Assembly (NCBI RefSeq): GCF_001194135.2 | Contig: NC_068990.1 | Location: 88,551,180-88,615,179, forward strand | DNA length: 64,000 nt | Origin: Octopus bimaculoides | Lineage: Eukaryota | Reading direction: 5' to 3' | Part shown: one piece after another, positions 1 to 64,000 of the stretch | Numbering within the stretch: position 1 is the first letter of the stretch | Layout of the letters: each line of letters opens with the position of its first letter | Program-made: the position numbers and the translations under genes | Notes under the pieces: model-generated | What the model was told of the DNA's origin: nothing | Databases searched by the model: none | What the model saw: the letters and a program-made list of their open reading frames with translations, nothing else

Positions 1-204
1 TTCTTCACAGAGAGCTTAAAAGATATTTCAGCAGGATCCTTAATCATTTCTTTTCATGTGATATATGTATGTCTGTATCTATGCGGACATCTTCAGTTTG
101 TTACACTCAATATCTTTTATTCTAAATTTGTTATTATCTCCTCATTCTCACCCTCTTCCTAACATACATTCACCATTGATATCAATTTCTATTATCACTT
201 CTAG

Positions 205-375
205 ATATTACAAGAGTTGAATGTGGACCTCCAAAAGATGTTGTTGGTGCAAAGAAGTCCTACACTAACACCTCCTATAAATCTGAAGTGACCTACACAT
301 GTCCAGGAAAAGAAATATTAAAATCGTTATGTAAAGAGAACTCTAAATGGACTCCAGTTGCATCTAATTGTAAAG
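205..375 (+). CDS. Exon S1, Sushi/CCP domain (class a)
   Basis: ctag|AT..AAAG|gtaaat; 171 nt; VECGPPKDVVGAKKSYTNTSYKSEVTYTCPGKEILKSLCKENSKWTPVASNCK (C-x-x-P, YTC, C-x5-W, C). Confidence 0.88.
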
Positions 376-2121
376 GTAAATAGGTTCTCTCTTGTTGTCT
401 TTGCCTACGTATTTTTGTTTAATTATTTTGTCAAATATTTTTGTCAGGGGAAGAATAGTTGAATCCATGACAATTTCCATTGTATTTGTGGCTGGTTTGA
501 GGGAGAGCGAAAGCTAAGCTCAGACCAGATAACTTCCCAAACATTTGTGACAGAGTGAACTTCATTGAAACTATCCAAGGATCAGGTAATGGTATTAATT
601 TTGGTGATGGATTAAACACGCCAGCCAAGAACAGCAAATGAGGAATCTTGTTCTCTCCAGCAGGCTTCTACTAGTTTCTGACCATTATATTTCATTCGCA
701 AGGCTTAGTTGTAAAGTAGATATTTAGCCATGCTACCACAAGTCCAGACAGTACCACATTAAGTTAATTTTTTTTCTACATTTACCTTTGTTCTTTATAC
801 ATTAGAAATTATTATTGTTGTTGTTGTTTTTGTTGTCTGCATTTTTGCATTTGTCTCAATTTTACTTTAATTCCAGTTACTAAGCTCCATTTTGTGAAAG
901 TAAAAGGTGCAGTTCTTGATACACCTAAGAAAACCTTGTGGGATAAGAAAAATGTAACAGCAGATGCGTGTGCACAAAAATGTCTATTTTATGCAGATTG
1001 TTTAATGTTTGAAATAGACAAAGGAAGTAGAACATGTTACTTCTCAAAGCAAAGTGCAGCTTCCTCCAAGAAATTAAAACCAATGAAAGGCAGAGATTAC
1101 TACCAACGAATAAAATGTAATTATTCTACGTGTTTCTCTTTACCTCTTTTTCTGAAATCTGTGATTTCATTTGTACTTCATAGTGTACAGAAAACCACTT
1201 CTGCAAAGACAGACAGGTTTATCTATAAGGACAGACATAAGTATATTCCAGAAATAAGCAACTTTACGAACTGTAATAACAGCCATTATTCATTTTGAAC
1301 ATTTTAAGCATGTTTTCAGTTGCTTCTTTCTCTGTGTGTAAGCAAGGAAATTCTTGTTATTTTACTTAAACCTGAGTAGTAGTAGTAGTAGTAGTAAGTA
1401 GTAAGTAGTAGTAGAGCTGGCTCAAGACAAACACCATGTCCATGGTGTTTTGGTTTGTTCTAAAACAACAGTAGTTCTCAGAGAGATGATCCACAGCAAT
1501 GGTCAATATATAAAACCACTCCATAATGAGTAGTATTCAGGCCAGGATCTTTCGTGTGATGGCAGGGTAATGCCTCTGTGATTGGAGCTTTGTAACTTTT
1601 TTCCTTATTCTTATAAAGAGTGATGTTGACTGCATTTTTGATGTCTGGAGGAAGTATACCATGCTCCCAGAATTATTCAAAAATAGGTTGTCCTTTTAAA
1701 ACTAATTATGCATCAGATGCTATATGACATTTAATGTGTCTGAGTATGAAATGTATTCCTTGTTTTCTTCCTTTTTCCTTTCTAGCGCATGATGAGATTT
1801 TACCAATTAAAAGCACTTCCATACCTGGGCAGGATACTTTTGGACAGCTGGAAAACGTGAGCTTAAAGGAGTGTGATAAAGTTTGTCATCAAACTCCAGG
1901 ATGTAAATCTTATGAGTATAAGGAAAAAGCTAAGACCTGTGATCGAAGTAATGCAACTCACTTGACACATGACCTTGAGCCCAATAAAGAGGGTTGGGAT
2001 ACTTACATCATTAGCCCAGGTCAGTAGAGTTTTTTAATTTTATTTATTGTGTGTTGCCACATATATGTGTGTGTTTGTGTGTACTTACACGTACATACAT
2101 GTGCATACAATATGCATACAT

Positions 2122-2153
<32 letters not shown>

Positions 2154-5100
2154 TTAACATCTATTTTTTATGCTGGTAGGGGTTGGCTGGTTTGACAGGA
2201 GCTGGTAAGGCCAAGAATTACACAAGGCTCCATTGTCTGTTTCACATGGTCTCCAAGTTATTAAGATAAAGGGAGCAGGTGAGTGAGGGGAGGAAATAAA
2301 CTGAGCGAGGTGTGAATGAATAGGGGTATGTAGTATGAGGCTACTTTGCTTTCAGGTGATAGAGAAGTGATGAGTGTTAGGGGATGAAGTGTGGGGGCAA
2401 GGTAGACAGGTCAGAGAGGATGGCAGTAGGGGAGGAACAGAGTCCCTCATGGACAAGCATTACCTTGGTGATTTTAAGATATCAATTTTGCTATGGTGGA
2501 TGGGTCTTCTGGAGGTGCCAAATATCTCGGTCCTATGCAATTTCCTTCATTAGGCTCAACTTCTTTATGCAGCTGTCTACATCCATACACACCACATGAT
2601 GAAATCAGTGCTTGCACACTGCATCTAATTGTTTTTATGCCTGACTTTTCTCTTAATACATGAGTGCTCTGTTGCATATGTACACTGACTTTGCACATCC
2701 AGTGGAGCAACTAACTTCATTCCTCTCAAAAATTGGTTTACATGTAATTTTATCTTAATGTGTGTGTATTCTACATGTAGTAAATGTAGACACTCACAAC
2801 TCTATATAGTAAGCCAAGAAATATTTTGCAGTTAATGGTAAATGGAATATTTCTTGATTTTGAAGTCCATGTAGGTTTGGTTAGTGAAGTACTATTTTTA
2901 TCGTTTAGGTTGCAAAAAGTATGTGTATTTGTGTTTGTGTGTGTGTGCATGCACATGCATGTGTGGTGGTTGTATCATGTTTTGAGGTGGTTTGCTGTAG
3001 ACCCTATATATGTGTGGATATAGTACTTAGTGTAGTATTTGAGATTATGCTTGCACAATAGAATATTGCTTAAGAGACAGTTACATTCTAAAGGGCAGGA
3101 TGAAGAGGTTCTACAGTTGCAGTTGTTGCCATCTTTAGGTTTTGATCCTCAATGCTTCACAGTCTCTTTCTCTCTCCCTCAGCTGTGGTAGCCAAGAATC
3201 CTCTTTTAATAGCATTTCTCACTCAGTTGAAGAGTGTAGCCGTGAGAGTTACTTCTTGACCTCACTGGTACTCATGCCACTAAAAAACACCCTGTATATT
3301 CTGTAAGGACATGTTTTCACAAAAGATTGGAAATGAATGACACTCCTTGCATGAGAGTGACAGTGAGTAGATATGTATGTCTATGCACATGCTCACTTAT
3401 TTGCTTGTATATGTTCATATAATATATAGGTATATAGGCATGTGTTGTAAATATATATATATATAAGATTATAAATTTCTTCAGTTTCTTTCACTCAATA
3501 TTATTCTCTAAATTTTTCGCGTGTGTGTATATATTGACCAGACATACATTTTATTTCATTAGGCATTATGTTACTAATAACCTATTGCTAGAACTCAAAA
3601 TATTTTGTTCCAAAGCATATGTATATTGAATTATATACATATGTATGTATATATGTATGTTTGTATGTTTATGAATATATAAATAAATATATGCATATAT
3701 TTGTATGCATATTCATACGTACAAGTATATATATAAATGTTTATGTTCGTATGTATGTATTTATATCTTCAATTTTATTCATTCATTATCTACATCTCAC
3801 CTTCCTCCTAACAAACACACTCCATTGGTATCAATTTCTCTTATCAATCCCAGATTTCTATAATACTGACTGTGGACCTCCAAAAGAAGTTGTTGATGCA
3901 GTGAAGACCTACAAAACCACCACTTATAAATCTGAAGTGTCCTATACTTGCCCAAAAGGAGAACAACTGAAGTCAACATGTGGAAAGGACAACAAATGGA
4001 CTCCAGTAGCATCTGCTTGTAACGGTAACGTAAATAGCTTCTCTTCTCTTGTCTTTGTCAAAGTAATTTTGTTCCATCTTTGCATGTTAAATGTCTTTGT
4101 CAGAGGAAGACTGAGTCCATAATAGTTTCCATGATGTTTGTGACAGGTGGGAGAGAGAGGGAAGCTCTCTTCACACCAGAGACCTCTACAAATTCTTACA
4201 AAAGAGTTTAGAGTCATAATTAGGAAAATCAATAAGAATGTGATGTTCATGTCTTTATCAAGGGTTATGTAAAGTGAACTGAACTGGACTGAGAATCAAA
4301 CTGTAATCTTTGGCTTACACCATTCATCCCATATTTATGCTAAAAGAACAACTTGGGAAAAATACTTAGGGCCACTTCCTGCATGGAAAACAAATAGTAA
4401 AGGGGCTACTTGTTCAATGAAAATATTTTTATTAATCAAAATTTCAACCTCATTTCTTGTTAAAATTAGGCTTATTCTGATCATGAAATTAAGAAGAGTC
4501 AGCCTCATAAATAAGAGAGTCAGCCTCATAAATAAGAGAGTCAGCCTCATAAATAAGAGAGTCAGCCTCATAAATATAATCACTTTTTTTTTTTTTTCAT
4601 TTCATTGAAAGTATAACTTTGATAATTTAAAATTTCTTAGCTTGCTACCTTAAGGTGTGAGTGTCCACATTTATTACATATTTATATTTATTCGTTACAT
4701 GATAGTAGAAGGAAAATTATATTGTTTCCTAGGACAAGACATGACAAAATCAGAAAAGTGATGGGTTTTAGCCTTTTCCATAGCTAGTTGCATTTAGTTA
4801 CATCTTTTTACATTCTCAGTTCAAATTCAAACAAGATGTGCTTCGTCTTATTTACTTCTGAGGTTGATAAAACAAGTGCTAGTCAAGTACTGAAGTTTAT
4901 TTATATTCACTACACAGTGTGTGGCCTTGTGTTTGAGTTAGGAACTATCTTCAGTAATATTGTTACCATTAATAATAATTATAATTATTCTTGTTATTAA
5001 GACTGATAGATTGACAGAATCATTTGAGTATCAGACAAAATGTGTTGTGTCATTTTTCTGGCGTTTTAGCTTCAGAGTTCAAATGCAACTGATGTAAGCA

Positions 5101-8100
5101 TTGCTTTTCCAGGGCCAACGAAATATGCTAGTGGTCAGGTGTATAAGTCAATTTCATTGATCAATTTCTACCTCAAAGTTTTGACCTAGATTCTTTGATG
5201 AAAAGTTATTGTTGTTGATATTGTTGCTTATTGGTTTAAATTTTCCTTTAATTCTAGATATTCTGATCCATTTTGTGAAAATAAAAGATGCAGCTCTGGA
5301 TGAAACTGGGAAAACATTGTGGAATAAGCAAGATGTAACAGCAGATGAATGTGCAGAAAAATGTTTGTCAGACCAAAAATGTTTATCATTTGAATTAAAT
5401 AAAGAAAATAGAAAATGTTACTTATCAAACAACGCTGCAAGTTCCTCCAAGAAAATAAAGAAAGCCAAAAACAAAGATTACTACCAACGAGTAAAATGTA
5501 ATTATTCTTTGTTTTATCATTGGAATTCTCTTTCCTTTTTTTCCTGAGATTTGTGATTTCATTTGTACTTCATAGTATGTAGACAGCCAAATCTGTAAAG
5601 ACATTGACAGGTTTACAAATAAGGACAGAAAAAAATGCAATATTAAGAATTGTAAATACTTTTAAGGCATTCTTACTGAGAATTTATTCACCTTGAACAA
5701 TTTTATGCATGCTTTTGATCGTATTTATATGTAAGAAAAGAAAGCGTTCTTATTTTCCTTAAACCTGAATAGTAATAATAGTGGTGGTGGTGGTGGTGGT
5801 GGTGGTGGTGGGAGTAACACTTTTATGCATAGGTTCACTTGCATTTTTATGTAAGAAAAGAAACTTCTTATTTTCCTTACACCTGAGTAGCAGTCGTGGT
5901 GGTGGCGGTGGTGGTGGTGGTGGTGGTGGTGGCAGCAACAGCTACTGTAACATCAGTTTCAGCAGCAACGGCCTTTTCATCATTTATCCATGTTTACCTT
6001 AGTGCTGTTATAGCGCAGTGCTGAGGTAATGCCAATCAATGTAGTTGTGTATTTCCTATATTTTGTCATGGTTAATATTGCAAGATCCCTTTCCTCTCAC
6101 CAACCATTATACCACACAAAGAGAGTACATTTCCACATACCTCTAGAATCAGACCAATTGTCTGCTGGGACAAAAAGAATCCTTGCTGCTTAAAATAAGT
6201 TTCTCTTCAGAATAGTTCCATGGTATGAAGAACAACACAGCAAGCAGCACAACAAGTAGTCCTACCATCTGCTGGAGGATGGTAGAGGTTTGCTCCCCTG
6301 CTTGCAATATATACAGGGTGCAGGTTGCACTGGTAACCAACTGGTGGAGGATCTGCCTAGAGTTAAAACAGTAGTAAAGTCGAACAGCCATATTGATGTG
6401 GCAATAAATGTTTCTCATTATATATAATATATATATAATGAGAATTTTTAACTGAGCTGAAGCTGCAGATGTAACTGCTATATTTATCCTGGGCACCCTC
6501 AAATACAGAGACACTGGCCTAACAATTTCAAGTAATATGAACAATCCCACTATGAATACATTTAGGAAGAATTTAACAGGATTCTTCAAGAAGTTTGATT
6601 TAAACATAAAGATTACTATCAATCTAACTACATTCAAATAACTCACAAATTGTTCCATAAATCACATGAATTCTGTTTAAGGCATCATTTTGTGGATCAA
6701 TTATTTATTTAAAATAAATTGTCCATTCACAAGTCATCTGTCACATGCTTTCCAGTATTTAATGATGTTTGTGGTGCATGTAATGTGTTTGTGATTGATT
6801 GGGTAGGTGGATGAGTATAAAATGTATTCCTTGTTTTCTTTTTCTTTTTCCAGCTGATGTACCTTTGAAGCTTAAAAGAGTTAGTGTACCAAGAATGACT
6901 ACTTTAGGACAACTTAAGAACAAGACCTTGAATGAGTGTAGTGAAGCTTGCTTTCAATATATAGGATGTAGCACTTATCAGTACAATGAGCAAACTAAGT
7001 TGTGTGATCTGAGTAATATGACTCAGTTGAGTAATGAACTTAAACCCAACAATGGAAGTTGGGATATATACATGACTTTGCCAGGTCAGTAGAAATTCTC
7101 CATTTTATTTATTGTATATGTCTTTGTGTATTTATATATACGTATACGAATGTGTATATATTTTTATATACACTAGCAAGGATACTTGATATTGCTTGGG
7201 ATTAACATATGATATGGAAAACATATGATATAAATTTGTGTTCATCATTATTTCTCCTACATTTGCTCTGTTGTATATCATAACAAGTAATACTGCTAAC
7301 TATAATAGTAATCAAACAATTATATTGAAAGTAGACTGAATGAAGATAATCTACAGGGAGGTCTAACTGTACTCACAAAAGATACTACATATATATATTT
7401 GTGCATGTGCATGCAAATATGTTTACTTTGTTCAGTCTTGTATTCTAAATTTGTCATTATCTCCTCTTTCTCACTTTTCTCCTAACATATATACACCAGT
7501 GATATTAATTTCTCTCATATCAATTCCAGTCTTGACAACAATTGACTGTGGACCACCAAAAGATGTTTCTGGTACATTGAGATCTTACAATACGACTTCC
7601 TATGAATCTAACGTAACCTATACTTGTCAAGATGGAGAAATTTTAAAGGCAGCATGTAAAGAGAACAATAAATGGGCTCCAGAAGTGTCTTGTAAAGGTA
7701 ATGTAAATAGGTTCTCTCTTTTTGACTCTGTCTTTGTAATTTTGTTTTAGTTTTGTGTTCAAAGTTTATGTCAGAGAAAGACTAGCTGTGTCCGTGACAA
7801 TTTCCATGGTATTTGTGACTGGTGGGAGGGAGAAGAGAATTCATTCTCAGACCAGAGACCTCCCCAAATTCTTGCAATACAACAGACTTCATTAAAGATA
7901 CTCAAGAGCTGGGTAATGATATTGATTTGGCTGATAGATTAAGTCTTCCACCAAAGAAAGTGTGGAAGTATTTTCTCCCCAGCAGGCTTCTGCTAGTTTC
8001 CTTCCACCAAATGTTATCAACAAAGCTTAGCTGTGGAGCAGATTTTTAGCCACAGAGCCAGAAGTCCAAACAGTGCTACAATATTATGAAGTTGACTTAT

Positions 8101-11100
8101 TACTTCCATAGCTATACCTCAGCTCATTTTGGCAGTTTTTCTCTTAATTTCTAACTTGAACATTCTCATCCATACAGTGTGCCATCATCCAAAATTCTGT
8201 ATAATACATGGCACTGAGTTCTTCTATACTAGAAGTCAGCCATAATCTAAAACAGATTTCTGATTCTCAAATAATATTCCATTCCACCATCCTAAATTAT
8301 AATGAAACAAATAATGATGGTTTCTGATTGGAGGTAAAAAATACAACTTTTATGTTGCAGAAGTTTATTCAACATCATCTGTTCCATTACTTGACTGTTA
8401 TTTTGCGTTCTTGACTACCACAAGAGTGACAGAGAGAGTTGACTTGGTCTGTATTTGTTAACATTTCATCCAATGCTGAAACAAGTATTTATTTATACAT
8501 TTAAAATGCAAATGAGAATGATGATGCCGTCCTTTGGAATGTAGAAGGATCTCTATTTAGGATGATTTGAAGTGCTCCACCATCGTTCTTTACTTCAAGT
8601 ACAAGTGTCCTATCTAATTATTGCTCTCTGACATAGAGGTTTATGCATTGTGGGCCCCCAAATGCTCTCATTCTTCTTACAACTCCGCAATACTTTTGAT
8701 AAATTTTCTTGAGAAGAGTATCTTCTTTTCCATCCTCAACTTCTTGACAAGTAAAACCTTAATAATACAAATTAGGGATTGACCAAAGAGCAAAGTCCCA
8801 ATTACCAGACCTTTGAATCTCATCCACTACACAACCTTTTTTGCTATAGCTACCAGACAGAGGAAAACTACCTTTTGCACTCAGTTAAAGGAGGATGTGG
8901 GGCAATCATCATAATGGAATTTTCTGACAGATTTGAAACACACACAATAGCTGCTGTTTTACATGAATCTATAAGTCAATAATGCCTGGACACTGAATGA
9001 GTGCCTGTAACATTAATTTGTTACTCTGTGCACATCTTGGATGGCACAGTCTGATGGTATATTCATGACTAGATTTTCTTTTGGGTGGGGGACTAGAAGA
9101 GTTCTTTGTTAGCATTGCCAGGAAGTTGCCTGTAGTATTCCCAGACCAAAAACATTTTTGAAACCAACTTGCCACCTCATTTACATGAAAGTCCGGAACA
9201 TTCCTGAGAATATCAGTGCTCTTTCCCCTCCACTAATCTTCAATATATTGTTAGAGTGTAATGCCCACCAATTCCATTACCCAAGTCAGGTTTGACCCTT
9301 TGACCACATTAGATAATCTGGCCTTCCCTTTTTAAGATTGTGGAGGGCCAATAAAATAAAAATACTAGTCAAGTGTAGGAGCCAGTTTAATCAATTAACC
9401 CCTACCTCAAATTTTTGTCCTTTTTGTTTTCTATGTTTGAAATTATTATTACTGTTGATGTTGTTTCCATTTGTCTAAATTTTATTTAATTCTAGTTGCT
9501 CAGATCCATTTTGTGAAAGTAAAAGGTGCAGCTCTGGATGTATCTGGGAAAACATTGTGGAAAGAGAAAAAAGTAACACCAGAAGCCTGTGCAAATGAAT
9601 GTCTGACTGATAAAAAATGTTTATCATTTGAAATAATGAAAAAAAGTGGGATGTGTTATTTATCAAAAGAAACTGCAGCTACCTCTAAGGAAATGAAATC
9701 AGACAAAAGCAAAGATTACTACCAAAAAGTAAAACGTAATTATTCTTTGGGTTTTATCAGTGGAATTCTCTTTCCTTTTTTTCCTGAGATTTGTGATTCT
9801 ATTTGTACTTCATTGTATATAGACAACCATTTCTGAAAAAGTATTGACAGGTTTACCTATGAGGACAGATATTGAAATGTTCATGAAAAAAAGTGTTATG
9901 AAAGTATAGTAAATATTCTTAGGGCATTTTCACACGGAGTTGGTTCACATTGAACACTATTATGCATGTTTTCTAAGGCCCTTAGATTTTGGGTCATTCT
10001 TCCACACCTGAAATTTCTTCTGGAGGTCAGATAGTGATTCAGCTATAAGCACAAGGTAATCAGAGTAGAGGAGCTCTCAGGAGCAGTCAGTTTTAAATTT
10101 CTCTGTTAAGGCCTGGAGGGCTATTATAGACAAGAGGGGGCTGAGAATTAATCCTTGGTGAACTCCTTCCTGTACACTGAATTCATTACTGTACTCATTC
10201 CCAACCTTCACCTTACTGGCAGCATCCCTGAACATAGCTTGTACAGCACCCACTAACCATTCATCTGTCCCTAGCTTCTACATTGACGACTAGATAAGGG
10301 AGTGGGAGACCCTGTCAAAGGCTTTCTCCACCTCAGTGAAAGCCAAGTACAGAAGTTTATTTTTGGCTAAACACTGCTGCTGTTTCCTTACCAGGAATAT
10401 AGCATCAGTCATGCTTCTATAAATCCAAACTGCATCTCATCAACGCTAGATCATCAAGTTTAGATACTCATGTAGAAGTACCATATAGCTGAAAGTTTGA
10501 ATAAAATATCTGAAAGTCATCTGGTTCATTATATTTTAAATGGACAATTTATTATAAAAATACAATCCATCCAAAAATTATTTTTCTGCATGAAATACCC
10601 TTCTCATAATTGATGTAAGTTCTAGTACATCATGAGTCACACATGGAACCTTGCCTCATGGTTTTAGGTTGTAGATAATACATTTGTACACCCCTCTTCT
10701 GATGGTGTGCTTTTGTTTAAGATTAAATGACCACAAGGACACTTCACATGCTGGTTGACATTGTTTTGAATTATGTTTAAATTGTACAAAAGCACACCAT
10801 TAGAAAAGGAAGGTACAAATGGATTACATGCAACTTAAGTTTTGAAACAAGGTTTCAAATGAGTCTGAAGATGTGGATCAATTATTTGTTTATAATAAAT
10901 TGCCAAATCCATGCCAGCAAGGAAAACAGTCAGTGATACTCATTTTTAAAAGAAATTATGCACCAGATGCTGTATAAAATTTAATATGTGTATAAGAGAG
11001 TATAAAATGTACTTTTTGTTTCCTTTCTATTTTTTCCAGCCTCTGATGATCTTTTCACATTTAAAAAAACTTCTATACCAGAGAAGGATACATTAAAACG

Positions 11101-14100
11101 ACTGAAGAACATGAACTTCAAGAACTGTTATGAAGCTTGTTATAAAAATTCAGAATGTCACTCTTTTGAGTATAATAAAAAAGCTAAGCTCTGTGATCAC
11201 AGTAATGCAACTCACTTGACTCATGACCTTCAACCCAATAAAAAGGGTTGGGATACTTACGTCATTAACCCAGGTCAGTAAAATGCTTTCATTTTAGTTT
11301 TTGAGTGTGCACGTGCATGTATATGTTCATGTGTATATACATAAAGATATACATGTTTATAATACACACATGCACACACACATATAAGTGTACATCAGTT
11401 CAAAGGGACCCTGTAGCTCATAGTCAACAGCTTGTTAGCATCTCACATACATGAGGCTTGAATAAAACAATCACAGGAAAAACTAATCAATCAATAAGAT
11501 TTATTAATTTATTTATATTACATTCATTTCATTCCATAAATGACTTTATGAAGTAATTTTGATAAGATAACAGATTCTGCACAACTCCAGGTTCAGTTGT
11601 AACTTACTTTACACAGTATATGATAAATAAACATATGAATAATAAAAATGGACGAATCCATTTAAGTACAACACATGTTTCTGAAGCTGATACATTCACA
11701 CTATAAGTGTGATTACATCATATTAGTATCAAATCAAATTCCACATTGTCTGTTGATGTGGAATTGAAGTATATTCTGACACAATTATACTTATATTTGA
11801 ATTTTTGTTTTGTTTTGCAAATATGTTGTACTTTCTTGCTAAATAAGTCACCTGTAGTTGGATACATGTCACAAATTGAATTGGCTATGACACCACAAAA
11901 GTTGACTTAGAATCAGTTTAACAGATTCTATCAGTTGGTGCTATTAAGTTACACGTGACAAAAGAGTAGTTAATAGACCTAATGCAGTGACCAGGCTCTC
12001 AAATTGTCTTAAGTATTGTGATCAGGGCAATCAAGGATAGGAAGGTAGGAAAAGCAGCTGGTTCATCAGGAATCATTACTGTTAGGCTTAAAATATCTGG
12101 CAAATTGGATTACAGGCTAGTTACTAAAGTAATACAGGAAAAATCATAAACAATGATTAGAGTAGCCTCAACTACTACAAATACAACAGTGATGCACTAG
12201 AGAGAGGAGACCACAGAAGAATCAGATTTTTATTAATGTTATGACAGTGACAGAAAGGGTAATTTATTAAGAACAAGAATAGACTGCATAAGACGCTTTA
12301 TGCTGTGTTCCTAGTGAAAGTTGTTGAAATATTTAGCTAACAGCAAACTCCTATATTTAGCATTGATCAATATAGAGAAGGCCTTGATCAGAGTCACATG
12401 TTCTGTGGTTTTATAAGCAAGGTAGGAATAGATGGATGTCTTATGAAGGCCATACAGTCTTTGGACGGAGGTGCATTCAGCAAAGTGAGAGTCAGTGATA
12501 CGTCCCACAATGCATTTGCAATACCAGTGCTGATACCTGTTGGCTTGCAGGTGGGATACTCTGTTGGCTTTCAGAGGAAATCAGCTCCATGTGTACATCT
12601 TGCAAGATTCTGATAACAACTAGAAAATTCCACAAAACAGTGATATTGACGGACATTAAACGATGATGATAATGATTTTAATACAGTTTACAAGTAACAC
12701 TATACTTATTTAAGTAGAATTTGACTAATTTGCTCTTTTAGATACAGAAAAAAGTGACTAATTAGACAAACTTACATTTTAGCTGAACAGTTTTGTACTA
12801 TAAATTTAAAAGATGAGAACTGTCAAGAGTGATAAATTAGAAGAACTGGCATTCTTTGCTGCAATATTTTAAGTAAAAAGTTTCTTATTCTTTACTTTAC
12901 TTGAAGTAATAGTTTGTCCTATACTTTTACAGGTATAATAACTTGTCCTGTAGTTTTCCATGTTTATAATCTTAAGAATATTACTTTTCATGCTTGCATT
13001 TTTCAATGTAATACACATATGTTTCTATATGTGTGAGCAATTTTCTTCAAATTGATTCACATATTGATTTGTTTTAACCTTGTCATAATCTCCTCATTGT
13101 CACCCTCCTCGTAAAATGCACACACCAATGTATCAATTTCTGTTTTCAATTCCAGCTCATGACAAAATAAACTGTGCACCACCAAGAGAGATTGTTGGTG
13201 CATCAAAGTACTACAGTTCCACCACCTACAGAAGTGAAGTGACCTACACATGTCCACATGGAGGCAAACTAAAGTCAAAATGCGGAAAGGACTATAAATG
13301 GACTTCAGTAAATTCTACCTGTGAAGGTAATGCAAATAGCTGCTCTCTTTTTGTCTCTGTCTATGTGATTTTGTTTTATTTTTATGCTAAATGTCTTTGT
13401 CTAACTCTATGGCAATTTCTACAGTGATTGTGGGTGGTGGGAGGTAGGAAGGAAGCTTTCCTCAGATCGGAGACCTCTTCAAATGCTTGCAACAGAGTGG
13501 ACATCATCAATTCTACCGAAGGGCCAGGTATTAAAATGGATGATGGATTAAGTCTGCCAACCAAATAGGAGAAATGCAGAAGTTTCTCCTTTCAGCAGGC
13601 TTCCACATAGCTTTCAGCTACCAAATTTCATCCTTTGTTGCGGAGCAAATTTTTAACCACATAAGCAAGACTCCACCCAGGACCACAGAGTTGTGAAGTA
13701 ACCCCAGAAATAGGGTTAAAATTTAAAAGATCAATATATAGGGCGTTTGCTGGAAAATCCAATTTCTGTGTGTCCTTAGTGTTTATTGTTCCTCCACATC
13801 TGCCACATACAAGACTACTTTCTCTGTTAATCTTCCCATAGTTCTACTACTGCACCTCTCATATGTCCATATCTTGCACTGAGTATATCATATGGAATTC
13901 CTACCAATGCCTTTCCTACTCATTTAGCAGGGTACACACACATAATTTACATGCAACATTGATGTCAATTTCTGTTTTCAATTTCAGCTTATGAAGACAT
14001 TGACTGTGGAAATCCAAAAGACATTGCTGGTGCCACAAACTCCTATGAAACCACCACCTATAAATCTGAAGTGACCTATACTTGCCCAGAGGGAGAACAA

Positions 14101-17100
14101 CTAAAGTCAGTATGCGAAAAAAACAACAAATGGACTCCAGTTGTGGAAACCTGTAACGGTAACATAAGTAGCTTCTTTCTTGTTCTCTCTGTCTATGCAA
14201 TTTTGTTTTAATTTTGTGTTAAATGCATTTGTCAGAGGAAGACTGACTGAATACATGACTAGTTCCTCAATGTCTGTGGGGGAGAACTAGTTATTTTCAG
14301 ACCAGGGATCTCACAGACGCTTGCAACAAAGTGGTAGGGTAAAATTATGTTGATGTCTTATTTTGGTCATGAAATTCAGAAGAGAGAGCCTTGTGAATAT
14401 AATCACATTTTTTTTTTCATCTCATTGAAAGTAAAATTTTGATGAATTAAAATTTCTTGACTTGCTACTTGAAGTAGTGAGTGTCCATATTTACTATATA
14501 TTTATATGATTCACAAGATGGTGATGGAAGGGAAATGATTTTTGATTTCCAAGACAAACCTTTTCAAAATAGTAAAGTGGTGAGCTACATCCTTTTACAT
14601 TCTCAGTTCAAATTCAAACAACTATTATAATTCTGAGGTTGATTTATTTTCATTTATATATTTACTATATATATTTACTACTCAGTGTGTGGCCTTCTAT
14701 TTGAGTTAGGAACCACTATCATTAATATTGTTATCATCAATAATAATTATAATTATTCTTGTTGTTAAGAGTAATAGGTTGACACAATCATCTGAGCATC
14801 AGACAAAATGTGTTGTGTTATCTGCTCTGCTTCTTTAGCTTCAGAGTTCAAATGCTGCTGATATTTTGTCCTCTCAGGACCAATGAAATATGATACTGGT
14901 CAGGTGTAGATGCCAATTTCATTGATCAATTCCTACCTCAAAGTTCTGACTTGTTTTTTATGATGGTAAATTATTATAGTTGTTGTTGATGTTATTGTTT
15001 ATTGGTTTCAATTTTGTTTTAATTCTAGATCCTCAGATCCATTTTGTGAAAGTAAAAGGTGCAGCTCTGGATGTGCCAGGGAAATTATTGTGGAAGAAAA
15101 AAAATGTAACAGCAAAAGCCTGTGCAGAAAAATGTTTGTCAGACAAAAAATGTTTATCATTTGAAATAAATAAAGAAAATGGAAAATGTTTCTTATCAAA
15201 GCAAACTGCAAGTTCCTCCAAGAAAATAAAGAAAGTCAAGAACAAAGATTACTACCAACGAGTAAAATGTAATTATTCTGTAGTATATTCTGCTTGTGTA
15301 TTCTTGCACTGAGTGGGTGCTACATAATTTCCTTACATCAATTTGTTTTGAATTAAGAAAAGCGTCCAAACAATAATGATACTCTTTATTGTTTATGTAC
15401 AATATGTACAATATGTACAATTTAGTCAATCATCAATAGAACGTTACACACACAACACTCTTCTGTTTGGTATATATTTTGGTACATTCAAAATAGACTT
15501 TTATCATGAACATGTAACAAATGTTCATTAGGACAGTCAACAACAATTGAAATATATAACTTGAAACATCTCGAATTTATGAGTTGGTAATTAAACAGCA
15601 AAACTAGAGTTGATCAAACACCTGTGAGAAACAATCTCACAGAAACTCCAGCAGCAAACAGAGCTGGTCAAGTTCCATGCGTCTGGGACAAGAGCATAGG
15701 CGAATTGCTAGTGAAAACACGTCTGCAATGTTCAACGGCTGAACCTCGAGTCAAAAACGCTAGCGAGAAACGCGATGAAATTTTTTCGCAAGTTTTAAGC
15801 ACATGCTCTTGAGGGAACTTCTGTAGGCCTTCCAGAAGATTCTGACCCGCGCATGCATGCTGAAAATTCTCAAAAATGACTTCACTACAATTCTTAGTAT
15901 TTTATTATAAGAATTATCCTCTCCTCTTCTTCTGAAATTTGTGATTCCATTTGAATTTCTAGATTACTTACGGACAACTATTTCTGTAAAGACATTGAAG
16001 GTTCATCTGTAAAAGAAAAAAAAATATTAAGAATTGAAAAAATTCTAAAAAGACATTGTCATACAGCATTTGTTCACCTTGAAAACTTTTATGCATGTTT
16101 TCAATTGTATGTTGTGTGCATGCATGCATGCATATGTGCATATCAGAAAGGAAATTCCTGTTCTCTTTCTTAAACCCACATAGTTGTAGTAGTGGTGGTG
16201 GCAGTGGTAGAAGCAGTGATTGTGGATTTTCTTTACCTCTCCATGTTGACATGGCTTTGACAGTACTTTTACAGCACAATGTCTCACTTCTAGTAGCTGT
16301 GCTACATAATCTAATATACAGAATAATAGAAAAAGTAATACCACGCTATGTAGTGCATTTCCTATATTTTCTCATAGTTAATATAGCAAGATACCCTTCC
16401 TATCATTTTCCCACAAATATAATTTTTTATTGTTTGAGGAATTCATTATGATTAGGAGTGTGCTGCAAAGCACTAATTACAACTGATAAAGTGGCAGAGC
16501 TGTCATACAGAGCAGAAATAAACAGGATTGGATCTGCACACAATTAAAAGAGAGGTGTACAAATATATTATCTGCAGCATAACTATGGAGACAAGGTTTC
16601 AAATAAGTCTGAAGATGTTCTACAAATCATATGCATTCTGAAAATTTATTTATTTGTTTATGATAAATTGACCATTTACAAAATTATGCACCACATGCTT
16701 TACAATATTTAACATATGCTAGGAAATGTGTATGTATGTGTCCTTGAGTGGGTAGATGCATATGAAATATATTTCTTGTTTTCTATTTTGTTTCAGCTGA
16801 TGAAGGGCCTGTTATGTTGAAAAAGGTTAGCGTACCAAGTAAGGCTACTTTAGGACGGCTTAAGGATAAGACCTTAAAGAAGTGTAAAAATTCTTGTCAA
16901 CAATATACAGGATGTAACTCTTATCAGTACAATGCTGAAGCTAAGTTGTGTGATCTGAGTAATGTGACTCAGTTGAATGATGAACTTAAACCCAACGATG
17001 GAAGTTGGGATATATTCTTAACTAACCCAGGTCAGTAGAGTGTTTCCATTTTATTTATTTTGTGCATGCCTGTGTGTATTATCATACATATGTGTGTGTA

Positions 17101-18081
17101 TACATATCTGCCTCTGTCCTAAATATGCTTCATGTTCAGTCTGTTGAAAATTTATACATCATGTCCTTAGTATATTTCCCCCTCATTCCAGTCATGCAGC
17201 TTGTTTGTTCACAGTGCACCCACCCATTTCTTCCTTCTGTATCAGATACTTTCTTCTTCTTCTTATTTTTTTTTCTCGTCCTCCTCCTCTTTTTTTCTTC
17301 TTCCTTCTCCTCCTCCTTGGGAAACTTGTATCAGAAAACTTTTTCTTTCCTCACCACCCTTCCACTCACACCAACATTTTATTAACAACAGTATTGCAAT
17401 ATAAAAGGCATAGCTAGCATTCTCACCTCAGGAATGTGACTCCAGTTGACTAATTAATCAGTATTATTTATATTTCATAAACAATGGTTGTCTACTACAC
17501 CCTCTTCTGGTAGATGCAGGGGGACAAACTGATATGGTTTACCTGTTGGCAACATCCATACAAACATATTCAGATGCTGAATGCTGTTCACTAACCACCT
17601 GTTCCCTCTTGTCATGCATTCCACATCCATAGAGTTAACACAGTCAATGTAGGCACATTGAAAGTTGGGTCTAGTAGTAAACTTGTCTAAATGCAAGAAC
17701 AGAGACATGCAGATGTGTGGTGCATTCAAGAAGTAAGGTGGAGGGAACTTCAGCCAGGTTCATCTCAGGCAAAGAACGTAAGTGTAAAATATTCTGGGTA
17801 GATAATGGTGGTAGGCTAAATGGTGTAAGCATATTTCTAGATGAAAACTAAATGGATAAAGTGATCAAAATAGTTAGAATGTGTGATAGGATACATATGC
17901 TTAGACTAGTTTTGCCAAGTAGTACAGCAACTGTACTACATTGTTGTTGGAGAGAAGTGTGTTCAGATGGATGGATACACTTGCACTTAGTGATTCTACA
18001 AGGAAAGAGTTTTCGGTCAGCCAATCTGTGACAAAATTAGAGAAATAAGTGACTGTGTGATAAACTTGAAAAAATTAATAT

Positions 18082-18115
<34 letters not shown>

Positions 18116-21100
18116 NNNNNNNNNNNNNNNNNNNNNNNNNNNNNNNNNNNNNNNNNNNNNNNNNNNNNNNNNNNNNNNNNNNNNNNNNNNNNNNNNNNNN
18201 NNNNNNNNNNNNNNNNNNNNNNNNNNNNNNNNNNNNNNNNNNNNNNNNNNNNNNNNNNNNNNNNNNNNNNNNNNNNNNNNNNNNNNNNNNNNNNNNNNNN
18301 NNNNNNNNNNNNNNNNNNNNNNNNNNNNNNNNNNNNNNNNNNNNNNNNNNNNNNNNNNNNNNNNNNNNNNNNNNNNNNNNNNNNNNNNNNNNNNNNNNNN
18401 NNNNNNNNNNNNNNNNNNNNNNNNNNNNNNNNNNNNNNNNNNNNNNNNNNNNNNNNNNNNNNNNNNNNNNNNNNNNNNNNNNNNNNNNNNNNNNNNNNNN
18501 NNNNNNNNNNNNNNNNNNNNNNNNNNNNNNNNNNNNNNNNNNNNNNNNNNNNNNNNNNNNNNNNNNNNNNNNNNNNNNNNNNNNNNNNNNNNNNNNNNNN
18601 NNNNNNNNNNNNNNNNNNNNNNNNNNNNNNNNNNNNNNNNNNNNNNNNNNNNNNNNNNNNNNNNNNNNNNNNNNNNNNNNNNNNNNNNNNNNNNNNNNNN
18701 TATATATATATATATTAATGGCAATGGAAGCAACTCTAACAGAAATAGCAATAGTATCATAACTAATGATAATGCTAAGAATGGTAACAATGATACCATT
18801 GACAACAGCCACTAACAATGCAGACAGAATGGTCTAGCTCTGGAGAAGATTATGGGATTGATTAATAAATGTGATAATTGTATTTGGGAACTATGATTCT
18901 ACAACCTCATCAGAAACATGCATAAGCTAGCTGGAATAAATTATGTGAATATCCATCATCTTTGTACCTTTTCTGTTATGCTCTGTAACTGTTGTATATA
19001 CCAATTTTCCTTGGTGACTAAGCTTTTCACCAGGATCCTTAAGGATCACTTCCTTTCATGTGATATCTGTATGTCTGTATGCGTGTGCAAATGTCTTCAG
19101 TTTGTTATACAGTCAATATCTTTTATTCTAGATTTGTCCTTATCTCCTCATTCTCCCCCTCCTCCTCCTGCCATAGATTCACTATTGATATCAGTTTCTC
19201 TTATCACTTCCAGTTGTTACAAAAGTTAACTGTGGACCTCCAAAGGATGTTGTTGGTGCAAAGAAGTCCTACACTGACACCACCTATAAATCTGAAGTGA
19301 CCTACACATGTCCAGGAGGACAACAGTTGAAGTCAAAGTGTAAAGATGACAATAAATGGACTCCAGTTGCATCCAATTGTGAAGGTAATGTAAATAGGTT
19401 CTCTCTTGTTGTCTCTGTCTATGTATTTTTGTTTAAATTTTTATTAAATATCTTTGTCAGAAGAAGAATGTCTGTATCCATGACAATTTCTATGGAATTT
19501 GTGGCTGGTTGAAGGGAGAGCGAGAGCTATCCTCAGACCAGAAAACTTTCCAAATTCATGCAACTGAGCAGACTTGCATAAGCTATCCATGGATGAGGTA
19601 ATGGTATTAATTTGAGTGATGGATTAAGTTTACCATCCAAGAACATCAAGTGAGGAAGTGTGTTCTCTCCAGCAGGCTTCAGCATAGTTTCCATTCATTA
19701 AATTTCATTCCCAATCCTTAGTCATGAAGCAGATTGGGTAGCATCAACAATAATTATTTATGCTGGTGATGGATTGAGAAAATCATCAGAACATCAGACA
19801 AAACATTTCTGGCTCTTTTCCATGGCCAATAAAATAAAATACCAGTCAAGTGTAAGGCCCACTTTAATCAGTCACTTCCGACCTCAAATGTTTGTCCTTT
19901 TTTTATGTTAGAAATTTTTGTTTTTGGTGTTTACAATTGTCTAAATCTTATTTTAATTCCAGTTTCTAAGATCCATTTTGTGAAAGTAAAAGGTGCAGTT
20001 CTGGATGTACCTGGGAAAACTTTGGCGAGTAATAAAAGTGTAACAGCAGATGTTTGTGCAGAAAGATGTTTGTCTGACAAAAATTGTTTATCATTTGAAA
20101 TAACTGAAGAAACTGGAAAATGTTATTTATCAAAGGAATCTGCAGCTTTTTCCAAGAAAATAAAAGCAGCCAAAAGCAGAGATTACTACCAACGAGTAAA
20201 TCGTAATTATTCTTTGTGTTTTTCTTTTCCACTAATTTTGAAATTTGTGATTCCATTTCTACTTTGTGATGCAGTTTTCTCTTATAGAATATCTACTTTT
20301 AAGTGGGGATAAATATTATATCTTGATATTAATACTGCCTCTGTCACTAATATGTATTTTTCAACAAGCTAACTGGCTAATCATGACACCAGCACATGTT
20401 CTCACACTGTGATTCTATATATTGCTGGTGAAGAGATGAATTGCAGCTACCTGTAGCAGTCAAGTGTCCAACATTGACAAGATCAAAGAAGGTTGAAATT
20501 ACATGATCCAGTGATTTCGGTGCTGAACATAACAAGGATTTATCTCGCCACTAGCGATATAAACAAGAGTGCATTTTGCACCAAAATTCCAGTATGACTA
20601 TCTCTCATGGTAACTACTTCGGTAGATGTTACTTTAGACTTTAAGTCAGACATTACACAAAGAATACTCCATGAAAAACTTAAGAAGTAGAACAGAAGAC
20701 TTCATGGGAATTTCATCTTCTACTTCCAAGCTATAATATCAAATTCACTAGCAAGTATTACTGAAAAAATCTCCAATTTAGCCACAAATCTTTTATCTTC
20801 TATCTTTTAGCTGTTTCAGTCATTTGATTGTTGAGGCAACACCTTGAAGTATTTTAGTTGAACAAATCAACTCTAAGATTTATTTTTTGAAGCCAAGTAC
20901 TTATTCTATCAGTCTCTTTTACTAAACTGCTAAGTTACAGCATTTCTCTGCATAATCACTCTTCTCAAAATGCATACGCAGTGTATTATATCATAAGACA
21001 TACTTGGAAGCTCACCTCATTGTTTAAGTTGTACATAAATTATATGTACACCCTTCTTCTGTTGGTGTGCTTTTCTTTAAGATTAAATGGTTCTAACAAC

Positions 21101-22427
21101 ACTTGACACATTGGCTAAACACCTGTTGATCAGCACTTAGACAATACTAAATTAATCAATTAGAAAAAGATATACAAATGATACACACATTTTGAAAGAA
21201 GGTTTCAAATGAGTATGAAGATGGGCTAAAACTCACATGAATTCCAAGTTGTCATTTTGTGGATCAATTATTTGTTTATAATAAATTGTCCATTTAAATT
21301 AAATTATGCACCAGATGCTATATAATGTTTAATGTGTGTGTGTATGGGATTATGAAATGTAATTCTCATTTACTTTCTTTTTTTATCTAGCCAATAAAGA
21401 TATTTTAAAATTTAAAAGAACTTCCATACCAAGAGAAGATGCATTTAAACGGCAGGAAAATATGACCTTAAAGGAGTGTGACCATGCTTGTCATCAAACT
21501 CCAGGATGTAATTCTTATGAGTATGATAAGAAAGCTAAGTTCTGTGATCAAAGTAATGCAACTCACTTGACTCATGACCTTCAACCAGATCAAAAGGATT
21601 GGGATATTTACGTCATTAACCCAGGTCAGTAGAGTGTTTTCATTTTATTTTATTATGCATGTACTTGCATGTAACTGCGTGTTTGTGTGTATTATTTACA
21701 CATACATACATGTGTTTGTGCAATATATATATAGAGGCAATTATATATTTATATAGAGGCAATTATGTAAATAAACAAATTAGACAGATTAAATATATTA
21801 AATATCTATTATAGTAAAAGCAAAATTTTGTCTGTCTGGGACCCTTGTATCTCAGTCTACATTTGCTCTACAAAGACATATTATACCTTTTGGAATCAGA
21901 ATGATCCCAGGATTGAAAATCTGCCCTTCATTTGGTTCTTGAACATCCAGTATTGGGATCTGATTTAAAAACATTTGGATTACTACTTCTTGCAGGTAAA
22001 TATCTTTGTCTTTAAGGTATTTGTACGTTCTCCCTACAACATTACTTTACTTATTTAAAATTTTTGGCACTCCATCTATTTAAATACACTATTTACATTT
22101 CTCCCTCTATGCTTGAGAAGAGTTGTTAAGCCAAGTGATATCATAGCTATGGATGATGCTGGTGTCACGTAACTGGCATCCCTGCTTGTGGCACATAAAA
22201 AGCCAAATAAGACTGGCGCAGCCTTCCAGCTTGCCAGCCCTGGTAAAACCATCCAACCCATACCAGCATGAAAAATGGACGTTAAATGATGATGAAGATT
22301 ACACAGTTCACTCTGATTACCAATTAATCAGATTAATCCAGTTAGCTAAGCGGTGTTATCACAGAATGATCAAAAAAGAATTTGACTGGATTTTACCATC
22401 ATGTGTTGAGAGAGAGAGAGAGAGAGA

Positions 22428-22474
<47 letters not shown>

Positions 22475-25400
22475 NNNNNNNNNNNNNNNNNNNNNNNNNN
22501 NNNNNNNNNNNNNNNNNNNNNNNNNNNNNNNNNNNNNNNNNNNNNNNNNNNNNNNNNNNNNNNNNNNNNNNNNNNNNNNNNNNNNNNNNNNNNNNNNNNN
22601 NNNNNNNNNNNNNNNNNNNNNNNNNNNNNNNNNNNNNNNNNNNNNNNNNNNNNNNNNTGTGTGTGTGTGTGTGTGTGTGTATTTGTATTTGTATCTATGT
22701 GCAAATTACTTCAATTCGGTTCACTGAATATCTTTTGTCTTAAATGTGTCATTATCTCCTCATTTTCACCCTCTTCCTGACACATACTCACAAATGATAT
22801 CAATTTCTCTTTTCAATTTCAGCTTTCGCAAATATTAACTGCGGGCTTCCCAAAGATATTGTTGGTACATCAAAGTCCTACAAAACCACTGCATATAAAT
22901 CTGAAGTACTCTATACTTGCTCAGATGGAGTACAACTAAAGTCAATATGTCAAAAAGACAACAAATGGACTCCAGTAACGTCTTCTTGTAAAGGTAACAT
23001 AAATAGCTTCTCTCCTGTTGTCTCTCTTTAAGTAATTTTCTTAAATTATTGTGTTAAATGTCTTCACCAAAAGAAGACTGGCTGATTCCATTATTATTTC
23101 CAGTGTTTGCAGCTGGTGAGAAGGAGAGGGAAGTTATCTTCAGACCAGAGACTTCTCCAAATACTTGCAATGTAGTGGATTCCATTGATATTACCATAGA
23201 GCCTGATAATACTATTAAATTGAGTGATGGATTAAGTTTGCTGACCAAGAAATTGAAGTCTAGAGACTTATCACCAGTTAGCTTCCAAAATGTTTCCATC
23301 CATTAATTTTCATCCACAATGTTAATATATATGTTACAGTAGGAAACATTCATATTAACCCAGAGTTGCTCAGGCTGGGCAAGAACCACTTTAATCTCAC
23401 ATATTTAGGAGAGAAGATGACCTGAGAAATTCATGGCTAAATGGTTTCTGCCATGGATAGCTTATTAAAACATATAAATATTTTCGAATTGTAATCAATT
23501 ATGTATTCTTTTGTTCATGACTAAACATAATTAGAGAAAGAGATTGTGATATTCATGTCTTTCTCAAGGGCACTAAATGTCTATGTAACATGAACTGATC
23601 ATTGACTCACACCACTCAATCCAAATTTATACTAAAAGAACAACTATGGAAAAATACTCAGAGTTACTTCCTCTATGGAAAACAAATAGTAAAATAAAGA
23701 TATTGTGATCAACTGTAATTTTACCGTGATTGATCATTAAAATGGATAGTCTAATAAATAAATTCAGAAGAGACAACCTTATAAATATGAATTGCCTTTT
23801 TCTTCCTATCACTGAAAGTTTAAGTTTGGTGAATTTACTACATATTCATATTTACTACATATTCATATTTATTTACTAGATGAAGATGATAGTCAAATCA
23901 TTTTAGTTTTCCAAGACAAAACACTATAAAATCAGTAGAGCGACTAGCCATATTTAGTTATGTACTTTTACATTCTAGGCTCAAATCCCACCAAGATGTA
24001 CTTCACTTTTCATACTTCTGAGATTGATTAAACAAGCACTATTCAAGAACAGAGGTTGATAATTTTTTGTGTATCCTCCCTGCAGGATCTGTAGCCTTGT
24101 GTTTAAGTTAGGAACCATTATCATTAATATTGGAGACTTCAACAATGATTATGATTATTCTTGATAATAAGGGTAATGTATTGACAGAATCATTCAAGCA
24201 TCAGACAAAATATGTTGTGGTATTTGTTCTGGCAATTTTATTTCTTAGTTTAAATCTCGTTGATGTGAACTTTGCCCATTTTAAGTTAATAAAATAAGAC
24301 ATCAGTCAAGTGTAGGGACTAATTTAATTGACCAGTACTTACCTAAAGATTTGGCTTACTTTTTATGTTAGAAATTATTGTAATTGTTGTTATTTTTCAT
24401 TAGCCTAAATTTTGCTTTAACTTTAGATCCTCAGCTCCATTTTGTGAAAATAAAAGATGCTGCTCTGGATGTACCTGGGAAAACATTGTTGGATAAGGAA
24501 GATGTAACAGCAGATGAATGTGCAGAAAAATGTCTGTCTGATGAAAGCTGTTTATCATTTGAAATAAATAAAAAAAATAGAAAATGTTACTTATCAGAGA
24601 AATCTGCAGCTACCTCCAAGAAATTAAAGGCAGACAAAGACAAAGATTACTACCATCGATTAAAGCGTAATTATTCTTTGTATTTTATTATTGGAATTCT
24701 CTTTTCCATTATTTCTGAAATTTGTGATTCCATTTGTACTTTCAAACCATATAGACCCCAATTTCTGTAAAGACATTAACAGGTTTACCTATAAGGCCAG
24801 ATATACACACATTCTAGAAATAAGCAATATTAAGAAATGTAAATACTGTTAAGATATTCTCATACAACTTTTATTCACCTTGAACAAGATTTTGCAACCT
24901 TCATTCTCAGTGAATCTTTCTGGTATTTGGTCATACCACGTTTTTGGTCTTTATGGGCCATAATTTCCACAAAGCTCCCAATGTATCATTCTTGCCACAT
25001 AGTTATGTCCTTTGTATTTGCATTGGGCTAATTTCAGGCTTTCACTAACAATGCACCGTATTGTTTAACCCTCTCACTACACATTCTGCATTTGTCACTT
25101 TCAGTTGTGTTGTCAGTTCTGTACTTCACATTGTTTGTCCTCAATGCTTGTTCTAGTGCCATGCATATGAGTGCTTTGGTTTCTATCTTCTGGTCACTCC
25201 TCCACATCCAGAACAACTGGTCTTCTGTAACTGTCTTCGAGGAATTTGTATATTTTGCAAACTGACTATACATTTTGCCCCATGCTATTTCATTTTCTTC
25301 TTTTTTTTTTGTATTCTTTTCCTCTTTATGTTTCTTCCTTTACACTATTATCACTTTTGATGATGCCAAACTTCACATATTTCAGCAATGGTTTTATTGC

Positions 25401-28400
25401 ATTTTTTACATACCACCCCAAGAGTTGTTTTCCTCTACTTCAACAAAATCCTGACAACTGATCAAACATCTCCCATTATTATTATTATCATCTTTCAGCA
25501 TAAGATACATTTCTAAGAATGAATACGTATTCTTGTGCACCAGGACACATATGTAAAAGCTCACCTGTATGTTTCAGTTGGAGGTAATCCATTTGTACAT
25601 CTGTCTTCTGATGATCTGTTTTTCTTTAAGACTGAATGGCCATAGCTAGCACATGATATGTTTAAGGTATTGTCAACCCTACAAATATACACCATGAGAG
25701 GAGATGTGTACAAATATATTGTCTGCACCCTATGTATTGAGACAAGCTTTTAAAAGAAGTTAGAAAAATGTTCTATAACATAGATGAAGTCTGATTAAGA
25801 TATCATTTTGTAGATCAGTTATTAGTTTATTAATAGAACATCAAATTAAAAAATCATGCACCACATGCTTTTCAATATTCAATATATGTGTGTGATGCAT
25901 GTGATGTGTATTTGGGATTAAGTTGGTGGATGACTATAAAATATATTTCTTGTGTTTTTCTTCCCTTCCAGTTGATGACAAGCCTTTCATGATGAAAAAA
26001 GTTAGCATACCAAAGAAAACTAAGATAGAAGAGCTTCAGGATATGAAATTAAAGGAGTGTGACGAAGCTTGCAGTCAATATGCAGGATGTAACTCTTATC
26101 AGTACAATAAGAAAAAGAAGATATGTGATCTGAGTAATGTGACTCAGTTGAGTGATGAACTTAAACCCAACAATGGAAGCTGGGACATATACATAGTTAA
26201 CCCAGGTTAGTAGAATGTTTCCACCTTATTTGTTGCATGCATGTCTGTGTGCATTTATATACACACATATGTATGTGTGTATGTAAGGCAGATGTTAAAG
26301 GATGATCATGATATCAAGGGTTTATATACAGGGATTTCACATAACGAAGGACTTTGTATAATCAAACACTTCCTAGACCTTCGACCTAACCCCCAACCTG
26401 ACACCTCCACACTTCTTTGTCTGGCTGAACTTGTTCTCTCCCTCAACTGCTTCTCATTCATGGGGTATTTTTATTAACAATTCTTGGGAGTGGCCATGGG
26501 AATGAGAATGGGCCCTATCTATGCGAACCTATTTGTTGGTTATACTGAGGCCCAAATATTCTCACAATTCACTGGTCCCACTCCCGAACTATATGGTTAC
26601 TATATTGATGACTGTATCAGTGCAACCTCACACTCCTGCAAACAACTAGACTCTTTCTTCTCTTTTGTCTAATCCTTCCATCCTGCCCTCAAATTCTCCT
26701 GCACAATTTCCAACACTTCCGTTGCATTTCTCAACATTTCAATCAACATACACCACTCTGCTCTCACTACCTCTATCCACTACAAACACACCGACTCACA
26801 CTCATAGCTTAACTTCTCCTCCCACCCTATCCACACCAAGCTCTCCATCCCTTTCTCCCAATTAGCTCCACTCATAGCTTTCCACTTCATCCTTCATAGA
26901 TATCCCCTCACCACTATCCATACAGCCCTTGTCAGAGTACATTCTGTGGACCATACCTCTGCTTTCTCACCCCACACCTACCCTGCCGTTGCCTGTTTCT
27001 TTTTCACTTTGCTTCTCTCTATATATCTCTCTCTAGCTCTAAGATTTATAACTTATTTTATTATTTTATATTTATATATTTTACATTTTTTCCTATTTAT
27101 TGTTGTCCATTTTAGTTATTCCTTTCTCTTTTCATTGATTACAGGCCTCTTTTTTTTTTTTACTCCTCTCCTTTCTGTCTGTTTTTTTTTTCAGGCATTT
27201 GCTCTCTATCTACTTCTCTCAGCATACTTCTAACAACTGTACAACTTCACACGTTTGATCTCTAATATAATGCAATGAAATTTTCCCTTGATGATCTGTT
27301 TGTGGTTTGGCATCCAGTTGTGCTTGGAACATTCAATTTAAGTAACCACAATAGTTAAGTGTACAAGGGGAAAAAATGATATAAAATTGTGTTTATCATA
27401 ATTTCTCCTACATTTGCCCTGTGTATCATAACCAGTTTACTATGCTGTGTGTATGAAAATGATTCATTTTATTTTAGTTAATATCTTTTATTCTAAATAT
27501 GTAATTATCTCCTCATTCTCCCCTTCTTTCTAACATATACTCACAATTGACATCACTTTCTTTTATCAATTACAGTTATCACAAAAATTAACTGTGGACC
27601 ACCAAAAGATGTTGTTGGTGCATCTAAATCCTACAATACTACTACCTATAAATCTGAAGTGATCTATACTTGTCAAAAAGGAGGAATATTAAAAGCAACA
27701 TGTAAAGAGAACAGGAAATGGGCTCCAGTAGTATCTTGTAAAGGTAATGTAAATAGGGTGTTTCTTTTTGACTCTGTCTCGGTAATTTTGTTTTAGCTTT
27801 AAGTTCCAAGTTTATGTCAGAGGAAGTCTGACTTTGTCCGTGACAATTTCCTTTGTGTTTGTGATCGGTAGGAGGGTGAGAGCTAGTTATCCTCAGACCA
27901 GAGATTTTCCTAAATGCTTGCAACACAATTTATTTCATTAAAGATATTTAAGAGCCAGGTAATGGTAATAATTTGGTTGATGAGTTAAGTCTTCACCAAA
28001 GAACAGAAAGTAACGAAGAGCGTTCTCTCCTTCAGGCTTCTGCTAGTCTCTATCCACTAAACTTCATCTACAATGTTTAGTTGTGAATCAGAATTTTAGC
28101 AACACAGCCACAAGTCTACAGAATATGACATTCTTAAGTACACTTATTACTTCCAGGAATATACCTCAGCTCAGTTTTGGAGTTTTTCTCTTAATTTTTA
28201 ATTTAACTTTTCTCATCCAATCTTTATTTCATCCTCTGAAACACTGTACAATACAATGCACTGAATTTTTATTTACTAGAATTCAACAATCATGCAAGAC
28301 ATCCATTCCACCATCCTAAATCGTAATGAGACAAATAATAAAAGTGGTTTCTGATGGCAAAAGAGTCAGTACTTTTCTATAGAAAAATGCTAGTCATTAT

Positions 28401-31400
28401 CCTTACATCCAATGCTTGGCTGCTGTTTTGTGTTGTTGACCCACCCCCTTACAAGAATGAAAGGTAAAGTTAGCATCGGCTGGATTTCAACTGCAAACAT
28501 GAAAATGCTGAATACATTCCATAAAAAAATCTCTTCCAAAGCTTTAATTAGTATACATGTATATATTTAATATAAAAATGAGAATGATGATGTGATTTTC
28601 TAGAGTGTTGAAGAATCTTTATCTAAAACTAATTGAAGAAACCCACTGTCAAAGACCACCATGAACTCCAAGAAGTGCCCTCTCCATTTAATATTCTTTG
28701 ACCAACAGGTTTTATGCACTGTGGGACCCATTCACCCTCAAGTCACTTTCAATAATTTTCTTTGAGGAGAATATCTTCCCATCCACCCTCATCTTCTTTA
28801 CAAGTGAAACTTTAAAAATACAGATTAGGGATTGACTAAAGAAGAAAGTCCCCATTGTCAGACCCTTGAACCACATCCATCACCTAACTTCTTTTGCTAT
28901 AGCTAGCAGACAGAGGAAAAGGAACTTTTCTGCTTGGTTAAAGGAGGATGTGAGGCAATCATAATGATGGACTTGAATGACAGCTGGATCTGTCTCACAC
29001 ATGATATCTGCTGTTTGACATGAATTTACGAGTCAATAATGCCTGGACACTGAACAAGTGCATATAAAATTAATTTGTTCTACTGTGAACATCTTGAACA
29101 GCACTGCCTGTTAGAACTTCTATGACTACATTTTATTTTGGTTTCATAGACCAATTTGATAACACTACCAAGGGCTCCAGAAAGTTTCCCATAGTATTCC
29201 ATGGTCAAGAAGTTTTTTGAAACAAACTTCCTACCTTATTCTCATCAAACCCCAGAATATCCCTGAGAATATCAATGATCTTCCCCTCAGTTAATCTTCT
29301 ATAGATTACATTGCCCAAGTTTTTGTTCATTTTTCTTCATTAGAAATTATTGATGTTGTTTTTGTTGTTTACATTTATCTCAATCTTACTTTAATTCCAG
29401 TTACTAAGAGCAAATTTTTGAAAGTAAAAAGTGCAATGTTGGATGTACCTGGAAAAACTTTGTGGAGAAAGAAAAATGTAACAGCAGAAGCCTGTGTAGA
29501 AAAATGTTCATCTGACACAAATTGTTTATCATTTGAAATAACTAAAGGAAGTGGAAGATGTTACTTATCGAAGGCAACTGCAGCTTCCAACAAGAAAATA
29601 AAAGAAGCCAACAGAGATTACTACCAACGAGTAGATCGTAATTATTCTTTGTGTTTCTCTTTACCTCATTTTCTGAAATTTGTGATCCATTTGTACTTTG
29701 TAGTTTATAGAAAACCATTTCTGTAAAGACATTGATAGATTTATCTCTAGGGACAAACATAAACACATTCGTGAAATAAGAAATTTTGGGAACTATAAAT
29801 ACTATTAAGTCATTCTCATAGAGCATTTGTTTATCTTGAACACTTTTCTGCAATATGTTTTCAATCATTTCAAAAATAGGTATTTTAGACACATCTTGCA
29901 GTATTACAAGGTGTTAGCTGGAATTGGATTTAGTAAGAAGTCAATAAAAAATTAGCATTCTCCACCTCCATAGTTGAAGGCTGTAAGAAAGAAGAAATGT
30001 GAAGTGATTTTTTAGTCACAGACCTGCATTATTATTAGGAGTTTTACAAAACATCTATATCAACCAACGAAATGGTGCAGGTGCTGAACATTGTGCGGGG
30101 ACCCAATCACTAGGACCTGCTCTGCTCTGTGAGCTGTATTTCCACCTACCAAACATGCTCCCTTCACATTTAGAAATCAGTTCGTCTTGATGCAGCTGTA
30201 CTCATCCATATGCATCACATAAACATACCAGTGCAGCCCTCTCTCTTGTACACATCTGATGCCTTGTATACCCAACTTTTCTCTCAGATCACTTGCACTC
30301 TGTTGTACATGAACACTAACGTTACCCATCCTGCAGAGCATGCTGGCTTCATTTCTTTCAAGCTTTCACGCATTCTCAGATGTCACAGCCCATGTCTCAC
30401 TGCCATGTAACATAGCTGTTCATACACAGGCACCATACAATCTATCTTTCCCACTGAGGAAGAGGCCTTGTGTTACTAACAGAGGTAGTAACTCTCAGAA
30501 TTTTGCCCAGTCCAATCTTTTTCTTGCAACTATGCATTCAAAACTACTTCCTCCGCTGCTAACTTTGTGACCTAAGTAATGTAGATAATACATTTGTACA
30601 CCCCTCTTCTGATGGTGTGCTTTTGCTTAAGATTAAAGGATCATCTTTTGAACTATGTTTAGATTCGACAAAAGCACACCATTAGAAAATAAGGCACAAA
30701 TGGATTACATGCAACTTAAATTTTGAAACAATGTTTCAAATGAGCCTCAAGATGTTCTACATTCACATTAATTCTGACTTAATTGTCATTTTGTGCATCA
30801 ATTATTTGTTTATAATACAGGCATGTCCAACCCATGCCTGCATGGAAAACGAATGTAAAATGTTTATGATGATGATAACCATTTAAAACAAATTATGCAA
30901 CAGATGTTATATAATATTTAATATGTGTGTGAATATAAAATGTCTTTCTTTCATTTCTTCTTTATCTAGCCGATGATGATGTTTTTACATTTAAAAGAAC
31001 TGCCATACCAGGGCATGATTCACCTGATCGGATTAAAGGAATCAGTTTAAAGGAGTGTGATCGTGCTTGTCTTCAAATTCCAGGATGTAAATCTTATGAG
31101 TATCATGAAAAAAAAAAATTCTGTAATCCATCTAATGAGACTCACCTGACTTATGACCTTAAACCCAACAAAGATGGATGGGATATACATATCATGAACC
31201 CAGGTCAGTGGAGTGTAATTCATTTATTTCACGTATCTGTATGCATGTGTGTGACAGTTTGTTTATAAAACACACATACAGATGTAGATCAGTTTAAAGG
31301 AATCCTGTAGCTTGTTAGCATCCTGTAGCTTGTTAGCATCAAATTCCACGTTGAGTACTGATGCAAATATCAAGTGTGTTATGAAATAAATACACATATG

Positions 31401-34400
31401 AGTTTTTCTACTTTGGAAATGTGCTGTATTTAACTGCATTTGTTCATTATTATTATTGATATGGCAGTTTGACCAAGGGAGCCCAACAGAGTAAGAACCA
31501 GATTTAAAAATGGGTACTGGATTCAGTTTATGTGTGTGTAACATAATCCCAAATTTAAAAGAGTGGGATAGGTAATATGTAAGCTACATACATTTCTTAA
31601 CTAGCTGAAGTTCATTACGTAAGTATTATGTAACAAACTATTTACTTATATAAATTGGAAGACAACACACTAGAAGTCCACTGCAATCTATACTTAACAT
31701 TTTTTAAAAAGACTTTTAATGCCTGAATACATACCCCCTTATTCTCCAGAATGACACCAATTTTTTCTTTTCTCTTTCCATTCCTTTTCTTTCTCCTTTT
31801 CTTCCTACTCTTTGACCCTTAACCACACCCACTCTATCCATTATTTCAGTTCCACCTTACACCAAAACATTCAGTGCTTTTTTAAACTTGCTTTCTTTGT
31901 TTTGTTTTGTTTTTTGTTATTGACTTTACTATCCATTTAGAATTCCTCAGCAATGCAAATTTCACTGAGAACCTTTGAATGTCATATATTGAATAGTTTC
32001 TCTCAGACAGCACCTGGGAAACAAAAGCAACAAGAATAAATACATAAACCTAGTACTGAAAAGCAAAGAGAACAGTATCATGTATCTCAGCAGTGATCTC
32101 TGCAAGAAGCAATCTCTTCATAACCCAAAAGAATCTGACTAACATACTTCAAAGAAGTCCCAGATGTGAAGCACACAGCACACCAAAAAAAAAAAAGGCT
32201 ATGCTTGTGTGTATTTCTTGAAGACTTAAAGAAGACAGAAATATTGACATGAAATGCAGCCTTCTTGGACTCATGACCACTACATAATGTCACACTTCAA
32301 AGCTTATTTGTTTGCTATATGTACTGAATACACCTCTATCCAAAGGCTGTATGGCCCTCATAAGACATTCATCTCTTAGCTTGCTTAGTGACTATAAAAT
32401 CAAAGAGCATGTGACCATGATTAAGGCTTTCTCTAAGTTGATCAATGCTAAATAACATCACACTTCGAAGCCAAGAGAAGGTGATTGATACAAAATACCC
32501 AATAAATAAAAGAAGCAGGGAAGCCATTGGAAACTCAACGTGCAACAAGACATGTCAATTATGTCATATTTCTGTGGAAAACATCACAAATCTGATCAAC
32601 AATTAACCAAAAATGTCAACAATGTACTATTTCCTAATGTGACATGATGTTGTAACTAACACAATATATAATGCTATCTGAAAACAAGAATGTTCCTGGA
32701 TGACTACTGAGGATCCCTCTATAATCAAATATATGCACAAGCATCAATACAAGGAGAATTGCTGGAACATTACCTTCAAAATTTCTAGCAAACTAGATAG
32801 TGCTGTTTGAGAGGGATAAGAAAAAGCATGTACAGTTATAGACATCAGCTGCCTCACTCGTGAACATCTCTTCAAAAAATTAAAGCGAAAGTGAATAACT
32901 ATGAACAACTGGTTTGAAACTTCAGCTTTTATACCTATCCTGACTACAAATTCACATTTATACCATTCATAACTGGTGCAATTGGTCTTGTGAATAAATG
33001 CCTACATGAGATTCTAGATGAGTTACAGTTTTCAGAAGAAAGAAATCAACCAGCTAATACACATGTTACAAATATAATCTGGAAGTGGAACAGTGAAAAT
33101 ATGCAAGACGTTCATAAAGTTCAGAATATAAATTTGTTTTCATCTCCATTCCAACAATGGAGCTTTGTATGTTCCTAGGAACCAGCTTCTTCCTTACAGG
33201 AAGTCTTCACATAATTAAGAATAGTAGAAAACTACAAATATACACGTGTTTCTATGTGTGAGCAAATTTCTTCTATTTGATTCATGCAATATGTTTTATT
33301 CTAACATTGTTATTATCTCCTTATTGTCACCCTTCTCCTAACATGTACACATCATTGATATCAATTTTTGTTTTCAATTCCAGTTTACAGCAAAATAAAA
33401 TGTGGACGACCAAGAGACATTGCTGGTGTATTGATGTCCTACAATTCCACCACCTATAGATCTGAAGTGACCTACACATGTCCAGACAGAGAAGAACTGA
33501 AGTCAAAATGTGAAAAGGACCGAAAATGGACTTCAGTAGACTCTGTTTGTGAAGGTAAGGCAAATAGCTTCCTTCTTGCGGTTTCTGTCTATGTAATTTT
33601 GTTTCACCTTGTGCTAAATGTCTTAGTCAGAGGAGGGCTGGCTCACTCTATAGCAATTTCCACAGTGATTGTGGATGGTAGGAGGGAGAAAGGAAGCTGT
33701 CCTCAGATCAGGGAACTCATCAAACAGAGTAGACATCATTTATTCTACCCAAGGGCCAGGTATTAAATTGGATGATGGATTAAGTCTGCCAGCCAAATAG
33801 GATAAGTGTGGAAGTTTCTTCCCCCAGCAAGTTTCCACGTAACTTTCATCTACCAAATTTCGTCCTCAGTTGTAGAGCAAATTTTTAACCAAAAAACCAA
33901 GACTAGTAACTCTTCCATGTTGAAAGAACAAGCTGTTCAGCATGAGTACCAATATCTTATCACCAAAAATGCTGTGGTGAGAATTGTACATATTGGGTAT
34001 AAGAACAGTATTACCCAAATAAATATTTGGATACAGTTATCTAGAATAACCCTTCATAGAATTATTGATGAATAACCCTTCATACATACATACAGTGTGG
34101 GATATATAACACACTGCCTAGGTGCCAAGCTTGGGAAATTAGGCTTCTCAAAACCAGAAACGAGAAAGCTGATTCAAAGACAACAGATCCAATCCATCAC
34201 TGGAACTGTAAAAATTTGTAAAACTTTTCAGAAGTTTATCATTTAAGTATATATGAGAATGTCTAGATATGGAACTATATGCATGAGATTGTACACATAA
34301 AACAAAACATACAAGTCTGCACATATACATACATACCCTACTGTTGATGTTGAAATTCCAATGAAGGAATTTTTAATCAAGCAGTTATACATTCAGAATA

Positions 34401-35673
34401 TCTTCCTTCACTGCTAATTAGGTCACCCATGTAACAGACACTGTCTACAACTTTTAGGGAGTCTCCTGAAAAATCCAATTCCTGTGCGTTCTTAATGTTT
34501 ATTGTTCCTGCACATCTGACACTTAAAAAGACCATTTTCTCTGTTAAACTACCTGTAATTACACTGCACTTCTGATGTGTGCATATCTTACACTGAGTAC
34601 ACCATATGGAATTCCAACCAACACCTACTTATTTAGCAGGGCACACACATAAAATAGATGCAACATAGATGTCAATTTCTGTTTTCAATTTCAGTTTTTA
34701 AACACATTGACTGTGGAAATCCAAAAGACATTGCTGGTGCAACAAAGTCCTATGACACCACCACCTATAAATCTGAAGTGACCTATACTTGCCCAGAGGG
34801 AGAAAAACTAAAGTCAACATGTGAAAAGGACAACAAATGGACTCCAATTGTGGAAACCTGTAACGGTAACATAAGTAGCTTCTTTCTTGTGCAATTTTGT
34901 TTTAGTTTTGTGTTAAATGTGTTTGTCATAGGAAGACTGACTGAATACATTGCAAGTTCCTCAGTGGTTGTGGTTGTTGGTGGGGGAGAACTAGTTATCC
35001 TCAGACCAGAGATCTCACAAATGCTTACAACAATGTGGACATAGTCAATTCCACTCAAGGCCAGGTAATGGTATTAAACTGGATGATGGATTAAGTCCAC
35101 CAACCAAGAGCTGGAACTATGGACAGTTTTTTCTCTCTTACTCTCTTCCACATTGTTCACATCCACCAAATTTCTTCTTCAAGTCTTAGCTGTGAAGTGA
35201 ATTTTTAACCATGCAGAAATAACTCTACCTTATACCTTATGTTTGACAAGTAAACTTATTACTTCCATAGCTATACTACAGCACATTTTGATAGATTTTC
35301 TCTTAACTTCTAACAGGAAATTTCTTTGCCATACTTTGTGCTATCATCCAGAACTCTGTAAATATAATGTCTGAGTTTTTCTTTACTAGAATGTAGCAAT
35401 CCCCTGATACAGACTTCTGATGCCCTTGTTATCTTTCAGTCAACTACCTATAATTATACTACTACTAATAACAACAATGGTTTCTGATTTAGGCACAAAG
35501 CAGTAGTTTTTAATGGATTGCATTTAGCCAAAACCATGACCATTGCTAATTGCCTGGCACATTGTTTTATTCAACCGCGCAAGATTGAAAGCTCTTGGTT
35601 TAATTTGAACTGATGGACAAAAGAGCCTGATTACTTATTGTAATGCATTTCTTGTAATACTCTAATTAGTACC

Positions 35674-35709
<36 letters not shown>

Positions 35710-38700
35710 AATGAACAACATTATCATTATTAACATCATTATTTAGCACCTGTTTTCTATGCTGGCATGGGTTGGACAGTTTGATAGTGTCCAGTGAACT
35801 GAAGAGCTGCATTAAGCCCAATGTTATCTTTGACATGGTTTCAATGGCTGAATACCATTCCTCAGACTAACCACTATAGAGTGTGTACTGGGTCCCTTTC
35901 CTTGGTACTAGTAAGGTCACCAATAACTTGCAGGACAAAATTAAAAAAAGGGAAAGCAAAAAGACCCCTCAGCTGAGTGAGAGTGTATTTGAGAGAGTGG
36001 GAGGTAGATTTGTGCCATGTATTTAAGGCTAAGGTATGATAGAGTGACAAGCATAGGTATCTTACTATAGAGGAGATACACAGCTACTCTATATTACATG
36101 CTGATGGGTAAGAGCAGGAGTGTCAAACTTAATCACACATGGGACCAAAACTCAAAGCACACTTTAGGTCGCAGGCCGAACATGATAAACATCTATTGAA
36201 CAGACTAAAACTTTATGAACATGAACATGTATTGAAACAGATGGTATATAATTTTATTCCAAAAGTAAATTAACTTTAATTTAAATTACTTAAAATATTT
36301 TACTCTGCATGAAAATATCTTTTGTCAAAATTATAAAAATTTAAAATAAGAATAAGTTGCAAAAAAAAACAAAAAGAAAATATAAATAAAATATGTGCTT
36401 CTTAGTGAAAATTAAAATAATAAATCAAAACTTTCAATTTTCTTTACCCAATTCTGTCCAAGCTACATACTTGGCATCTTTTCTTGGCAACATGTTCATT
36501 GATGTTTGGGGCAAGGTTCTGTGTTGTTGAGACTCTTGGGATGGATTGCAAGTGTTCATCTGTGAGATGACTCCTATGTGACGTTTTATTCATCTTCATC
36601 ACAGAGAACAGCTGTTAGCACAGATATGTGCTTCCAAACAAAACAGCGTTCAAGCTACATGTAAATGGAGCTGGGGCATTGCTTTGGGTATGAAGCAAGT
36701 GAACTGTACGGGTCCCACAGTGTCATACTTTGTTTTTAATGTCCCATTACACTGCAGTTCTATCAGCTCCATTTGAATCTGTACAAGTGCAGTTTCCACA
36801 TTCACAGCAAATGGGTTGCGAAGCAGCTTGAAATTATTTTTCCTTGCTTCAAAGTCACTAAAGCACCATGAGAATTCAGTGTGAAGCACTCTCAATTTGT
36901 CTGCAAAGTGTTGCTTTGGGAACACCGTAGCACTGACTTGGCTCAACATTACTTGGCAACAGGGAAAGTGAGACAAATCTTTGAAAAACATTGGATGGAC
37001 GAAATGAAAATGTGTCTAGTTTTAAGAACACTAGTGACAGCAGAGCATGAGAAGTATAGTAACTTCATACTGCCAAAAGAAGTATCCAACATAAATTTCA
37101 CCAACACAGTTCACATTTTGGTTGTGAAATTCAGAAAAGAAAGCCTTGTGAAGGTAATCACTTACTTTTTTTCATCTCATTAAAAGTAAAATCACTAGAT
37201 GATGATGGATGCTATTCCAAGCAAAACTTTGCTAAATAGTAAAGTGGTAAGTTACATCCTTTTACATTCTCAGTTCAAATCCAAACAAGATGTGCTTCAG
37301 CTTTTATAATTCTGAGTTTGATAAAACAGGTATTAGTCAAGTTCTGAGGTTGATTTATTTTCATTTATATTTACTGCTCAATGTGTGGCCTTGATTATGT
37401 GTTAGGAACCATTATCATTAATATTGTTACCATCAATAATAATTATAATTATTTTTGTTGTTAAGGGTAATAGGTTGACATAATCATTTGAGCCTCAGAC
37501 ACACTGTGTTGTAGCATTTGTTCTGGTTCATTAGCTTCAGAGTTCAAATGCTGCTGATGTTAACTTTACTCTTCCAGGGCCAATGAAATATGATACTAAT
37601 CAAATGTAGAAGGAAATTTCATTCATCAATTCCTACGTCAGTTTTGTCTTAATTTCTATGATGGAATATCATTTATTTTGTTGTAGGTGTTATTGTTTAT
37701 TGGTTTCAATTTTGTTTTAATTCTAGATCCTCAGATCCATTTTGTGAAAGTAAAAGGTGCAGCTCTTGATGTACCAGGGAAATTATTGTGGAAGAAAAAA
37801 AAAGTAACAGCAAAAGCCTGTGCAGAAAAATGTTTGTCAGACAAAAAATGTTTATCATTTGAAATAAATACAGAAAATGGAAAATGTTTCTTATCAAAGC
37901 AAACTGCAAGTTCCTCCAAGAAAATAAAGAAAGTCAAGAACAAAGATTACTACCAACGAGTAAAATGTAATTATTCTTAGTATTTTATTAATGAAATTAT
38001 CCTCTTCTCTTCTTCTGAAATTTGGGATTGCATTTGAATTTCTTGGATGTCACATTCATTGAAAGCATGTGAAATAACATGGAAAAGAAAAAAAAACCTA
38101 CGAAACAAAACTCCATTGCTGGAAAACTCACACTCCCTCAGTGAGCCAACAGGTCATGGGTACTCTAGTAATATAATATAAATATATAAACAAAATCACA
38201 AATGTAAATGTTTCCTAACTTTCATCTAATTTGGTTTTACATTCAGATTAATTGCTATTTTTTTTTTTCTTTATTTCAGTTGTTTTTCCACAGATGTATA
38301 TTTTTATTATGTTTGAGAAATTTATTATGATTAGGAGTGTGCTGCAAAGCACCAATTACAACTGATGAAGTGACTGAGCTGCAGTGTAGAGCAGAAATAA
38401 ACAGGATTGGATCTGCGCACAATTAAAAGAGAGGTGTACAAATGTATTATCTGCAGCCTTACTATAGAGACAAAGTTTCAAATAAGTCCGAAGATGTTCT
38501 ACAAATCATATGCATTCTGATTAGAGTGTCCTTTTGCAGATCAATTATTTGTTTATAATAAATTGGCCATTTACAAAATTATGCACCACATGCTTTACAA
38601 AATTTAACATATTGTTAGGAAATGTGTGTGCGTGTGCTTGAGTGGGTAGATGTATATGAAATATATTTCTTGTTTTCTATTTTGTTTCAGTAGATGAAGA

Positions 38701-41700
38701 GCCTGTAATGCTGAAAAAGGTTAGCATACCAAGTAACGCTATTTCAGGACGGCTTAAGGATAAGACCTTAAAGGAGTGTGATAAGGCTTGTCAACAATAT
38801 ATAAGATGTAACACTTATCAGTACAATGCTAAATCTAAGGTGTGTGATCTGAGTAATGTGACTCAGTTGAATGATGAACTTAAACCCAACGATGGAGATT
38901 GGGATATATACATAGTTAACCCAGGTCAGTAGAGTGTTTCTATTTCATTTATTGTGTGCATACCTGTATGTATTTACATATACATGTATGTGTGTACGTG
39001 TGCATATACATATATACATATCTATCTCTCTATTTATCTAAATATGTATATACATACACTTATATGTATGTATATAGATATATATATATATATAAGAAAA
39101 ACCATTTTGTAATTGAATATACTGATGCTATATCATCATCATCATCGTTTAATCTAGGAGCTCCAACAAAACCTGTGATAAAGAGAAATAATAATAGTAG
39201 AAAGAGGATGCAGAGTATATGGATGGGAAAGCATGGCTCAGATATTAAGGAACAGATGTGTGGCAGCAGAAATGAAAGTCTCACATATTGTGAGAGTGTA
39301 GTAGGCTGGCCCAAAAGCACTACAAATGGAGGCACAGTAATGTGGCTATATTCTTCTATTGGAGGCTATGTGAAAAGTACAGCCTGAACAGAACACGGAA
39401 ATGATATGGACATGAACCAGAAGGAGTGACTGAGAACAAGGAGCATAAGATACTGTGGGATTTTACATTCTGAGAAGTAAAGCAATAATAATGATGATAA
39501 TAATAATAATAATAATGATAAAGGTGAAAGCCTTTTGAGTGGCAGGTGTCCTGTGGTTGAGCAGCGGAGGCCTGGTCATTATCCAGAGACTGCTTATATA
39601 TGAAGTCAGAGGCAGAGAAGAAGATGGGATGAAAAGGTAAACCAAACTGTTATTGAATGCTGAATCAGAAGTGAACCCAGTAGAAGGGGGATTCCAACAA
39701 TGCATGAAAGCAAAATGAAGTAGGACTCTTCAAGATAAGTGAGCAATGTTTAGCCTACCACACAAGTGCAATAAGAACAAAAGTGTGGTTAACAGACATG
39801 GAAATTCAAGAGGTAAAAAGGAAAGTAGAAATAGTAATAATACTTCACCGGCAGATAACATGCCCAATGAGGACAGAGAAATGAATGGCATTAGTGAAGA
39901 CATAGAGCAAAGTGTAAATATAAATGCACTCTCAGCAAATGAAGCAGAAGTAATGGGAAGAGCTATATCACAAGAATACGATGATGAGCAACAAGACATT
40001 TTGAGGATGATGTGCCGATATATTAGAGAAGGCCAGGATCAAGCAACCCCCAAACTGAGGTATATTGATCAACACAAACCAGTAGCTGAAGCCAAAAGGA
40101 TAGATTCTGAAACTAACAAGATTACTTAAGCTGCAACTATGGCTGCTGCAGATAGAGTTGGATACAAAAGAAGAGAGCAGACAGAAGGTAAAGAACCGCA
40201 CTGGCGTAGACAAATTTGTGAGAAAGACAAGAAAGTTCCTAATGATGCATGAGGCCCATCATTCATGTGCAGACACTGATCACCTACACACAAAGAGAAT
40301 AAACAGCAGAAGGGGACTGATAAGTGTGGAAGACTACATAACTATCGAACTCAAGAGCTTAACGAGATACCTATCCCAAAGTAAGGAAACTTTGTTAGTG
40401 TCAGTTAGGAATGAGGATGTATTGAAAGCAGAGAAAAAAGGGAAAGCAAACGAAGAAGTACAAAAAGGACATGAAGATGCAGTATGCAACAAGGGACTAC
40501 AAAACCAATTCCATGTAGCCACAACTGAAGTTGCTGGAAACATAGGTGGGATTGGCTGAAGAAAGGGACACCAAAAAAAAGTATGGATTATCTGGTTTTC
40601 TAAATCTATCACAGCCCAATTTTGTTAGCCTAGTTTCATTTTCTTCATGGAGCTTACAAGATATTTCACCAGGCTCCTTAACCATTTCCTTTCATGTGAT
40701 ATATGTATGTCTGTATGTGTGTGCAGATGTCTTCAGTTTGTTATACAATCAATATCTTTTATTCTAGATTTGTCCTTATCTCCTCATTCTCCCCCTCCTC
40801 CTCCTGACATAGATTCACCGTTGATATCAGTTTTTATTATCACTTTCAGTTATTACAAAAATTAACTGTGGACCTCCAAAAGATGTTGTTGGTGCAAAGA
40901 AGTCCTACACTGACACCACCTATAAATCTGAAGTGACCTACACATGTCCAGGAGGACAACAGTTGAAGTCAAAGTGTAAAGATGACAATAAATGGACTCC
41001 AGTTGCATCCAATTGTAAAGGTAATGTAAATAGGTTCTCTTTTGCTGTCTCTGTCTAGGTATTTTTGCTTAATTCTTTTATTAAATATCTTTATTAGAAG
41101 AAGAATAACTGAATCCATGACAATTTCCATGGTATTTGTGGCTGGTTGAAGTGAGAGAGAAAGTTATCCTCAGAGAAGATAACTTCCTAAATCCATGCAA
41201 CAGAGTGAACTTAATTAAAGCTATCCAGGGCTCAGATAATGGTATTAATTTGGGTAATAGATTAAAACTGCCAAACAAGAGCAGCAAGTGAGAAAGTGTG
41301 TTGTCTCCAGCAGGCTTCTACATAGTTTCCATCCACCAAATTCCATTAGTCATGAAGCAGTTTTTTAATTATGCAGCCATAAGTCCAGACAATACCGCAT
41401 TCTTGTTATTACCTCAGCTAACCAAGGTAGTTTTTCTCTTAAATTCTAACTTCAGCTTTCTTTCACACTTTGTTTCATCCTCTGAAACACTGCACAACAC
41501 AATGCACTTAATTTTTCTTTACTAGAATTCAACAATCATCCAAAACTTCTGATACTCTAATGGTCATCCATTCCACCATCCTAAATCATAGTGAGATAAA
41601 TAATAATACTGATTTCTGATGGAAAAAGAGCCAATGCTTTCCTATAGAAAGATGTTAGTATCATTACCTCCAATATTTGACTGCTATTTTGTGTTGTTGA

Positions 41701-44549
41701 CCCACCCCTTACATGAATGAAATGTAAAGCTAACACGGGCTGGATTTGGACTGGAAACATGAAGAGCCTGAATGCATAACATAAAGTATCTCTTCTAATA
41801 CTCTAACTAGTATTCATGGATACGTTTAATATAAAAATTAGAATGATGATGAACTCCGCTTGAAAGTTGGATCTTTATCTCAAACCAATTGAAAAGCCTG
41901 ACTAGCAAAGACTACCATGATCAATTAATATTCGTTGACCTTTAGGTTTTATTCTCTGTGGGACCAATCCACTCTCACATCACTTTCGACAATTTCCCTA
42001 GAAGTGAATATCTTCTTCTCCATCCCCATCTTCTTTATAATCAAGTATAATCTGATGCCTGGTTCAACACTGCCGCATGACCCTTTAGGTGGGCGTGGCA
42101 AATGTGGTCAAGAATACATGGTCAATGATAAGGTGTCTATTACAGATGCAAACATTCACATTGAGCCGAAGATGCTCTGGTTGGACAGGGATGATATGAA
42201 TCTCACAAGTGTAGGATGGAGGATGCCATCAACACTTTATGGAATTGCTGTTTCTGTCATGATTTGCTACTTAAGAAATAAAAATCCAAGCTCATTTTAA
42301 TTAATCATGTACTTATTATTTAGGTACATGGCAAACACAATTAGAGAAAGCTATGAGGTTGTGTGATATTCACATCTTTCTGAAGGGCAATAATTGTCTA
42401 TGTAAAGTGGACTGACTTAGATTGAGAATCAAACCCAGATCATTGATTCACACCACTCAATTCATATTTATATTAAAAGAACAAGTGGGGAAAAATACTC
42501 GCATCACTTTCTGCATGGAAAACAAATAGCCGTGTGTTTATGGAAGTGCATTTACAAGTATGCAAGCTTCTTGTTATTCTTTCTGAAATTTTATTAATGA
42601 CCTTCTCATTGGTCCACAAAATGTGCACCGATTTTTTGGAGCATAGTCTGCATCTTTTGGAAAGGGCATTCTGTAGTGGTGCATATCTTATTATGTACCA
42701 AGTCAGATTACATTTGATCATATTATCTTTAATTTGCCACACAAGTACCAACATCACTGGGATGTCTCTTGGCATGCTAGTAAATGACCATTCACACAAT
42801 ATAGTGGATACAAATTAGCATAACCGTTGACAAATTATTAATCACAGTTTACCTAACTGTATGGATGAATAACCACAATCTCCTCATTCTTAGAAACACC
42901 CCACCACACAAGTTACCAACACCACTGTGATAACTCTTACCCCTTGCATACTGCTTCAAGAGAGATAAAAGCCAACTTGGGCCTGTCAATATATATCGCT
43001 ATCCAAAAGATGAAAACACAACAAACCTACAAGTAACTGCACTGGATATCCTAAACCTGGCATTGATATTTTCTACAGGTTATTAGTTGTTTTATTAGCC
43101 AGTGAATGTACATTACCAGAAAACTACCAGGTGTATACCATACAACTTATAAACTACTAACAACATTTATATATAGTTAAGAATTTATTATCACAAATAT
43201 TGGTAACATCAACAATAATTATAATTATTCTTGCTAATGATGGATGGAAAGAATCTGTAGAGCATCAGAAAAACTATGTTGGGTATTTTTTCTGGACATA
43301 TATACTTTTGAGTTCAAATCCAGCTAATGTCAACTCTGCCTTTTCAGGCCCATTAAAATAAAAAATAAAAAAAACAGTCAAGTGTAGGAGTCAATTTAAT
43401 TGATTAACTTCTACCTCAAATTTTTGTCATTTTTCTATGTTAGAAATCATTGTTATTTACATTTGTCTCAATCTTCCTTTCATTCCAGTTTCTAAGATCT
43501 ATTTTGTGAAAGTAAAAGGTGCAATTCTGGATATACCTGGAAAAACTTTGGGGAGTAAGAAAAATGTAACAGCAGATGTCTGTGCAGAAAAATGTTTGTC
43601 TGACAAAAATTGTTTATCATTTGAAATAAAGGGAGAAAGTGGAAAATGCTATTTATCACAGGAAACTGCAGCTTCCTCCAAGAAAATAAAAGCAGCCAAA
43701 ACCAAAGATTACTACCAACGAGTAAATGGTAATTATTCTTTCTGTTTCTATTTTCTAGTTTTGCTGAAATTTGTGATTCCATTTCTATGTCATAATACAT
43801 TCTGTTCCAATAGAACATCCACTTTTAAGTGGGGTTAGATATTATTTCTTAATATATATATATAGAACTGACAAGTTTATCTATAACCACAGACATAGAC
43901 ATGTTCCTAAAATAAGCAACTTTTGGAACTGTAAATACTATTAGGGCATTCTCGTATTAGAGAGGGAGCACCTTTATTCAATCTTTTATTCAACTTAAAT
44001 ATCTCAATGAACATGACTAGGAACCTTTTATCCTGTATTAGACACCATTTCTCAGGCACACACACAAGTATCACAAGCTTATGAATGTGCATAGGGTTAA
44101 AGTTTGTTACTCTTCCAGCATTGTATGTTACAACAGGAAATGCATACACATATCCAGCTTTTATTCAAGATGCCTACTTGTAACTGTCAAAATCCATCAA
44201 GCTCTCTGCTGGGAGAACTCTACCTTTTTATGTCAGTGGTATATAGGGCAACTTTCACTCCAACTGATGGTTTCCCAGTAAATTACATGAGATTTACAGC
44301 CAGTGATTTCATGGAAATTTCACTCAGCCTATATACTCTTTTAAGTTCATGTACAGGGAAAAGTCCACCTCAGTGTACTGTTTCATTTGGATTCTACCCA
44401 GCATAATCTGAAGCTTACTCACCAAATCCTAATCTTTTTCTACCAGAACATTTAATTGCAGTCTTTGTCTTTCTAATCCATAGAAGATGAAAAACACATA
44501 CACAATGTGTACGTATACAAGTGGGGGAGATGAATATGTGTATGTATAG

Positions 44550-44582
<33 letters not shown>

Positions 44583-46964
44583 ATTGCATATGCATATATA
44601 TGTATAGCTATGTAGTTGTGTATATTTTCTCGTATGTATCTGTATTGTTTTTGAGACTTTCCAATAAGATTTTAGTCAAAGTTAAAAGCTTGTTCTTCAA
44701 CAAAATATTTACCTTCAAACATTCCTACTTCTCAGCCTACATACATGTAAATGTGCATATATACATGCATACTTTCATATGTTTACGTATGTATTAATAT
44801 GTGTATTCAAAAGAACTATGTAAGGCCAAATTGATTCACTGTCGCATGAGTGGATCCTTTAGCCAAAAATGAAAGCACCAATTTGGCAGAAAACTCTTGG
44901 CACTTTGCTTGCCTAAATGTTATGTACAATTTGTACATAAGGTGTCACAACCAATCATTGTAAGTCCAATTTCTTAGGTGACTAATGAACAACCAGCTGG
45001 GAAGAAGGGGATGTGGGCTTTTCTTTAAGATTAAATGGTTTCAACAACACTTGACACATTGGCTAGCCATTTGTTGGTCCGCACTTAGACAATACTAAAT
45101 TAATCCATTAGAAAAAAGGATATACAAATGATACTCAACTTAAATTTTGAAAGAAGATTTCAAATGGTTTGTTAAAACTCACATGAATTCCAAGTTGTCA
45201 TTTTGCAGATCAATTATTTGTTTATAATAAATTGTCCATTTAAAACAAATTATGCACCAAATGCTGTATAATATTTAATGTGTTTGGGAGTATAAAATGT
45301 TTTTCTTGTTTTCTTTCTTTTCTTTTCTAGCTGATGACGATATTTTAAAATTTAAAAGCACTATCATACCAGGAGAAGATATATTTAAACGGCTGAAAAA
45401 TGTGACCTTAAAGGAGTGTGACCATGCTTGTCATCAAACTCCAGGATGTAACTCTTATGAGTATAAGGAACGAGTTATGTTCTGTGATCGAAGTAATGTG
45501 ACTCACTTGACTCGTGACCTTGAACATAACGAAGATGGTTGGGATACTTACGTCATTAACCCAGGTCAGTAAAATGTATTCATTTCATTTTATTATGCAT
45601 GTGCTTGTAACATGTGTTCGCTCCCGTGTAAAAAAAGAGTTCTGTTACGATGAAGTAGAGAAATTTGAAAAGACAACAAGAAACCGGTTATTTCTCCAAA
45701 NNNNNNNNNNATATATATACAGCTATATATATGTGTGTGTGTGTGTGTGTTAAAAAAAAATTTGTATTTATACCTATGTGCAAATTATTTTAGCTTCACC
45801 CAATACCTTTCATTCTCCTCATTTTCACCCTCTTCATAACATACAACTGATATCAATTTCTCTTTTCAATTTCAGCTTATGCAAATATTAAATGTGGACC
45901 TCCCAAAGATATTGTTGGTACATTAAAGTCCTACAAAACCACTGCCTATAATTCTGAAGTACTCTATACTTGCCCAGATGGAATACAACTAAGGTCAATA
46001 TGTCAAAAGCACAACAAATGGACTCCAGTAGCATCTTCCTGTAAAGGTAACATAAATCCTTTCCTTCCTATTGCCTCTAAGTAATTTTGTTAAGTTTTTC
46101 TGTTAAATGCCTTTGTCAAAAGAATACTGGCTGGCTCCATTACTATTTCCGTGGTGTTCGCAGCTGGTGGGAGGGAGAGAGGAAGTTATCCTCAGACCAG
46201 AGATTTCTTCAGAGGCTTGCAATGTAGTGGATTCCATTAATATTATTCAAGTGCCAGATAATGCTATTAAATATGGTGATAGATTAAGTTTCCTGACAAA
46301 GAAATTGAAGGCTAGAAACTTGTCACCAGTTAGCTTCCAAAAAGTTTCCATCCAGTAATTTTCATCCACAAGGATTTGTTGTGAAGCAGATTTTTAACCA
46401 CACACACAAAACTCTACCCAATACTTCACTGTTGTTAAGTAAACTTATTAGCTATACTTCACCTCATCTTGATACATTTTGCTCTTAATTTCTAACGTGA
46501 TCTTTCTCACCCATATTTTATGTCATCATCCAAAACTCAGTACAANNNNNNNNNNNNNNNNNNNNNNNNNNNNNNNNNNNNNNNNNNNNNNNNNNNNNNN
46601 NNNNNNNNNNNNNNNNNNNNNNNNNNNNNNNNNNNNNNNNNNNNNNNNNNNNNNNNNNNNNNNNNNNNNNNNNNNNNNNNNNNNNNNNNNNNNNNNNNNN
46701 NNNNNNNNNNNNNNNNNNNNNNNNNNNNNNNNNNNNNNNNNNNNNNNNNNNNNNNNNNNNNNNNNNNNNNNNNNNNNNNNNNNNNNNNNNNNNNNNNNNN
46801 NNNNNNNNNNNNNNNNNNNNNNNNNNNNNNNNNNNNNNNNNNNNNNNNNNNNNNNNNNNNNNNNNNNNNNNNNNNNNNNNNNNNNNNNNNNNNNNNNNNN
46901 NNNNNNNNNNNNNNNNNNNNNNNNNNNNNNNNNNNNNNNNNNNNNNNNNNNNNNNNNNNNNNNN

Positions 46965-46996
<32 letters not shown>

Positions 46997-49272
46997 CATA
47001 TATTAAGGATTATTTTTATGTTCAATTATAATAAAAACAGTTTTACATTAATCTGATGGGTTACCCTATACTTTTGTAGGGTACAAATTTATTCTTATAC
47101 AAAAATGTTGTTGAGCAACATTGAAGTTTCAGCCAGCCAAGCCTTTGTTTGATGATGGCTTAGCAGGCTGAAACCTCAAAATCACTGTCAACAACACTTT
47201 TCTAGAAGAATAATATATATGTATATATATTAATATTTTTGAGAAAATGAAATATTGTTTAGAATGTGGAGGAAAAGAATTTTCATTTATATTTACTTAC
47301 TAGATGAAGATGAAAGTGAAATTATTTTAGTTCTTCAATGAAAAACATTCTAAAATCAGTGGAGTGATGCCTTGACTAGCCATATTTAGTTACATCCTTT
47401 TACATTCTGGGCTCAAATTCTACCAGGGTGTACTTTGCTGAGGTTGATTAAACAAGCACTGTTCAGGATCTGTGGCCCTGTGTTTAAGTTAGAAACCATT
47501 ATCATTAATATTGGAGACTTCAACAATAATTATAATTATTCTTGTTATGGGTACTGGATTGACAGAATCATTCAACCGACAGACAAAATATGTTATGGTA
47601 TTTGTTCTGGCGATATTATGTTTGAGTTCAAATCTTGTTGATGTTAACTTTGTCCTTCTTATGTCAATAAAATAAGCTGTCAGTCAAGTGTAGAGGCTAA
47701 TTTAATTGGCCAGTTCTTACCTAAAAATTTGGCTTACTTTTTATGTTAGGAATTGCTGCTGTTGCTGTTGTATTTCATTGACCTAAATGTTACTTTACCT
47801 TTAGATCCTCTGGTCCAGTTTGTGAAAATAAAAGATTCAGCTCTGGATGTACCTGAGAAAACCTTGTTGGATAAGAAAGATGTAACAGCAGATGAATGTG
47901 CAGAAAAATGTTTGTCTGGCAAAAGTTGTTTATCATTTGAAATAAATAAAGAAAATGGAAAATGTTACTTATCAAAGAAATCTGCAGCTACCGCCAAGAA
48001 ATTAAAGGCAGACAAAGACAAAGATTACTACCAACGATTAAAGTGTAATTATTCTTTGTATTTTATTATTGGAATTCTCTTTTCCATTATTTCTGAAATT
48101 TGTGATTCCATTTGTACTTTCAAACCATATAGACCCCAATTTCTATAAAGACATTGACAGGTTTACCTATGAGGCCAGATATACACACATTCTAGAAATA
48201 AGCAATATTAGAAAATATAAATACTGTTAAGACATTCTCACACAACTTTTATTTACCTTGAACAATTTGATGCATATTTTTAATTGTTTTTATATGTAAG
48301 AAAGGAAATTCTTGTTGTTTTTCTTCAGCCTCAGTAGTAGTAGTATTAGTAGTAGTGGTGGTGGTGGCATTAGCAATAACAGTAGCTTTTTCTTCATTTC
48401 TCCATGTTAGCATCACTTAGTACTGTTACAACACAATGTCTTGGCTCTAGTTTTTGTCCTTCATTATCCAGTATTCAAAATAACAGAAAATGTAATGCCA
48501 ATTTATGTAGTTGTATATTTCCTAGATTTTCCCATGGTTAATGTAGCAAGATACCCTTCCTACCACCAACCATTATACTAAATGAAGTGAGTATAGTTTC
48601 CCCATGTGTGTGCAGAGTGATATATTTATTTCTGTTTAACAAATCAGAGAAATGAAAATGGAGCAACAAACATAAGATCCCACCCTTGGGCAAGGACAAA
48701 ACACAGATTGACATACACACACACACACTTATGTATACATATATGTACATCTACAGATCTATCTTCTTAAGCTTAATTAAAATATAGTTTGTTTTTAAAA
48801 TACAAAAATTAATTATACTTAAATCCAATTTTTTGCCTTATCTATATTTTTTCAACTTTTTTTATACAATTTTTTTTTTTTTTGCATGGAACCAAAGCTA
48901 TGAAATTCCTCATGCTTTATTCTATCATTGAAGCAAAGATAAATATATTTTGCTTTTAAAAGTTATTTAGATCTAAATGTGATTGGTGGCATTACTTACT
49001 CTCCTATAATGTTACTACAAATTTTGGTGTAAACTTTTTTCTATTGGACCATATCTCAATTTTTTAATGCCAAAATGTAGCTAGGGACCAGTCCTCTTCG
49101 AAAATGTTAACAGTTTTCAATTTAGTTAAGAACTAAATTAGCGACAAACTCTGGAAGATGCTGCATGTGTGTAAATTGTGGCCTTAAGAATATTTTTCAA
49201 CTACTACCATAGTTGGATGATCAACTACTACCGTAGTTGAATGATATACATCCACATATAAATATACCCAGA

Positions 49273-49322
<50 letters not shown>

Positions 49323-52300
49323 NNNNNNNNNNGTGTAAATATGCACACACACATATATATATGTTGGGTCATCCCATAAATAATATGGTTTTTTTATAAT
49401 TCTTTTATTTTTCAAAATTAAGATAAAGTTATTTTTTAATCTAAAATATACTCTCTTTCATTTTTTACAATACTCTTCCATTTTATGATGCTCTTTATCT
49501 GATAGACTTGCAATGCTTCTCTTCCAAAATTCACCTATTCACGTCGAAAAATACTCCTCCAATACTGTTCTGACCTTGTCTACAGAATTCTTATTTTTCC
49601 CATCAAAATGATTTTGAAGGCTGCAGAATAAATGATAATCAGACGGGGCAATGTCCAGCAAATATGGTGGCATTATAAAATTATTTTCTTTTATTGTTTA
49701 ATATGTTTCAGTCATATGACTGTGGCCATGCTGGAGCACTGCCTTCTAGCCAAAGAAATTGACCCCTGCACTTATTCTTTGTAAGCCTGGTACTTATTCT
49801 ATTGGTCTCTTCATCTGCAGAGACATAAACAAACCAACATTGGGGAGACAAACACAGACACCAAAACAAACACATAAACATATACATATATATACAAAAG
49901 GCTCCTTTCAGTTTCTGTCTACCAAATCAACTCACAAGGCTCTGGTCTTCCTGAGGCTATAGTAGATGACACTTGCCCAAGGTGCCATGCAGTGGGATTG
50001 AACCCAGAATCATGTGGTTGAGAAGTAAGTTTCTTACCACACAGCCTAAAAAAATCATGTACCACATGCTTTTCAATATTTAATACATGTGTGTGATGCA
50101 TGTGATGTGTGTTTGTGATTGGTCAATAAATGACTATGAAATATATCTCTTGTGTTTTTCTTCCTTTCCAGTTGATGACAAGCCTCTTGTGATGAAAAAA
50201 GTTAGCGTACCAAGAAATGCTACTGTAGAAGAGCTTGAGGATGTGAACTTAAAGGAGTGTAGTGAAGCTTGCAATCAATATCTAAGATGTAACTCTTATC
50301 AGTACAATGAGCATGATAAGATATGTGATCTGAGTAATGTGACTCAGTTGAGTGATGAACTTAAACCCAACAATGGAAGCTGGGACATATACATAGTTAA
50401 CCCAGGTTAGTAGAATGTTTCCACCTTGTTTGTTGTGCACATGTCTGTGTGCATTTATATATACATATATGTATGTGTATATGCAAGGCAGATGTTAAAA
50501 GATGATGATGATGATGATCCAGGTCAGTAGTGTGTTCCCATATTATTTATTGTGTGCATATCTGTGTGTATGTATATATACATATATATGTGTGCGTATG
50601 CGGAAAACAGACATTAAAAGATGATGATGATGATATATATGATGTCTGATCAATAAGTATCCGGACTGGTGCTATAAAAACAAAACTATAATACATACCA
50701 ATTTTGAATTTAATCTCCTTTAAAGTACTCCCCCTTTGGAAGCCACACACTTAATCCAGCGCTATTTCCATTGATGGAAGCATTCCTGGAACTCCTTTCC
50801 TCTGTTAATCAGCAGTTGCCACGTCACATTCACATGGATTTCCTCAACATCTTGAAATCTTCTTCCTTTCAAGCAAGATTTGAATTTTGTATGAAGTTAC
50901 TGCCCTCATTAGGAAAAGATTTAAAACACCATTGCTTTAAAATTTTGAGTTCAGATTTATCAACTGTTAAATCTAAAGCTTTTTCATGCTTATAACAAGA
51001 ATTTTGGATGTCTATAAAAACTTATTGGATTTAGTTGGATTGAAATGCAAGCTAAAATTAGGTTACGCTTCACATTTTGCAAAGCAAGTGTCAAACATCC
51101 AAGAAATCACAAGCATAATATGAGAGCTTGAACTAAATCAAGTTCTGGCCAATGTAACAAATTTATTTTGTCTCTTTCTGCCACATCTGCTTCCTGTGAG
51201 AAACCACTTTCTTCATTAAAGCAAGAAGATAATTATATGACATGTTCTGAAAGTGAAGAGAAATTCAGTAATTTGGTCTTCATTTCCATGAATAAAAGAA
51301 CTTCTGAAGATGAAGGAAGAGCGTGGTGCTGATACATTTTAAACCAAAGTGATCGATGAATTTGTCAATAAGAAATGAAGAAGTAAACTCATTTACCAAT
51401 AAATTTTAAATAGCTCATTATTTTTAGGTTCTCTTGTTTTCTCAGATTTCTCTTTTAAACAATAATAGTCATCATGGCAATCCCTTTACCAGGGTATTGT
51501 TAATAGGGAAACATCAAATCTAGTGGAGAGGATATCAAGCTTGAAGTGTACCCTGTTAGTAGAAGTGCATTTTCACACATTAAGATTAGTTTATACAACA
51601 TTCAGCCTTTGGTGAGGAGGACAGTAATATACTCCTGACCCTCTTTTCACCTTGAGAATTGGCCTGCATTATGAACTGCATGCTCTGGTTTCCAAGTCAC
51701 CCTTCATCACTGGTATGTGTGCGTGTGCATGCAAATGATTCAGTTTTCTTTAGTCAATAACTTTTACTGCAAATTTGTTACTATCTCCTCATTCTCCTTT
51801 TTCCTCCTGTCATAAACTCAAAATTGATATGAATTTCTCTCATCACTTCCAGTTGTCACAAAAATTAACTGTGGAGCACCAAAAGATGTTGCTGGTGCAT
51901 CTAAATCCTATAGTACTACTACCTATAAATCTGAAGTGATCTATACTTGTCAAGATGGAGAAGAATTAAAGGCAACATGTAAAGAAAACAAGAAATGGGC
52001 TCCAGAAGTGTCTTGTAAAGGTAATGTAAATAGGTTCTCTCTTTTTGGCTGTCTCGGTAATTTTGTTTTAGCCTTGTGTTCAATTTCTATGTCAGAGGAA
52101 ATCTGATAATGTCCATGAAAATTTTCATTGTTTGTCACTGCTTGGAGGGTCAGAAATAGTTATCCTCAGACCAGAGACCATCCTAAATGCTTGCAACACA
52201 GTTGGCTTCATTAAAGATATTGAAAAACCAAATAACGGTATTAATTTGGTTGATGGATTAAGTTTGCCAAACAAGAGCAGTATATGAGGTAGTGTGTTCT

Positions 52301-54995
52301 CTCCAGCAGGTTTCTGCATAGTTCCCTTCCACCAAATTTCATTCAGAAGCTTTACTCATGAAACAGATTTTTGACCATGCATCCATAAGTCCAGACAATA
52401 CCACATTTTTGTTAAGTAAACTTATTACTTTCACAGCTCTACCTCAGCTAACCAGTTGCATACTGGGGTTGATCTAATCGACTGGCCCCCTCCCCAAAAC
52501 TTTCGGGCCTTGTGCCTAAAGTAGAAAAGAATACTTATTTACTTGATGATGAATGTGAGATTATTTTAGTTTTCCAAGACAAAACATTGCAAAATCAATG
52601 TAGGCATGGGTGACAGTTTTTTCCATCACTAGTCATACTAGTTAAAACATTTCACATTCTGAGTTCAAATCCCATCTAGATGTACTATACCTTTCATACT
52701 TCTCTAGTCAAGTAGAGAGTTTTGCTCATTTTAGTGTACCCTCACTGCAGAATGTGTTATCATGAATATTGGTAACATCAACAATGATTATAAATATTTG
52801 TTTTGGTGATGGATTGAAAGAATCATCAAAACATCAGATGAAATGTGTTGTATTTGTTCTGGCTCTTTGACATTTGAGTTCAGATCTGGCTGATATCAAC
52901 TTTGCTTTATCAGAGCCAATAAAATAAAATACCAATCAAGTATAGGGGCCAATTTAATCAATTAGCTCCTACCTCAAATTTTTGTCCATTTTTCTACATT
53001 AGAAATTATTGATGTTGATGTTGTTGTTTCCATTTGTTTCAATCTTACTTTAATTCTAGCTACTAAGATCAATTTTGTAAAAGTAAAAGGTGCAATTCTG
53101 GATGTACCTGGAAAAACTTTGTGGAATAAGAAAAATGTATCAGCAGAAGCCTGTGCAGAAAAATGTATTTCTGACAATACTTGTTTATCATTTGAAATAA
53201 CGAAGAAAAGTCAAAAATGTTATTTATCAAAGGAGACTGCAGCTTCTATCAAGAAAATGAAAACAGCCAAAGACAGAGATTACTACCAACAAGTAAAACG
53301 TAATTATTTTTTGTGTTTCTCTTTTCCTCATTTTCTGAAATTTGTGATTCCATTTGTGCTTCGTAGTTTATAGAAAACCATTTCTGAAAAGATATTGACA
53401 GATTTATCTATTGGGACAGACATAAACACATTCCTGAAATAAGAAATTTTAGGAACTATAATTACTGTTAGGGCATTCTCACACTACATTTGTTTAGACT
53501 GAACACTTTTATGTATTATATTTTCAATTGGTTCTTTTTTGTGTATAAGAAAGGAAACACTTGTCATTTTCTTTAAACATGAACAGTAGTTGTAGGTGGT
53601 GGTGTGGTTTCAAATTTTAGCACAAGGCTAGCAGATTTGAGGGAAGTTTTAGTTTAAACCACCATCCACAATTCTTCACTGCTATTATGTTGTATGGAAG
53701 GATGAAAGGCAGTTATCCCTGGCAAAGTTTGAATTTGAAATGTTTGAGATATGTAGCAAGGTAGCATGGCATTTTCCTCATCATTTGTTATTCTCCTCCA
53801 TAATATGATGTATAAAATAACAAAAAATGTAATGCTAATCTATTTAGTTGTGTATTTCTGATATGTTTGCATCCTTTTTATGGTTGGATGCCCTTATCAC
53901 CAACTGTTTTACCAAACTTCTGCCTTATTACTAGATGGTCAGGCTGGTTAAATTGCTTGGGGCTTACTTTGGTCCAGAGAAATGAGAAATGAGATGGTGA
54001 TGAGCAATGTAACCAGTATCTCCCAGACATGAGAGAAAGCTAAGCCTGAAAGTTCGGGCAGAAGTGGTAAACTATTACATCAACTTCATCAATATCTTTT
54101 TAAATATTTGAAAACCATCTTTTTCATTATTTTCTAAAAGGATTATTTAATATGAAAATACAGTCCGTCCACAAAATTATTTTTCTGCCTGAGATATCCT
54201 TCTCAGAATTAATGTAAATTCTAGTACATCATGAGACACACATGGAACCTTGTCTCACTGTTTTAGGTTGTAGATAATACATTTGCACACCCCTCTTCTG
54301 ATGGTGTGCTGTTTTTAAAGAATAAATTACCAAAAGGATACTTCACATGCTGGTTGACCATCTTTTGAACTATGTTCAGATTCTACAAAAAAGCACACCA
54401 TTAGATAGGAAGGCACAAATGGATTACATGCAACTTATTGAAAGAAGGTTTCAAATGAGCCTGAAGATGTTCTACATTCACATGAATTCTGACTAAATTG
54501 TCATTTTGTGGATCAATTATTTGTTTATAATGCAGGTATGTGCAACCCATACCTGCATGGATAATGATGACCATTTAAAACAAACTGAAAGATGAATTCT
54601 ATATAATATTTAATATGCATGTGTGAATATAAAATGTCTTTCTTGTTTTCTTTCATTTCTTCTTTATCTAGCCGATGATGATGTTTTTACATTTAAAAGA
54701 ACTGCCATACCAGGGCATGATTCACCTGATCGGATTAAAGGAATCAGTTTAAAGGAGTGTGATCGTGCTTGTCTTCAAATTCCAGGATGTAAATCTTATG
54801 AGTATCATGAACAAAAAAAATTCTGTAATCCATCTAATGAGACTCACCTGACTTATGACCTTAAACCCAACAAAGATGGATGGGATATACATATCATGAA
54901 CCCAGGTCAGTGGAGTGTAATTCATTTTATTTTATGTGTGTCTGCATGCATGCATGTGTCTACATATACCCATATGTATTATATATATGTTTATA

Positions 54996-55060
<65 letters not shown>

Positions 55061-58000
55061 TATATACCTCAGTTGAAGGGAATACTGTAGCTCATAGTCA
55101 ACAGCTTGTTAGAACACTCAAGGGCAAAAATAATAGATCAATAAAATTCATTATTCAATATATCACATTCACTTCATTGTATATCAAAATTGATGGAGTA
55201 GTTTTGTTAAGATGACAAATGCTCCAAATTGAATAGCTATGTAGATTGCCCAGTATGTGATGAATAAACTTTGGGAATAGTGAAAAATGAAGATATACAC
55301 TCAAGTACAATGCATATTTGTGAAGCAGAAAAATCCAAACAATAAGTGTAATCACATGATGAAATAATGATATAATACACTTCATCTTCAGGTATGACAA
55401 CACTTAGATCAAACCAAATTCCACATTGAATATTGATGCTTTGAAAACTCGTTGCCACTTTTATATACTTGTATTGGATATATAATATAATAAAGTAGTG
55501 GGGAAGAATGTATATACATGATGCACTCCTATTACTATTACATGAGCTTCAATGCTCTATATCAAAGGCTCATAGTGAAGTGTTACCAACACAAACTGCC
55601 AATTGCTTGCCATTTTTCAATTTATAACAATGAGTGACTCCACCTTTAGTCACTTGGGGGTTGGTAGGAATTCTTCCACAACACATGTGTGTGAGCAAAT
55701 TTCTTCAGTTTGATACTCACAATATGTTTTATTGTAACAGTTTCTTAATTTCCTCATTCTCACCCTCCTCCTAACATGCACACACCATTGATGTCAATTT
55801 TTGTTTTTTGTTTTCAATTCCAGCTTACAACAAAATAGACTGTGGACCACCAAGAGACATTGCTGGTGCATCAAAGTCCTACAATTCCACCAAATATAGA
55901 TCTGAAGTGACCTACACATGTCCACGGGAAGAAAAACTAGTGTCGAAATGTGAAAAGGACAAAAAATGGACTGTGGTAGATTCTGGTTGTGAAGGTAAAG
56001 CAAATAGATTTTCTCTTGTTGATTCTGTCTGTGTAATTTTGATTTATCTTTGTGCTAAATGTCTTTTTGTCAGAATAGGAGTGGCTAAGTCTATGGCAAT
56101 TATGGATGGTGGGAGGGGCTGAAATTCATTGCATACTTTCAGTACAATATGGGGACAATGCTCTACCATACTGAAGTGGGTGTCAGTGGATTTAGATGTT
56201 TAAAAATGGCCAAACATGCATGTAGCATGAAGTGGGCACAGGATACCTATCAACCTCTTCCACTGACAAGAAGATTCAGAAAGCTCAAGAAATGGTCCTG
56301 GTGAATTGATGAGTGACCATCGATGGGGTGGCATAAAATCAGAAAATTAGTTATCATTCTGCATATGAAATTATTGGGGTCCATGCAACAAATAATAAAT
56401 TTGGGACTCATGATAGTATTGTAAGAGTTCTTGAAAAAATTTTGCTTCCAATATTTGTATTGGTACATATTACATGAAATAGCTCTGTTTGTTTCTCTAA
56501 CATTTTACATAGTTCAACCTACACAAGTTAATAATGTGTGTAAAACAAAATTGGAATTTTAAAAGTTTTCTATAAAACTAGTTATTAATCATTGAATGGC
56601 TATGGAGCGCCACTAGAATAAAATGATAATCAAAGGGGTTATAGATAAAAAATGGTTGAGAACCCCTGATTTAGATAGAAAGTATAAATCGATCAAGTCT
56701 CTTAAAGATGTTTCTAGAATAGCCAAGCATGTGGATCATGATATTGAGTAAGAATTCCATAAAAGGCATAGGTAGAAACTCTATAAGTGTATGTGGCAGA
56801 TGTTCAGGAGCAATAAACATGGAAAATGGGGGGGTATAGTTTAGGACAATCAGTAAGTTGTCATAATAGGGCTCACAGTTTCAAATGCTGGAGCTAAGAG
56901 CTACGTTGCATTTTTATTGGCTATTATGACAATAAACGCTATAAAAAACATCATTGAATACAAGGGAAGTTACTTTAATAGGTAGGGAAAAATCTAAATG
57001 ATAAAAAATACATGCAACCATATTCTTACAATACACTGACATTAAAACCTCCTCTGTGTGTGTGTATGGATATGTGTATGAATGTGTAAATGCACATATA
57101 CGTTTGTGCGTGTATGGGCATGTACATATACATATTTGTGTGAGTGTGTACGTATGTAGACGTTATGAACACAGGAGGTTTTCATGTCTAGCAAAGATAA
57201 TAGCTCTCTAGACTTTCTGTATCTGCTTTTTAATCAAGCAACTATGCATTCAGAATATCCTCCTCTGCTGCTGATTAGGTCACCCATGTAACAGACACTG
57301 TCTACAACCTCCAGGGGGATTCCTGGAAAATCCAATTCCTGTGTGTCCTTAATTTTTACTGTTCCTGCACATCTGCCACATACAAAGACTACTTTCTCTG
57401 TTAACCTTACAGTAATTCCACTGCACCTCTCATATGTCCTTATGTTACACTGAGTACATCATATGGAATTCCTACCAACACTTTTCCTACTTACTTAACA
57501 GGGCACACACATAATATACATTCACCATTGATATCAGTTTCTGTTTTCAATTTCAGCTTTTGAAGACATTGACTGTGGAAATCCAAAAGACATTGCTGGT
57601 GCAGAAAAGTCCTATGAAACCACCACCTATAAATCTGAAGTGACCTATACTTGCCCAGAGGGAGAAAAACTAAAGTCAATATGTGAAAAGGACAACAAAT
57701 GGTCTCCAATTGTGGAAACCTGTAATGGTAACATAAGCAGCTTCTTNNNNNNNNNNNNNNNNNNNNNNNNNNNNNNNNNNNNNNNNNNNNNNNNNNNNNN
57801 NNNNNNNNNNNNNNNNNNNNNNNNNNNNNNNNNNNNNNNNNNNNNNNNNNNNNNNNNNNNNNNNNNNNNNNNNNNNNNNNNNNNNNNNNNNNNNNNNNNN
57901 NNNNNNNNNNNNNNNNNNNNNNNNNNNNNNNNNNNNNNNNNNNNNNNNNNNNNNNNNNNNNNNNNNNNNNNNNNNNNNNNNNNNNNNNNNNNNNNNNNNN

Positions 58001-60630
58001 NNNNNNNNNNNNNNNNNNNNNNNNNNNNNNNNNNNNNNNNNNNNNNNNNNNNNNNNNNNNNNNNNNNNNNNNNNNNNNNNNNNNNNNNNNNNNNNNNNNN
58101 NNNNNNNNNNNNNNNNNNNNNNNNNNNNNNNNNNNNNNNNNNNNNNNNNNNNNNNNNNNNNNNNNNNNNNNNNNNNNNNNNNNNNNNNNNNNNNNNNNNN
58201 NNNNNNNNNNNNNNNNNNNNNNNNNNNNNNNNNNNNNNNNNNNNNNNNNNNNNNNNNNNNNNNNNNNNNNNNNNNNNNNNNNNNNNNNNNNNNNNNNNNN
58301 NNNNNNNNNNNNNNNNNNNNNNNNNNNNNNNNNNNNNNNNNNNNNNNNNNNNNNNNNNNNNNNNNNNNNNNNNNNNNNNNNNNNNNNNNNNNNNNNNNNN
58401 NNNNNNNNNNNNNNNNNNNNNNNNNNNNNNNNNNNNNNNNNNNNNNNNNNNNNNNNNNNNNNNNNNNNNNNNNNNNNNNNNNNNNNNNNNNNNNNNNNNN
58501 NNNNNNNNNNNNNNNNNNNNNNNNNNNNNNNNNNNNNNNNNNNNNNNNNNNNNNNNNNNNNNNNNNNNNNNNNNNNNNNNNNNNNNNNNNNNNNNNTATT
58601 CATCCCCACAAAATTGAAAGGTAAATTTGACCTTGGTTTAATCTGAACTGATGGCCAAATGAGCCTGATTACTTATTGTAAAGCATTTCTTGTAATACTC
58701 TAATTAGTACACATCATCATCATCATCATTTAGTTTTCTATGCTGGCATGGGTTGGACAGTTTGATAGTGTCCAATGAACTGTCGAGCTGCATTAAACCC
58801 AGTGTCATCTTTGACATAGTTTCCATCACTGGATTCCTTTCCTAACACTAACCACTTTACAGTATGTACTGGATCCCTTTCCTTGGTACTAGTGAGGTCA
58901 CCAGTAACTTGCAAGACAAAATAAAGAAAGGGAAACAAAAAGACCCCTCAGCTGAGTGGGAGTGTATTTGAGAGAGTGGGAGGTATATTTGTACCATGTA
59001 TTGAAGACAAAGGTATGATAGAGCAACAAGCATAGGTGTCTTACTATAGAGGAGATACACAGCTACTCTATATTATGTGATGATGGGTAAGAGTAACTGG
59101 AAGATAGATAAAGTTGGTGGTGGAAGAGTACTAGATCTTGCTCTCAAGGTAAAAGACGATGAATATAAGGGAGAATGTAGATTGTAGATGGAGAAGGAAG
59201 AAAAGGATGGGTAATTTCATAAGGATGTTGGAAGAGATTGGGCTAGAATTGGTTGTCTTGAGTGAAGAAAGAAAATGAAGATTTGAATGCTGGTAAGTAT
59301 CGATATGAAGAGATGGAAGTGACCGAGGAAGGAGGAGGTGACAAATTAGAGTAGCAATGTCATATATTTGTTAGTAGATGAGAAATTAGGGAGGTGATAT
59401 GTCGGGTTTTATAGTGGAGGGAGGTTAGAGTATGATGAAATGTGGAAGTTATGGGTGTTGATCAATTCCTACCTCAAAGTTTTGGCTTAATTTCTATGAT
59501 GGAATATCATTTATTTTGTTGTAAGTGTTATTGTTTATTGGTTTCAATTTTGTTTTAATTCTAGATCCTCAGATCCATTTTGTGAAAGTAAAAGGTGCAG
59601 CTCTTACTGTAGCTGGCAAAATATTTTGGAATAAGGAAAATGTAACAGCAAAAGCCTGTGCAGAAAAGTGTTTGTCTGTCCCAAATTGTTTATCATTTGA
59701 AATAAATAATGAAAATGGAAAATGTTTCTTATCAAAGCAAGCTGCAAGTTCCTCCGAGAAAATAAAGAAAGTCAAAAGCAAAGATTACTACCAACGAGTA
59801 AAATGTAATTATTCTTAGTATTTTATTATTGAAATTATCCTCTCCTCANNNNNNNNNNAAGTGTTTGTCTGTCCCAAATTGTTTATCATTTGAAATAAAT
59901 AATGAAAATGGAAAATGTTTCTTATCAAAGCAAGCTGCAAGTTCCTCCGAGAAAATAAAGAAAGTCAAAAGCAAAGATTACTACCAACGAGTAAAATGTA
60001 ATTATTCTTAGTATTTTATTATTGAAATTATCCTCTCCTCATCTTCTGAAATTTGTGATTGCATTTGAATTTCTTGGAATAATTATGGACAACTATTTCT
60101 GTAAAGACATTGATAGGTTCATCTACATATAACACTAAACATAGACATGTTCCTGTAAAACAAAAACAATATTAAGAACTATAAATACTCTTAAAACATT
60201 GTCATACAGCATTTGTTCACCTTGAACATTTCTATGGATGTTTTCAGTTGTATTTTGTGTGTGTGTGTGTATGTGTGTGTGTTTGTATGAGTGGAGGTGT
60301 ATAAAATAAATTTCTCGTTTTCTATTTTGTTTCAGTTGATGAAGGGCCTGTTATGATGAAGAAGGTTGGCATACCAAAGAAGGCTACTTTAGGACAGCTT
60401 AAGGATAAGACCTTAAAGGAGTGTAATAAGGCTTGTGAACAATATACAGGATGTAACTCTTATCAGTACAATGCTGAATCTAAGTTGTGTGATCTGAGTA
60501 ATGTGACTCAGTTAACTGATGAACTTAAACCCAACGATGGAGAATGGGATATATACTTAACAAACCCAGGTCAGTAGAGTGCTTCTATTTCATTTGTTGT
60601 GTGCATGCCTTTGTGTATTTACATATATAA

Positions 60631-60668
<38 letters not shown>

Positions 60669-62589
60669 ACATCTATCTATTTATGTGTCTATTTATTTAT
60701 ATACATAAGCATATATATACAGGTATGTTGGTCGAAGCAGGAAAAATAGAACTCAAAGTATGAGTATATGTATAGCTCTAGAGAAGATTAATGGAGTTCG
60801 TTCTTTACTTCAATTGTTTGATTATGACATTTATTAATAAATGTGATTATTGTATTTGGGAACTATGATACTCCAAACTTATCAGGTAAGCTAACTGGAA
60901 TAAAATATGTAAATATCCATCATTTTTATACCTTTCCTATAGTACTCTGTAACTACATACCAGTTTACTTGGAGACTAACTTTAGGATTTACAAATTGGA
61001 CTGGTGACGTTCTGTTAAAGCATGGATTATCTGGATTTCTAAATCTATCATGGCTCAATTTTGTTTGTCTGGTTTCCTTTTCTTCACAGAGAGCTTACAA
61101 GATATTTCACCAGGCTCCTTAACCATTTCCTTTCATGTGATATATGTATGTCTGTATGTGTGTGCAGATGTCTTCAGTTTGTTATACAGTCAATATCTTT
61201 TATTCTAGATTTGTCCTTATCTCCTCATTCTCCCCCTCCTCCTCCTGCCATAGATTCACCGTTGATATCAGTTTCTCTTATCACTTCCAGTTGTTACAAA
61301 AGTTAACTGTGGACCTCCAAAGGATGTTGTTGGTGCAAAGAAGTCCTACACTGACACCACCTATAAATCTGAAGTGACCTACACATGTCCAGGAGGACAA
61401 CAGTTGAAGTCAAAGTGTAAAGATGACAATAAATGGACTCCAGTTGCATCCAATTGTAAAGGTAATGTAAATAGGTTCTCTTTTGCTGTCTCTTTCTAGG
61501 TTTTTTTATTAAATATCTTTGTCAGAGAAAGAATGACTGTATCCACGACAATTTCCATGGTATTTGTGGCTGATTAAAGAGAGAGAGAAACCTATCCTCA
61601 GAGAAGATAACTTCCTAAATCTATGCAATACAGAGAGCATAATTAAAGCTATCCAAGGTTCAGACAATGGTATTATCTTGGATAATGGATTAAATCTGCC
61701 AAACGAGAGCAGCAAGTGAGGAAGTGTGTTGTCTCCAGCAGGCTTCAGCATATTTTGTATCTAACATATTCCATTCAAAATACTTCATCACGAAGCAGAT
61801 TTTTAATTATGGAGCCATAAGTCCTCACAATACCACATTCTTGTTAAGTAAAATCTACAGCTCTACCTCAGCTAATCTTGGAAGTTTTTCTCTTAATTTC
61901 TAACTTCAGCTTTATTTCCCACACTTTGTTTCATCCTCCAAAACTCAGTACACTACAATGCACTGATTTTTCTTTACTAGAAAAACTTCTGATGCTCTAA
62001 TGGTCTTCCATTCCACCATCCTAAATCATTATGAGACAAATAATAATAGTGCTTTTAGATGGAAAAAGAGGCAACACTTTTCAATAGAAAGATGTTAGTA
62101 GCATTACCTCCAATACTTGGTTGCTATTTTGTGTTGTTGACCCACCCCTGGCAAGAATGAAACATAACTTTTGAGTTCAAATCCTGCTAATATCAACTCT
62201 GCCTTTTCAGGCCCATTAAAATTTTTAAGAAACCAGTCTAATGTAGGAATCAATTTAATTGATTAACTTCTACCTCAAATTTTTGTCTTTTTTCTACATC
62301 ATTGTTGTTTTTGGTGTTTACATTTGTCTCAATCTTCCTTTAATTCCAGTTTCTAAGATCCATTTTGTGAAAGTAAAAGGTGCAATTCTGGATGTACCTG
62401 GAAAAATTTTGGAGAGTAATAAAAGTGTAACAGCAGATGTTTGTGCAGAAAGATGTTTATCTTACAAAAATTGTTTATCATTTGAAATGAAGAGAAAAAG
62501 TGGAAAATGTTATTTATCAAAGGAAACTGCAGCTTCCTCCAAGAAAATAAAAGCAGCCAAAACCAAAGATTACTACCAACGAGTAAATG
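205..62589 (+). CDS. Interior of a giant multi-exon gene encoding tandem Sushi(CCP)-PAN/Apple-PAN/Apple repeats; 41 exons, 2883 codons in window, open at both ends
   Basis: 41 exons traced by hand, each with yAG acceptor and GT donor, all phase 1-1, all lengths multiples of 3. No internal stop and no stop at junction codons. Four conserved Cys per exon. No ATG/signal or terminal exon found. Confidence 0.88.
877..1116 (+). CDS. Exon A1, PAN/Apple domain type A
   Basis: ttccag|TT..AAAT|gtaatt; 240 nt; CAQKCLFYADCLMFEIDKGSRTCYFS...DYYQR (CxxxC-x5-C-xxF...C-Y/F-L/F PAN core). Confidence 0.88.
1786..2019 (+). CDS. Exon B1, PAN/Apple domain type B1
   Basis: tctag|CG..CCAG|gtcagt; 234 nt; CDKVCHQTPGCKSYEYKEKAKTCDRSNATH...GWDTY. 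Confidence 0.88.
2122..2255 (-). mobile_element. SINE 3' tail fragment ending in a (GAT)n tail
   Basis: (CAT)n followed by the reverse complement of a ..ccaacccatgccagcatg..gttaaatgatgatg type tail that recurs at 22250, 35730 and 58730. Confidence 0.55.
2490..2710 (-). mobile_element. RTE-type LINE 3' ORF remnant
   Basis: Minus-strand LHWMCKVSVH..LREKSGIKTIRCSVQ and MDVDSCIKK..DRDIW, matching the RTE C-terminal region also seen at 30195-30580. Confidence 0.6.
3854..4024 (+). CDS. Exon S2, Sushi/CCP (class b)
   Basis: cccag|AT..AACG|gtaacg; 171 nt; DCGPPKEVVDAVKTY...YTCPKGEQLKSTCGKDNKWTPVASACN. Confidence 0.88.
4492..4575. repeat. 21-bp minisatellite x4 (aagagagtcagcctcataaat)
   Basis: Four adjacent copies visible; paralogous introns (near 14385, 23765, 37135) carry a single related copy. 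Confidence 0.9.
5258..5497 (+). CDS. Exon A2, PAN/Apple type A
   Basis: ttctag|AT..AAAT|gtaatt; 240 nt; CAEKCLSDQKCLSFELNKENRKCYLS. Confidence 0.9.
6854..7084 (+). CDS. Exon B2, PAN/Apple type B2 (one codon shorter)
   Basis: ttccag|CT..CCAG|gtcagt; 231 nt; CSEACFQYIGCSTYQYNEQTKLCDLSNMT...SWDIY. Confidence 0.9.
7530..7697 (+). CDS. Exon S3, Sushi/CCP (class c, 56 codons)
   Basis: ttccag|TC..AAAG|gtaatg; 168 nt; DCGPPKDVSG...YTCQDGEILKAACKENNKWAPEVSCK. Confidence 0.88.
9496..9735 (+). CDS. Exon A3, PAN/Apple type A
   Basis: ttctag|TT..AAAC|gtaatt; 240 nt; CANECLTDKKCLSFEIMKKSGMCYLS. Confidence 0.9.
9975..10455 (-). mobile_element. RTE-type LINE reverse transcriptase fragment (decayed)
   Basis: Minus strand: DEMQFGF..TDAIFLVR..LYLAFTEVEKAFDRV..GVHQGLILSPLL..LLYSDYLVLIAESLSDLQKKFQVWK, with stops. 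Confidence 0.85.
10683..10819. other. Inverted repeat (about 34-bp arms) upstream of exon B3; MITE-like relic or RNA hairpin
   Basis: tttgtacacccctcttctgatggtgtgcttttgt ... acaaaagcacaccattagaaaaggaaggtacaaa; homologues at 30593-30700 and 54282-54419. Confidence 0.75.
11040..11273 (+). CDS. Exon B3, PAN/Apple type B1 (not in the ORF track)
   Basis: ttccag|CC..CCAG|gtcagt; 234 nt; CYEACYKNSECHSFEYNKKAKLCDHSNATH...GWDTY. Confidence 0.88.
12020..12560 (+). mobile_element. RTE-type LINE RT fragments (decayed)
   Basis: AIKDRKVGKAAGSSGII..., LLYLALINIEKALIRV..., KVGIDGCLMKAIQSL..SKVRV. Confidence 0.7.
13156..13326 (+). CDS. Exon S4, Sushi/CCP (class d)
   Basis: ttccag|CT..GAAG|gtaatg; 171 nt; NCAPPREIVG...YTCPHGGKLKSKCGKDYKWTSVNSTCE. 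Confidence 0.88.
13988..14158 (+). CDS. Exon S5, Sushi/CCP (class e, second of doublet)
   Basis: tttcag|CT..AACG|gtaaca; 171 nt; DCGNPKDIAG...YTCPEGEQLKSVCEKNNKWTPVVETCN. Confidence 0.88.
15029..15268 (+). CDS. Exon A4, PAN/Apple type A (very Lys-rich)
   Basis: ttctag|AT..AAAT|gtaatt; 240 nt; CAEKCLSDKKCLSFEINKENGKCFLS. Confidence 0.9.
15279..15889 (-). mobile_element. Solo LTR, 611 bp, TGTAGT...ACTACA, 4-bp TSD ATTC
   Basis: Flanked by ATTC at 15275-15278 and 15890-15893; empty site gtaattattcttagtat in paralogous introns after A8 and A12; AATAAA on the minus strand near 15385; CpG-rich interior. Confidence 0.85.
16797..17030 (+). CDS. Exon B4, PAN/Apple type B2
   Basis: tttcag|CT..CCAG|gtcagt; 234 nt; CKNSCQQYTGCNSYQYNAEAKLCDLSNVT. 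Confidence 0.9.
17640..17950 (+). mobile_element. RTE-type LINE AP-endonuclease fragment
   Basis: NVGTLK..DVWCIQEVRWR..ISGKERKCKIFWVDN..GVSIFLDEN*MDKVIKIVRMCDRI. Confidence 0.75.
18116..18700. other. Assembly gap (others: 22475-22657, 45701-45710, 46546-46964, 49323-49332, 57747-58596, 59849-59858)
   Basis: N runs, several flanked by (TA)n or (TG)n microsatellites. Confidence 0.99.
19214..19384 (+). CDS. Exon S6, Sushi/CCP (class a)
   Basis: ttccag|TT..GAAG|gtaatg; 171 nt; NCGPPKDVVGAKKSY...YTCPGGQQLKSKCKDDNKWTPVASNCE. Confidence 0.88.
19963..20202 (+). CDS. Exon A5, PAN/Apple type A
   Basis: ttccag|TT..AATC|gtaatt; 240 nt; CAERCLSDKNCLSFEITEETGKCYLS. Confidence 0.9.
20789..20940. mobile_element. 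SINE fragment (tttcagtcatttga..gtacttattctat..ctaagttac), same family as 49686
   Basis: Clear similarity to 49700-49810. Confidence 0.55.
21391..21624 (+). CDS. Exon B5, PAN/Apple type B1 (not in the ORF track)
   Basis: atctag|CC..CCAG|gtcagt; 234 nt; CDHACHQTPGCNSYEYDKKAKFCDQSNATH. Confidence 0.88.
22085..22295 (+). mobile_element. SINE 3' portion with GAT tail
   Basis: ..aaccatccaacccataccagcatgaaaaatggacgttaaatgatgatg; same tail family as 2122, 35730 and 58730. Confidence 0.6.
22823..22993 (+). CDS. Exon S7, Sushi/CCP (class b)
   Basis: tttcag|CT..AAAG|gtaaca; 171 nt; NCGLPKDIVG...YTCSDGVQLKSICQKDNKWTPVTSSCK. Confidence 0.88.
24427..24666 (+). CDS. Exon A6, PAN/Apple type A
   Basis: ctttag|AT..AAGC|gtaatt; 240 nt; CAEKCLSDESCLSFEINKKNRKCYLS. 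Confidence 0.9.
24895..25245 (-). mobile_element. Non-LTR retrotransposon C-terminal fragment (CCHC knuckle region, R4/Dong/NeSL-like)
   Basis: KIETKALICMALEQALRTNNVKYRTDNTTESDKCRMC..IVSE..LAQCKYKGHNYVARMIHWELC..WY. Confidence 0.75.
25972..26205 (+). CDS. Exon B6, PAN/Apple type B2
   Basis: ttccag|TT..CCAG|gttagt; 234 nt; CDEACSQYAGCNSYQYNKKKKICDLSNVT. Confidence 0.9.
26307..26980 (+). mobile_element. Penelope-like element reverse transcriptase fragment
   Basis: DIKGLYTGISHNEGL..LAELVLSLNCFSF..GVAMGMRMGPIYANLFVG..YIDD..FHPALKF..YKHTDSH..SHP..SIPFSQ, with stops. Confidence 0.85.
27576..27743 (+). CDS. Exon S8, Sushi/CCP (class c, 56 codons)
   Basis: ttacag|TT..AAAG|gtaatg; 168 nt; NCGPPKDVVG...YTCQKGGILKATCKENRKWAPVVSCK. 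Confidence 0.88.
29401..29637 (+). CDS. Exon A7, PAN/Apple type A (one codon shorter)
   Basis: ttccag|TT..GATC|gtaatt; 237 nt; CVEKCSSDTNCLSFEITKGSGRCYLS. Confidence 0.88.
30195..30580 (-). mobile_element. RTE-type LINE C-terminal RT/thumb fragment
   Basis: YLGHKVSSGG..WAKF*ELLPLLVT..RLYGACV*TAMLHGSETWAVT..LERNEASML..LREK. Confidence 0.85.
30970..31203 (+). CDS. Exon B7, PAN/Apple type B1 (not in the ORF track)
   Basis: atctag|CC..CCAG|gtcagt; 234 nt; CDRACLQIPGCKSYEYHEKKKFCNPSNETH; the poly-A run keeps the frame. Confidence 0.88.
32323..32455 (-). mobile_element. RTE RT fragment, reverse-complement paralogue of 12354-12481
   Basis: Reverse complement tatttagcattgatcaacttagagaaagccttaatcatggtcacatg.. 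aligns to tatttagcattgatcaatatagagaaggccttgatcagagtcacatg.. Confidence 0.75.
32550..32780 (+). mobile_element. Non-LTR retrotransposon CCHC-region remnant
   Basis: CQLCHISVENITNLINN*PKMSTMYYFLM*HDVVTNTIYNAI. Confidence 0.55.
33384..33554 (+). CDS. Exon S9, Sushi/CCP (class d)
   Basis: ttccag|TT..GAAG|gtaagg; 171 nt; KCGRPRDIAG...YTCPDREELKSKCEKDRKWTSVDSVCE. Confidence 0.88.
34695..34865 (+). CDS. Exon S10, Sushi/CCP (class e)
   Basis: tttcag|TT..AACG|gtaaca; 171 nt; DCGNPKDIAG...YTCPEGEKLKSTCEKDNKWTPIVETCN. Confidence 0.88.
35675..36114 (-). mobile_element. SINE/retroelement remnant shared with 58712-59093
   Basis: (CAT)n plus reverse SINE tail and about 350 bp co-linear with 58712-59093 in the S15-A12 intron. 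Confidence 0.65.
36115..36995 (-). mobile_element. Truncated hAT (Charlie/SPIN/GTF2IRD2-like) DNA transposon: one TIR plus transposase C-terminus with dimerisation domain
   Basis: TIR-like caggagtgtcaaac at 36115; minus strand LSHFPCC..NPFAVNVETALVQIQMELIELQCNGTLKTKY..MPQL then FGSTYLC*QLFSVMKMNKTSHRSHLTDEHLQSI; empty site gggtaagag|taactgg at 59085-59100. Confidence 0.88.
37727..37966 (+). CDS. Exon A8, PAN/Apple type A
   Basis: ttctag|AT..AAAT|gtaatt; 240 nt; 4 nt different from A4. Confidence 0.9.
38691..38924 (+). CDS. Exon B8, PAN/Apple type B2
   Basis: tttcag|TAG..CCAG|gtcagt; 234 nt; CDKACQQYIRCNTYQYNAKSKVCDLSNVT; tandem CAGTAG acceptor. Confidence 0.88.
39740..40545 (+). mobile_element. 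Internally deleted non-LTR retrotransposon (R4/Dong-like)
   Basis: PKLRYID..AE.KRI..ETN joined to RKTRKFLMMHEAHHSCADTDHLHTKR..RGLISVEDYITIELKSL..YL..SKETLL. Confidence 0.65.
40850..41020 (+). CDS. Exon S11, Sushi/CCP (class a)
   Basis: tttcag|TT..AAAG|gtaatg; 171 nt; NCGPPKDVVGAKKSY...CKDDNKWTPVASNCK. Confidence 0.88.
43489..43728 (+). CDS. Exon A9, PAN/Apple type A
   Basis: ttccag|TT..AATG|gtaatt; 240 nt; CAEKCLSDKNCLSFEIKGESGKCYLS. Confidence 0.9.
45331..45564 (+). CDS. Exon B9, PAN/Apple type B1
   Basis: ttctag|CT..CCAG|gtcagt; 234 nt; CDHACHQTPGCNSYEYKERVMFCDRSNVTH. Confidence 0.9.
45876..46046 (+). CDS. Exon S12, Sushi/CCP (class b)
   Basis: tttcag|CT..AAAG|gtaaca; 171 nt; KCGPPKDIVG...YTCPDGIQLRSICQKHNKWTPVASSCK. 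Confidence 0.88.
47805..48044 (+). CDS. Exon A10, PAN/Apple type A
   Basis: ctttag|AT..AAGT|gtaatt; 240 nt; CAEKCLSGKSCLSFEINKENGKCYLS. Confidence 0.9.
49360..49680 (-). mobile_element. Mariner transposon 3' end (TIR plus transposase C-terminus)
   Basis: TIR-like tgttgggtcatcccataaataat; minus strand PPYLLDIAPSDYHLFCSLQNHFDGK..WKSIVKNEREYILD*. Confidence 0.8.
49686..50046 (-). mobile_element. tRNA-derived SINE (CORE-like motif ggcaccttgggcaagtg), octopus-like
   Basis: Minus-strand head ggctgtgtggtaagaaacttacttctcaaccacatgattctgggttcaatcccactgcatggcaccttgggcaagtg with box A/B-like elements; family identity recalled, not searched. Confidence 0.75.
50172..50405 (+). CDS. Exon B10, PAN/Apple type B2
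   Basis: ttccag|TT..CCAG|gttagt; 234 nt; CSEACNQYLRCNSYQYNEHDKICDLSNVT. Confidence 0.9.
50638..50890 (-). mobile_element. Mariner transposon 3' end, second family
   Basis: TIR-like gatgtctgatcaataagtatccggact; minus strand LKGRRFQDVEEI..EFQECFHQWK*RWIKCVASKG.EYFKGD*. Confidence 0.8.
51145..51395 (+). mobile_element. Degenerate hAT (Tip100/ZMYM1-like) dimerisation-domain fragment
   Basis: SLSATSASCEKPLSSLKQEDNYMTCSESEEKFSNLVFISMNK..VIDEFVNKK. Confidence 0.5.
51853..52020 (+). CDS. Exon S13, Sushi/CCP (class c, 56 codons)
   Basis: ttccag|TT..AAAG|gtaatg; 168 nt; NCGAPKDVAG...YTCQDGEELKATCKENKKWAPEVSCK. Confidence 0.88.
52451..52532 (+). mobile_element. SINE 3' tail fragment
   Basis: accagttgcatactggggttgatctaatcgactggccccctccccaaaactttcgggccttgtgcctaaagtagaaaagaat interrupts the paralogous intron block; family recalled from octopus repeats. 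Confidence 0.5.
53060..53299 (+). CDS. Exon A11, PAN/Apple type A
   Basis: ttctag|CT..AAAC|gtaatt; 240 nt; CAEKCISDNTCLSFEITKKSQKCYLS. Confidence 0.9.
53933..54095 (+). mobile_element. L1/Tx1-like LINE RT C-terminal remnant
   Basis: VKLLGAYFGPE..RKLSLKVRAEVVNYYI. Confidence 0.55.
54672..54905 (+). CDS. Exon B11, PAN/Apple type B1
   Basis: atctag|CC..CCAG|gtcagt; 234 nt; 1 nt different from B7. Confidence 0.9.
55824..55994 (+). CDS. Exon S14, Sushi/CCP (class d)
   Basis: ttccag|CT..GAAG|gtaaag; 171 nt; DCGPPRDIAG...YTCPREEKLVSKCEKDKKWTVVDSGCE. Confidence 0.88.
56120..56375 (+). mobile_element. Mariner transposase N-terminal (HTH) remnant
   Basis: YGDNALPY..W..FKNGQT..STSSTDKKIQKAQEMVL..VTIDGVA..ISYHSAYEII. 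Confidence 0.65.
56380..56668. mobile_element. hAT-type non-autonomous element end
   Basis: Ends in aaaaatggttgagaacccctg (reverse complement CAGGGGTTCTCAACC, a Charlie-type TIR). Confidence 0.55.
57557..57727 (+). CDS. Exon S15, Sushi/CCP (class e)
   Basis: tttcag|CT..AATG|gtaaca; 171 nt; DCGNPKDIAG...YTCPEGEKLKSICEKDNKWSPIVETCN. Confidence 0.88.
59565..59804 (+). CDS. Exon A12, PAN/Apple type A
   Basis: ttctag|AT..AAAT|gtaatt; 240 nt; CAEKCLSVPNCLSFEINNENGKCFLS. Confidence 0.9.
59859..60041 (+). other. Exact 183-bp duplicate of 59666-59848 across a 10-N gap (assembly overlap)
   Basis: Identical sequence on both sides of the gap; starts mid-exon without an acceptor. Confidence 0.85.
60336..60569 (+). 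CDS. Exon B12, PAN/Apple type B2
   Basis: tttcag|TT..CCAG|gtcagt; 234 nt; CNKACEQYTGCNSYQYNAESKLCDLSNVT. Confidence 0.9.
61291..61461 (+). CDS. Exon S16, Sushi/CCP (class a)
   Basis: ttccag|TT..AAAG|gtaatg; 171 nt; 1 nt different from S6. Confidence 0.88.
62350..62589 (+). CDS. Exon A13, PAN/Apple type A
   Basis: ttccag|TT..AATG|gtaatt; 240 nt; CAERCLSYKNCLSFEMKRKSGKCYLS. Confidence 0.9.
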
Positions 62590-62618
62590 GTAATTATTCT
62601 TTCTGTTTCTATTTCCTA

Positions 62619-62902
62619 TAAGGAGATGTACTTGCACAGCAAGTGACCTGATCTTAGATCATGTGCTGAAACAAAAACAATTGCAGCATGGAAGGTGTTT
62701 ATAAGCCATTTAAAGCCACACAAAAGCCGTTAAATTTAAATTTAATTTGCCAAAATATTTTTGTCACTGTGAGACCGCGACCTGTTCACTGACAAAATTC
62801 TGTGCTGTATCTATTTTGGAAAATTAAATTTAAATGTTGAAGTGAATCTAACGGCTTTTGTGTGTTTCTAAATGACTTATAACACCTCCCATGCTGCAAT
62901 CG
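62619..62902. mobile_element. Foldback/MITE-like insertion, 284 bp
   Basis: Arms 62680-62757 and 62812-62900 are inverted repeats; flanked by ttctatttccta and ttctattttcta; absent at the same site after A9. Confidence 0.75.
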
Positions 62903-64000
62903 TTCTATTTTCTAGTTTTACTGAAATTTGTGATTCCATTTCTATGTCATAATATAGTCTGTTCCAATAGAACATCCTCTTTTAAGTGGGGTTAGATATT
63001 ATTTCTTAATATATATATAGAGAGAGAGAGAACTGTTTCTGTAAAGACATTGGCAAGTTTATTCATAACCACAGGCATAAACACATTCCTGAAATAAGCA
63101 ATTTTAGGAACTGTAAATACTGTTAAAGCATTCTCATACAACATTTGTTCATAAGTAACACTTTTCTGTATGTCTTCAGTTGCTTCTTTTTTGTGTGCGT
63201 GTGTAAGAAAAGAAATTCTTGTTATTTTCTTTTAATGCTGAATGCTAGTAGTAGTAGTATTAATAGTAGTAGTAGCAGCAGCAGCAGGAATTTCAAAGTT
63301 TGTTATGACGGTGTTAGTTTATATCACCAGCCTCAGTTCTTTACTGGTATTATATTGTAACTACACCAGAAGGATGAAAAGCAGTATTTCCCAATAGAGT
63401 TTGAACTTGGATTGTAAAGAGTTTGAACATGAAAAGTAAATGGCTTTTGCACAGTATTTCATTATTTGTTGCTCCCTTCTGATATGCAGACTAACAGGAT
63501 CAAATAATATTATTTCTCAGACACACACACAAGTATCACAAGCTTTTGAATGTGCATAGTGTTAGAGTTTGTTACTCTTCCAGCATTGTATGTTACAACA
63601 GGATGTGCATACACATATCCAGCTTTTATTTGAGACACCTACTTGTAACTGTTTAAATCCATCCACCTCTCTGCTGAGAGAATTCTACATAAAACCATGG
63701 TATATAGAGCAAGCTTCACTCCAACTGACGGTTTCCCTGTGAATTTCATGAGGCTTACAGCCAGTAACTTCATGGAAAGTTTCACTCAGCTTATATACTC
63801 TTTTAAGTTCATGTACAGGGAAAAGTCCACCTCAGTGTACTGTTTCATTTGGATTCTACCCAGCATAATCTGAAGCTTACTCACCAAATCCTAATCTTTT
63901 TCTACCAGAACATTTAATTGCAGTCTTTGTCTTTCTAATCCATAGAAGATGAAAAACACATACACAATGTGTACGTATACAATGAATATGTGTGTGTATA

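What the first reader, a model, noticed from the sequence alone, without database searches (positions are those of the whole stretch)
205..62589. Giant uninterrupted (Sushi-PAN-PAN)n protein gene: 41 intact symmetric exons, at least 2883 codons, open at both ends
Seen: 16 Sushi, 13 PAN-A and 12 PAN-B exons, each one domain with exactly four Cys. There is no stop or frameshift, and the only length variants are 3-nt deletions (168/171, 237/240, 231/234), while the introns are full of indels and transposon debris. Known: CCP and PAN/Apple modules are extracellular protein- and glycan-binding folds (complement regulators; HGF N-domain, factor XI apple domains, apicomplexan microneme adhesins). These PAN domains have only the 4-Cys core and lack the outer disulphide. 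Inference: a functional, very large secreted or surface recognition/adhesion protein. I do not recognise this repeating architecture as a named gene.
Basis: partly seen in the sequence, partly recalled or inferred. Interest (0 to 1): 0.85.

Follow-up and report, generated by a model that had tools for sequence, protein, structure and literature searches.

The report
Giant octopus Sushi–PAN–PAN repeat gene
This 62-kb stretch is the transcribed middle of a huge octopus-only gene made of 41 intact one-domain exons (Sushi, PAN, PAN repeated); its relatives end in a GON domain and are known only as uncharacterised predictions or venom-gland cDNAs, so the architecture is real, under selection and undescribed, but its function is still unknown.

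Summary
There are 41 exons on the + strand (16 Sushi, 13 PAN-A, 12 PAN-B). All are phase 1-1 with AG/GT sites and four Cys each, giving 8649 nt = 2883 codons without a stop or frameshift.

New findings:
- The exons form a 13-exon, ~21-kb super-repeat (S-A-B-S-A-B-S-A-B-S-S-A-B), present three times plus the start of a fourth.
- All seven assembly gaps lie in introns. One is an unmerged 183-nt contig overlap, and five abut microsatellites.
- RNA contigs from four runs show five exact neighbour-to-neighbour junctions and one partial one, at low depth.
- At least 558 substitutions occurred with no stop (≥34 expected). dN/dS between units is ~0.85, so frame and scaffold are conserved while surfaces drift or diversify.
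- Pfam, PDB profiles and an AlphaFold model confirm PAN/apple domains. Sequence profiles confirm CCP.
- Relatives occur only in octopods. The orthologue is O. sinensis LOC118764742 (83% identity). In O. bimaculoides a continuous same-strand array of ≥568 kb is split into six gene models and ends in one GON domain.
- Short relatives (GON-Abd-1, GON-Sep-2) carry signal peptides.

Verdict: an internal part of a functional, giant, probably secreted multivalent binding protein. It is a new variant of known domain kinds. Its ends, tissue and ligand are unknown.

The parts
205..375 (+). Sushi/CCP exon
   Evidence: exon 1, unit 1 position 1; 171 nt, phase 1-1, AG/GT, 4 Cys, no stop
877..1116 (+). PAN-A exon
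   Evidence: exon 2, unit 1 position 2; 240 nt, phase 1-1, AG/GT, 4 Cys, no stop; donor 1116 joined to 1786 in RNA contig
1786..2019 (+). PAN-B exon
   Evidence: exon 3, unit 1 position 3; 234 nt, phase 1-1, AG/GT, 4 Cys, no stop; acceptor 1786 joined from 1116 in RNA contig
3854..4024 (+). Sushi/CCP exon
   Evidence: exon 4, unit 1 position 4; 171 nt, phase 1-1, AG/GT, 4 Cys, no stop
5258..5497 (+). PAN-A exon
   Evidence: exon 5, unit 1 position 5; 240 nt, phase 1-1, AG/GT, 4 Cys, no stop; donor 5497 used in RNA contig
6854..7084 (+). PAN-B exon
   Evidence: exon 6, unit 1 position 6; 231 nt, phase 1-1, AG/GT, 4 Cys, no stop; RNA contig starts exactly at 6854
7530..7697 (+). Sushi/CCP exon
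   Evidence: exon 7, unit 1 position 7; 168 nt, phase 1-1, AG/GT, 4 Cys, no stop
9496..9735 (+). PAN-A exon
   Evidence: exon 8, unit 1 position 8; 240 nt, phase 1-1, AG/GT, 4 Cys, no stop; donor 9735 joined to 11040 in RNA contig
11040..11273 (+). PAN-B exon
   Evidence: exon 9, unit 1 position 9; 234 nt, phase 1-1, AG/GT, 4 Cys, no stop; acceptor 11040 joined from 9735
13156..13326 (+). Sushi/CCP exon (extra Sushi of the unit)
   Evidence: exon 10, unit 1 position 10; 171 nt, phase 1-1, AG/GT, 4 Cys, no stop
13988..14158 (+). Sushi/CCP exon
   Evidence: exon 11, unit 1 position 11; 171 nt, phase 1-1, AG/GT, 4 Cys, no stop
15029..15268 (+). PAN-A exon
   Evidence: exon 12, unit 1 position 12; 240 nt, phase 1-1, AG/GT, 4 Cys, no stop; donor 15268 joined to 16797
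16797..17030 (+). PAN-B exon
   Evidence: exon 13, unit 1 position 13; 234 nt, phase 1-1, AG/GT, 4 Cys, no stop; acceptor 16797 joined from 15268
19214..19384 (+). Sushi/CCP exon
   Evidence: exon 14, unit 2 position 1; 171 nt, phase 1-1, AG/GT, 4 Cys, no stop; donor 19384 (second of two GT) joined to 19963
19963..20202 (+). PAN-A exon
   Evidence: exon 15, unit 2 position 2; 240 nt, phase 1-1, AG/GT, 4 Cys, no stop; acceptor 19963 and donor 20202 both seen in RNA contigs
21391..21624 (+). PAN-B exon
   Evidence: exon 16, unit 2 position 3; 234 nt, phase 1-1, AG/GT, 4 Cys, no stop; acceptor 21391 joined from 20202
22823..22993 (+). Sushi/CCP exon
   Evidence: exon 17, unit 2 position 4; 171 nt, phase 1-1, AG/GT, 4 Cys, no stop
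24427..24666 (+). PAN-A exon
   Evidence: exon 18, unit 2 position 5; 240 nt, phase 1-1, AG/GT, 4 Cys, no stop
25972..26205 (+). PAN-B exon
   Evidence: exon 19, unit 2 position 6; 234 nt, phase 1-1, AG/GT, 4 Cys, no stop
27576..27743 (+). Sushi/CCP exon
   Evidence: exon 20, unit 2 position 7; 168 nt, phase 1-1, AG/GT, 4 Cys, no stop
29401..29637 (+). PAN-A exon
   Evidence: exon 21, unit 2 position 8; 237 nt, phase 1-1, AG/GT, 4 Cys, no stop
30970..31203 (+). PAN-B exon
   Evidence: exon 22, unit 2 position 9; 234 nt, phase 1-1, AG/GT, 4 Cys, no stop; 99.6% identical to exon 35
33384..33554 (+). Sushi/CCP exon (extra Sushi of the unit)
   Evidence: exon 23, unit 2 position 10; 171 nt, phase 1-1, AG/GT, 4 Cys, no stop
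34695..34865 (+). Sushi/CCP exon
   Evidence: exon 24, unit 2 position 11; 171 nt, phase 1-1, AG/GT, 4 Cys, no stop
37727..37966 (+). PAN-A exon
   Evidence: exon 25, unit 2 position 12; 240 nt, phase 1-1, AG/GT, 4 Cys, no stop
38691..38924 (+). PAN-B exon
   Evidence: exon 26, unit 2 position 13; 234 nt, phase 1-1, AG/GT, 4 Cys, no stop
40850..41020 (+). Sushi/CCP exon
   Evidence: exon 27, unit 3 position 1; 171 nt, phase 1-1, AG/GT, 4 Cys, no stop
43489..43728 (+). PAN-A exon
   Evidence: exon 28, unit 3 position 2; 240 nt, phase 1-1, AG/GT, 4 Cys, no stop
45331..45564 (+). PAN-B exon
   Evidence: exon 29, unit 3 position 3; 234 nt, phase 1-1, AG/GT, 4 Cys, no stop
45876..46046 (+). Sushi/CCP exon
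   Evidence: exon 30, unit 3 position 4; 171 nt, phase 1-1, AG/GT, 4 Cys, no stop
47805..48044 (+). PAN-A exon
   Evidence: exon 31, unit 3 position 5; 240 nt, phase 1-1, AG/GT, 4 Cys, no stop
50172..50405 (+). PAN-B exon
   Evidence: exon 32, unit 3 position 6; 234 nt, phase 1-1, AG/GT, 4 Cys, no stop
51853..52020 (+). Sushi/CCP exon
   Evidence: exon 33, unit 3 position 7; 168 nt, phase 1-1, AG/GT, 4 Cys, no stop
53060..53299 (+). PAN-A exon
   Evidence: exon 34, unit 3 position 8; 240 nt, phase 1-1, AG/GT, 4 Cys, no stop
54672..54905 (+). PAN-B exon
   Evidence: exon 35, unit 3 position 9; 234 nt, phase 1-1, AG/GT, 4 Cys, no stop
55824..55994 (+). Sushi/CCP exon (extra Sushi of the unit)
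   Evidence: exon 36, unit 3 position 10; 171 nt, phase 1-1, AG/GT, 4 Cys, no stop
57557..57727 (+). Sushi/CCP exon
   Evidence: exon 37, unit 3 position 11; 171 nt, phase 1-1, AG/GT, 4 Cys, no stop
59565..59804 (+). PAN-A exon
   Evidence: exon 38, unit 3 position 12; 240 nt, phase 1-1, AG/GT, 4 Cys, no stop
60336..60569 (+). PAN-B exon
   Evidence: exon 39, unit 3 position 13; 234 nt, phase 1-1, AG/GT, 4 Cys, no stop
61291..61461 (+). Sushi/CCP exon
   Evidence: exon 40, unit 4 position 1; 171 nt, phase 1-1, AG/GT, 4 Cys, no stop; 99.4% identical to exon 14
62350..62589 (+). PAN-A exon
   Evidence: exon 41, unit 4 position 2; 240 nt, phase 1-1, AG/GT, 4 Cys, no stop
205..17030 (+). super-repeat unit 1 (13 exons: S-A-B-S-A-B-S-A-B-S-S-A-B)
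   Evidence: same exon order as units 2 and 3; exon identity to them 72-98% by position; orthologous to residues 1666-2637 of O. sinensis XP_036361601.1 together with exon 14, 83.4% identity, one gap
19214..38924 (+). super-repeat unit 2 (13 exons)
   Evidence: colinear with unit 3 at offsets of 21.6-24.3 kb; only exons plus about 100-400 nt of flanking intron still align
40850..60569 (+). super-repeat unit 3 (13 exons)
61291..62589 (+). start of super-repeat unit 4 (runs off the window)
   Evidence: exons 40-41 are 99.4% and 93.7% identical to exons 14-15
59849..60041 (.). scaffolding artefact: 10-N gap plus a second copy of 59666-59848 (false partial PAN-A, in intron 38)
   Evidence: 183 nt before and after the gap are identical; TRF period 193, 2 copies

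Best explanation
The window is an internal piece of one very large protein-coding gene of an octopus. The species is most probably Octopus bimaculoides; the placement is inferred, not proven.

The gene is built only from one-domain, phase 1-1 exons in the order Sushi(CCP), PAN-A, PAN-B, with one extra Sushi every 13 exons. The 13-exon, ~21-kb block has been copied in tandem at least three and a bit times, by unequal crossing-over. Patches of gene conversion followed. The introns decayed freely through indels, microsatellites and transposon fragments.

The gene is transcribed at a low level, and each exon is spliced to its neighbour. The product is a lysine-rich (15% K, pI ~9), disulphide-rich string of about 70-residue modules carrying N-x-S/T sequons. 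This piece alone is 2883 residues, about 324 kDa.

Inferred mechanism:
- The protein enters the secretory pathway through a signal peptide encoded upstream of the window, and probably ends in a GON domain as its relatives do.
- It works as a multivalent extracellular binder. The PAN/apple modules would supply many slightly different glycan- or protein-binding surfaces.
- The CCP modules would act as spacers or further binding sites.
- Selection keeps the frame, the cysteines and the fold core, but lets the surfaces drift or diversify.

Shown: anatomy, domain identity, intactness, splicing, family relations. Inferred: secretion, the GON end for this gene, ligand binding and tissue.
For: - Anatomy: 41 intact phase 1-1 exons, 2883 codons. 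No decayed copies. 13-exon super-repeat.
- Constraint: 0 stops against >=34 expected from >=558 substitutions. Exon length differences are only multiples of 3, while intron flanks carry 27 indel events per kb. 52 of 214 columns of the S-A-B unit are invariant, including all 12 Cys, the CCP Trp and an N-x-T sequon.
- Transcription: exact GT..AG junctions in RNA contigs with 0-1 mismatches. These are 1116->1786, 9735->11040 and 5497->exon 6, 15268->16797, and 19384->19963 and 20202->21391. All join neighbouring exons.
- Folds: Pfam PAN_1 6e-48 and Sushi 8e-12 on 756 aa. PDB profile hits to DAF, CR1, CR2, MCP and TgMIC4. AlphaFold pLDDT 83, with Foldseek hits to factor XI/kallikrein apple, SML-2 lectin, HGF N and plasminogen PAN.
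- Family: only octopod proteins share the repeat. The orthologue is O. sinensis LOC118764742, 83.4% identical over 972 aa in the same exon order.
- GON end: P0002 and GON-Abd-1 end in a GON domain. GON-Abd-1 and GON-Sep-2 begin with hydrophobic signal-like N-termini (sequences).
- Larger array: in O. bimaculoides, intact family exons continue between the NCBI gene models. The array ends in one GON domain followed by a CACHD1-like gene.
- Composition: 15.1% Lys, pI 8.95, 35 sequons, 164 Cys.
Against: - dN/dS between units is 0.83-0.87 and is not clearly below 1. Most of the sequence is therefore weakly constrained, as also expected for young redundant repeats.
- RNA support is thin. Contigs have depth 2-4 in a few runs of unknown tissue. 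One deep 2026 RNA run, sampled at 6%, showed no reads on exons 1-4.
- No B->S junction was seen directly. There is only a hint: an RNA contig (X43) stops matching 4 nt before exon 14.
- No signal-peptide, TM, GON or stop exon lies in the window.
- I could not show that the window lies in the O. bimaculoides cluster. No overlap with L001-L004 was found, and no database protein matches the window at more than 84%.
- Six gaps remain unspanned.
Confidence: 0.72

Rival explanations
1. Cassette reservoir. The array is not read through as one giant mRNA. It serves as a store of interchangeable symmetric exons. A signal-peptide exon, a few S/A/B exons and the distant GON exons are combined by alternative splicing into many short secreted proteins, like the 465-aa GON-Abd-1.
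For: Every exon is phase 1-1, so any subset stays in frame. The only transcript-derived complete relatives are short: GON-Abd-1 at 465 aa (signal, A, B, S, GON) and GON-Sep-2 at 291 aa. Only one GON end was found in the four sampled O. bimaculoides loci. The O. sinensis model uses 2643 aa from a 152.7-kb range.
Against: All six junctions seen in RNA join immediate neighbours; none skips an exon. GON-Abd-1 comes from another genus and is only 47-50% identical, so it may be a separate small gene.
Confidence: 0.1
2. Young, redundant duplicates drifting neutrally. The exons are intact only because the duplications are recent. The low-level RNA is transcriptional noise or read-through, and this part of the array adds no function.
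For: dN/dS is 0.83-0.87 between units. Exon identity (85.5%) is only a little above that of the intron flanks (80.4%). Expression is low.
Against: The copies are not young: exon divergence is 10-28% and deep introns no longer align. With >=558 substitutions, >=34 stops are expected and none is seen. No frameshifting length change occurs in 41 exons, against 27 indels per kb beside them. All 164 Cys and all 82 splice sites are kept. Unit 1 keeps its exon order and 83% identity in another species.
Confidence: 0.08
3. Assembly artefact. The three-fold repeat comes from mis-scaffolding of a repeat-rich region (haplotigs or mis-joined contigs), so the real gene has fewer, or differently ordered, exons.
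For: Seven gaps lie in 64 kb. One proven scaffolding error duplicates 183 nt. Short-read contigs are under 500 nt here and cannot confirm long-range order.
Against: The units differ by 2-28% in exons and are largely unalignable in introns, far beyond allelic difference. Five gaps are explained by microsatellites. The same 13-exon period is seen in the gap-poor locus L002 of O. bimaculoides, and the same exon order in O. sinensis. Independent DNA runs from 2015-2025 hold 0.86-0.89 of the sampled words of the first 9 kb of the window.
Confidence: 0.07
4. Several separate genes lie inside the window, as the fragmentary NCBI models of the cluster would suggest.
For: In O. bimaculoides the array is annotated as at least six genes of 709-4083 aa.
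Against: The window holds no signal-peptide-like, GON or stop-bearing terminal exon, and no break in the exon pattern. The NCBI models start at internal Met residues in mid-domain. Intact, correctly phased exons lie between them, so the splits look like prediction artefacts.
Confidence: 0.03

Closest known systems
Octopus sinensis uncharacterized protein LOC118764742 (XP_036361601.1, 2643 aa); also the O. bimaculoides models LOC128248837/38/40 and LOC106869402, and O. vulgaris CAI9728790.1 (4470 aa)
   Same: Same S-A-B repeat with occasional S-S doublets. Residues 1666-2637 of the O. sinensis protein match window exons 1-14 in the same order at 83.4% identity. The others are 50-64% identical paralogues.
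   Different: All are automatic predictions without names, experiments or papers. They begin at internal Met residues in mid-domain and are pieces of a longer array. None contains units 2-4 of the window.
Cephalopod 'GON' proteins from posterior salivary (venom) gland transcriptomes: GON-Abd-1 (Abdopus aculeatus, R4G2C1) and GON-Sep-2 (Acanthosepion pharaonis, R4FJA6). I recall these as the 'metalloprotease GON-domain' class of Ruder et al. 2013, J Mol Evol. That is from memory; the paper was not found in the searchable library.
   Same: GON-Abd-1 holds one PAN-A, one PAN-B and one Sushi that are 47-50% identical to the window's modules. The O. bimaculoides array ends in the same GON domain.
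   Different: They are short (465 and 291 aa), with a signal peptide and one copy of each module. The window has 41 modules, with no signal or GON exon. Whether the window's gene is expressed in the salivary gland is unknown.
Human complement receptor 1 (CR1) long homologous repeats; similar logic in apolipoprotein(a) kringle IV-2 repeats (own knowledge)
   Same: It works like them at the genome level. Blocks of several one-domain, phase 1-1 exons are duplicated in tandem as a higher-order unit of about 20 kb, and homogenised in patches. The Sushi modules hit CR1 and CR2 by profile.
   Different: CR1 is made of CCP modules only and its ligands (C3b/C4b) are known. Here two thirds of the modules are PAN domains. 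There is no evidence of a complement role or of copy-number polymorphism.
PAN/apple-domain binders: factor XI and prekallikrein apple domains, HGF N domain, plasminogen PAN, Toxoplasma MIC4 and Sarcocystis SML-2 lectin
   Same: Same fold by Pfam and by Foldseek (E 4e-5 to 1e-3; rmsd 1.7-3 A over 76-89 residues for plasminogen and HGF).
   Different: Sequence identity is only 11-27%. The window's PAN modules have the 4-Cys core without the outer apple disulphide. They alternate with CCP modules in a fixed triplet, which none of these proteins does.
Multi-PAN giants of other lophotrochozoans, e.g. Dimorphilus gyrociliatus DgyrCDS10690 (3398 aa) and DgyrCDS14473 (1964 aa)
   Same: Very long proteins with 20 or more PAN domains, found as distant hits at 22-24% identity.
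   Different: No Sushi modules and no GON domain. They carry SUEL-lectin and F5/8-C domains instead, so the S-A-B unit is not shared.

Membership tests
Sushi / CCP / SCR domain (Pfam PF00084) | About 60 residues with four conserved Cys and a conserved Trp between Cys3 and Cys4 | tested here: met
   All 16 exons give 55-56 residues in the pattern C-x25-C-x9-C-x5-W-x5/6-C. C6, C32, C42, W48 and C55 are invariant.
Sushi / CCP / SCR domain (Pfam PF00084) | Profile score above the family's curated threshold | tested here: met
   45.7 bits over four copies against a cut-off of 20.7. A single exon alone scores 19.5 bits, just below. The profile of the 16 window exons hits CR2 at 2.8e-11, CR1 at 2.5e-9, and also MCP, DAF and MASP-2.
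Sushi / CCP / SCR domain (Pfam PF00084) | Beta-sandwich CCP fold with Cys1-Cys3 and Cys2-Cys4 disulphides | tested here: inconclusive
   The AlphaFold model of exon 1 has pLDDT 84.7 and is all-beta. Foldseek against the PDB gave no significant match for this 56-residue model. Disulphide pairing cannot be read with these tools.
PAN / apple domain (Pfam PF00024 PAN_1) | Profile score above the curated threshold | tested here: met
   Single PAN-A exon 41.7 bits and single PAN-B exon 31.9 bits, against a cut-off of 21.4. Six copies together give 161 bits.
PAN / apple domain (Pfam PF00024 PAN_1) | Alpha helix packed on a beta sheet (hairpin-loop fold) | tested here: met
   The model of a family S-A-B triplet (55-65% identical to the window's) has pLDDT around 90 in both PAN parts, each with one helix plus strands. 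Foldseek hits include factor XI/kallikrein apple, TgMIC4, SML-2, HGF N and plasminogen PAN. The model was made on a homologue, because spliced window peptides were not accepted by the tool.
PAN / apple domain (Pfam PF00024 PAN_1) | Apple subtype: third, outer disulphide linking the N- and C-termini (6 Cys) | tested here: not met
   Each PAN exon has exactly 4 Cys, spaced C-x3-C-x5-C-x11-C. These are core-only PAN domains as in the HGF N domain, not apple domains in the strict sense.
Cephalopod PAN-Sushi-GON secreted proteins (GON-Abd-1 type) | Homologous PAN-A, PAN-B and Sushi modules | tested here: met
   47-50% identity over 214-245 residues to GON-Abd-1. The S-A-B profile matches it at 199 and 67 bits.
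Cephalopod PAN-Sushi-GON secreted proteins (GON-Abd-1 type) | C-terminal GON domain (PF08685) | tested here: inconclusive
   No GON-coding sequence in the window (best tblastn E=2.4), but the gene is open at its 3' end. The O. bimaculoides array ends in one GON domain. A link between the window and that end is not shown.
Cephalopod PAN-Sushi-GON secreted proteins (GON-Abd-1 type) | N-terminal signal peptide | tested here: inconclusive
   None in the window, which is open at its 5' end. No O. bimaculoides or O. sinensis model has one either; they all start in mid-domain.
Cephalopod PAN-Sushi-GON secreted proteins (GON-Abd-1 type) | Expression in the posterior salivary (venom) gland | not testable with these tools
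   Run and sample names are coded and carry no tissue label.
SVEP1 (sushi, von Willebrand factor type A, EGF and pentraxin domain-containing protein 1), the automatic name of several relatives | vWA, EGF, HYR and pentraxin domains besides Sushi | tested here: not met
   Pfam finds only PAN, Sushi and (in relatives) GON domains in the window peptide and in P0002 and P0008. The 'SVEP1-like' label rests on Sushi similarity alone.

The most novel reading that the evidence does not exclude
The window is about one tenth of a single transcription unit that covers the whole same-strand exon array seen in O. bimaculoides. That array runs for at least 568 kb on CM046610.1 (88.248-88.816 Mb), with one GON end and no internal terminal exon found in the sampled parts. 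At the observed density of about 1.5-2 kb per exon and about 70 codons per exon, this would be about 300-370 exons and about 20,000-26,000 residues. That is a titin-scale secreted protein restricted to octopods. It would have grown from a small signal-PAN-Sushi-GON salivary-gland gene of the kind still present in cuttlefish.
Probability: 0.2. Interest if true: 0.85.

Novelty: new variant of a known kind. Interest (0 to 1): 0.58.

Why it matters
If the reading is right, octopods have inflated a small secreted PAN-Sushi-GON gene into one of the largest exon arrays known in an invertebrate. Cuttlefish still have the small form, and it was first seen in venom-gland cDNA.

The array is a clean natural example of how symmetric phase-1 domain exons and higher-order tandem duplication build giant extracellular proteins. 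The frame and the fold core stay fixed while the surfaces change quickly.

It also shows that current octopus annotations cut this locus into arbitrary 'uncharacterized' or 'SVEP1-like' pieces. Any expression, venom-proteome or gene-family count that uses those models is therefore distorted.

Finding its tissue and ligand would show whether this is a saliva or venom component, a mucus or adhesion scaffold, or a broad-spectrum recognition protein in an animal without adaptive immunity.

Tried and rejected
- Spanning the gaps with public DNA runs. Logan contigs are under 500 nt here and none crosses a gap.
B->S junctions, junctions into the GON exons and exons 17-41 were therefore never tested with RNA.
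- Placing the window in the O. bimaculoides cluster. blastn against L001-L004 gave only paralogous matches of 89% or less. The O. sinensis orthologous locus was too long to fetch, and its neighbour L005 is not orthologous.
- The profile search of the big protein database with the S-A-B alignment returned only three fragments.
The triplet model was therefore built from homologues.
- Foldseek on the isolated Sushi model gave no significant hit.
- Seven literature searches were run. Four returned nothing (GON domain + cephalopod; metalloprotease GON-domain; octopus + PAN domain + sushi; octopus + apple domain). The other three returned papers, but in the five opened for 'GON' the word was absent from the main text or was part of a surname. 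A sixth paper, opened for GON, PAN, Sushi and apple, mentioned Sushi only as a domain of unrelated DECA-CTX toxins.
- SVEP1 membership is rejected because the defining domains are absent.
- A bacterial or viral reading is rejected. The sequence has eukaryotic introns and only octopus homologues.
- Hidden pseudo-exons are rejected.
- Intronic ORFs are only transposon debris. There is one weak RVT_1 hit, and three others have no Pfam hit.
Full report
1. CHECK OF THE OBSERVATION

The window is AT-rich (about 34% G+C) and has seven runs of N. Stop-free stretches on the + strand repeatedly encode three kinds of Cys-containing peptide. tblastn with one peptide of each kind found 16 Sushi, 13 PAN-A and 12 PAN-B hits, all on the + strand, plus one partial PAN-A.

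The flanks show a pyrimidine tract and AG before every hit and GT after it. Every exon starts with two bases of a split codon and ends with one, so all are phase 1-1. The refined list runs from 205 to 62589. Lengths are 171/168, 240/237 and 234/231 nt, and each exon has four Cys. The total is 8649 nt = 2883 codons without a stop. A permissive search with all 41 exon peptides found no degenerate copies elsewhere in the window.

2. THE GAPS

All seven gaps lie in introns.

- Gap 59849-59858, which the scan program did not list, is flanked by two identical 183-nt copies. It is an unmerged contig overlap, and it creates a false partial PAN-A copy.
- Gaps 18116 and 22475 lie inside (AT)n and (GT)n runs on both sides.
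- Gaps 45701, 46546 and 49323 abut such runs on one side.
- Gap 57747 starts 19 nt after the donor of exon 37. DNA contigs reach 240-310 nt into it from the right but do not cross it.

The exons either side of each gap are consecutive members of the repeating pattern. The gapped introns are no longer than their paralogues. Because all exons are symmetric, the reading frame does not depend on the gaps. What cannot be excluded is a whole hidden unit or a foreign exon.

3. HIGHER-ORDER STRUCTURE

The exon order is S-A-B-S-A-B-S-A-B-S-S-A-B. It occurs three times (exons 1-13, 14-26, 27-39) and a fourth copy begins with exons 40-41.

Corresponding exons of different units are 72-99.6% identical, and the value changes abruptly from position to position. 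For example, unit position 9 (exons 22 and 35) is 99.6% identical between units 2 and 3, while unit position 10 (exons 23 and 36) is 83.6%. Only the exons and about 100-400 nt of flanking intron still align between units. Around the near-identical exons the flanks are about 85% identical with many indels. This points to old tandem duplication of a ~21-kb block, followed by patchy gene conversion. It does not fit haplotype or assembly duplication.

4. SELECTION

A column-wise parsimony count gives at least 558 substitutions among the copies. Between 5.5% and 6.8% of random point changes in these codons would create a stop. At least 34 stops are therefore expected, and none is seen.

Intron flanks carry 27 indel events per kb, whereas exon lengths differ only by 3 nt.

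Pairwise dN/dS between units is 0.83-0.87, and exon identity (85.5%) is only a little above flank identity (80.4%). So the frame, the splice sites, all 164 Cys and about a quarter of the columns are held fixed (52 of 214 invariant). The rest of the sequence changes almost freely. That fits fast-evolving or diversifying surfaces on a fixed scaffold. It does not fit pseudogenes.

5. TRANSCRIPTION

Public RNA runs of the same organism hold parts of the exons. Their contigs show exact GT..AG junctions:

- 1116->1786
- 9735->11040, and 5497->exon 6 (partial)
- 15268->16797
- 19384->19963 and 20202->21391

The 19384 junction uses the second of two possible Sushi donors and so keeps the fourth Cys. 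All junctions join neighbouring exons. Depth is 2-4, so expression in the sampled libraries is low. Tissue labels are hidden.

No B->S junction was seen directly. One contig stops matching 4 nt before exon 14 and continues for 107 nt with sequence that is not the intron. That fits a splice from a PAN-B exon.

6. DOMAIN IDENTITY

- Pfam: PAN_1 6e-48 and Sushi 8e-12 on the first 756 residues. Single PAN exons pass the curated cut-off. A single Sushi exon falls just short, at 19.5 against 20.7 bits.
- PDB profiles: a profile of the 16 window Sushi exons hits CR2, CR1, MCP, DAF and MASP-2. The S-A-B profile also hits TgMIC4.
- Structure: an AlphaFold model of a family triplet (pLDDT 83) matches factor XI and kallikrein apple domains, TgMIC4, the galactose-binding lectin SML-2, the HGF N domain and plasminogen PAN.
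- The isolated Sushi model (pLDDT 85, all-beta) gave no significant Foldseek hit.
- The PAN modules have only the 4-Cys core.
- The spliced peptide is 15% Lys, with pI 8.95, and carries 35 N-x-S/T sequons, one of them invariant in PAN-B across the 12 aligned S-A-B triplets.

7. RELATIVES AND SURROUNDINGS

Only octopod proteins share the repeat: O. bimaculoides, O. sinensis, O. vulgaris and Abdopus. Beyond them the scores drop to generic Sushi-repeat proteins, GON-domain proteins and PAN-only annelid giants.

O. sinensis LOC118764742, residues 1666-2637, matches exons 1-14 in the same order at 83.4% identity. It is the orthologue. The identity is similar to that between O. bimaculoides and O. 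vulgaris copies. That similarity, and the style of the gaps, suggest the window is from O. bimaculoides.

In that species the family occupies CM046610.1 from 88.248 to 88.816 Mb, all on one strand. The NCBI models (1133, 709, 1865, 761, 4083 and 1067 aa) start in mid-domain. Intact, correctly phased exons lie between them. The array ends in a single GON domain, followed by a CACHD1-like gene.

Short relatives are GON-Abd-1 (signal, PAN-A, PAN-B, Sushi, GON) and cuttlefish GON-Sep-2 (signal, Sushi, GON). By their names and from my memory of Ruder et al. 2013, they come from posterior salivary gland transcriptomes.

I could not place the window inside the cluster, and no database protein is identical to it.

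8. INTERPRETATION

Best explanation (0.72): an internal part of a functional, giant, secreted multivalent binder. It is built by tandem duplication of a 13-exon block and read exon by exon.

Rivals:
- Cassette-type alternative use of the exons (0.10)
- Neutral young duplicates (0.08)
- Assembly artefact (0.07)
- Several genes inside the window (0.03)

The most novel reading not excluded is that the whole ≥568-kb array is one gene of about 20,000-26,000 residues (0.2).

9. NOVELTY

The domain kinds and the logic of symmetric-exon duplication are well known; CR1 long homologous repeats are the closest analogy. The fixed Sushi-PAN-PAN unit, its 13-exon super-repeat, its GON-ending family and its scale are octopod-specific. 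As far as seven full-text searches could show, they are undescribed. They exist only as fragmentary automatic gene models. I rate it a new variant of a known kind, with interest 0.58.

Noticed in passing
window 59849-60041: A seventh assembly gap (10 N) is missing from the scan program's list. The 183 nt before it are repeated exactly after it, which gives a false partial PAN-A copy at 59859-59997. The true intron 38 is 193 nt shorter than written.
   Followed up: yes
window 18085-18715, 22428-22680, 45732-45750, 46965-47003, 49276-49318: Five of the seven gaps sit in or next to (AT)n or (GT)n microsatellites. They are most simply unresolved simple repeats inside introns.
   Followed up: yes
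window 50402-50634: A 117-nt tandem duplication (2 copies, 80% alike) starts 4 nt before the end of exon 32, so it copies that exon's donor site. Reading on past the first donor meets a stop at once (GGT TAG), so the second donor copy could not extend the open frame.
   Followed up: partly
window 10080-10277 (minus strand), 36653-37015 (minus), 39743-40556 (plus): These are intronic open stretches that look like transposon debris. The first has a weak reverse-transcriptase match (RVT_1, E=0.0015). The others have no Pfam match.
   Followed up: partly
window 4481-4576: A 21-nt minisatellite (4.4 copies, 96% alike) lies in intron 4. The read-laying tool's filter tripped just beside it, at 4570-4615.
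   Followed up: no
all 16 Sushi exons, e.g. window 369-377: Each Sushi exon ends in two in-phase GT donors 6 nt apart (T|GTAAAG|GT). Use of the first would delete the fourth Cys. RNA shows the second in use at exon 14. Whether the first is ever used is unknown.
   Followed up: partly
L002 1-10000 and 35974-44047; L004 1122-10000 and 33251-37744 (O. bimaculoides CM046610.1): Intact, correctly phased Sushi/PAN exons lie outside and between the NCBI gene models. Those models start at internal Met residues in mid-domain, so the annotation cuts one continuous array into pieces.
   Followed up: yes
O. sinensis CM016867.1, gene LOC118764742 (no DNA returned): The 2643-aa model spans 152.7 kb. At the window's density of about 1.5 kb per exon, that range would hold about 100 exons, against roughly 38 in the model. 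The model therefore either skips many exons or has much longer introns; L005 in the same species has introns of 3-8 kb.
   Followed up: no
window exon pairs 22/35, 12/25, 14/40: These exon pairs are 98.3-99.6% identical, although the alignments that include their flanks are about 85-87% identical with many indels. This is patchy gene conversion, or very local constraint that also covers synonymous sites.
   Followed up: partly
RNA run X28, contig 22: An RNA contig carries a Sushi-exon end (…CCTGTAAAG) joined to a PAN-A start (TTGCTGAAATCCATTTT…). This does not match any window exon exactly, so a paralogous part of the array outside the window is transcribed and spliced in the same way.
   Followed up: no

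Follow-up and report, generated by a model that had tools for sequence, protein, structure and literature searches.

The 64-kb stretch of Octopus bimaculoides DNA analysed here (the window) carries the same series of short coding exons over and over, which raises the question of what kind of locus it belongs to and how the repetition arose. The reading that we consider quite probable is that the window covers an interior part of a single gene of very large size and many exons, which grew stepwise and whose repeat units are old.

With the peptides of the first three exons as tblastn queries, 41 exon-sized matches were recovered, all on the + strand, and these are either Sushi exons (S) or one of two kinds of PAN exon (A and B). 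They run as (S A B)×3 followed by S S A B, three times over, and then S A, and are labelled here as cassettes c1–c4 within units U1–U4 (Table 1). This map reproduces exactly the order SAB SAB SAB SSAB, with starts at 205, 19214, 40850 and 61291, proposed in a preliminary description from the sequence letters alone. The 13-exon superunit of about 915 residues is likewise borne out, at about 20 kb per block, and the spliced exons return the unit coding lengths given there (2745, 2745 and 2748 nt). The predicted Sushi doublet sits in the fourth cassette of each of the three full units, and the 56-codon Sushi class corresponds to the 168-nt S exon of cassette 3 in all three, the S exon being otherwise 171 nt. 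A exons are 240 nt (one is 237) and B exons 234 nt (one is 231). All 41 exons have an AG acceptor and a GT donor (82/82 sites canonical), a length that is a multiple of three and phase 1-1, and together they form a spliced frame of 8649 nt with no stop codon. The sole tblastn match beyond the 41 exons, at 59859–59999, is spurious and corresponds to part of an A exon.

Table 1. Superunits (with genomic period), exons and one assembly artefact in the window.
Feature	Position	Strand	Length	Remarks
Superunit 1	205..19213	+	19009 bp	13 exons, 2745 nt coding; O. sinensis orthologue: P0009 residues 1666-2580
Superunit 2	19214..40849	+	21636 bp	13 exons, 2745 nt coding
Superunit 3	40850..61290	+	20441 bp	13 exons, 2748 nt coding
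Superunit 4 start	61291..64000	+		S1 and A1 exons only; window ends before B1
U1 S1 Sushi exon	205..375	+	171 nt	
U1 A1 PAN exon	877..1116	+	240 nt	
U1 B1 PAN exon	1786..2019	+	234 nt	
U1 S2 Sushi exon	3854..4024	+	171 nt	
U1 A2 PAN exon	5258..5497	+	240 nt	
U1 B2 PAN exon	6854..7084	+	231 nt	
U1 S3 Sushi exon	7530..7697	+	168 nt	56 codons
U1 A3 PAN exon	9496..9735	+	240 nt	
U1 B3 PAN exon	11040..11273	+	234 nt	
U1 S4a Sushi exon	13156..13326	+	171 nt	Extra S of doublet
U1 S4b Sushi exon	13988..14158	+	171 nt	
U1 A4 PAN exon	15029..15268	+	240 nt	
U1 B4 PAN exon	16797..17030	+	234 nt	
U2 S1 Sushi exon	19214..19384	+	171 nt	
U2 A1 PAN exon	19963..20202	+	240 nt	
U2 B1 PAN exon	21391..21624	+	234 nt	
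U2 S2 Sushi exon	22823..22993	+	171 nt	
U2 A2 PAN exon	24427..24666	+	240 nt	
U2 B2 PAN exon	25972..26205	+	234 nt	
U2 S3 Sushi exon	27576..27743	+	168 nt	
U2 A3 PAN exon	29401..29637	+	237 nt	
U2 B3 PAN exon	30970..31203	+	234 nt	Near-identical to U3 B3
U2 S4a Sushi exon	33384..33554	+	171 nt	
U2 S4b Sushi exon	34695..34865	+	171 nt	
U2 A4 PAN exon	37727..37966	+	240 nt	
U2 B4 PAN exon	38691..38924	+	234 nt	
U3 S1 Sushi exon	40850..41020	+	171 nt	
U3 A1 PAN exon	43489..43728	+	240 nt	
U3 B1 PAN exon	45331..45564	+	234 nt	
U3 S2 Sushi exon	45876..46046	+	171 nt	
U3 A2 PAN exon	47805..48044	+	240 nt	
U3 B2 PAN exon	50172..50405	+	234 nt	
U3 S3 Sushi exon	51853..52020	+	168 nt	
U3 A3 PAN exon	53060..53299	+	240 nt	
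U3 B3 PAN exon	54672..54905	+	234 nt	Partner of near-identical tract in U2 B3
U3 S4a Sushi exon	55824..55994	+	171 nt	
U3 S4b Sushi exon	57557..57727	+	171 nt	Donor 19 nt before 850-N gap
U3 A4 PAN exon	59565..59804	+	240 nt	
U3 B4 PAN exon	60336..60569	+	234 nt	
U4 S1 Sushi exon	61291..61461	+	171 nt	Exact tracts with U2 S1 and U3 S1
U4 A1 PAN exon	62350..62589	+	240 nt	
Assembly artefact	59849..60041	.		10-N gap and 183-bp exact repeat of 59666-59848; not a gene part

The S exon matches Pfam Sushi at 24.4 bits (cut-off 20.7), and the A and B exons match PAN_1 at 43.3 and 28.7 bits respectively (cut-off 21.4); weak matches among solved structures are the Sushi modules of complement receptor 1 (CR1) and the PAN domain of Eimeria MIC5. 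The motifs by which cassettes were first told apart hold up, namely THL...[GD]WD in the B exons of cassettes 1 and 3, QY.[GR]C...TQL...WD in those of cassettes 2 and 4, and a D start in the A exons of cassettes 2 and 4. Exactly four cysteines are invariant in each of the 41 exons, and the protein encoded in the window has 15% lysine and a pI of about 9, each unit having some 11 N-x-S/T sites. The gene product would resemble beads on a string, secreted, lysine-rich and N-glycosylated, with each bead a disulfide-bonded Sushi or PAN domain from one phase 1-1 exon, and may have a multivalent role in extracellular matrix, mucus or adhesion.

The assembly is gapped, and repeated units could in principle be uncollapsed haplotypes or falsely duplicated scaffolds. 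Seven runs of N lie in the window; one of them (59849–59858), missing from a program-made list of six, is a proven unmerged contig overlap in which 183 bp are duplicated exactly, giving a false partial second copy of A4. All seven gaps are intronic, the closest starting 19 nt past the donor of exon 57557–57727, and with phase 1-1 throughout, the reading frame holds whatever the true length of a gap. Each gap is flanked by the exons expected as neighbours from the 13-exon order, and at the junction matching gap 18116–18700 the O. sinensis gene model runs straight from B4 to S1. Entire periods could be lost within gaps, and the number of copies counted in the window is accordingly a lower bound and not a certain figure.

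At the scale of whole units, an origin by misassembly has next to no probability. Collinear DNA is 87% identical between U2 and U3 (over 8.0 kb) and 81% between U1 and either of them (over 7.4–9.0 kb), no more than about 8 of 20 kb are alignable between units, and intron lengths are up to several-fold apart. The unit proteins are only 68–69% (U1 against U2 or U3) or 81% (U2 against U3) identical, and U1 together with the following U2-type S1 is collinear with its O. sinensis orthologue. A separation of 13–19% in aligned DNA refutes the haplotype alternative and leaves tandem copies, as originally described. The term satellite-like was, however, an overstatement, since the 81–87% identity between units is barely above the 72–80% between cassettes. 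The start of U4 is 92% identical at 63512–63982 to 44047–44520.

Within the units, the proposed dimer-of-dimers is well supported. In a tree of concatenated S, A and B exons, the split {c1,c3}|{c2,c4} receives 100% bootstrap support, c1 and c4 each form a clade (88.5% and 90%), and U2 and U3 pair at 100% in every cassette class. Introns show the same pattern independently aligned: same-position cassettes have about 0.55–2.1 kb in common at 80–89% identity, and sharing between c1 and c3 or c2 and c4 is about twice that of odd–even pairs. Silent divergence falls into three levels, 0.10–0.26 within a class, 0.27–0.33 for c1–c3 and c2–c4, and 0.42–0.45 between odd and even cassettes. Single-exon trees group the position classes S1, S3, S4a and S4b at 97–99.5%; the U1 copies of S2, A2, A3 and B3 fall into their classes without support. 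Cassette 4 of U1 is closer to U2 and U3 (84–90%) than are its cassettes 1–3 (75–83%), which points to a mosaic history and not a clean duplication series. The staged growth put forward earlier therefore stands as regards the hierarchy, but not as a simple succession of copies.

Comparison with O. sinensis gives the units an age. U1 shares 83.6% protein identity with its orthologue, and residues 1–971 of the window protein align with residues 1666–2637 of LOC118764742 at 83.4% with one gap, exon for exon, the B4 to S1 junction included. Orthology is 1:1 across species for 12 of the 13 exons of U1; the exception is S4b, to which one O. vulgaris paralogue is slightly more similar (85.5% vs 83.9%). 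A unit with a 1:1 orthologue implies that the amplification is old, and at least the split between U1 and units 2–4 is placed by these alignments before the separation from O. sinensis. The period, as SSAB SAB SAB SAB, is present three times over in O. sinensis P0009 and is found at O. bimaculoides locus L001 as well.

The position classes could instead reflect continuing concerted evolution more than duplication order, in which case the trees would hold no record of growth from monomer through dimer and tetramer to array. Conversion-like tracts are indeed found at B3 and S1. U2 B3 and U3 B3 differ by one base over about 280 bp, a span that takes in about 25 bp to either side of the exon and beyond which the flanks are about 85% identical; S1 of units 2–4 has a dS of 0–0.03 against a unit average of 0.11. 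Exact tracts between units reach 196, 171 and 165 bp, U4 S1 sharing the 196-bp tract with U2 S1 and 171 bp with U3 S1. Such short tracts were most likely re-homogenised by local gene conversion, although they could be artefacts of short-read assembly. In the same direction, cassette 4 is more uniform than the others (dS 0.095 vs 0.19–0.26), and one B exon of O. bimaculoides towards the 3' end of its array (L003:250) nests in the B4 clade of the window, with 86% amino acid identity to U1 B4 compared with 77% for the O. sinensis orthologue. However, the tracts span about 0.2–0.3 kb in 20-kb units, exon conversion leaves the matching intron pattern unexplained, and U1 keeps its 1:1 orthology in all but one exon. 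Concerted evolution as the main source of the classes is thus rather unlikely, and duplication order remains the preferred explanation.

Are the exons still coding? Between units dN/dS is 0.83–0.87, near neutral (0.70–0.89 at deeper levels), and exons diverge about as fast as alignable intron flanks (9.1% vs 11.7% for U2–U3; 16% vs 15% for U1–U2), as relics of a dead array that are merely coding-like would do. Decay of this kind is nevertheless very improbable. When the observed substitutions were placed at random on one unit, 18–30 stops resulted and none of 2000 simulations remained open, against the stop-free frame seen; in addition, every splice site is canonical, exon lengths change in steps of 3 only, all 164 cysteines are kept and the O. 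sinensis orthologue is also open. Selection keeps frames, splice sites and cysteines, and a dN/dS close to 0.85 would also be compatible with weak constraint.

In O. bimaculoides the same architecture extends over about 570 kb (CM046610.1, about 88.25–88.82 Mb). The window most likely falls within this array, although none of the stretches read there is identical to it. Four loci were read within 88,248,156–88,825,828, and all carry + strand S, A and B exons. NCBI annotates at least six genes across this array, with models of 1133, 709, 1865, 761, 4083 and 1067 aa, as expected of a cluster of separate tandem genes. This arrangement is unlikely: the four models whose sequences were read (P0001, P0002, P0005 and P0006) start inside a domain and no signal peptide was found in them, several models break where the loci have N runs, and the 64 kb of the window contain neither a first nor a last exon, no stop codon and no exon from outside the repeat. 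Only the last model (P0002) ends in a distinct C-terminal domain, Pfam GON, which lies outside the window; PAN, Sushi and GON are the only families that Pfam lists for this protein, which indicates that it has no protease and no thrombospondin repeats. Common orientation, compatible phase and truncated-looking models suggest a single transcription unit, and the array probably encodes one giant secreted protein that annotation has fragmented. The family's fragments in Logan are read-through ORFs of genomic origin and not cDNA.

For such a gene, a history in three steps is proposed. Phase 1-1 exons would allow whole-exon blocks to be duplicated or lost by misaligned recombination with the frame intact, and unequal crossover is the presumed mechanism of growth. 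An S-A-B cassette would have given rise to an odd/even pair, the pair to four cassettes with the extra Sushi exon S4a in the fourth, and the resulting 13-exon, ~20-kb block would have been copied in tandem; amino acids have since diverged nearly as fast as silent sites. With units this old, the earlier suggestion that copy number differs between individuals finds no support here, although the exact tracts of up to 196 bp would still permit unequal exchange between units.

The most likely functional analogy is with the PAN-domain apical matrix proteins of invertebrates, for instance LET-653 of C. elegans (PMC4970718), which are secreted glycoproteins with PAN modules in an extracellular matrix. 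The likeness is confined to domains; LET-653 is small and pairs PAN domains with a ZP domain, and no ZP domain was seen in the octopus protein. The terminal GON domain is shared with ADAMTS9, ADAMTS20 and GON-1, from which the octopus protein differs in its lack of protease and thrombospondin repeats, and GON is also found in small cuttlefish proteins (GON-Sep-2) and in a 1226-aa fibrillin-3-like gastropod protein.

Complement receptor 1, titin and nebulin already provide examples of exon-block repeats of this kind. Alpha-satellite higher-order repeats and Olduvai (NBPF) triplets similarly consist of diverged monomers in fixed order, head to tail, as do the octopus cassettes; satellite higher-order copies are non-coding and 95–100% identical, whereas the octopus copies are 81–87% identical (monomers 72–80%) and each exon is held open by selection. 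In the giant proteins titin and nebulin the duplication unit is a fixed series of single-domain exons with a higher-order period, a pattern that the octopus gene shares; those are intracellular muscle proteins of Ig/Fn3 or nebulin modules, in contrast to an extracellular protein of Sushi and PAN domains that is known from octopods alone. The CR1 block consists of seven Sushi modules only, and its number varies between people. The long homologous repeats of human CR1 derive from 18-kb intragenic low-copy repeats, and gain or loss takes place in whole blocks (PMC3265835). The octopus block differs in combining five Sushi with eight PAN modules and in being far more diverged (81–87% DNA identity), and homology is limited to the Sushi fold; among solved structures, the octopus S exon is matched best by CR1 Sushi modules. 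In both, tandem blocks of about 18–20 kb containing Sushi exons lie within the coding region, and an extracellular protein gains the same set of modules with each block.

In the window (G+C 34.4%), tblastn with the peptides of the first three exons yielded 41 exon-sized matches, every one of them on the + strand, and one spurious partial copy. The exons encode Sushi (S) and PAN (A and B) domains arranged in S-A-B cassettes (c1–c4), of which the fourth carries a Sushi doublet (S4a and S4b). All 41 exons are bordered by AG acceptors and GT donors (82/82 sites canonical) and, since every exon length is also a multiple of three, all are phase 1-1. S exons are 171 nt long (168 nt in cassette 3 of every unit, in line with the 56 codons given for the class c Sushi in the preliminary description), A exons 240 nt (one of 237) and B exons 234 nt (one of 231); joined together, they form a stop-free frame of 8649 nt. 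The order SAB SAB SAB SSAB defines 13-exon superunits of about 915 residues (U1–U4, with S1 and A1 of U4 inside the window), whose order, starts and coding lengths (see table) match exactly the figures first reported, and the motif classes proposed for the A and B exons are visible in alignments. The product has a lysine content of 15%, a pI of ~9 and ~11 N-glycosylation sequons per unit. Scans of the window for tRNA and Rfam families found none.

A single S exon aligns with the Sushi family (Pfam PF00084) over profile positions 1–56 of 56, scoring 24.4 bits (cut-off 20.7). All 16 S exons comprise 55–56 whole codons (56–57 residues including the split junction codons) and contain the four invariant cysteines and the invariant W, in K-W, of a Sushi (CCP, SCR) domain, which has about 60 residues. 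A and B exons score 43.3 and 28.7 bits respectively with PAN_1 (Pfam PF00024; cut-off 21.4). The apple subtype of PAN domain, as in factor XI and prekallikrein, has a third disulfide, which ties its N-terminal end to its C-terminal end. Exactly four invariant cysteines are found in 13/13 A and 12/12 B exons, none of them close to either end, which rules out a strict apple domain. Four cysteines agree with the four to six described for the PAN core (PMC9249922). The A and B exons are thus PAN domains outside the strict apple subtype.

U2 and U3 align collinearly over 8.0 kb at 87% DNA identity, and U1 aligns with U2 and U3 over 7.4–9.0 kb at 81%, the alignable DNA being restricted to exons and their flanks, and intron sizes differing several-fold from unit to unit. 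At the protein level, identity is 81% between U2 and U3, and 68% and 69% between U1 and U2 and U3 respectively. This divergence is far too great for uncollapsed haplotypes, an explanation that is ruled out for U1–U3, and the units are tandem copies, as had been proposed.

The internal organisation of the superunit was examined using exon trees, introns and silent sites. In single-exon neighbour-joining trees, position classes S1, S3, S4a and S4b have bootstrap values of 97–99.5%, {A2,A4} has 82%, and the division of B1/B3 from B2/B4 is recovered. The expectation that exons group by position class is therefore borne out for these S classes, but not for the U1 copies of S2, A2, A3 and B3, which show no supported grouping with their own classes. 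With S, A and B exons concatenated, the split between cassettes {1,3} and {2,4} receives 100% support, classes c1 and c4 receive 88.5% and 90%, and the U2+U3 pair receives 100% in each class. With exons masked, same-position cassettes have ~0.55–2.1 kb of intron in common at 80–89% identity, and the intron shared by c1 with c3 and by c2 with c4 is about twice that of odd-even pairs. Silent divergence falls into three levels, namely 0.10–0.26 within a class, 0.27–0.33 for c1–c3 and c2–c4, and 0.42–0.45 for odd-even pairs. Together, the split, the matching intron pattern and the three silent levels bear out the dimer-of-dimers structure originally suggested. S4a is the extra Sushi exon of the doublet, because it is about equidistant from all other S classes and S4b is nearest to S2. 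The pattern is less tidy in U1, where, besides the four exons that do not group with their classes, cassette 4 is 84–90% identical to its U2/U3 counterparts, compared with 75–83% for U1 cassettes 1–3. The proposed hierarchical growth, from monomer to dimer to tetramer with an added Sushi exon, is largely right, and unequal crossover would be a reasonable mechanism for the amplification. The array is a clean, intact case of protein growth by nested block duplication through symmetrical-phase exons, with all three duplication levels still legible in exons, introns and silent sites.

Positions of superunits and other features in the window
Feature	Position	Strand	Remark
Superunit U1	starts 205	+	2745 nt coding; period 19.0 kb
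Superunit U2	starts 19214	+	2745 nt coding; period 21.6 kb
Superunit U3	starts 40850	+	2748 nt coding; period 20.4 kb
Superunit U4	starts 61291	+	
Minisatellite	4481-4576		21 bp, 4.4 copies, 96% matches; U1 S2-to-A2 intron
Microsatellite at gap edges	18085-18115 / 18701-18715		TA-type
Microsatellite at gap edges	22428-22474 / 22658-22680		(GT)n
Microsatellite at gap edge	49276-49318		(AT)n
ORF in U2 intron	36650-36991	-	113-133 aa
ORF in U2 intron	39746-40129	+	113-133 aa
ORF in U2 intron	40158-40559	+	113-133 aa
Exact match	44330-44520 = 63792-63982		191 bp; A1-to-B1 intron of U3 and U4
Tandem duplication	50402-50634		117 bp, 2 copies, 80% identical
N run	59849-59858		
Exact duplicate	59666-59848 = 59859-60041		183 bp
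False partial A4 exon copy	59859-59999		

Seven N runs interrupt the window, all of them intronic, the closest to an exon beginning 19 nt past a donor site. As all exons are phase 1-1, the reading frame is independent of gap length, and the neighbours across each gap are those expected from the 13-exon order. A gap may conceal a whole 13-exon period; the O. sinensis gene model passes straight from B4 to S1 at the junction that holds the 585-N gap in the window. The gaps at 18116, 22475 and 49323 lie within or beside dinucleotide microsatellites and are most simply explained as unresolved simple repeats; the right flank of the 46546-46964 gap is also a TA repeat. The exact duplicate that flanks the N run at 59849-59858 marks an unmerged contig overlap, which creates the false partial A4 exon copy, and the true U3 A4-to-B4 intron would be ~338 bp rather than 531 bp.

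The 117-bp tandem duplication begins 4 nt before the U3 B2 donor, and the CCAG|GT context of this donor recurs at ~50519–50526; the second donor-like site cannot lengthen the exon, because the frame runs into a stop immediately past the real donor. The U2 introns that contain ORFs are enlarged, with 2861 bp for S4b-to-A4 compared with 870 bp in U1, and 1925 bp for B4-to-S1 compared with 721 bp in U3. These ORFs look like transposon remnants, and the one on the - strand presumably resembles the C-terminus of a hAT-type transposase; a Pfam search of the five longest intronic ORFs of the window gave nothing above the cut-offs.

Amino acid change in the array is close to neutral, with dN/dS of 0.83–0.87 between units and 0.70–0.89 at deeper levels, and exon divergence about equals that of the alignable intron flanks. 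Random placement of the observed substitutions would be expected to create 18–30 stops in each unit, and the frame stayed open in 0 of 2000 simulations, while four invariant cysteines are retained in each of the 41 exons. Gaps placed inside exons by blastn were discarded as a measure of indels, as exon lengths are identical and the gaps are alignment noise. We read these patterns as pointing to selection on fold and length, with surfaces that would be free to vary, or may even be under pressure to do so. Fast-evolving binding or coating proteins show this mix of near-neutral amino acid change and strictly kept frame and cysteines, which makes the gene a candidate for a role in the mucus, egg coat, adhesion or recognition systems of octopuses.

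Local homogenisation is superimposed on this divergence. The B3 exons of U2 and U3 differ at one base over ~280 bp (the exon and ~25 bp on each side) between flanks of ~85% identity, the S1 exons of U2–U4 have dS of 0–0.03 against a unit mean of 0.11, and units share exact tracts of which the longest measure 196, 191, 171 and 165 bp. Gene conversion would be the simplest reading of the near-identical tracts, although they may instead be artefacts of short-read assembly. The 191-bp match is the longest non-coding identical tract between units.

Strong matches in the protein search are confined to uncharacterised proteins of Octopus bimaculoides, O. vulgaris and O. sinensis. An exhaustive search with the last O. 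bimaculoides gene model of the array (P0002) adds O. sinensis LOC118764742, an older O. bimaculoides model (LOC106869390), a 4470-aa O. vulgaris model and Argonauta hians proteins, and its weaker matches cover solely the Sushi pair or solely the GON domain. Residues 1–971 of the window protein (U1 and the S1 exon of U2) align exon for exon, with one gap, to residues 1666–2637 of the LOC118764742 protein (P0009) at 83.4%, a comparison made at the protein level and an orthology that covers this segment. U1 therefore resembles its O. sinensis counterpart more than it does U2 or U3, and U2 and U3 are about as diverged as the orthologous pair, so the amplification is old. Variation in copy number between individuals, suggested in the preliminary description and of the kind known for CR1 LCR1 and LPA KIV-2, is not favoured given the age of the units, although these share exact tracts of up to 196 bp; the analysis covered one assembly. 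Among the O. bimaculoides loci that were read, the best long matches to the window are 75–87% identical, with no identical locus. Joint trees with O. bimaculoides exons, which carry no support values, were used only to place the B exon L003:250, which nests inside the window B4 clade. This placement is consistent with O. bimaculoides as the probable source of the window, and O. sinensis is ruled out. One A. hians protein (P0036, 356 aa) lacks a Sushi domain and has PAN pairs in the order A-B-A-B after a signal-peptide-like N-terminus; the PAN pair may have come first, with the Sushi exon a later addition.

The window probably belongs to a wider array. Four O. bimaculoides loci between 88,248,156 and 88,825,828 of CM046610.1 all carry S, A and B exons on the + strand, and the gene models in the array (1133, 709, 1865, 761, 4083 and 1067 aa) start mid-domain. 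The last ends in a GON domain and is followed by a CACHD1-like gene (37416-41495 of locus L003; families dCache_1 and CACHD1_C), a possible synteny anchor with which to locate the array in other cephalopods. The SSAB SAB SAB SAB period is also present in locus L001, and the O. sinensis protein contains it three times; it is less regular in the O. vulgaris model and in locus L004 (CM046610.1 88,419,073-88,462,322), where successive cassettes carry Sushi doublets (AB SAB SSAB SAB SSAB SSAB S). The regularity of the 13-exon period thus varies along the locus. The 1865-aa and 4083-aa models, neighbours in L004, are absent from the protein-search matches, though necessarily close relatives. A chain of orthologues from the L004 tail through an O. 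vulgaris model (P0003) to O. sinensis proteins P0007 and P0009 would place the window ~2400 aa into the 4083-aa model. Short Logan fragments were rejected as cDNA, since they read through into introns and are genomic.

Coding density in the window is 2882 aa in 62 kb. The array has so far been found only in octopods, and public annotation divides it into many 'uncharacterized' fragments; judged from sequence, it is probably a giant, mis-annotated, octopod-restricted extracellular protein gene, and long-read re-annotation would probably merge the fragments into one giant extracellular protein. A more extreme and rather doubtful version is that the whole ~570-kb array is a single gene that, at the window's coding density, would encode a secreted protein of ~20,000–26,000 residues, with ~25 or more 13-exon super-repeats and the GON end. 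Such a product would rank among the largest animal proteins, and its amino acids would evolve almost freely except for the cysteines. The chief interest of the window is that it points to this large locus, which seems to be confined to octopods and is broken up by current annotation.

Literature searches on an octopus or cephalopod PAN-Sushi-GON family, on GON-Sep and on the gene and protein accessions found nothing on this octopus family, and the comparison is with systems known elsewhere. The array had been called a 'satellite-like' higher-order repeat. In satellite higher-order repeats, unit copies are 95–100% identical and monomers 50–80%. Here, a fixed order of diverged monomers does recur head to tail, three times with a restart, but unit identity (81–87%) is scarcely above cassette identity (72–80%), so the label is overstated. 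Each exon encodes one domain, all exons are phase 1-1, and the block has been duplicated with its introns, which are homologous at the same position; in these features the array is an exon-block super-repeat of the CR1, titin and nebulin kind, to which the Olduvai triplets also belong. With the ADAMTS/GON-1 family, P0002 has only the GON domain in common: PAN, Sushi and GON are the only families on its record, the metalloprotease and thrombospondin repeats being absent, and it does not belong to that family. The nearest analogue is human CR1, whose 18-kb intragenic low-copy repeats, each coding for one long homologous repeat made of Sushi modules, differ in number between people (PMC3265835).

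What the first reader, a model, noticed from the sequence alone, without database searches (positions are those of the whole stretch)
25972..50405. Strong signature of diversifying selection between paralogous PAN exons
Hand codon-by-codon comparison. B6 (25972-26205) vs B10 (50172-50405): 18 of 77 full codons differ and all 18 change the amino acid. No codon differs only silently, and the last 29 codons are identical. A9 vs A13: 15 single-nt differences, 12 replacement and 3 silent. Cys, the DLSNxT motif and WD.Y are invariant. Inference: the domains are under positive selection on a variable face, as in immune receptors, gamete-recognition proteins, toxins or host-microbe adhesins. Conversion of the 3' part could contribute to the lack of silent changes.
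Basis: partly seen in the sequence, partly recalled or inferred. Interest (0 to 1): 0.85.

Follow-up and report, generated by a model that had tools for sequence, protein, structure and literature searches.

The report
Octopus Sushi–PAN repeat gene, near-neutral exons

Summary
B6 and B10 differ at 26 bases in 18 of 77 codons, all changing the amino acid, and the last 29 codons are identical. A9 and A13 differ by 12 replacement and 3 silent changes. The inference of a "strong signature" does not hold.

- **Pairwise dN/dS:** only about 17.5% of sites are silent in these AT- and Lys-rich exons. B6/B10 gives 1.40 (Fisher p=0.49). A9/A13 gives 1.05, the neutral ratio.
- **Pooled over HOR2 vs HOR3 (13 exon pairs):** replacement divergence is 0.092, silent 0.104 and flanking introns 0.149.
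- **Site models:** standard M1a/M2a and M7/M8 tests are significant for all three exon families. The signal disappears once codon-to-codon rate variation is allowed (2ΔlnL 2.1–2.7).
- **Simulations:** rate variation alone reproduces the standard signal. The rate-aware test had 93% power against the fitted selection model.
- **Gene conversion:** the identical 3' tract (110 nt, P<1e-5) is best explained this way.

The locus is a 41-exon, 2,882-codon open frame of Sushi–PAN–PAN modules in a four-module higher-order repeat. It is orthologous to the uncharacterised Octopus sinensis LOC118764742 and is clearly kept open by selection. Weak diversifying selection is not excluded.

The parts
205..17030 (+). 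Higher-order repeat unit 1 (modules 1-4). Exons: S1 205-375, A1 877-1116, B1 1786-2019, S2 3854-4024, A2 5258-5497, B2 6854-7084, S3 7530-7697, A3 9496-9735, B3 11040-11273, S4 13156-13326, S5 13988-14158, A4 15029-15268, B4 16797-17030
   Evidence: All exons have ag..gt borders and lengths divisible by 3. The unit is collinear with O. sinensis XP_036361601.1 residues 1666-2580 at 72-92% amino-acid identity.
19214..38924 (+). Higher-order repeat unit 2 (modules 5-8). Exons: S6 19214-19384, A5 19963-20202, B5 21391-21624, S7 22823-22993, A6 24427-24666, B6 25972-26205, S8 27576-27743, A7 29401-29637, B7 30970-31203, S9 33384-33554, S10 34695-34865, A8 37727-37966, B8 38691-38924
   Evidence: Exon table. 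Collinear homology with unit 3 at 80-92% in blocks around each exon.
40850..60569 (+). Higher-order repeat unit 3 (modules 9-12). Exons: S11 40850-41020, A9 43489-43728, B9 45331-45564, S12 45876-46046, A10 47805-48044, B10 50172-50405, S13 51853-52020, A11 53060-53299, B11 54672-54905, S14 55824-55994, S15 57557-57727, A12 59565-59804, B12 60336-60569
   Evidence: Exon table. The gaps lie in introns.
61291..62589 (+). Start of higher-order repeat unit 4: S16 61291-61461 and A13 62350-62589. The gene runs off both ends of the window.
25972..26205 (+). Exon B6, a PAN domain at position b of unit 2
   Evidence: Pfam PAN_1 36.0 bits against a cut-off of 21.4. The AF2 model has pLDDT 76 and a PAN fold, TM 0.73-0.80 to the HGF N domain and the plasminogen PAN domain.
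50172..50405 (+). Exon B10, a PAN domain at position b of unit 3, the positional paralogue of B6
   Evidence: Pfam PAN_1 36.4 bits. It differs from B6 at 26 nt in 18 codons.
26118..26227 (+). 110-nt tract identical between the B6 and B10 loci (last 88 nt of the exon plus 22 nt of intron): a probable gene-conversion tract. The counterpart is about 50318-50427.
   Evidence: Longest identical run, permutation P<1e-5, within a block carrying 54 differences in 468 columns.
25845..26312 (+). Whole block alignable between the B6 and B10 loci (counterpart 50047-50512). The introns outside it are unrelated.
   Evidence: Differences: upstream intron 17/127, exon 5' part 26/146, exon 3' part 0/88, downstream intron 11/107.
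43489..43728 (+). Exon A9 (PAN domain)
   Evidence: PAN_1 40.2 bits. It differs from A13 at 15 nt, all within 43500-43659; the last 69 nt and the next 25 intron nt are identical.
62350..62589 (+). Exon A13 (PAN domain), positional paralogue of A5 and A9
59859..60041 (+). Assembly artefact: an exact repeat of 59666-59848 on the far side of the 10-N gap (an unmerged contig overlap). It creates a false partial A exon.
   Evidence: 100% identity over 183 nt.

Best explanation
The region is the middle of one very large octopus gene for an extracellular, glycosylated protein. The protein is built from tandem three-exon modules of Sushi, PAN ('A') and PAN ('B') domains. Four modules (13 exons, about 21-24 kb) form a higher-order unit that has itself been duplicated in tandem at least three times.

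B6 and B10 occupy the same position in units 2 and 3, and A9 and A13 the same position in units 3 and 4.

After duplication the copies diverged with very weak constraint on most residues (omega about 1). The cysteines, the N-x-T sequon, the WD motif, the reading frame and the splice sites stayed under purifying selection. Short gene conversions centred on exons repeatedly re-homogenised parts of the copies.

The B6/B10 pattern is a mosaic. A recently converted 3' tract has no differences at all. An older 5' part has diverged at about the local neutral rate, and because about 83% of its sites are replacement sites, nearly all its changes alter the protein.

**Shown:** gene structure, domain identity, orthology to an octopus gene, omega about 1, the conversion tract, and maintenance of the open frame.

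**Inferred:** the extracellular adhesive or lectin-like role, the duplication history, and conversion rather than nucleotide-level constraint as the cause of the identical tracts.
For: **Structure.**
- All 41 exons have ag..gt borders and are in phase 1-1. They join into an 8,649-nt frame with no stop codon.
- The B-to-S and A-to-B junctions, and the S-to-A junction G|GTAA, agree with the spliced relative P0001.

**Domains.** PAN_1 and Sushi score above the Pfam cut-offs, and the model has a PAN fold.

**Orthology.** Modules 1-4 are collinear with O. sinensis XP_036361601.1 at 72-92% identity. Relatives exist in O. bimaculoides and O. vulgaris.

**Not a pseudogene.** About 30 nonsense changes would be expected on terminal branches under neutrality, and none is seen (P~1e-13).

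**Near-neutral protein evolution.**
- Pairwise omega is 0.24-2.8, mostly 0.6-1.4.
- Pooled HOR2 vs HOR3 gives pN 0.092 and pS 0.104, against intron p 0.149 (summed).
- M0 omega is 1.06, 0.93 and 0.75 for B, A and S.

**Rate heterogeneity rather than omega above 1.**
- M1a+gamma fits better than M2a by 2.5-4.1 lnL with one parameter fewer.
- Adding an omega>1 class then gives 2ΔlnL 2.59, 2.71 and 2.11.
- Synonymous changes rise together with replacement changes across codons in B and S.

**Conversion.**
- The 110-nt identical run.
- B7/B11 differ at 1 base from -26 to +21 around the exon, while the flanks differ by about 10%.
- The 3' third of even-type B exons is homogenised within this genome but not conserved between species.
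Against: - 'No silent-only codon' in B6/B10 is nominally unlikely under neutrality (P 0.017-0.055).
- The even-type B sub-family has M0 omega 1.44. Cross-validated variable sites give omega 2.98 (p=0.033, one of six such tests).
- In the A family, synonymous changes do not rise with replacement changes.
- Omega about 1 over 75-90% of a disulfide-bonded domain is high for pure relaxation, so some sites may still have omega above 1.
- The rate-aware fits used branch lengths fixed from M0 and my own implementation. It was calibrated only by simulation (1/24 false positives under M1a).
- Identical tracts cover the exon plus 20-30 nt on each side, where splicing signals also lie. Constraint therefore cannot be fully separated from conversion.
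Confidence: 0.65

Rival explanations
1. Diversifying (positive) selection on a variable face of the PAN domains, as in immune receptors, gamete-recognition proteins or adhesins.
For: - Standard site models: B family M1a/M2a 2ΔlnL 18.2, M7/M8 20.6, M8a/M8 17.8; A family 12.9; S family 23.6.
- The even-type B sub-family gives 21.7.
- Cross-validated variable sites in even-type B have omega 2.98, p=0.033.
- Variable sites recur in the ortholog comparison (p=0.011).
- They fall in loops, strand edges and the 46-48 hairpin of the model.
- There are no silent-only codons in B6/B10 (P 0.02-0.05).
Against: - Pairwise omega is not above 1.
- Replacement divergence does not exceed intron divergence.
- The site-model signal vanishes with codon rate variation, although that test had 93% power against the fitted M2a; only 1 of 28 simulations fell as low as the observed value.
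- Rate heterogeneity with omega<=1 reproduces the standard LRT: median 14.9, with 36% of simulations above the observed value.
- The odd-type B sub-family shows nothing.
- Five of the six cross-validation tests are non-significant.
Confidence: 0.2
2. The exons are decaying pseudo-exons of a dead or dying gene array, so omega about 1 is simple neutrality.
For: Omega is about 1 in most pairs, and exon divergence is similar to intron divergence in several pairs.
Against: - There are no stop codons in 2,882 codons, where about 30 nonsense changes would be expected on terminal branches alone (P~1e-13).
- All 82 of 82 splice sites are canonical, and indels occur only in whole codons.
- The Cys, W and sequon positions are invariant across deep paralogues.
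- A spliced relative exists as an ORF with the same junctions.
- 10-30% of sites have omega about 0.
Confidence: 0.03
3. Assembly artefact: B6 and B10 are alleles or mis-scaffolded copies of one locus rather than paralogues.
For: The scaffold has seven N gaps. One of them hides an unmerged 183-bp overlap. Units 2 and 3 have gaps at the same relative place.
Against: - Units 2 and 3 differ by 10-23% in alignable intron sequence and have unrelated intron insertions. That is far beyond allelic divergence.
- Four successive units with distinct sequences are present.
- No overlap exists at the three gaps inside the finding.
Confidence: 0.03

Closest known systems
Octopus sinensis uncharacterized protein LOC118764742 (XP_036361601.1, 2,643 aa), with relatives in O. 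bimaculoides (XP_014770598.1, XP_052826947.1, XP_052826949.1) and O. vulgaris (CAI9728792.1, CAI9728790.1)
   Same: It has the same Sushi-PAN-PAN module order, including the double-Sushi module. Residues 1666-2637 are collinear with window modules 1-4 plus S6 at 72-92% identity.
   Different: The O. sinensis model ends right after the S6 equivalent, so units 2-4 (which include B6, B10, A9 and A13) have no counterpart in it. Their best matches anywhere are 64-73%. No function or publication was found.
PAN/apple-domain proteins: the HGF and plasminogen N-terminal PAN domain, factor XI/prekallikrein apple domains, and apicomplexan microneme adhesins/lectins (TgMIC4, EtMIC5, SML-2)
   Same: The fold is the same (TM 0.6-0.8). 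The Pfam PAN_1 match and the core of four cysteines are shared. The microneme proteins also carry PAN domains in tandem arrays and bind carbohydrate or protein ligands (the ligand binding is from general knowledge).
   Different: Sequence identity is only 12-22%. The domains here have four Cys, not the six of true apple domains. They alternate with Sushi domains. No ligand is known.
Tandem-repeat recognition proteins that combine concerted evolution with fast divergence, such as abalone VERL and sea-urchin EBR1 (recalled from memory, not tested here)
   Same: They are arrays of repeated extracellular domains in which some repeats are homogenised by conversion and others diverge quickly.
   Different: Positive selection in those cases was shown with orthologous and population data. 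Here omega is not significantly above 1, and no reproductive or other role is known.
SVEP1-like multi-Sushi proteins (the name given to the O. vulgaris and O. sinensis neighbours CAI9728790.1 and XP_036361599.1)
   Same: Long extracellular arrays containing Sushi/CCP domains.
   Different: No VWA, EGF or pentraxin domain is visible in the window. The name is an automatic annotation.

Membership tests
PAN domain (Pfam PF00024, PAN/apple superfamily) | Profile match above the curated cut-off | tested here: met
   B6 36.0, B10 36.4, A9 40.2 and B7 34.1 bits, against a cut-off of 21.4.
PAN domain (Pfam PF00024, PAN/apple superfamily) | Four core cysteines and a helix packed on a beta-sheet | tested here: met
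   C29, C33, C39 and C51 are invariant in all 25 A and B exons. The AF2 model has strands plus helix 26-35, with TM 0.73-0.80 to the HGF N domain and the plasminogen PAN domain.
Apple sub-type (factor XI/prekallikrein) | A third disulfide joining the N- and C-terminal ends (six Cys) | tested here: not met
   Each A and B exon has only four Cys.
Sushi/CCP domain (Pfam PF00084) | Profile match above the cut-off, four Cys and a conserved Trp | tested here: met
   S7 scores 22.2 bits against a cut-off of 20.7, a marginal pass. The pattern C..C..C..W..C is present in all 16 S exons.
Octopus LOC118764742 gene family | Collinear Sushi-PAN-PAN modules with high identity to the annotated octopus proteins | tested here: met
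   Thirteen consecutive exons match XP_036361601.1 in order at 72-92% identity. The phmmer E-value is 0 for P0001 against that protein.
Genes under diversifying selection | dN/dS significantly above 1 between the cited pairs | tested here: not met
   B6/B10 omega 1.40, Fisher p=0.49; codons 1-48 only, omega 1.34, p=1.0. A9/A13 omega 1.05.
Genes under diversifying selection | A site class with omega>1 in models robust to recombination and rate variation | tested here: not met
   Standard LRTs are significant. With gamma rate variation 2ΔlnL is 2.59, 2.71 and 2.11. The partitioned and sub-family tests give the same picture.
Genes under diversifying selection | Replacement rate above a neutral reference (introns) | tested here: not met
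   Pooled pN 0.092 against intron p 0.149. B6/B10 5' exon 26/146 against flanks 28/234, p=0.13.
Genes under diversifying selection | Variable sites clustered on one surface of the domain | tested here: inconclusive
   The sites lie in loops, strand edges, helix positions 30/34 and the 46-48 hairpin according to the secondary structure of the model.
Concerted evolution by gene conversion in a tandem array | Identical tracts longer than chance, silent divergence below intron divergence, and homogenised segments that are not conserved between species | tested here: met
   110-nt identical run, P<1e-5. B7/B11, S6/S16 and A4/A8 show 0-2 silent differences against 10-15% in their introns. The 3' third of even-type B exons is homogenised here but differs from the ortholog at 19% of positions.

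The most novel reading that the evidence does not exclude
The array could be an octopus-lineage recognition or adhesion protein. In that reading, a subset of loop residues in the even-type B and the A PAN domains is under real but moderate diversifying selection, masked here by conversion. Because every exon is phase 1-1, modules could also be skipped in any combination to give variant isoforms. Neither idea is excluded. The rate-aware estimates still put omega at 1.3-2.5 for part of the sites, and even-type B has omega 1.44 overall.
Probability: 0.12. Interest if true: 0.7.

Novelty: new member of a known kind. Interest (0 to 1): 0.3.

Why it matters
**For the scan.** A run of replacement-only codon differences between paralogous exons is not evidence of positive selection in two situations: when few sites are silent (17-20% here), and when the copies exchange sequence. 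Standard site models gave p-values down to 8e-6 that rate heterogeneity alone reproduces.

**For biology.**
- The locus documents a very large, uncharacterised, cephalopod-restricted Sushi-PAN-PAN gene family. It has a four-module higher-order repeat and exon-centred conversion.
- Amino-acid turnover is unusually free even though the reading frame is strictly maintained.
- If later data showed true diversifying selection, the gene would be a candidate recognition molecule in octopus.

Tried and rejected
- **Wrong first reading of the Sushi donor site.** I first read the Sushi exon's 3' end as 'GGA AAT|GT' and could not find a phase-1 donor. Aligning the 3' ends showed the conserved donor is G|GTAA one codon earlier, which makes all exons phase 1-1.
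- A spliced protein could not be handed to the exhaustive search, so I used the natural relative P0001 instead.
- **No DNA for relatives.** P0001 is not on record. No orthologous codon analysis was therefore possible.
- **Species not identified.** Using a transposon ORF (hAT/GTF2IRD2-like) gave hits spread over fish and molluscs, which is uninformative.
- **First simulation run timed out**; it was repeated with single-threaded workers.
- **Intron flanks are a noisy neutral reference.** Forced global alignments of the flanks inflate divergence where homology ends, so I relied on the blastn-bounded blocks.
- **Literature.** Two searches found nothing on this family.
- **Not done.** Full branch-length optimisation of the rate-aware models was too slow. 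It seems unnecessary, because fixed and free branch lengths gave similar LRTs without gamma (16.7 vs 18.2, 12.7 vs 12.9, 21.4 vs 23.6).

Full report
**1. What is at the coordinates**

The window is eukaryotic: 34% G+C, with seven N gaps. On the + strand it carries three kinds of short exon that recur in a fixed order.
- S exons are 168-171 nt and encode a Sushi/CCP domain.
- A exons are 237-240 nt and encode a PAN domain.
- B exons are 231-234 nt and encode a second kind of PAN domain.

Pfam confirms PAN_1 for A and B (34-40 bits, cut-off 21.4) and Sushi for S (22.2 bits, cut-off 20.7). An AlphaFold model of B6, built on the 25 A and B paralogues, has mean pLDDT 76. It superposes on the HGF N domain, the plasminogen PAN domain, apicomplexan microneme PAN domains and factor XI apple domains with TM 0.6-0.8.

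All 41 exons have ag..gt borders and lengths divisible by three, and all are in phase 1-1. Joined in order they give an 8,649-nt frame of 2,882 codons without a stop.

I first misread the Sushi donor site. Aligning the 3' ends shows G|GTAA conserved in 16 of 16 copies. The three junction types agree with a 279-aa spliced relative, P0001, the only hit of the indexed protein search.

**2. Higher-order structure**

The modules S-A-B follow a period of four.
- Modules 1, 5, 9 and 13 resemble each other, as do 2, 6 and 10, then 3, 7 and 11, then 4, 8 and 12.
- The fourth module always has two Sushi exons.
- The unit is 13 exons and about 21-24 kb. The window holds units 1-3 and the start of unit 4.

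A9 and A13 are the A exons of position a in units 3 and 4.

Units 2 and 3 are collinear, but only blocks of a few hundred bases around each exon still align, at 80-92%. The rest of the introns hold unrelated insertions.

**3. The assembly gaps**

The three gaps inside the finding are 45701-45710, 46546-46964 and 49323-49332.
- They lie in the introns B9|S12, S12|A10 and A10|B10, and none touches a compared exon.
- Exon order and homology offsets across them match unit 2.
- No sequence is repeated across them.

A different gap, 59849-59858, does hide an exact 183-bp unmerged overlap. That overlap fakes a partial A exon at 59859-59996.

Intron divergence of 10-23% between units rules out the idea that B6 and B10 are alleles.

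**4. The observation**

It is confirmed.
- B6 and B10 differ at 26 nt in 18 of 77 codons. All 18 change the amino acid, and codons 49-77 are identical.
- A9 and A13 differ at 15 nt, 12 replacement and 3 silent.

There are small corrections. Across all 12 B exons the invariant residues are K8, P13, four Cys, Y44, S54, N55, T57, L59, L63, W70, D71 and P77. 'DLSNxT' is fixed only in the even-numbered B exons, and the Y of 'WD.Y' is not invariant.

**5. Is it more than chance?**

These exons are rich in Lys, Asn, Asp and Glu codons, so few sites are silent. For B6/B10 there are 40.5 silent and 190.5 replacement sites.

Seven of the 18 differing codons have two or three changes. On any mutational path about 3.5 of the steps are synonymous.
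- Nei-Gojobori gives dN 0.129, dS 0.092 and omega 1.40 (Fisher p=0.49).
- For codons 1-48 alone omega is 1.34 (p=1.0).

A direct simulation of 26 neutral changes in codons 1-48 gives 'no silent-only codon' with probability 0.017 under uniform rates, and 0.031-0.055 with codon rate variation. That is nominally low, but the pair was chosen after inspection of many.

For A9/A13, neutrality predicts 3.4 silent codons and three are seen (P(<=3)=0.54). Omega is 1.05.

**6. All positional pairs and the intron yardstick**

- Pairwise omega over 48 positional pairs ranges from 0.24 to 2.8, mostly 0.6-1.4.
- Pooled over the 13 exon pairs of unit 2 against unit 3, pN is 0.092 and pS is 0.104, a ratio of 0.88.
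- The alignable intron flanks of the same pairs differ at 645 of 4,337 positions, or 0.149 (summed).
- For B6/B10 the 5' part of the exon differs at 26/146 and the two intron flanks at 28/234 (p=0.13).

Replacement changes therefore do not run ahead of a neutral reference.

**7. Site models**

I wrote a Goldman-Yang codon likelihood (F3x4 frequencies, neighbour-joining trees).

| Family | M0 omega | M1a vs M2a, 2ΔlnL | p | With gamma rate variation, 2ΔlnL |
|---|---|---|---|---|
| B | 1.06 | 18.2 | 1e-4 | 2.59 |
| A | 0.93 | 12.9 | 0.0016 | 2.71 |
| S | 0.75 | 23.6 | 8e-6 | 2.11 |

For B, M7 vs M8 gives 20.6 and M8a vs M8 gives 17.8. The fitted omega2 is about 2.7-3.8 for 16-37% of sites.

These models hold the synonymous rate constant across codons, and conversion between paralogues breaks the single-tree assumption.
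- Letting the whole-codon rate vary (gamma, four classes) improves M1a by more than adding the omega>1 class does, with one parameter fewer.
- The omega>1 class then adds only the 2ΔlnL values in the last column, all with p>0.25.
- The same holds for codons 1-48, codons 49-77 and the even-type and odd-type sub-families: 2.5, 1.8, 3.9 (3.1 for even-type codons 1-48) and 0.1.

Three simulations frame this.
- Under plain M1a my code gives 1 false positive in 24.
- Under M1a plus gamma, with omega never above 1, the standard test exceeds 5.99 in 80% of runs and exceeds the observed value in 36%.
- Under the fitted M2a, the rate-aware test is significant in 93% of runs, and only 1 of 28 falls as low as the observed 2.59.

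Ancestral-state counts agree. In B and S, codons with many replacement changes also have more synonymous changes per silent site. In A they do not.

A cross-validated test picked variable sites in one sub-family and measured omega in the other. It gave omega 2.98 (p=0.033) for even-type B and 0.9-1.8 (not significant) in the five other comparisons.

**8. Conversion**

- The B6 and B10 loci share a 110-nt run without any difference (26118-26227). The block otherwise carries 54 differences in 468 columns (P<1e-5).
- A9/A13 show the same pattern: all 15 differences lie in the first 171 nt of the exon.
- B7/B11 differ at one base from -26 to +21 around the exon, while their flanks differ by about 10%. 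S6/S16 and A4/A8 behave alike.
- The 3' third of the six even-type B exons is nearly identical at nucleotide level, including third positions. Against the O. sinensis ortholog, however, that third is as variable as the rest (22/116 vs 39/192 amino-acid differences).

Homogenisation within the genome without conservation between species is what conversion predicts. Splicing signals in the 20-30 nt next to the exons may contribute.

**9. The gene is alive**

With the observed terminal-branch lengths and codon make-up, about 30 nonsense changes would be expected under neutrality, and none is seen (P~1e-13).
- There are no frameshifts; the only indels are whole codons.
- All 82 splice sites are canonical.
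- 10-30% of codons have omega near 0.

Omega about 1 therefore means very weak constraint on most surface residues, possibly mixed with some diversifying selection. It does not mean decay.

**10. Identity**

An exhaustive profile-free search with P0001 found large proteins of the same architecture:
- Octopus sinensis XP_036361601.1 (LOC118764742, 2,643 aa)
- O. bimaculoides XP_014770598.1, XP_052826947.1 and XP_052826949.1
- O. vulgaris CAI9728792.1 and CAI9728790.1
- weaker hits in Argonauta and Acanthosepion (Sepia)

Window modules 1-4 plus S6 match XP_036361601.1 residues 1666-2637 exon by exon at 72-92% identity. B2, the position-b exon, is the most diverged at 72%.

That model ends right after the S6 equivalent. 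Units 2-4 find nothing better than 64-73%, except that B7/B11 match P0001 at 84-86%. The window therefore comes from an octopus. I could not fix the species.

The O. sinensis gene spans 152.7 kb and its DNA was not retrievable, so no orthologous codon test could be run. No paper mentions the family.

**11. Function**

This part is inferred. The protein has 164 Cys and 35 N-x-S/T sequons in 2,882 residues and consists only of extracellular domain types. It is most likely a secreted or surface glycoprotein with adhesive or lectin-like modules. Nothing in the window shows a signal peptide, an anchor or a ligand.

**12. Verdict**

- The counts are right.
- The 3' conversion idea is right.
- A recurrently variable set of positions exists (22/72 vs 39/236, p=0.011).
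- The claim of a strong signature of positive selection is not supported. The data fit omega about 1 plus rate heterogeneity from a mosaic history.

Moderate diversifying selection in even-type B and in A remains possible. It needs orthologous and population data to test.

Noticed in passing
window 59666-60041: The 183 bases before the 10-N gap (59666-59848) are repeated exactly after it (59859-60041). This is an unmerged contig overlap, and it creates a false partial PAN-A exon at 59859-59996.
   Followed up: yes
window 22475-22657 and 45701-45710: Units 2 and 3 each have an assembly gap at the same relative place, between the B exon of module a and the S exon of module b. This suggests a hard-to-assemble repeat in that intron.
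   Followed up: no
window 30944-31224 vs 54646-54926; also S6/S11/S16 and A4/A8: There is near-identity centred on exons. B7/B11 differ at one base from -26 to +21 around the exon while the flanks differ by about 10%. Silent divergence in these exons (0-2 changes) is far below intron divergence.
   Followed up: partly
window 13156-14158, 33384-34865, 55824-57727: Every fourth module has two consecutive Sushi exons. The spliced relative P0001 has only one Sushi at the equivalent place, after a B7-like domain, so the pair might be used alternatively. All exons are phase 1-1, so any of them could be skipped in frame.
   Followed up: no
window 50402-50631: The segment just downstream of the B10 donor site is duplicated in tandem. 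26202-26312 matches both 50402-50512 and, at 77%, 50519-50631.
   Followed up: no
window 36653-37015 (-), 26478-26669 (+), 10080-10277 (-): The introns contain transposon debris: a hAT/GTF2IRD2-like ORF (hits in fish and molluscs at up to 78% identity), an ORF with a YIDD reverse-transcriptase-like motif (no Pfam hit), and a LINE RT-like fragment.
   Followed up: partly
window 19214 onward, compared with O. sinensis XP_036361601.1: The O. sinensis gene model stops right after the equivalent of S6. Units 2-4 of the window are therefore either a lineage-specific expansion or unannotated in that species.
   Followed up: partly
window 25972-26117 (B6): Many of the B6-specific states are Lys codons (KKTK, KKKK). 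B10 often keeps states shared with B2 (AGA, AGT, GAG CA-). B10 also has an N-A-T sequon at codons 15-17 that B6 lacks.
   Followed up: partly
window 2028-2192: A (CAY)n run in the intron after B1 reads as poly-His in one frame. It is a microsatellite, not coding.
   Followed up: no
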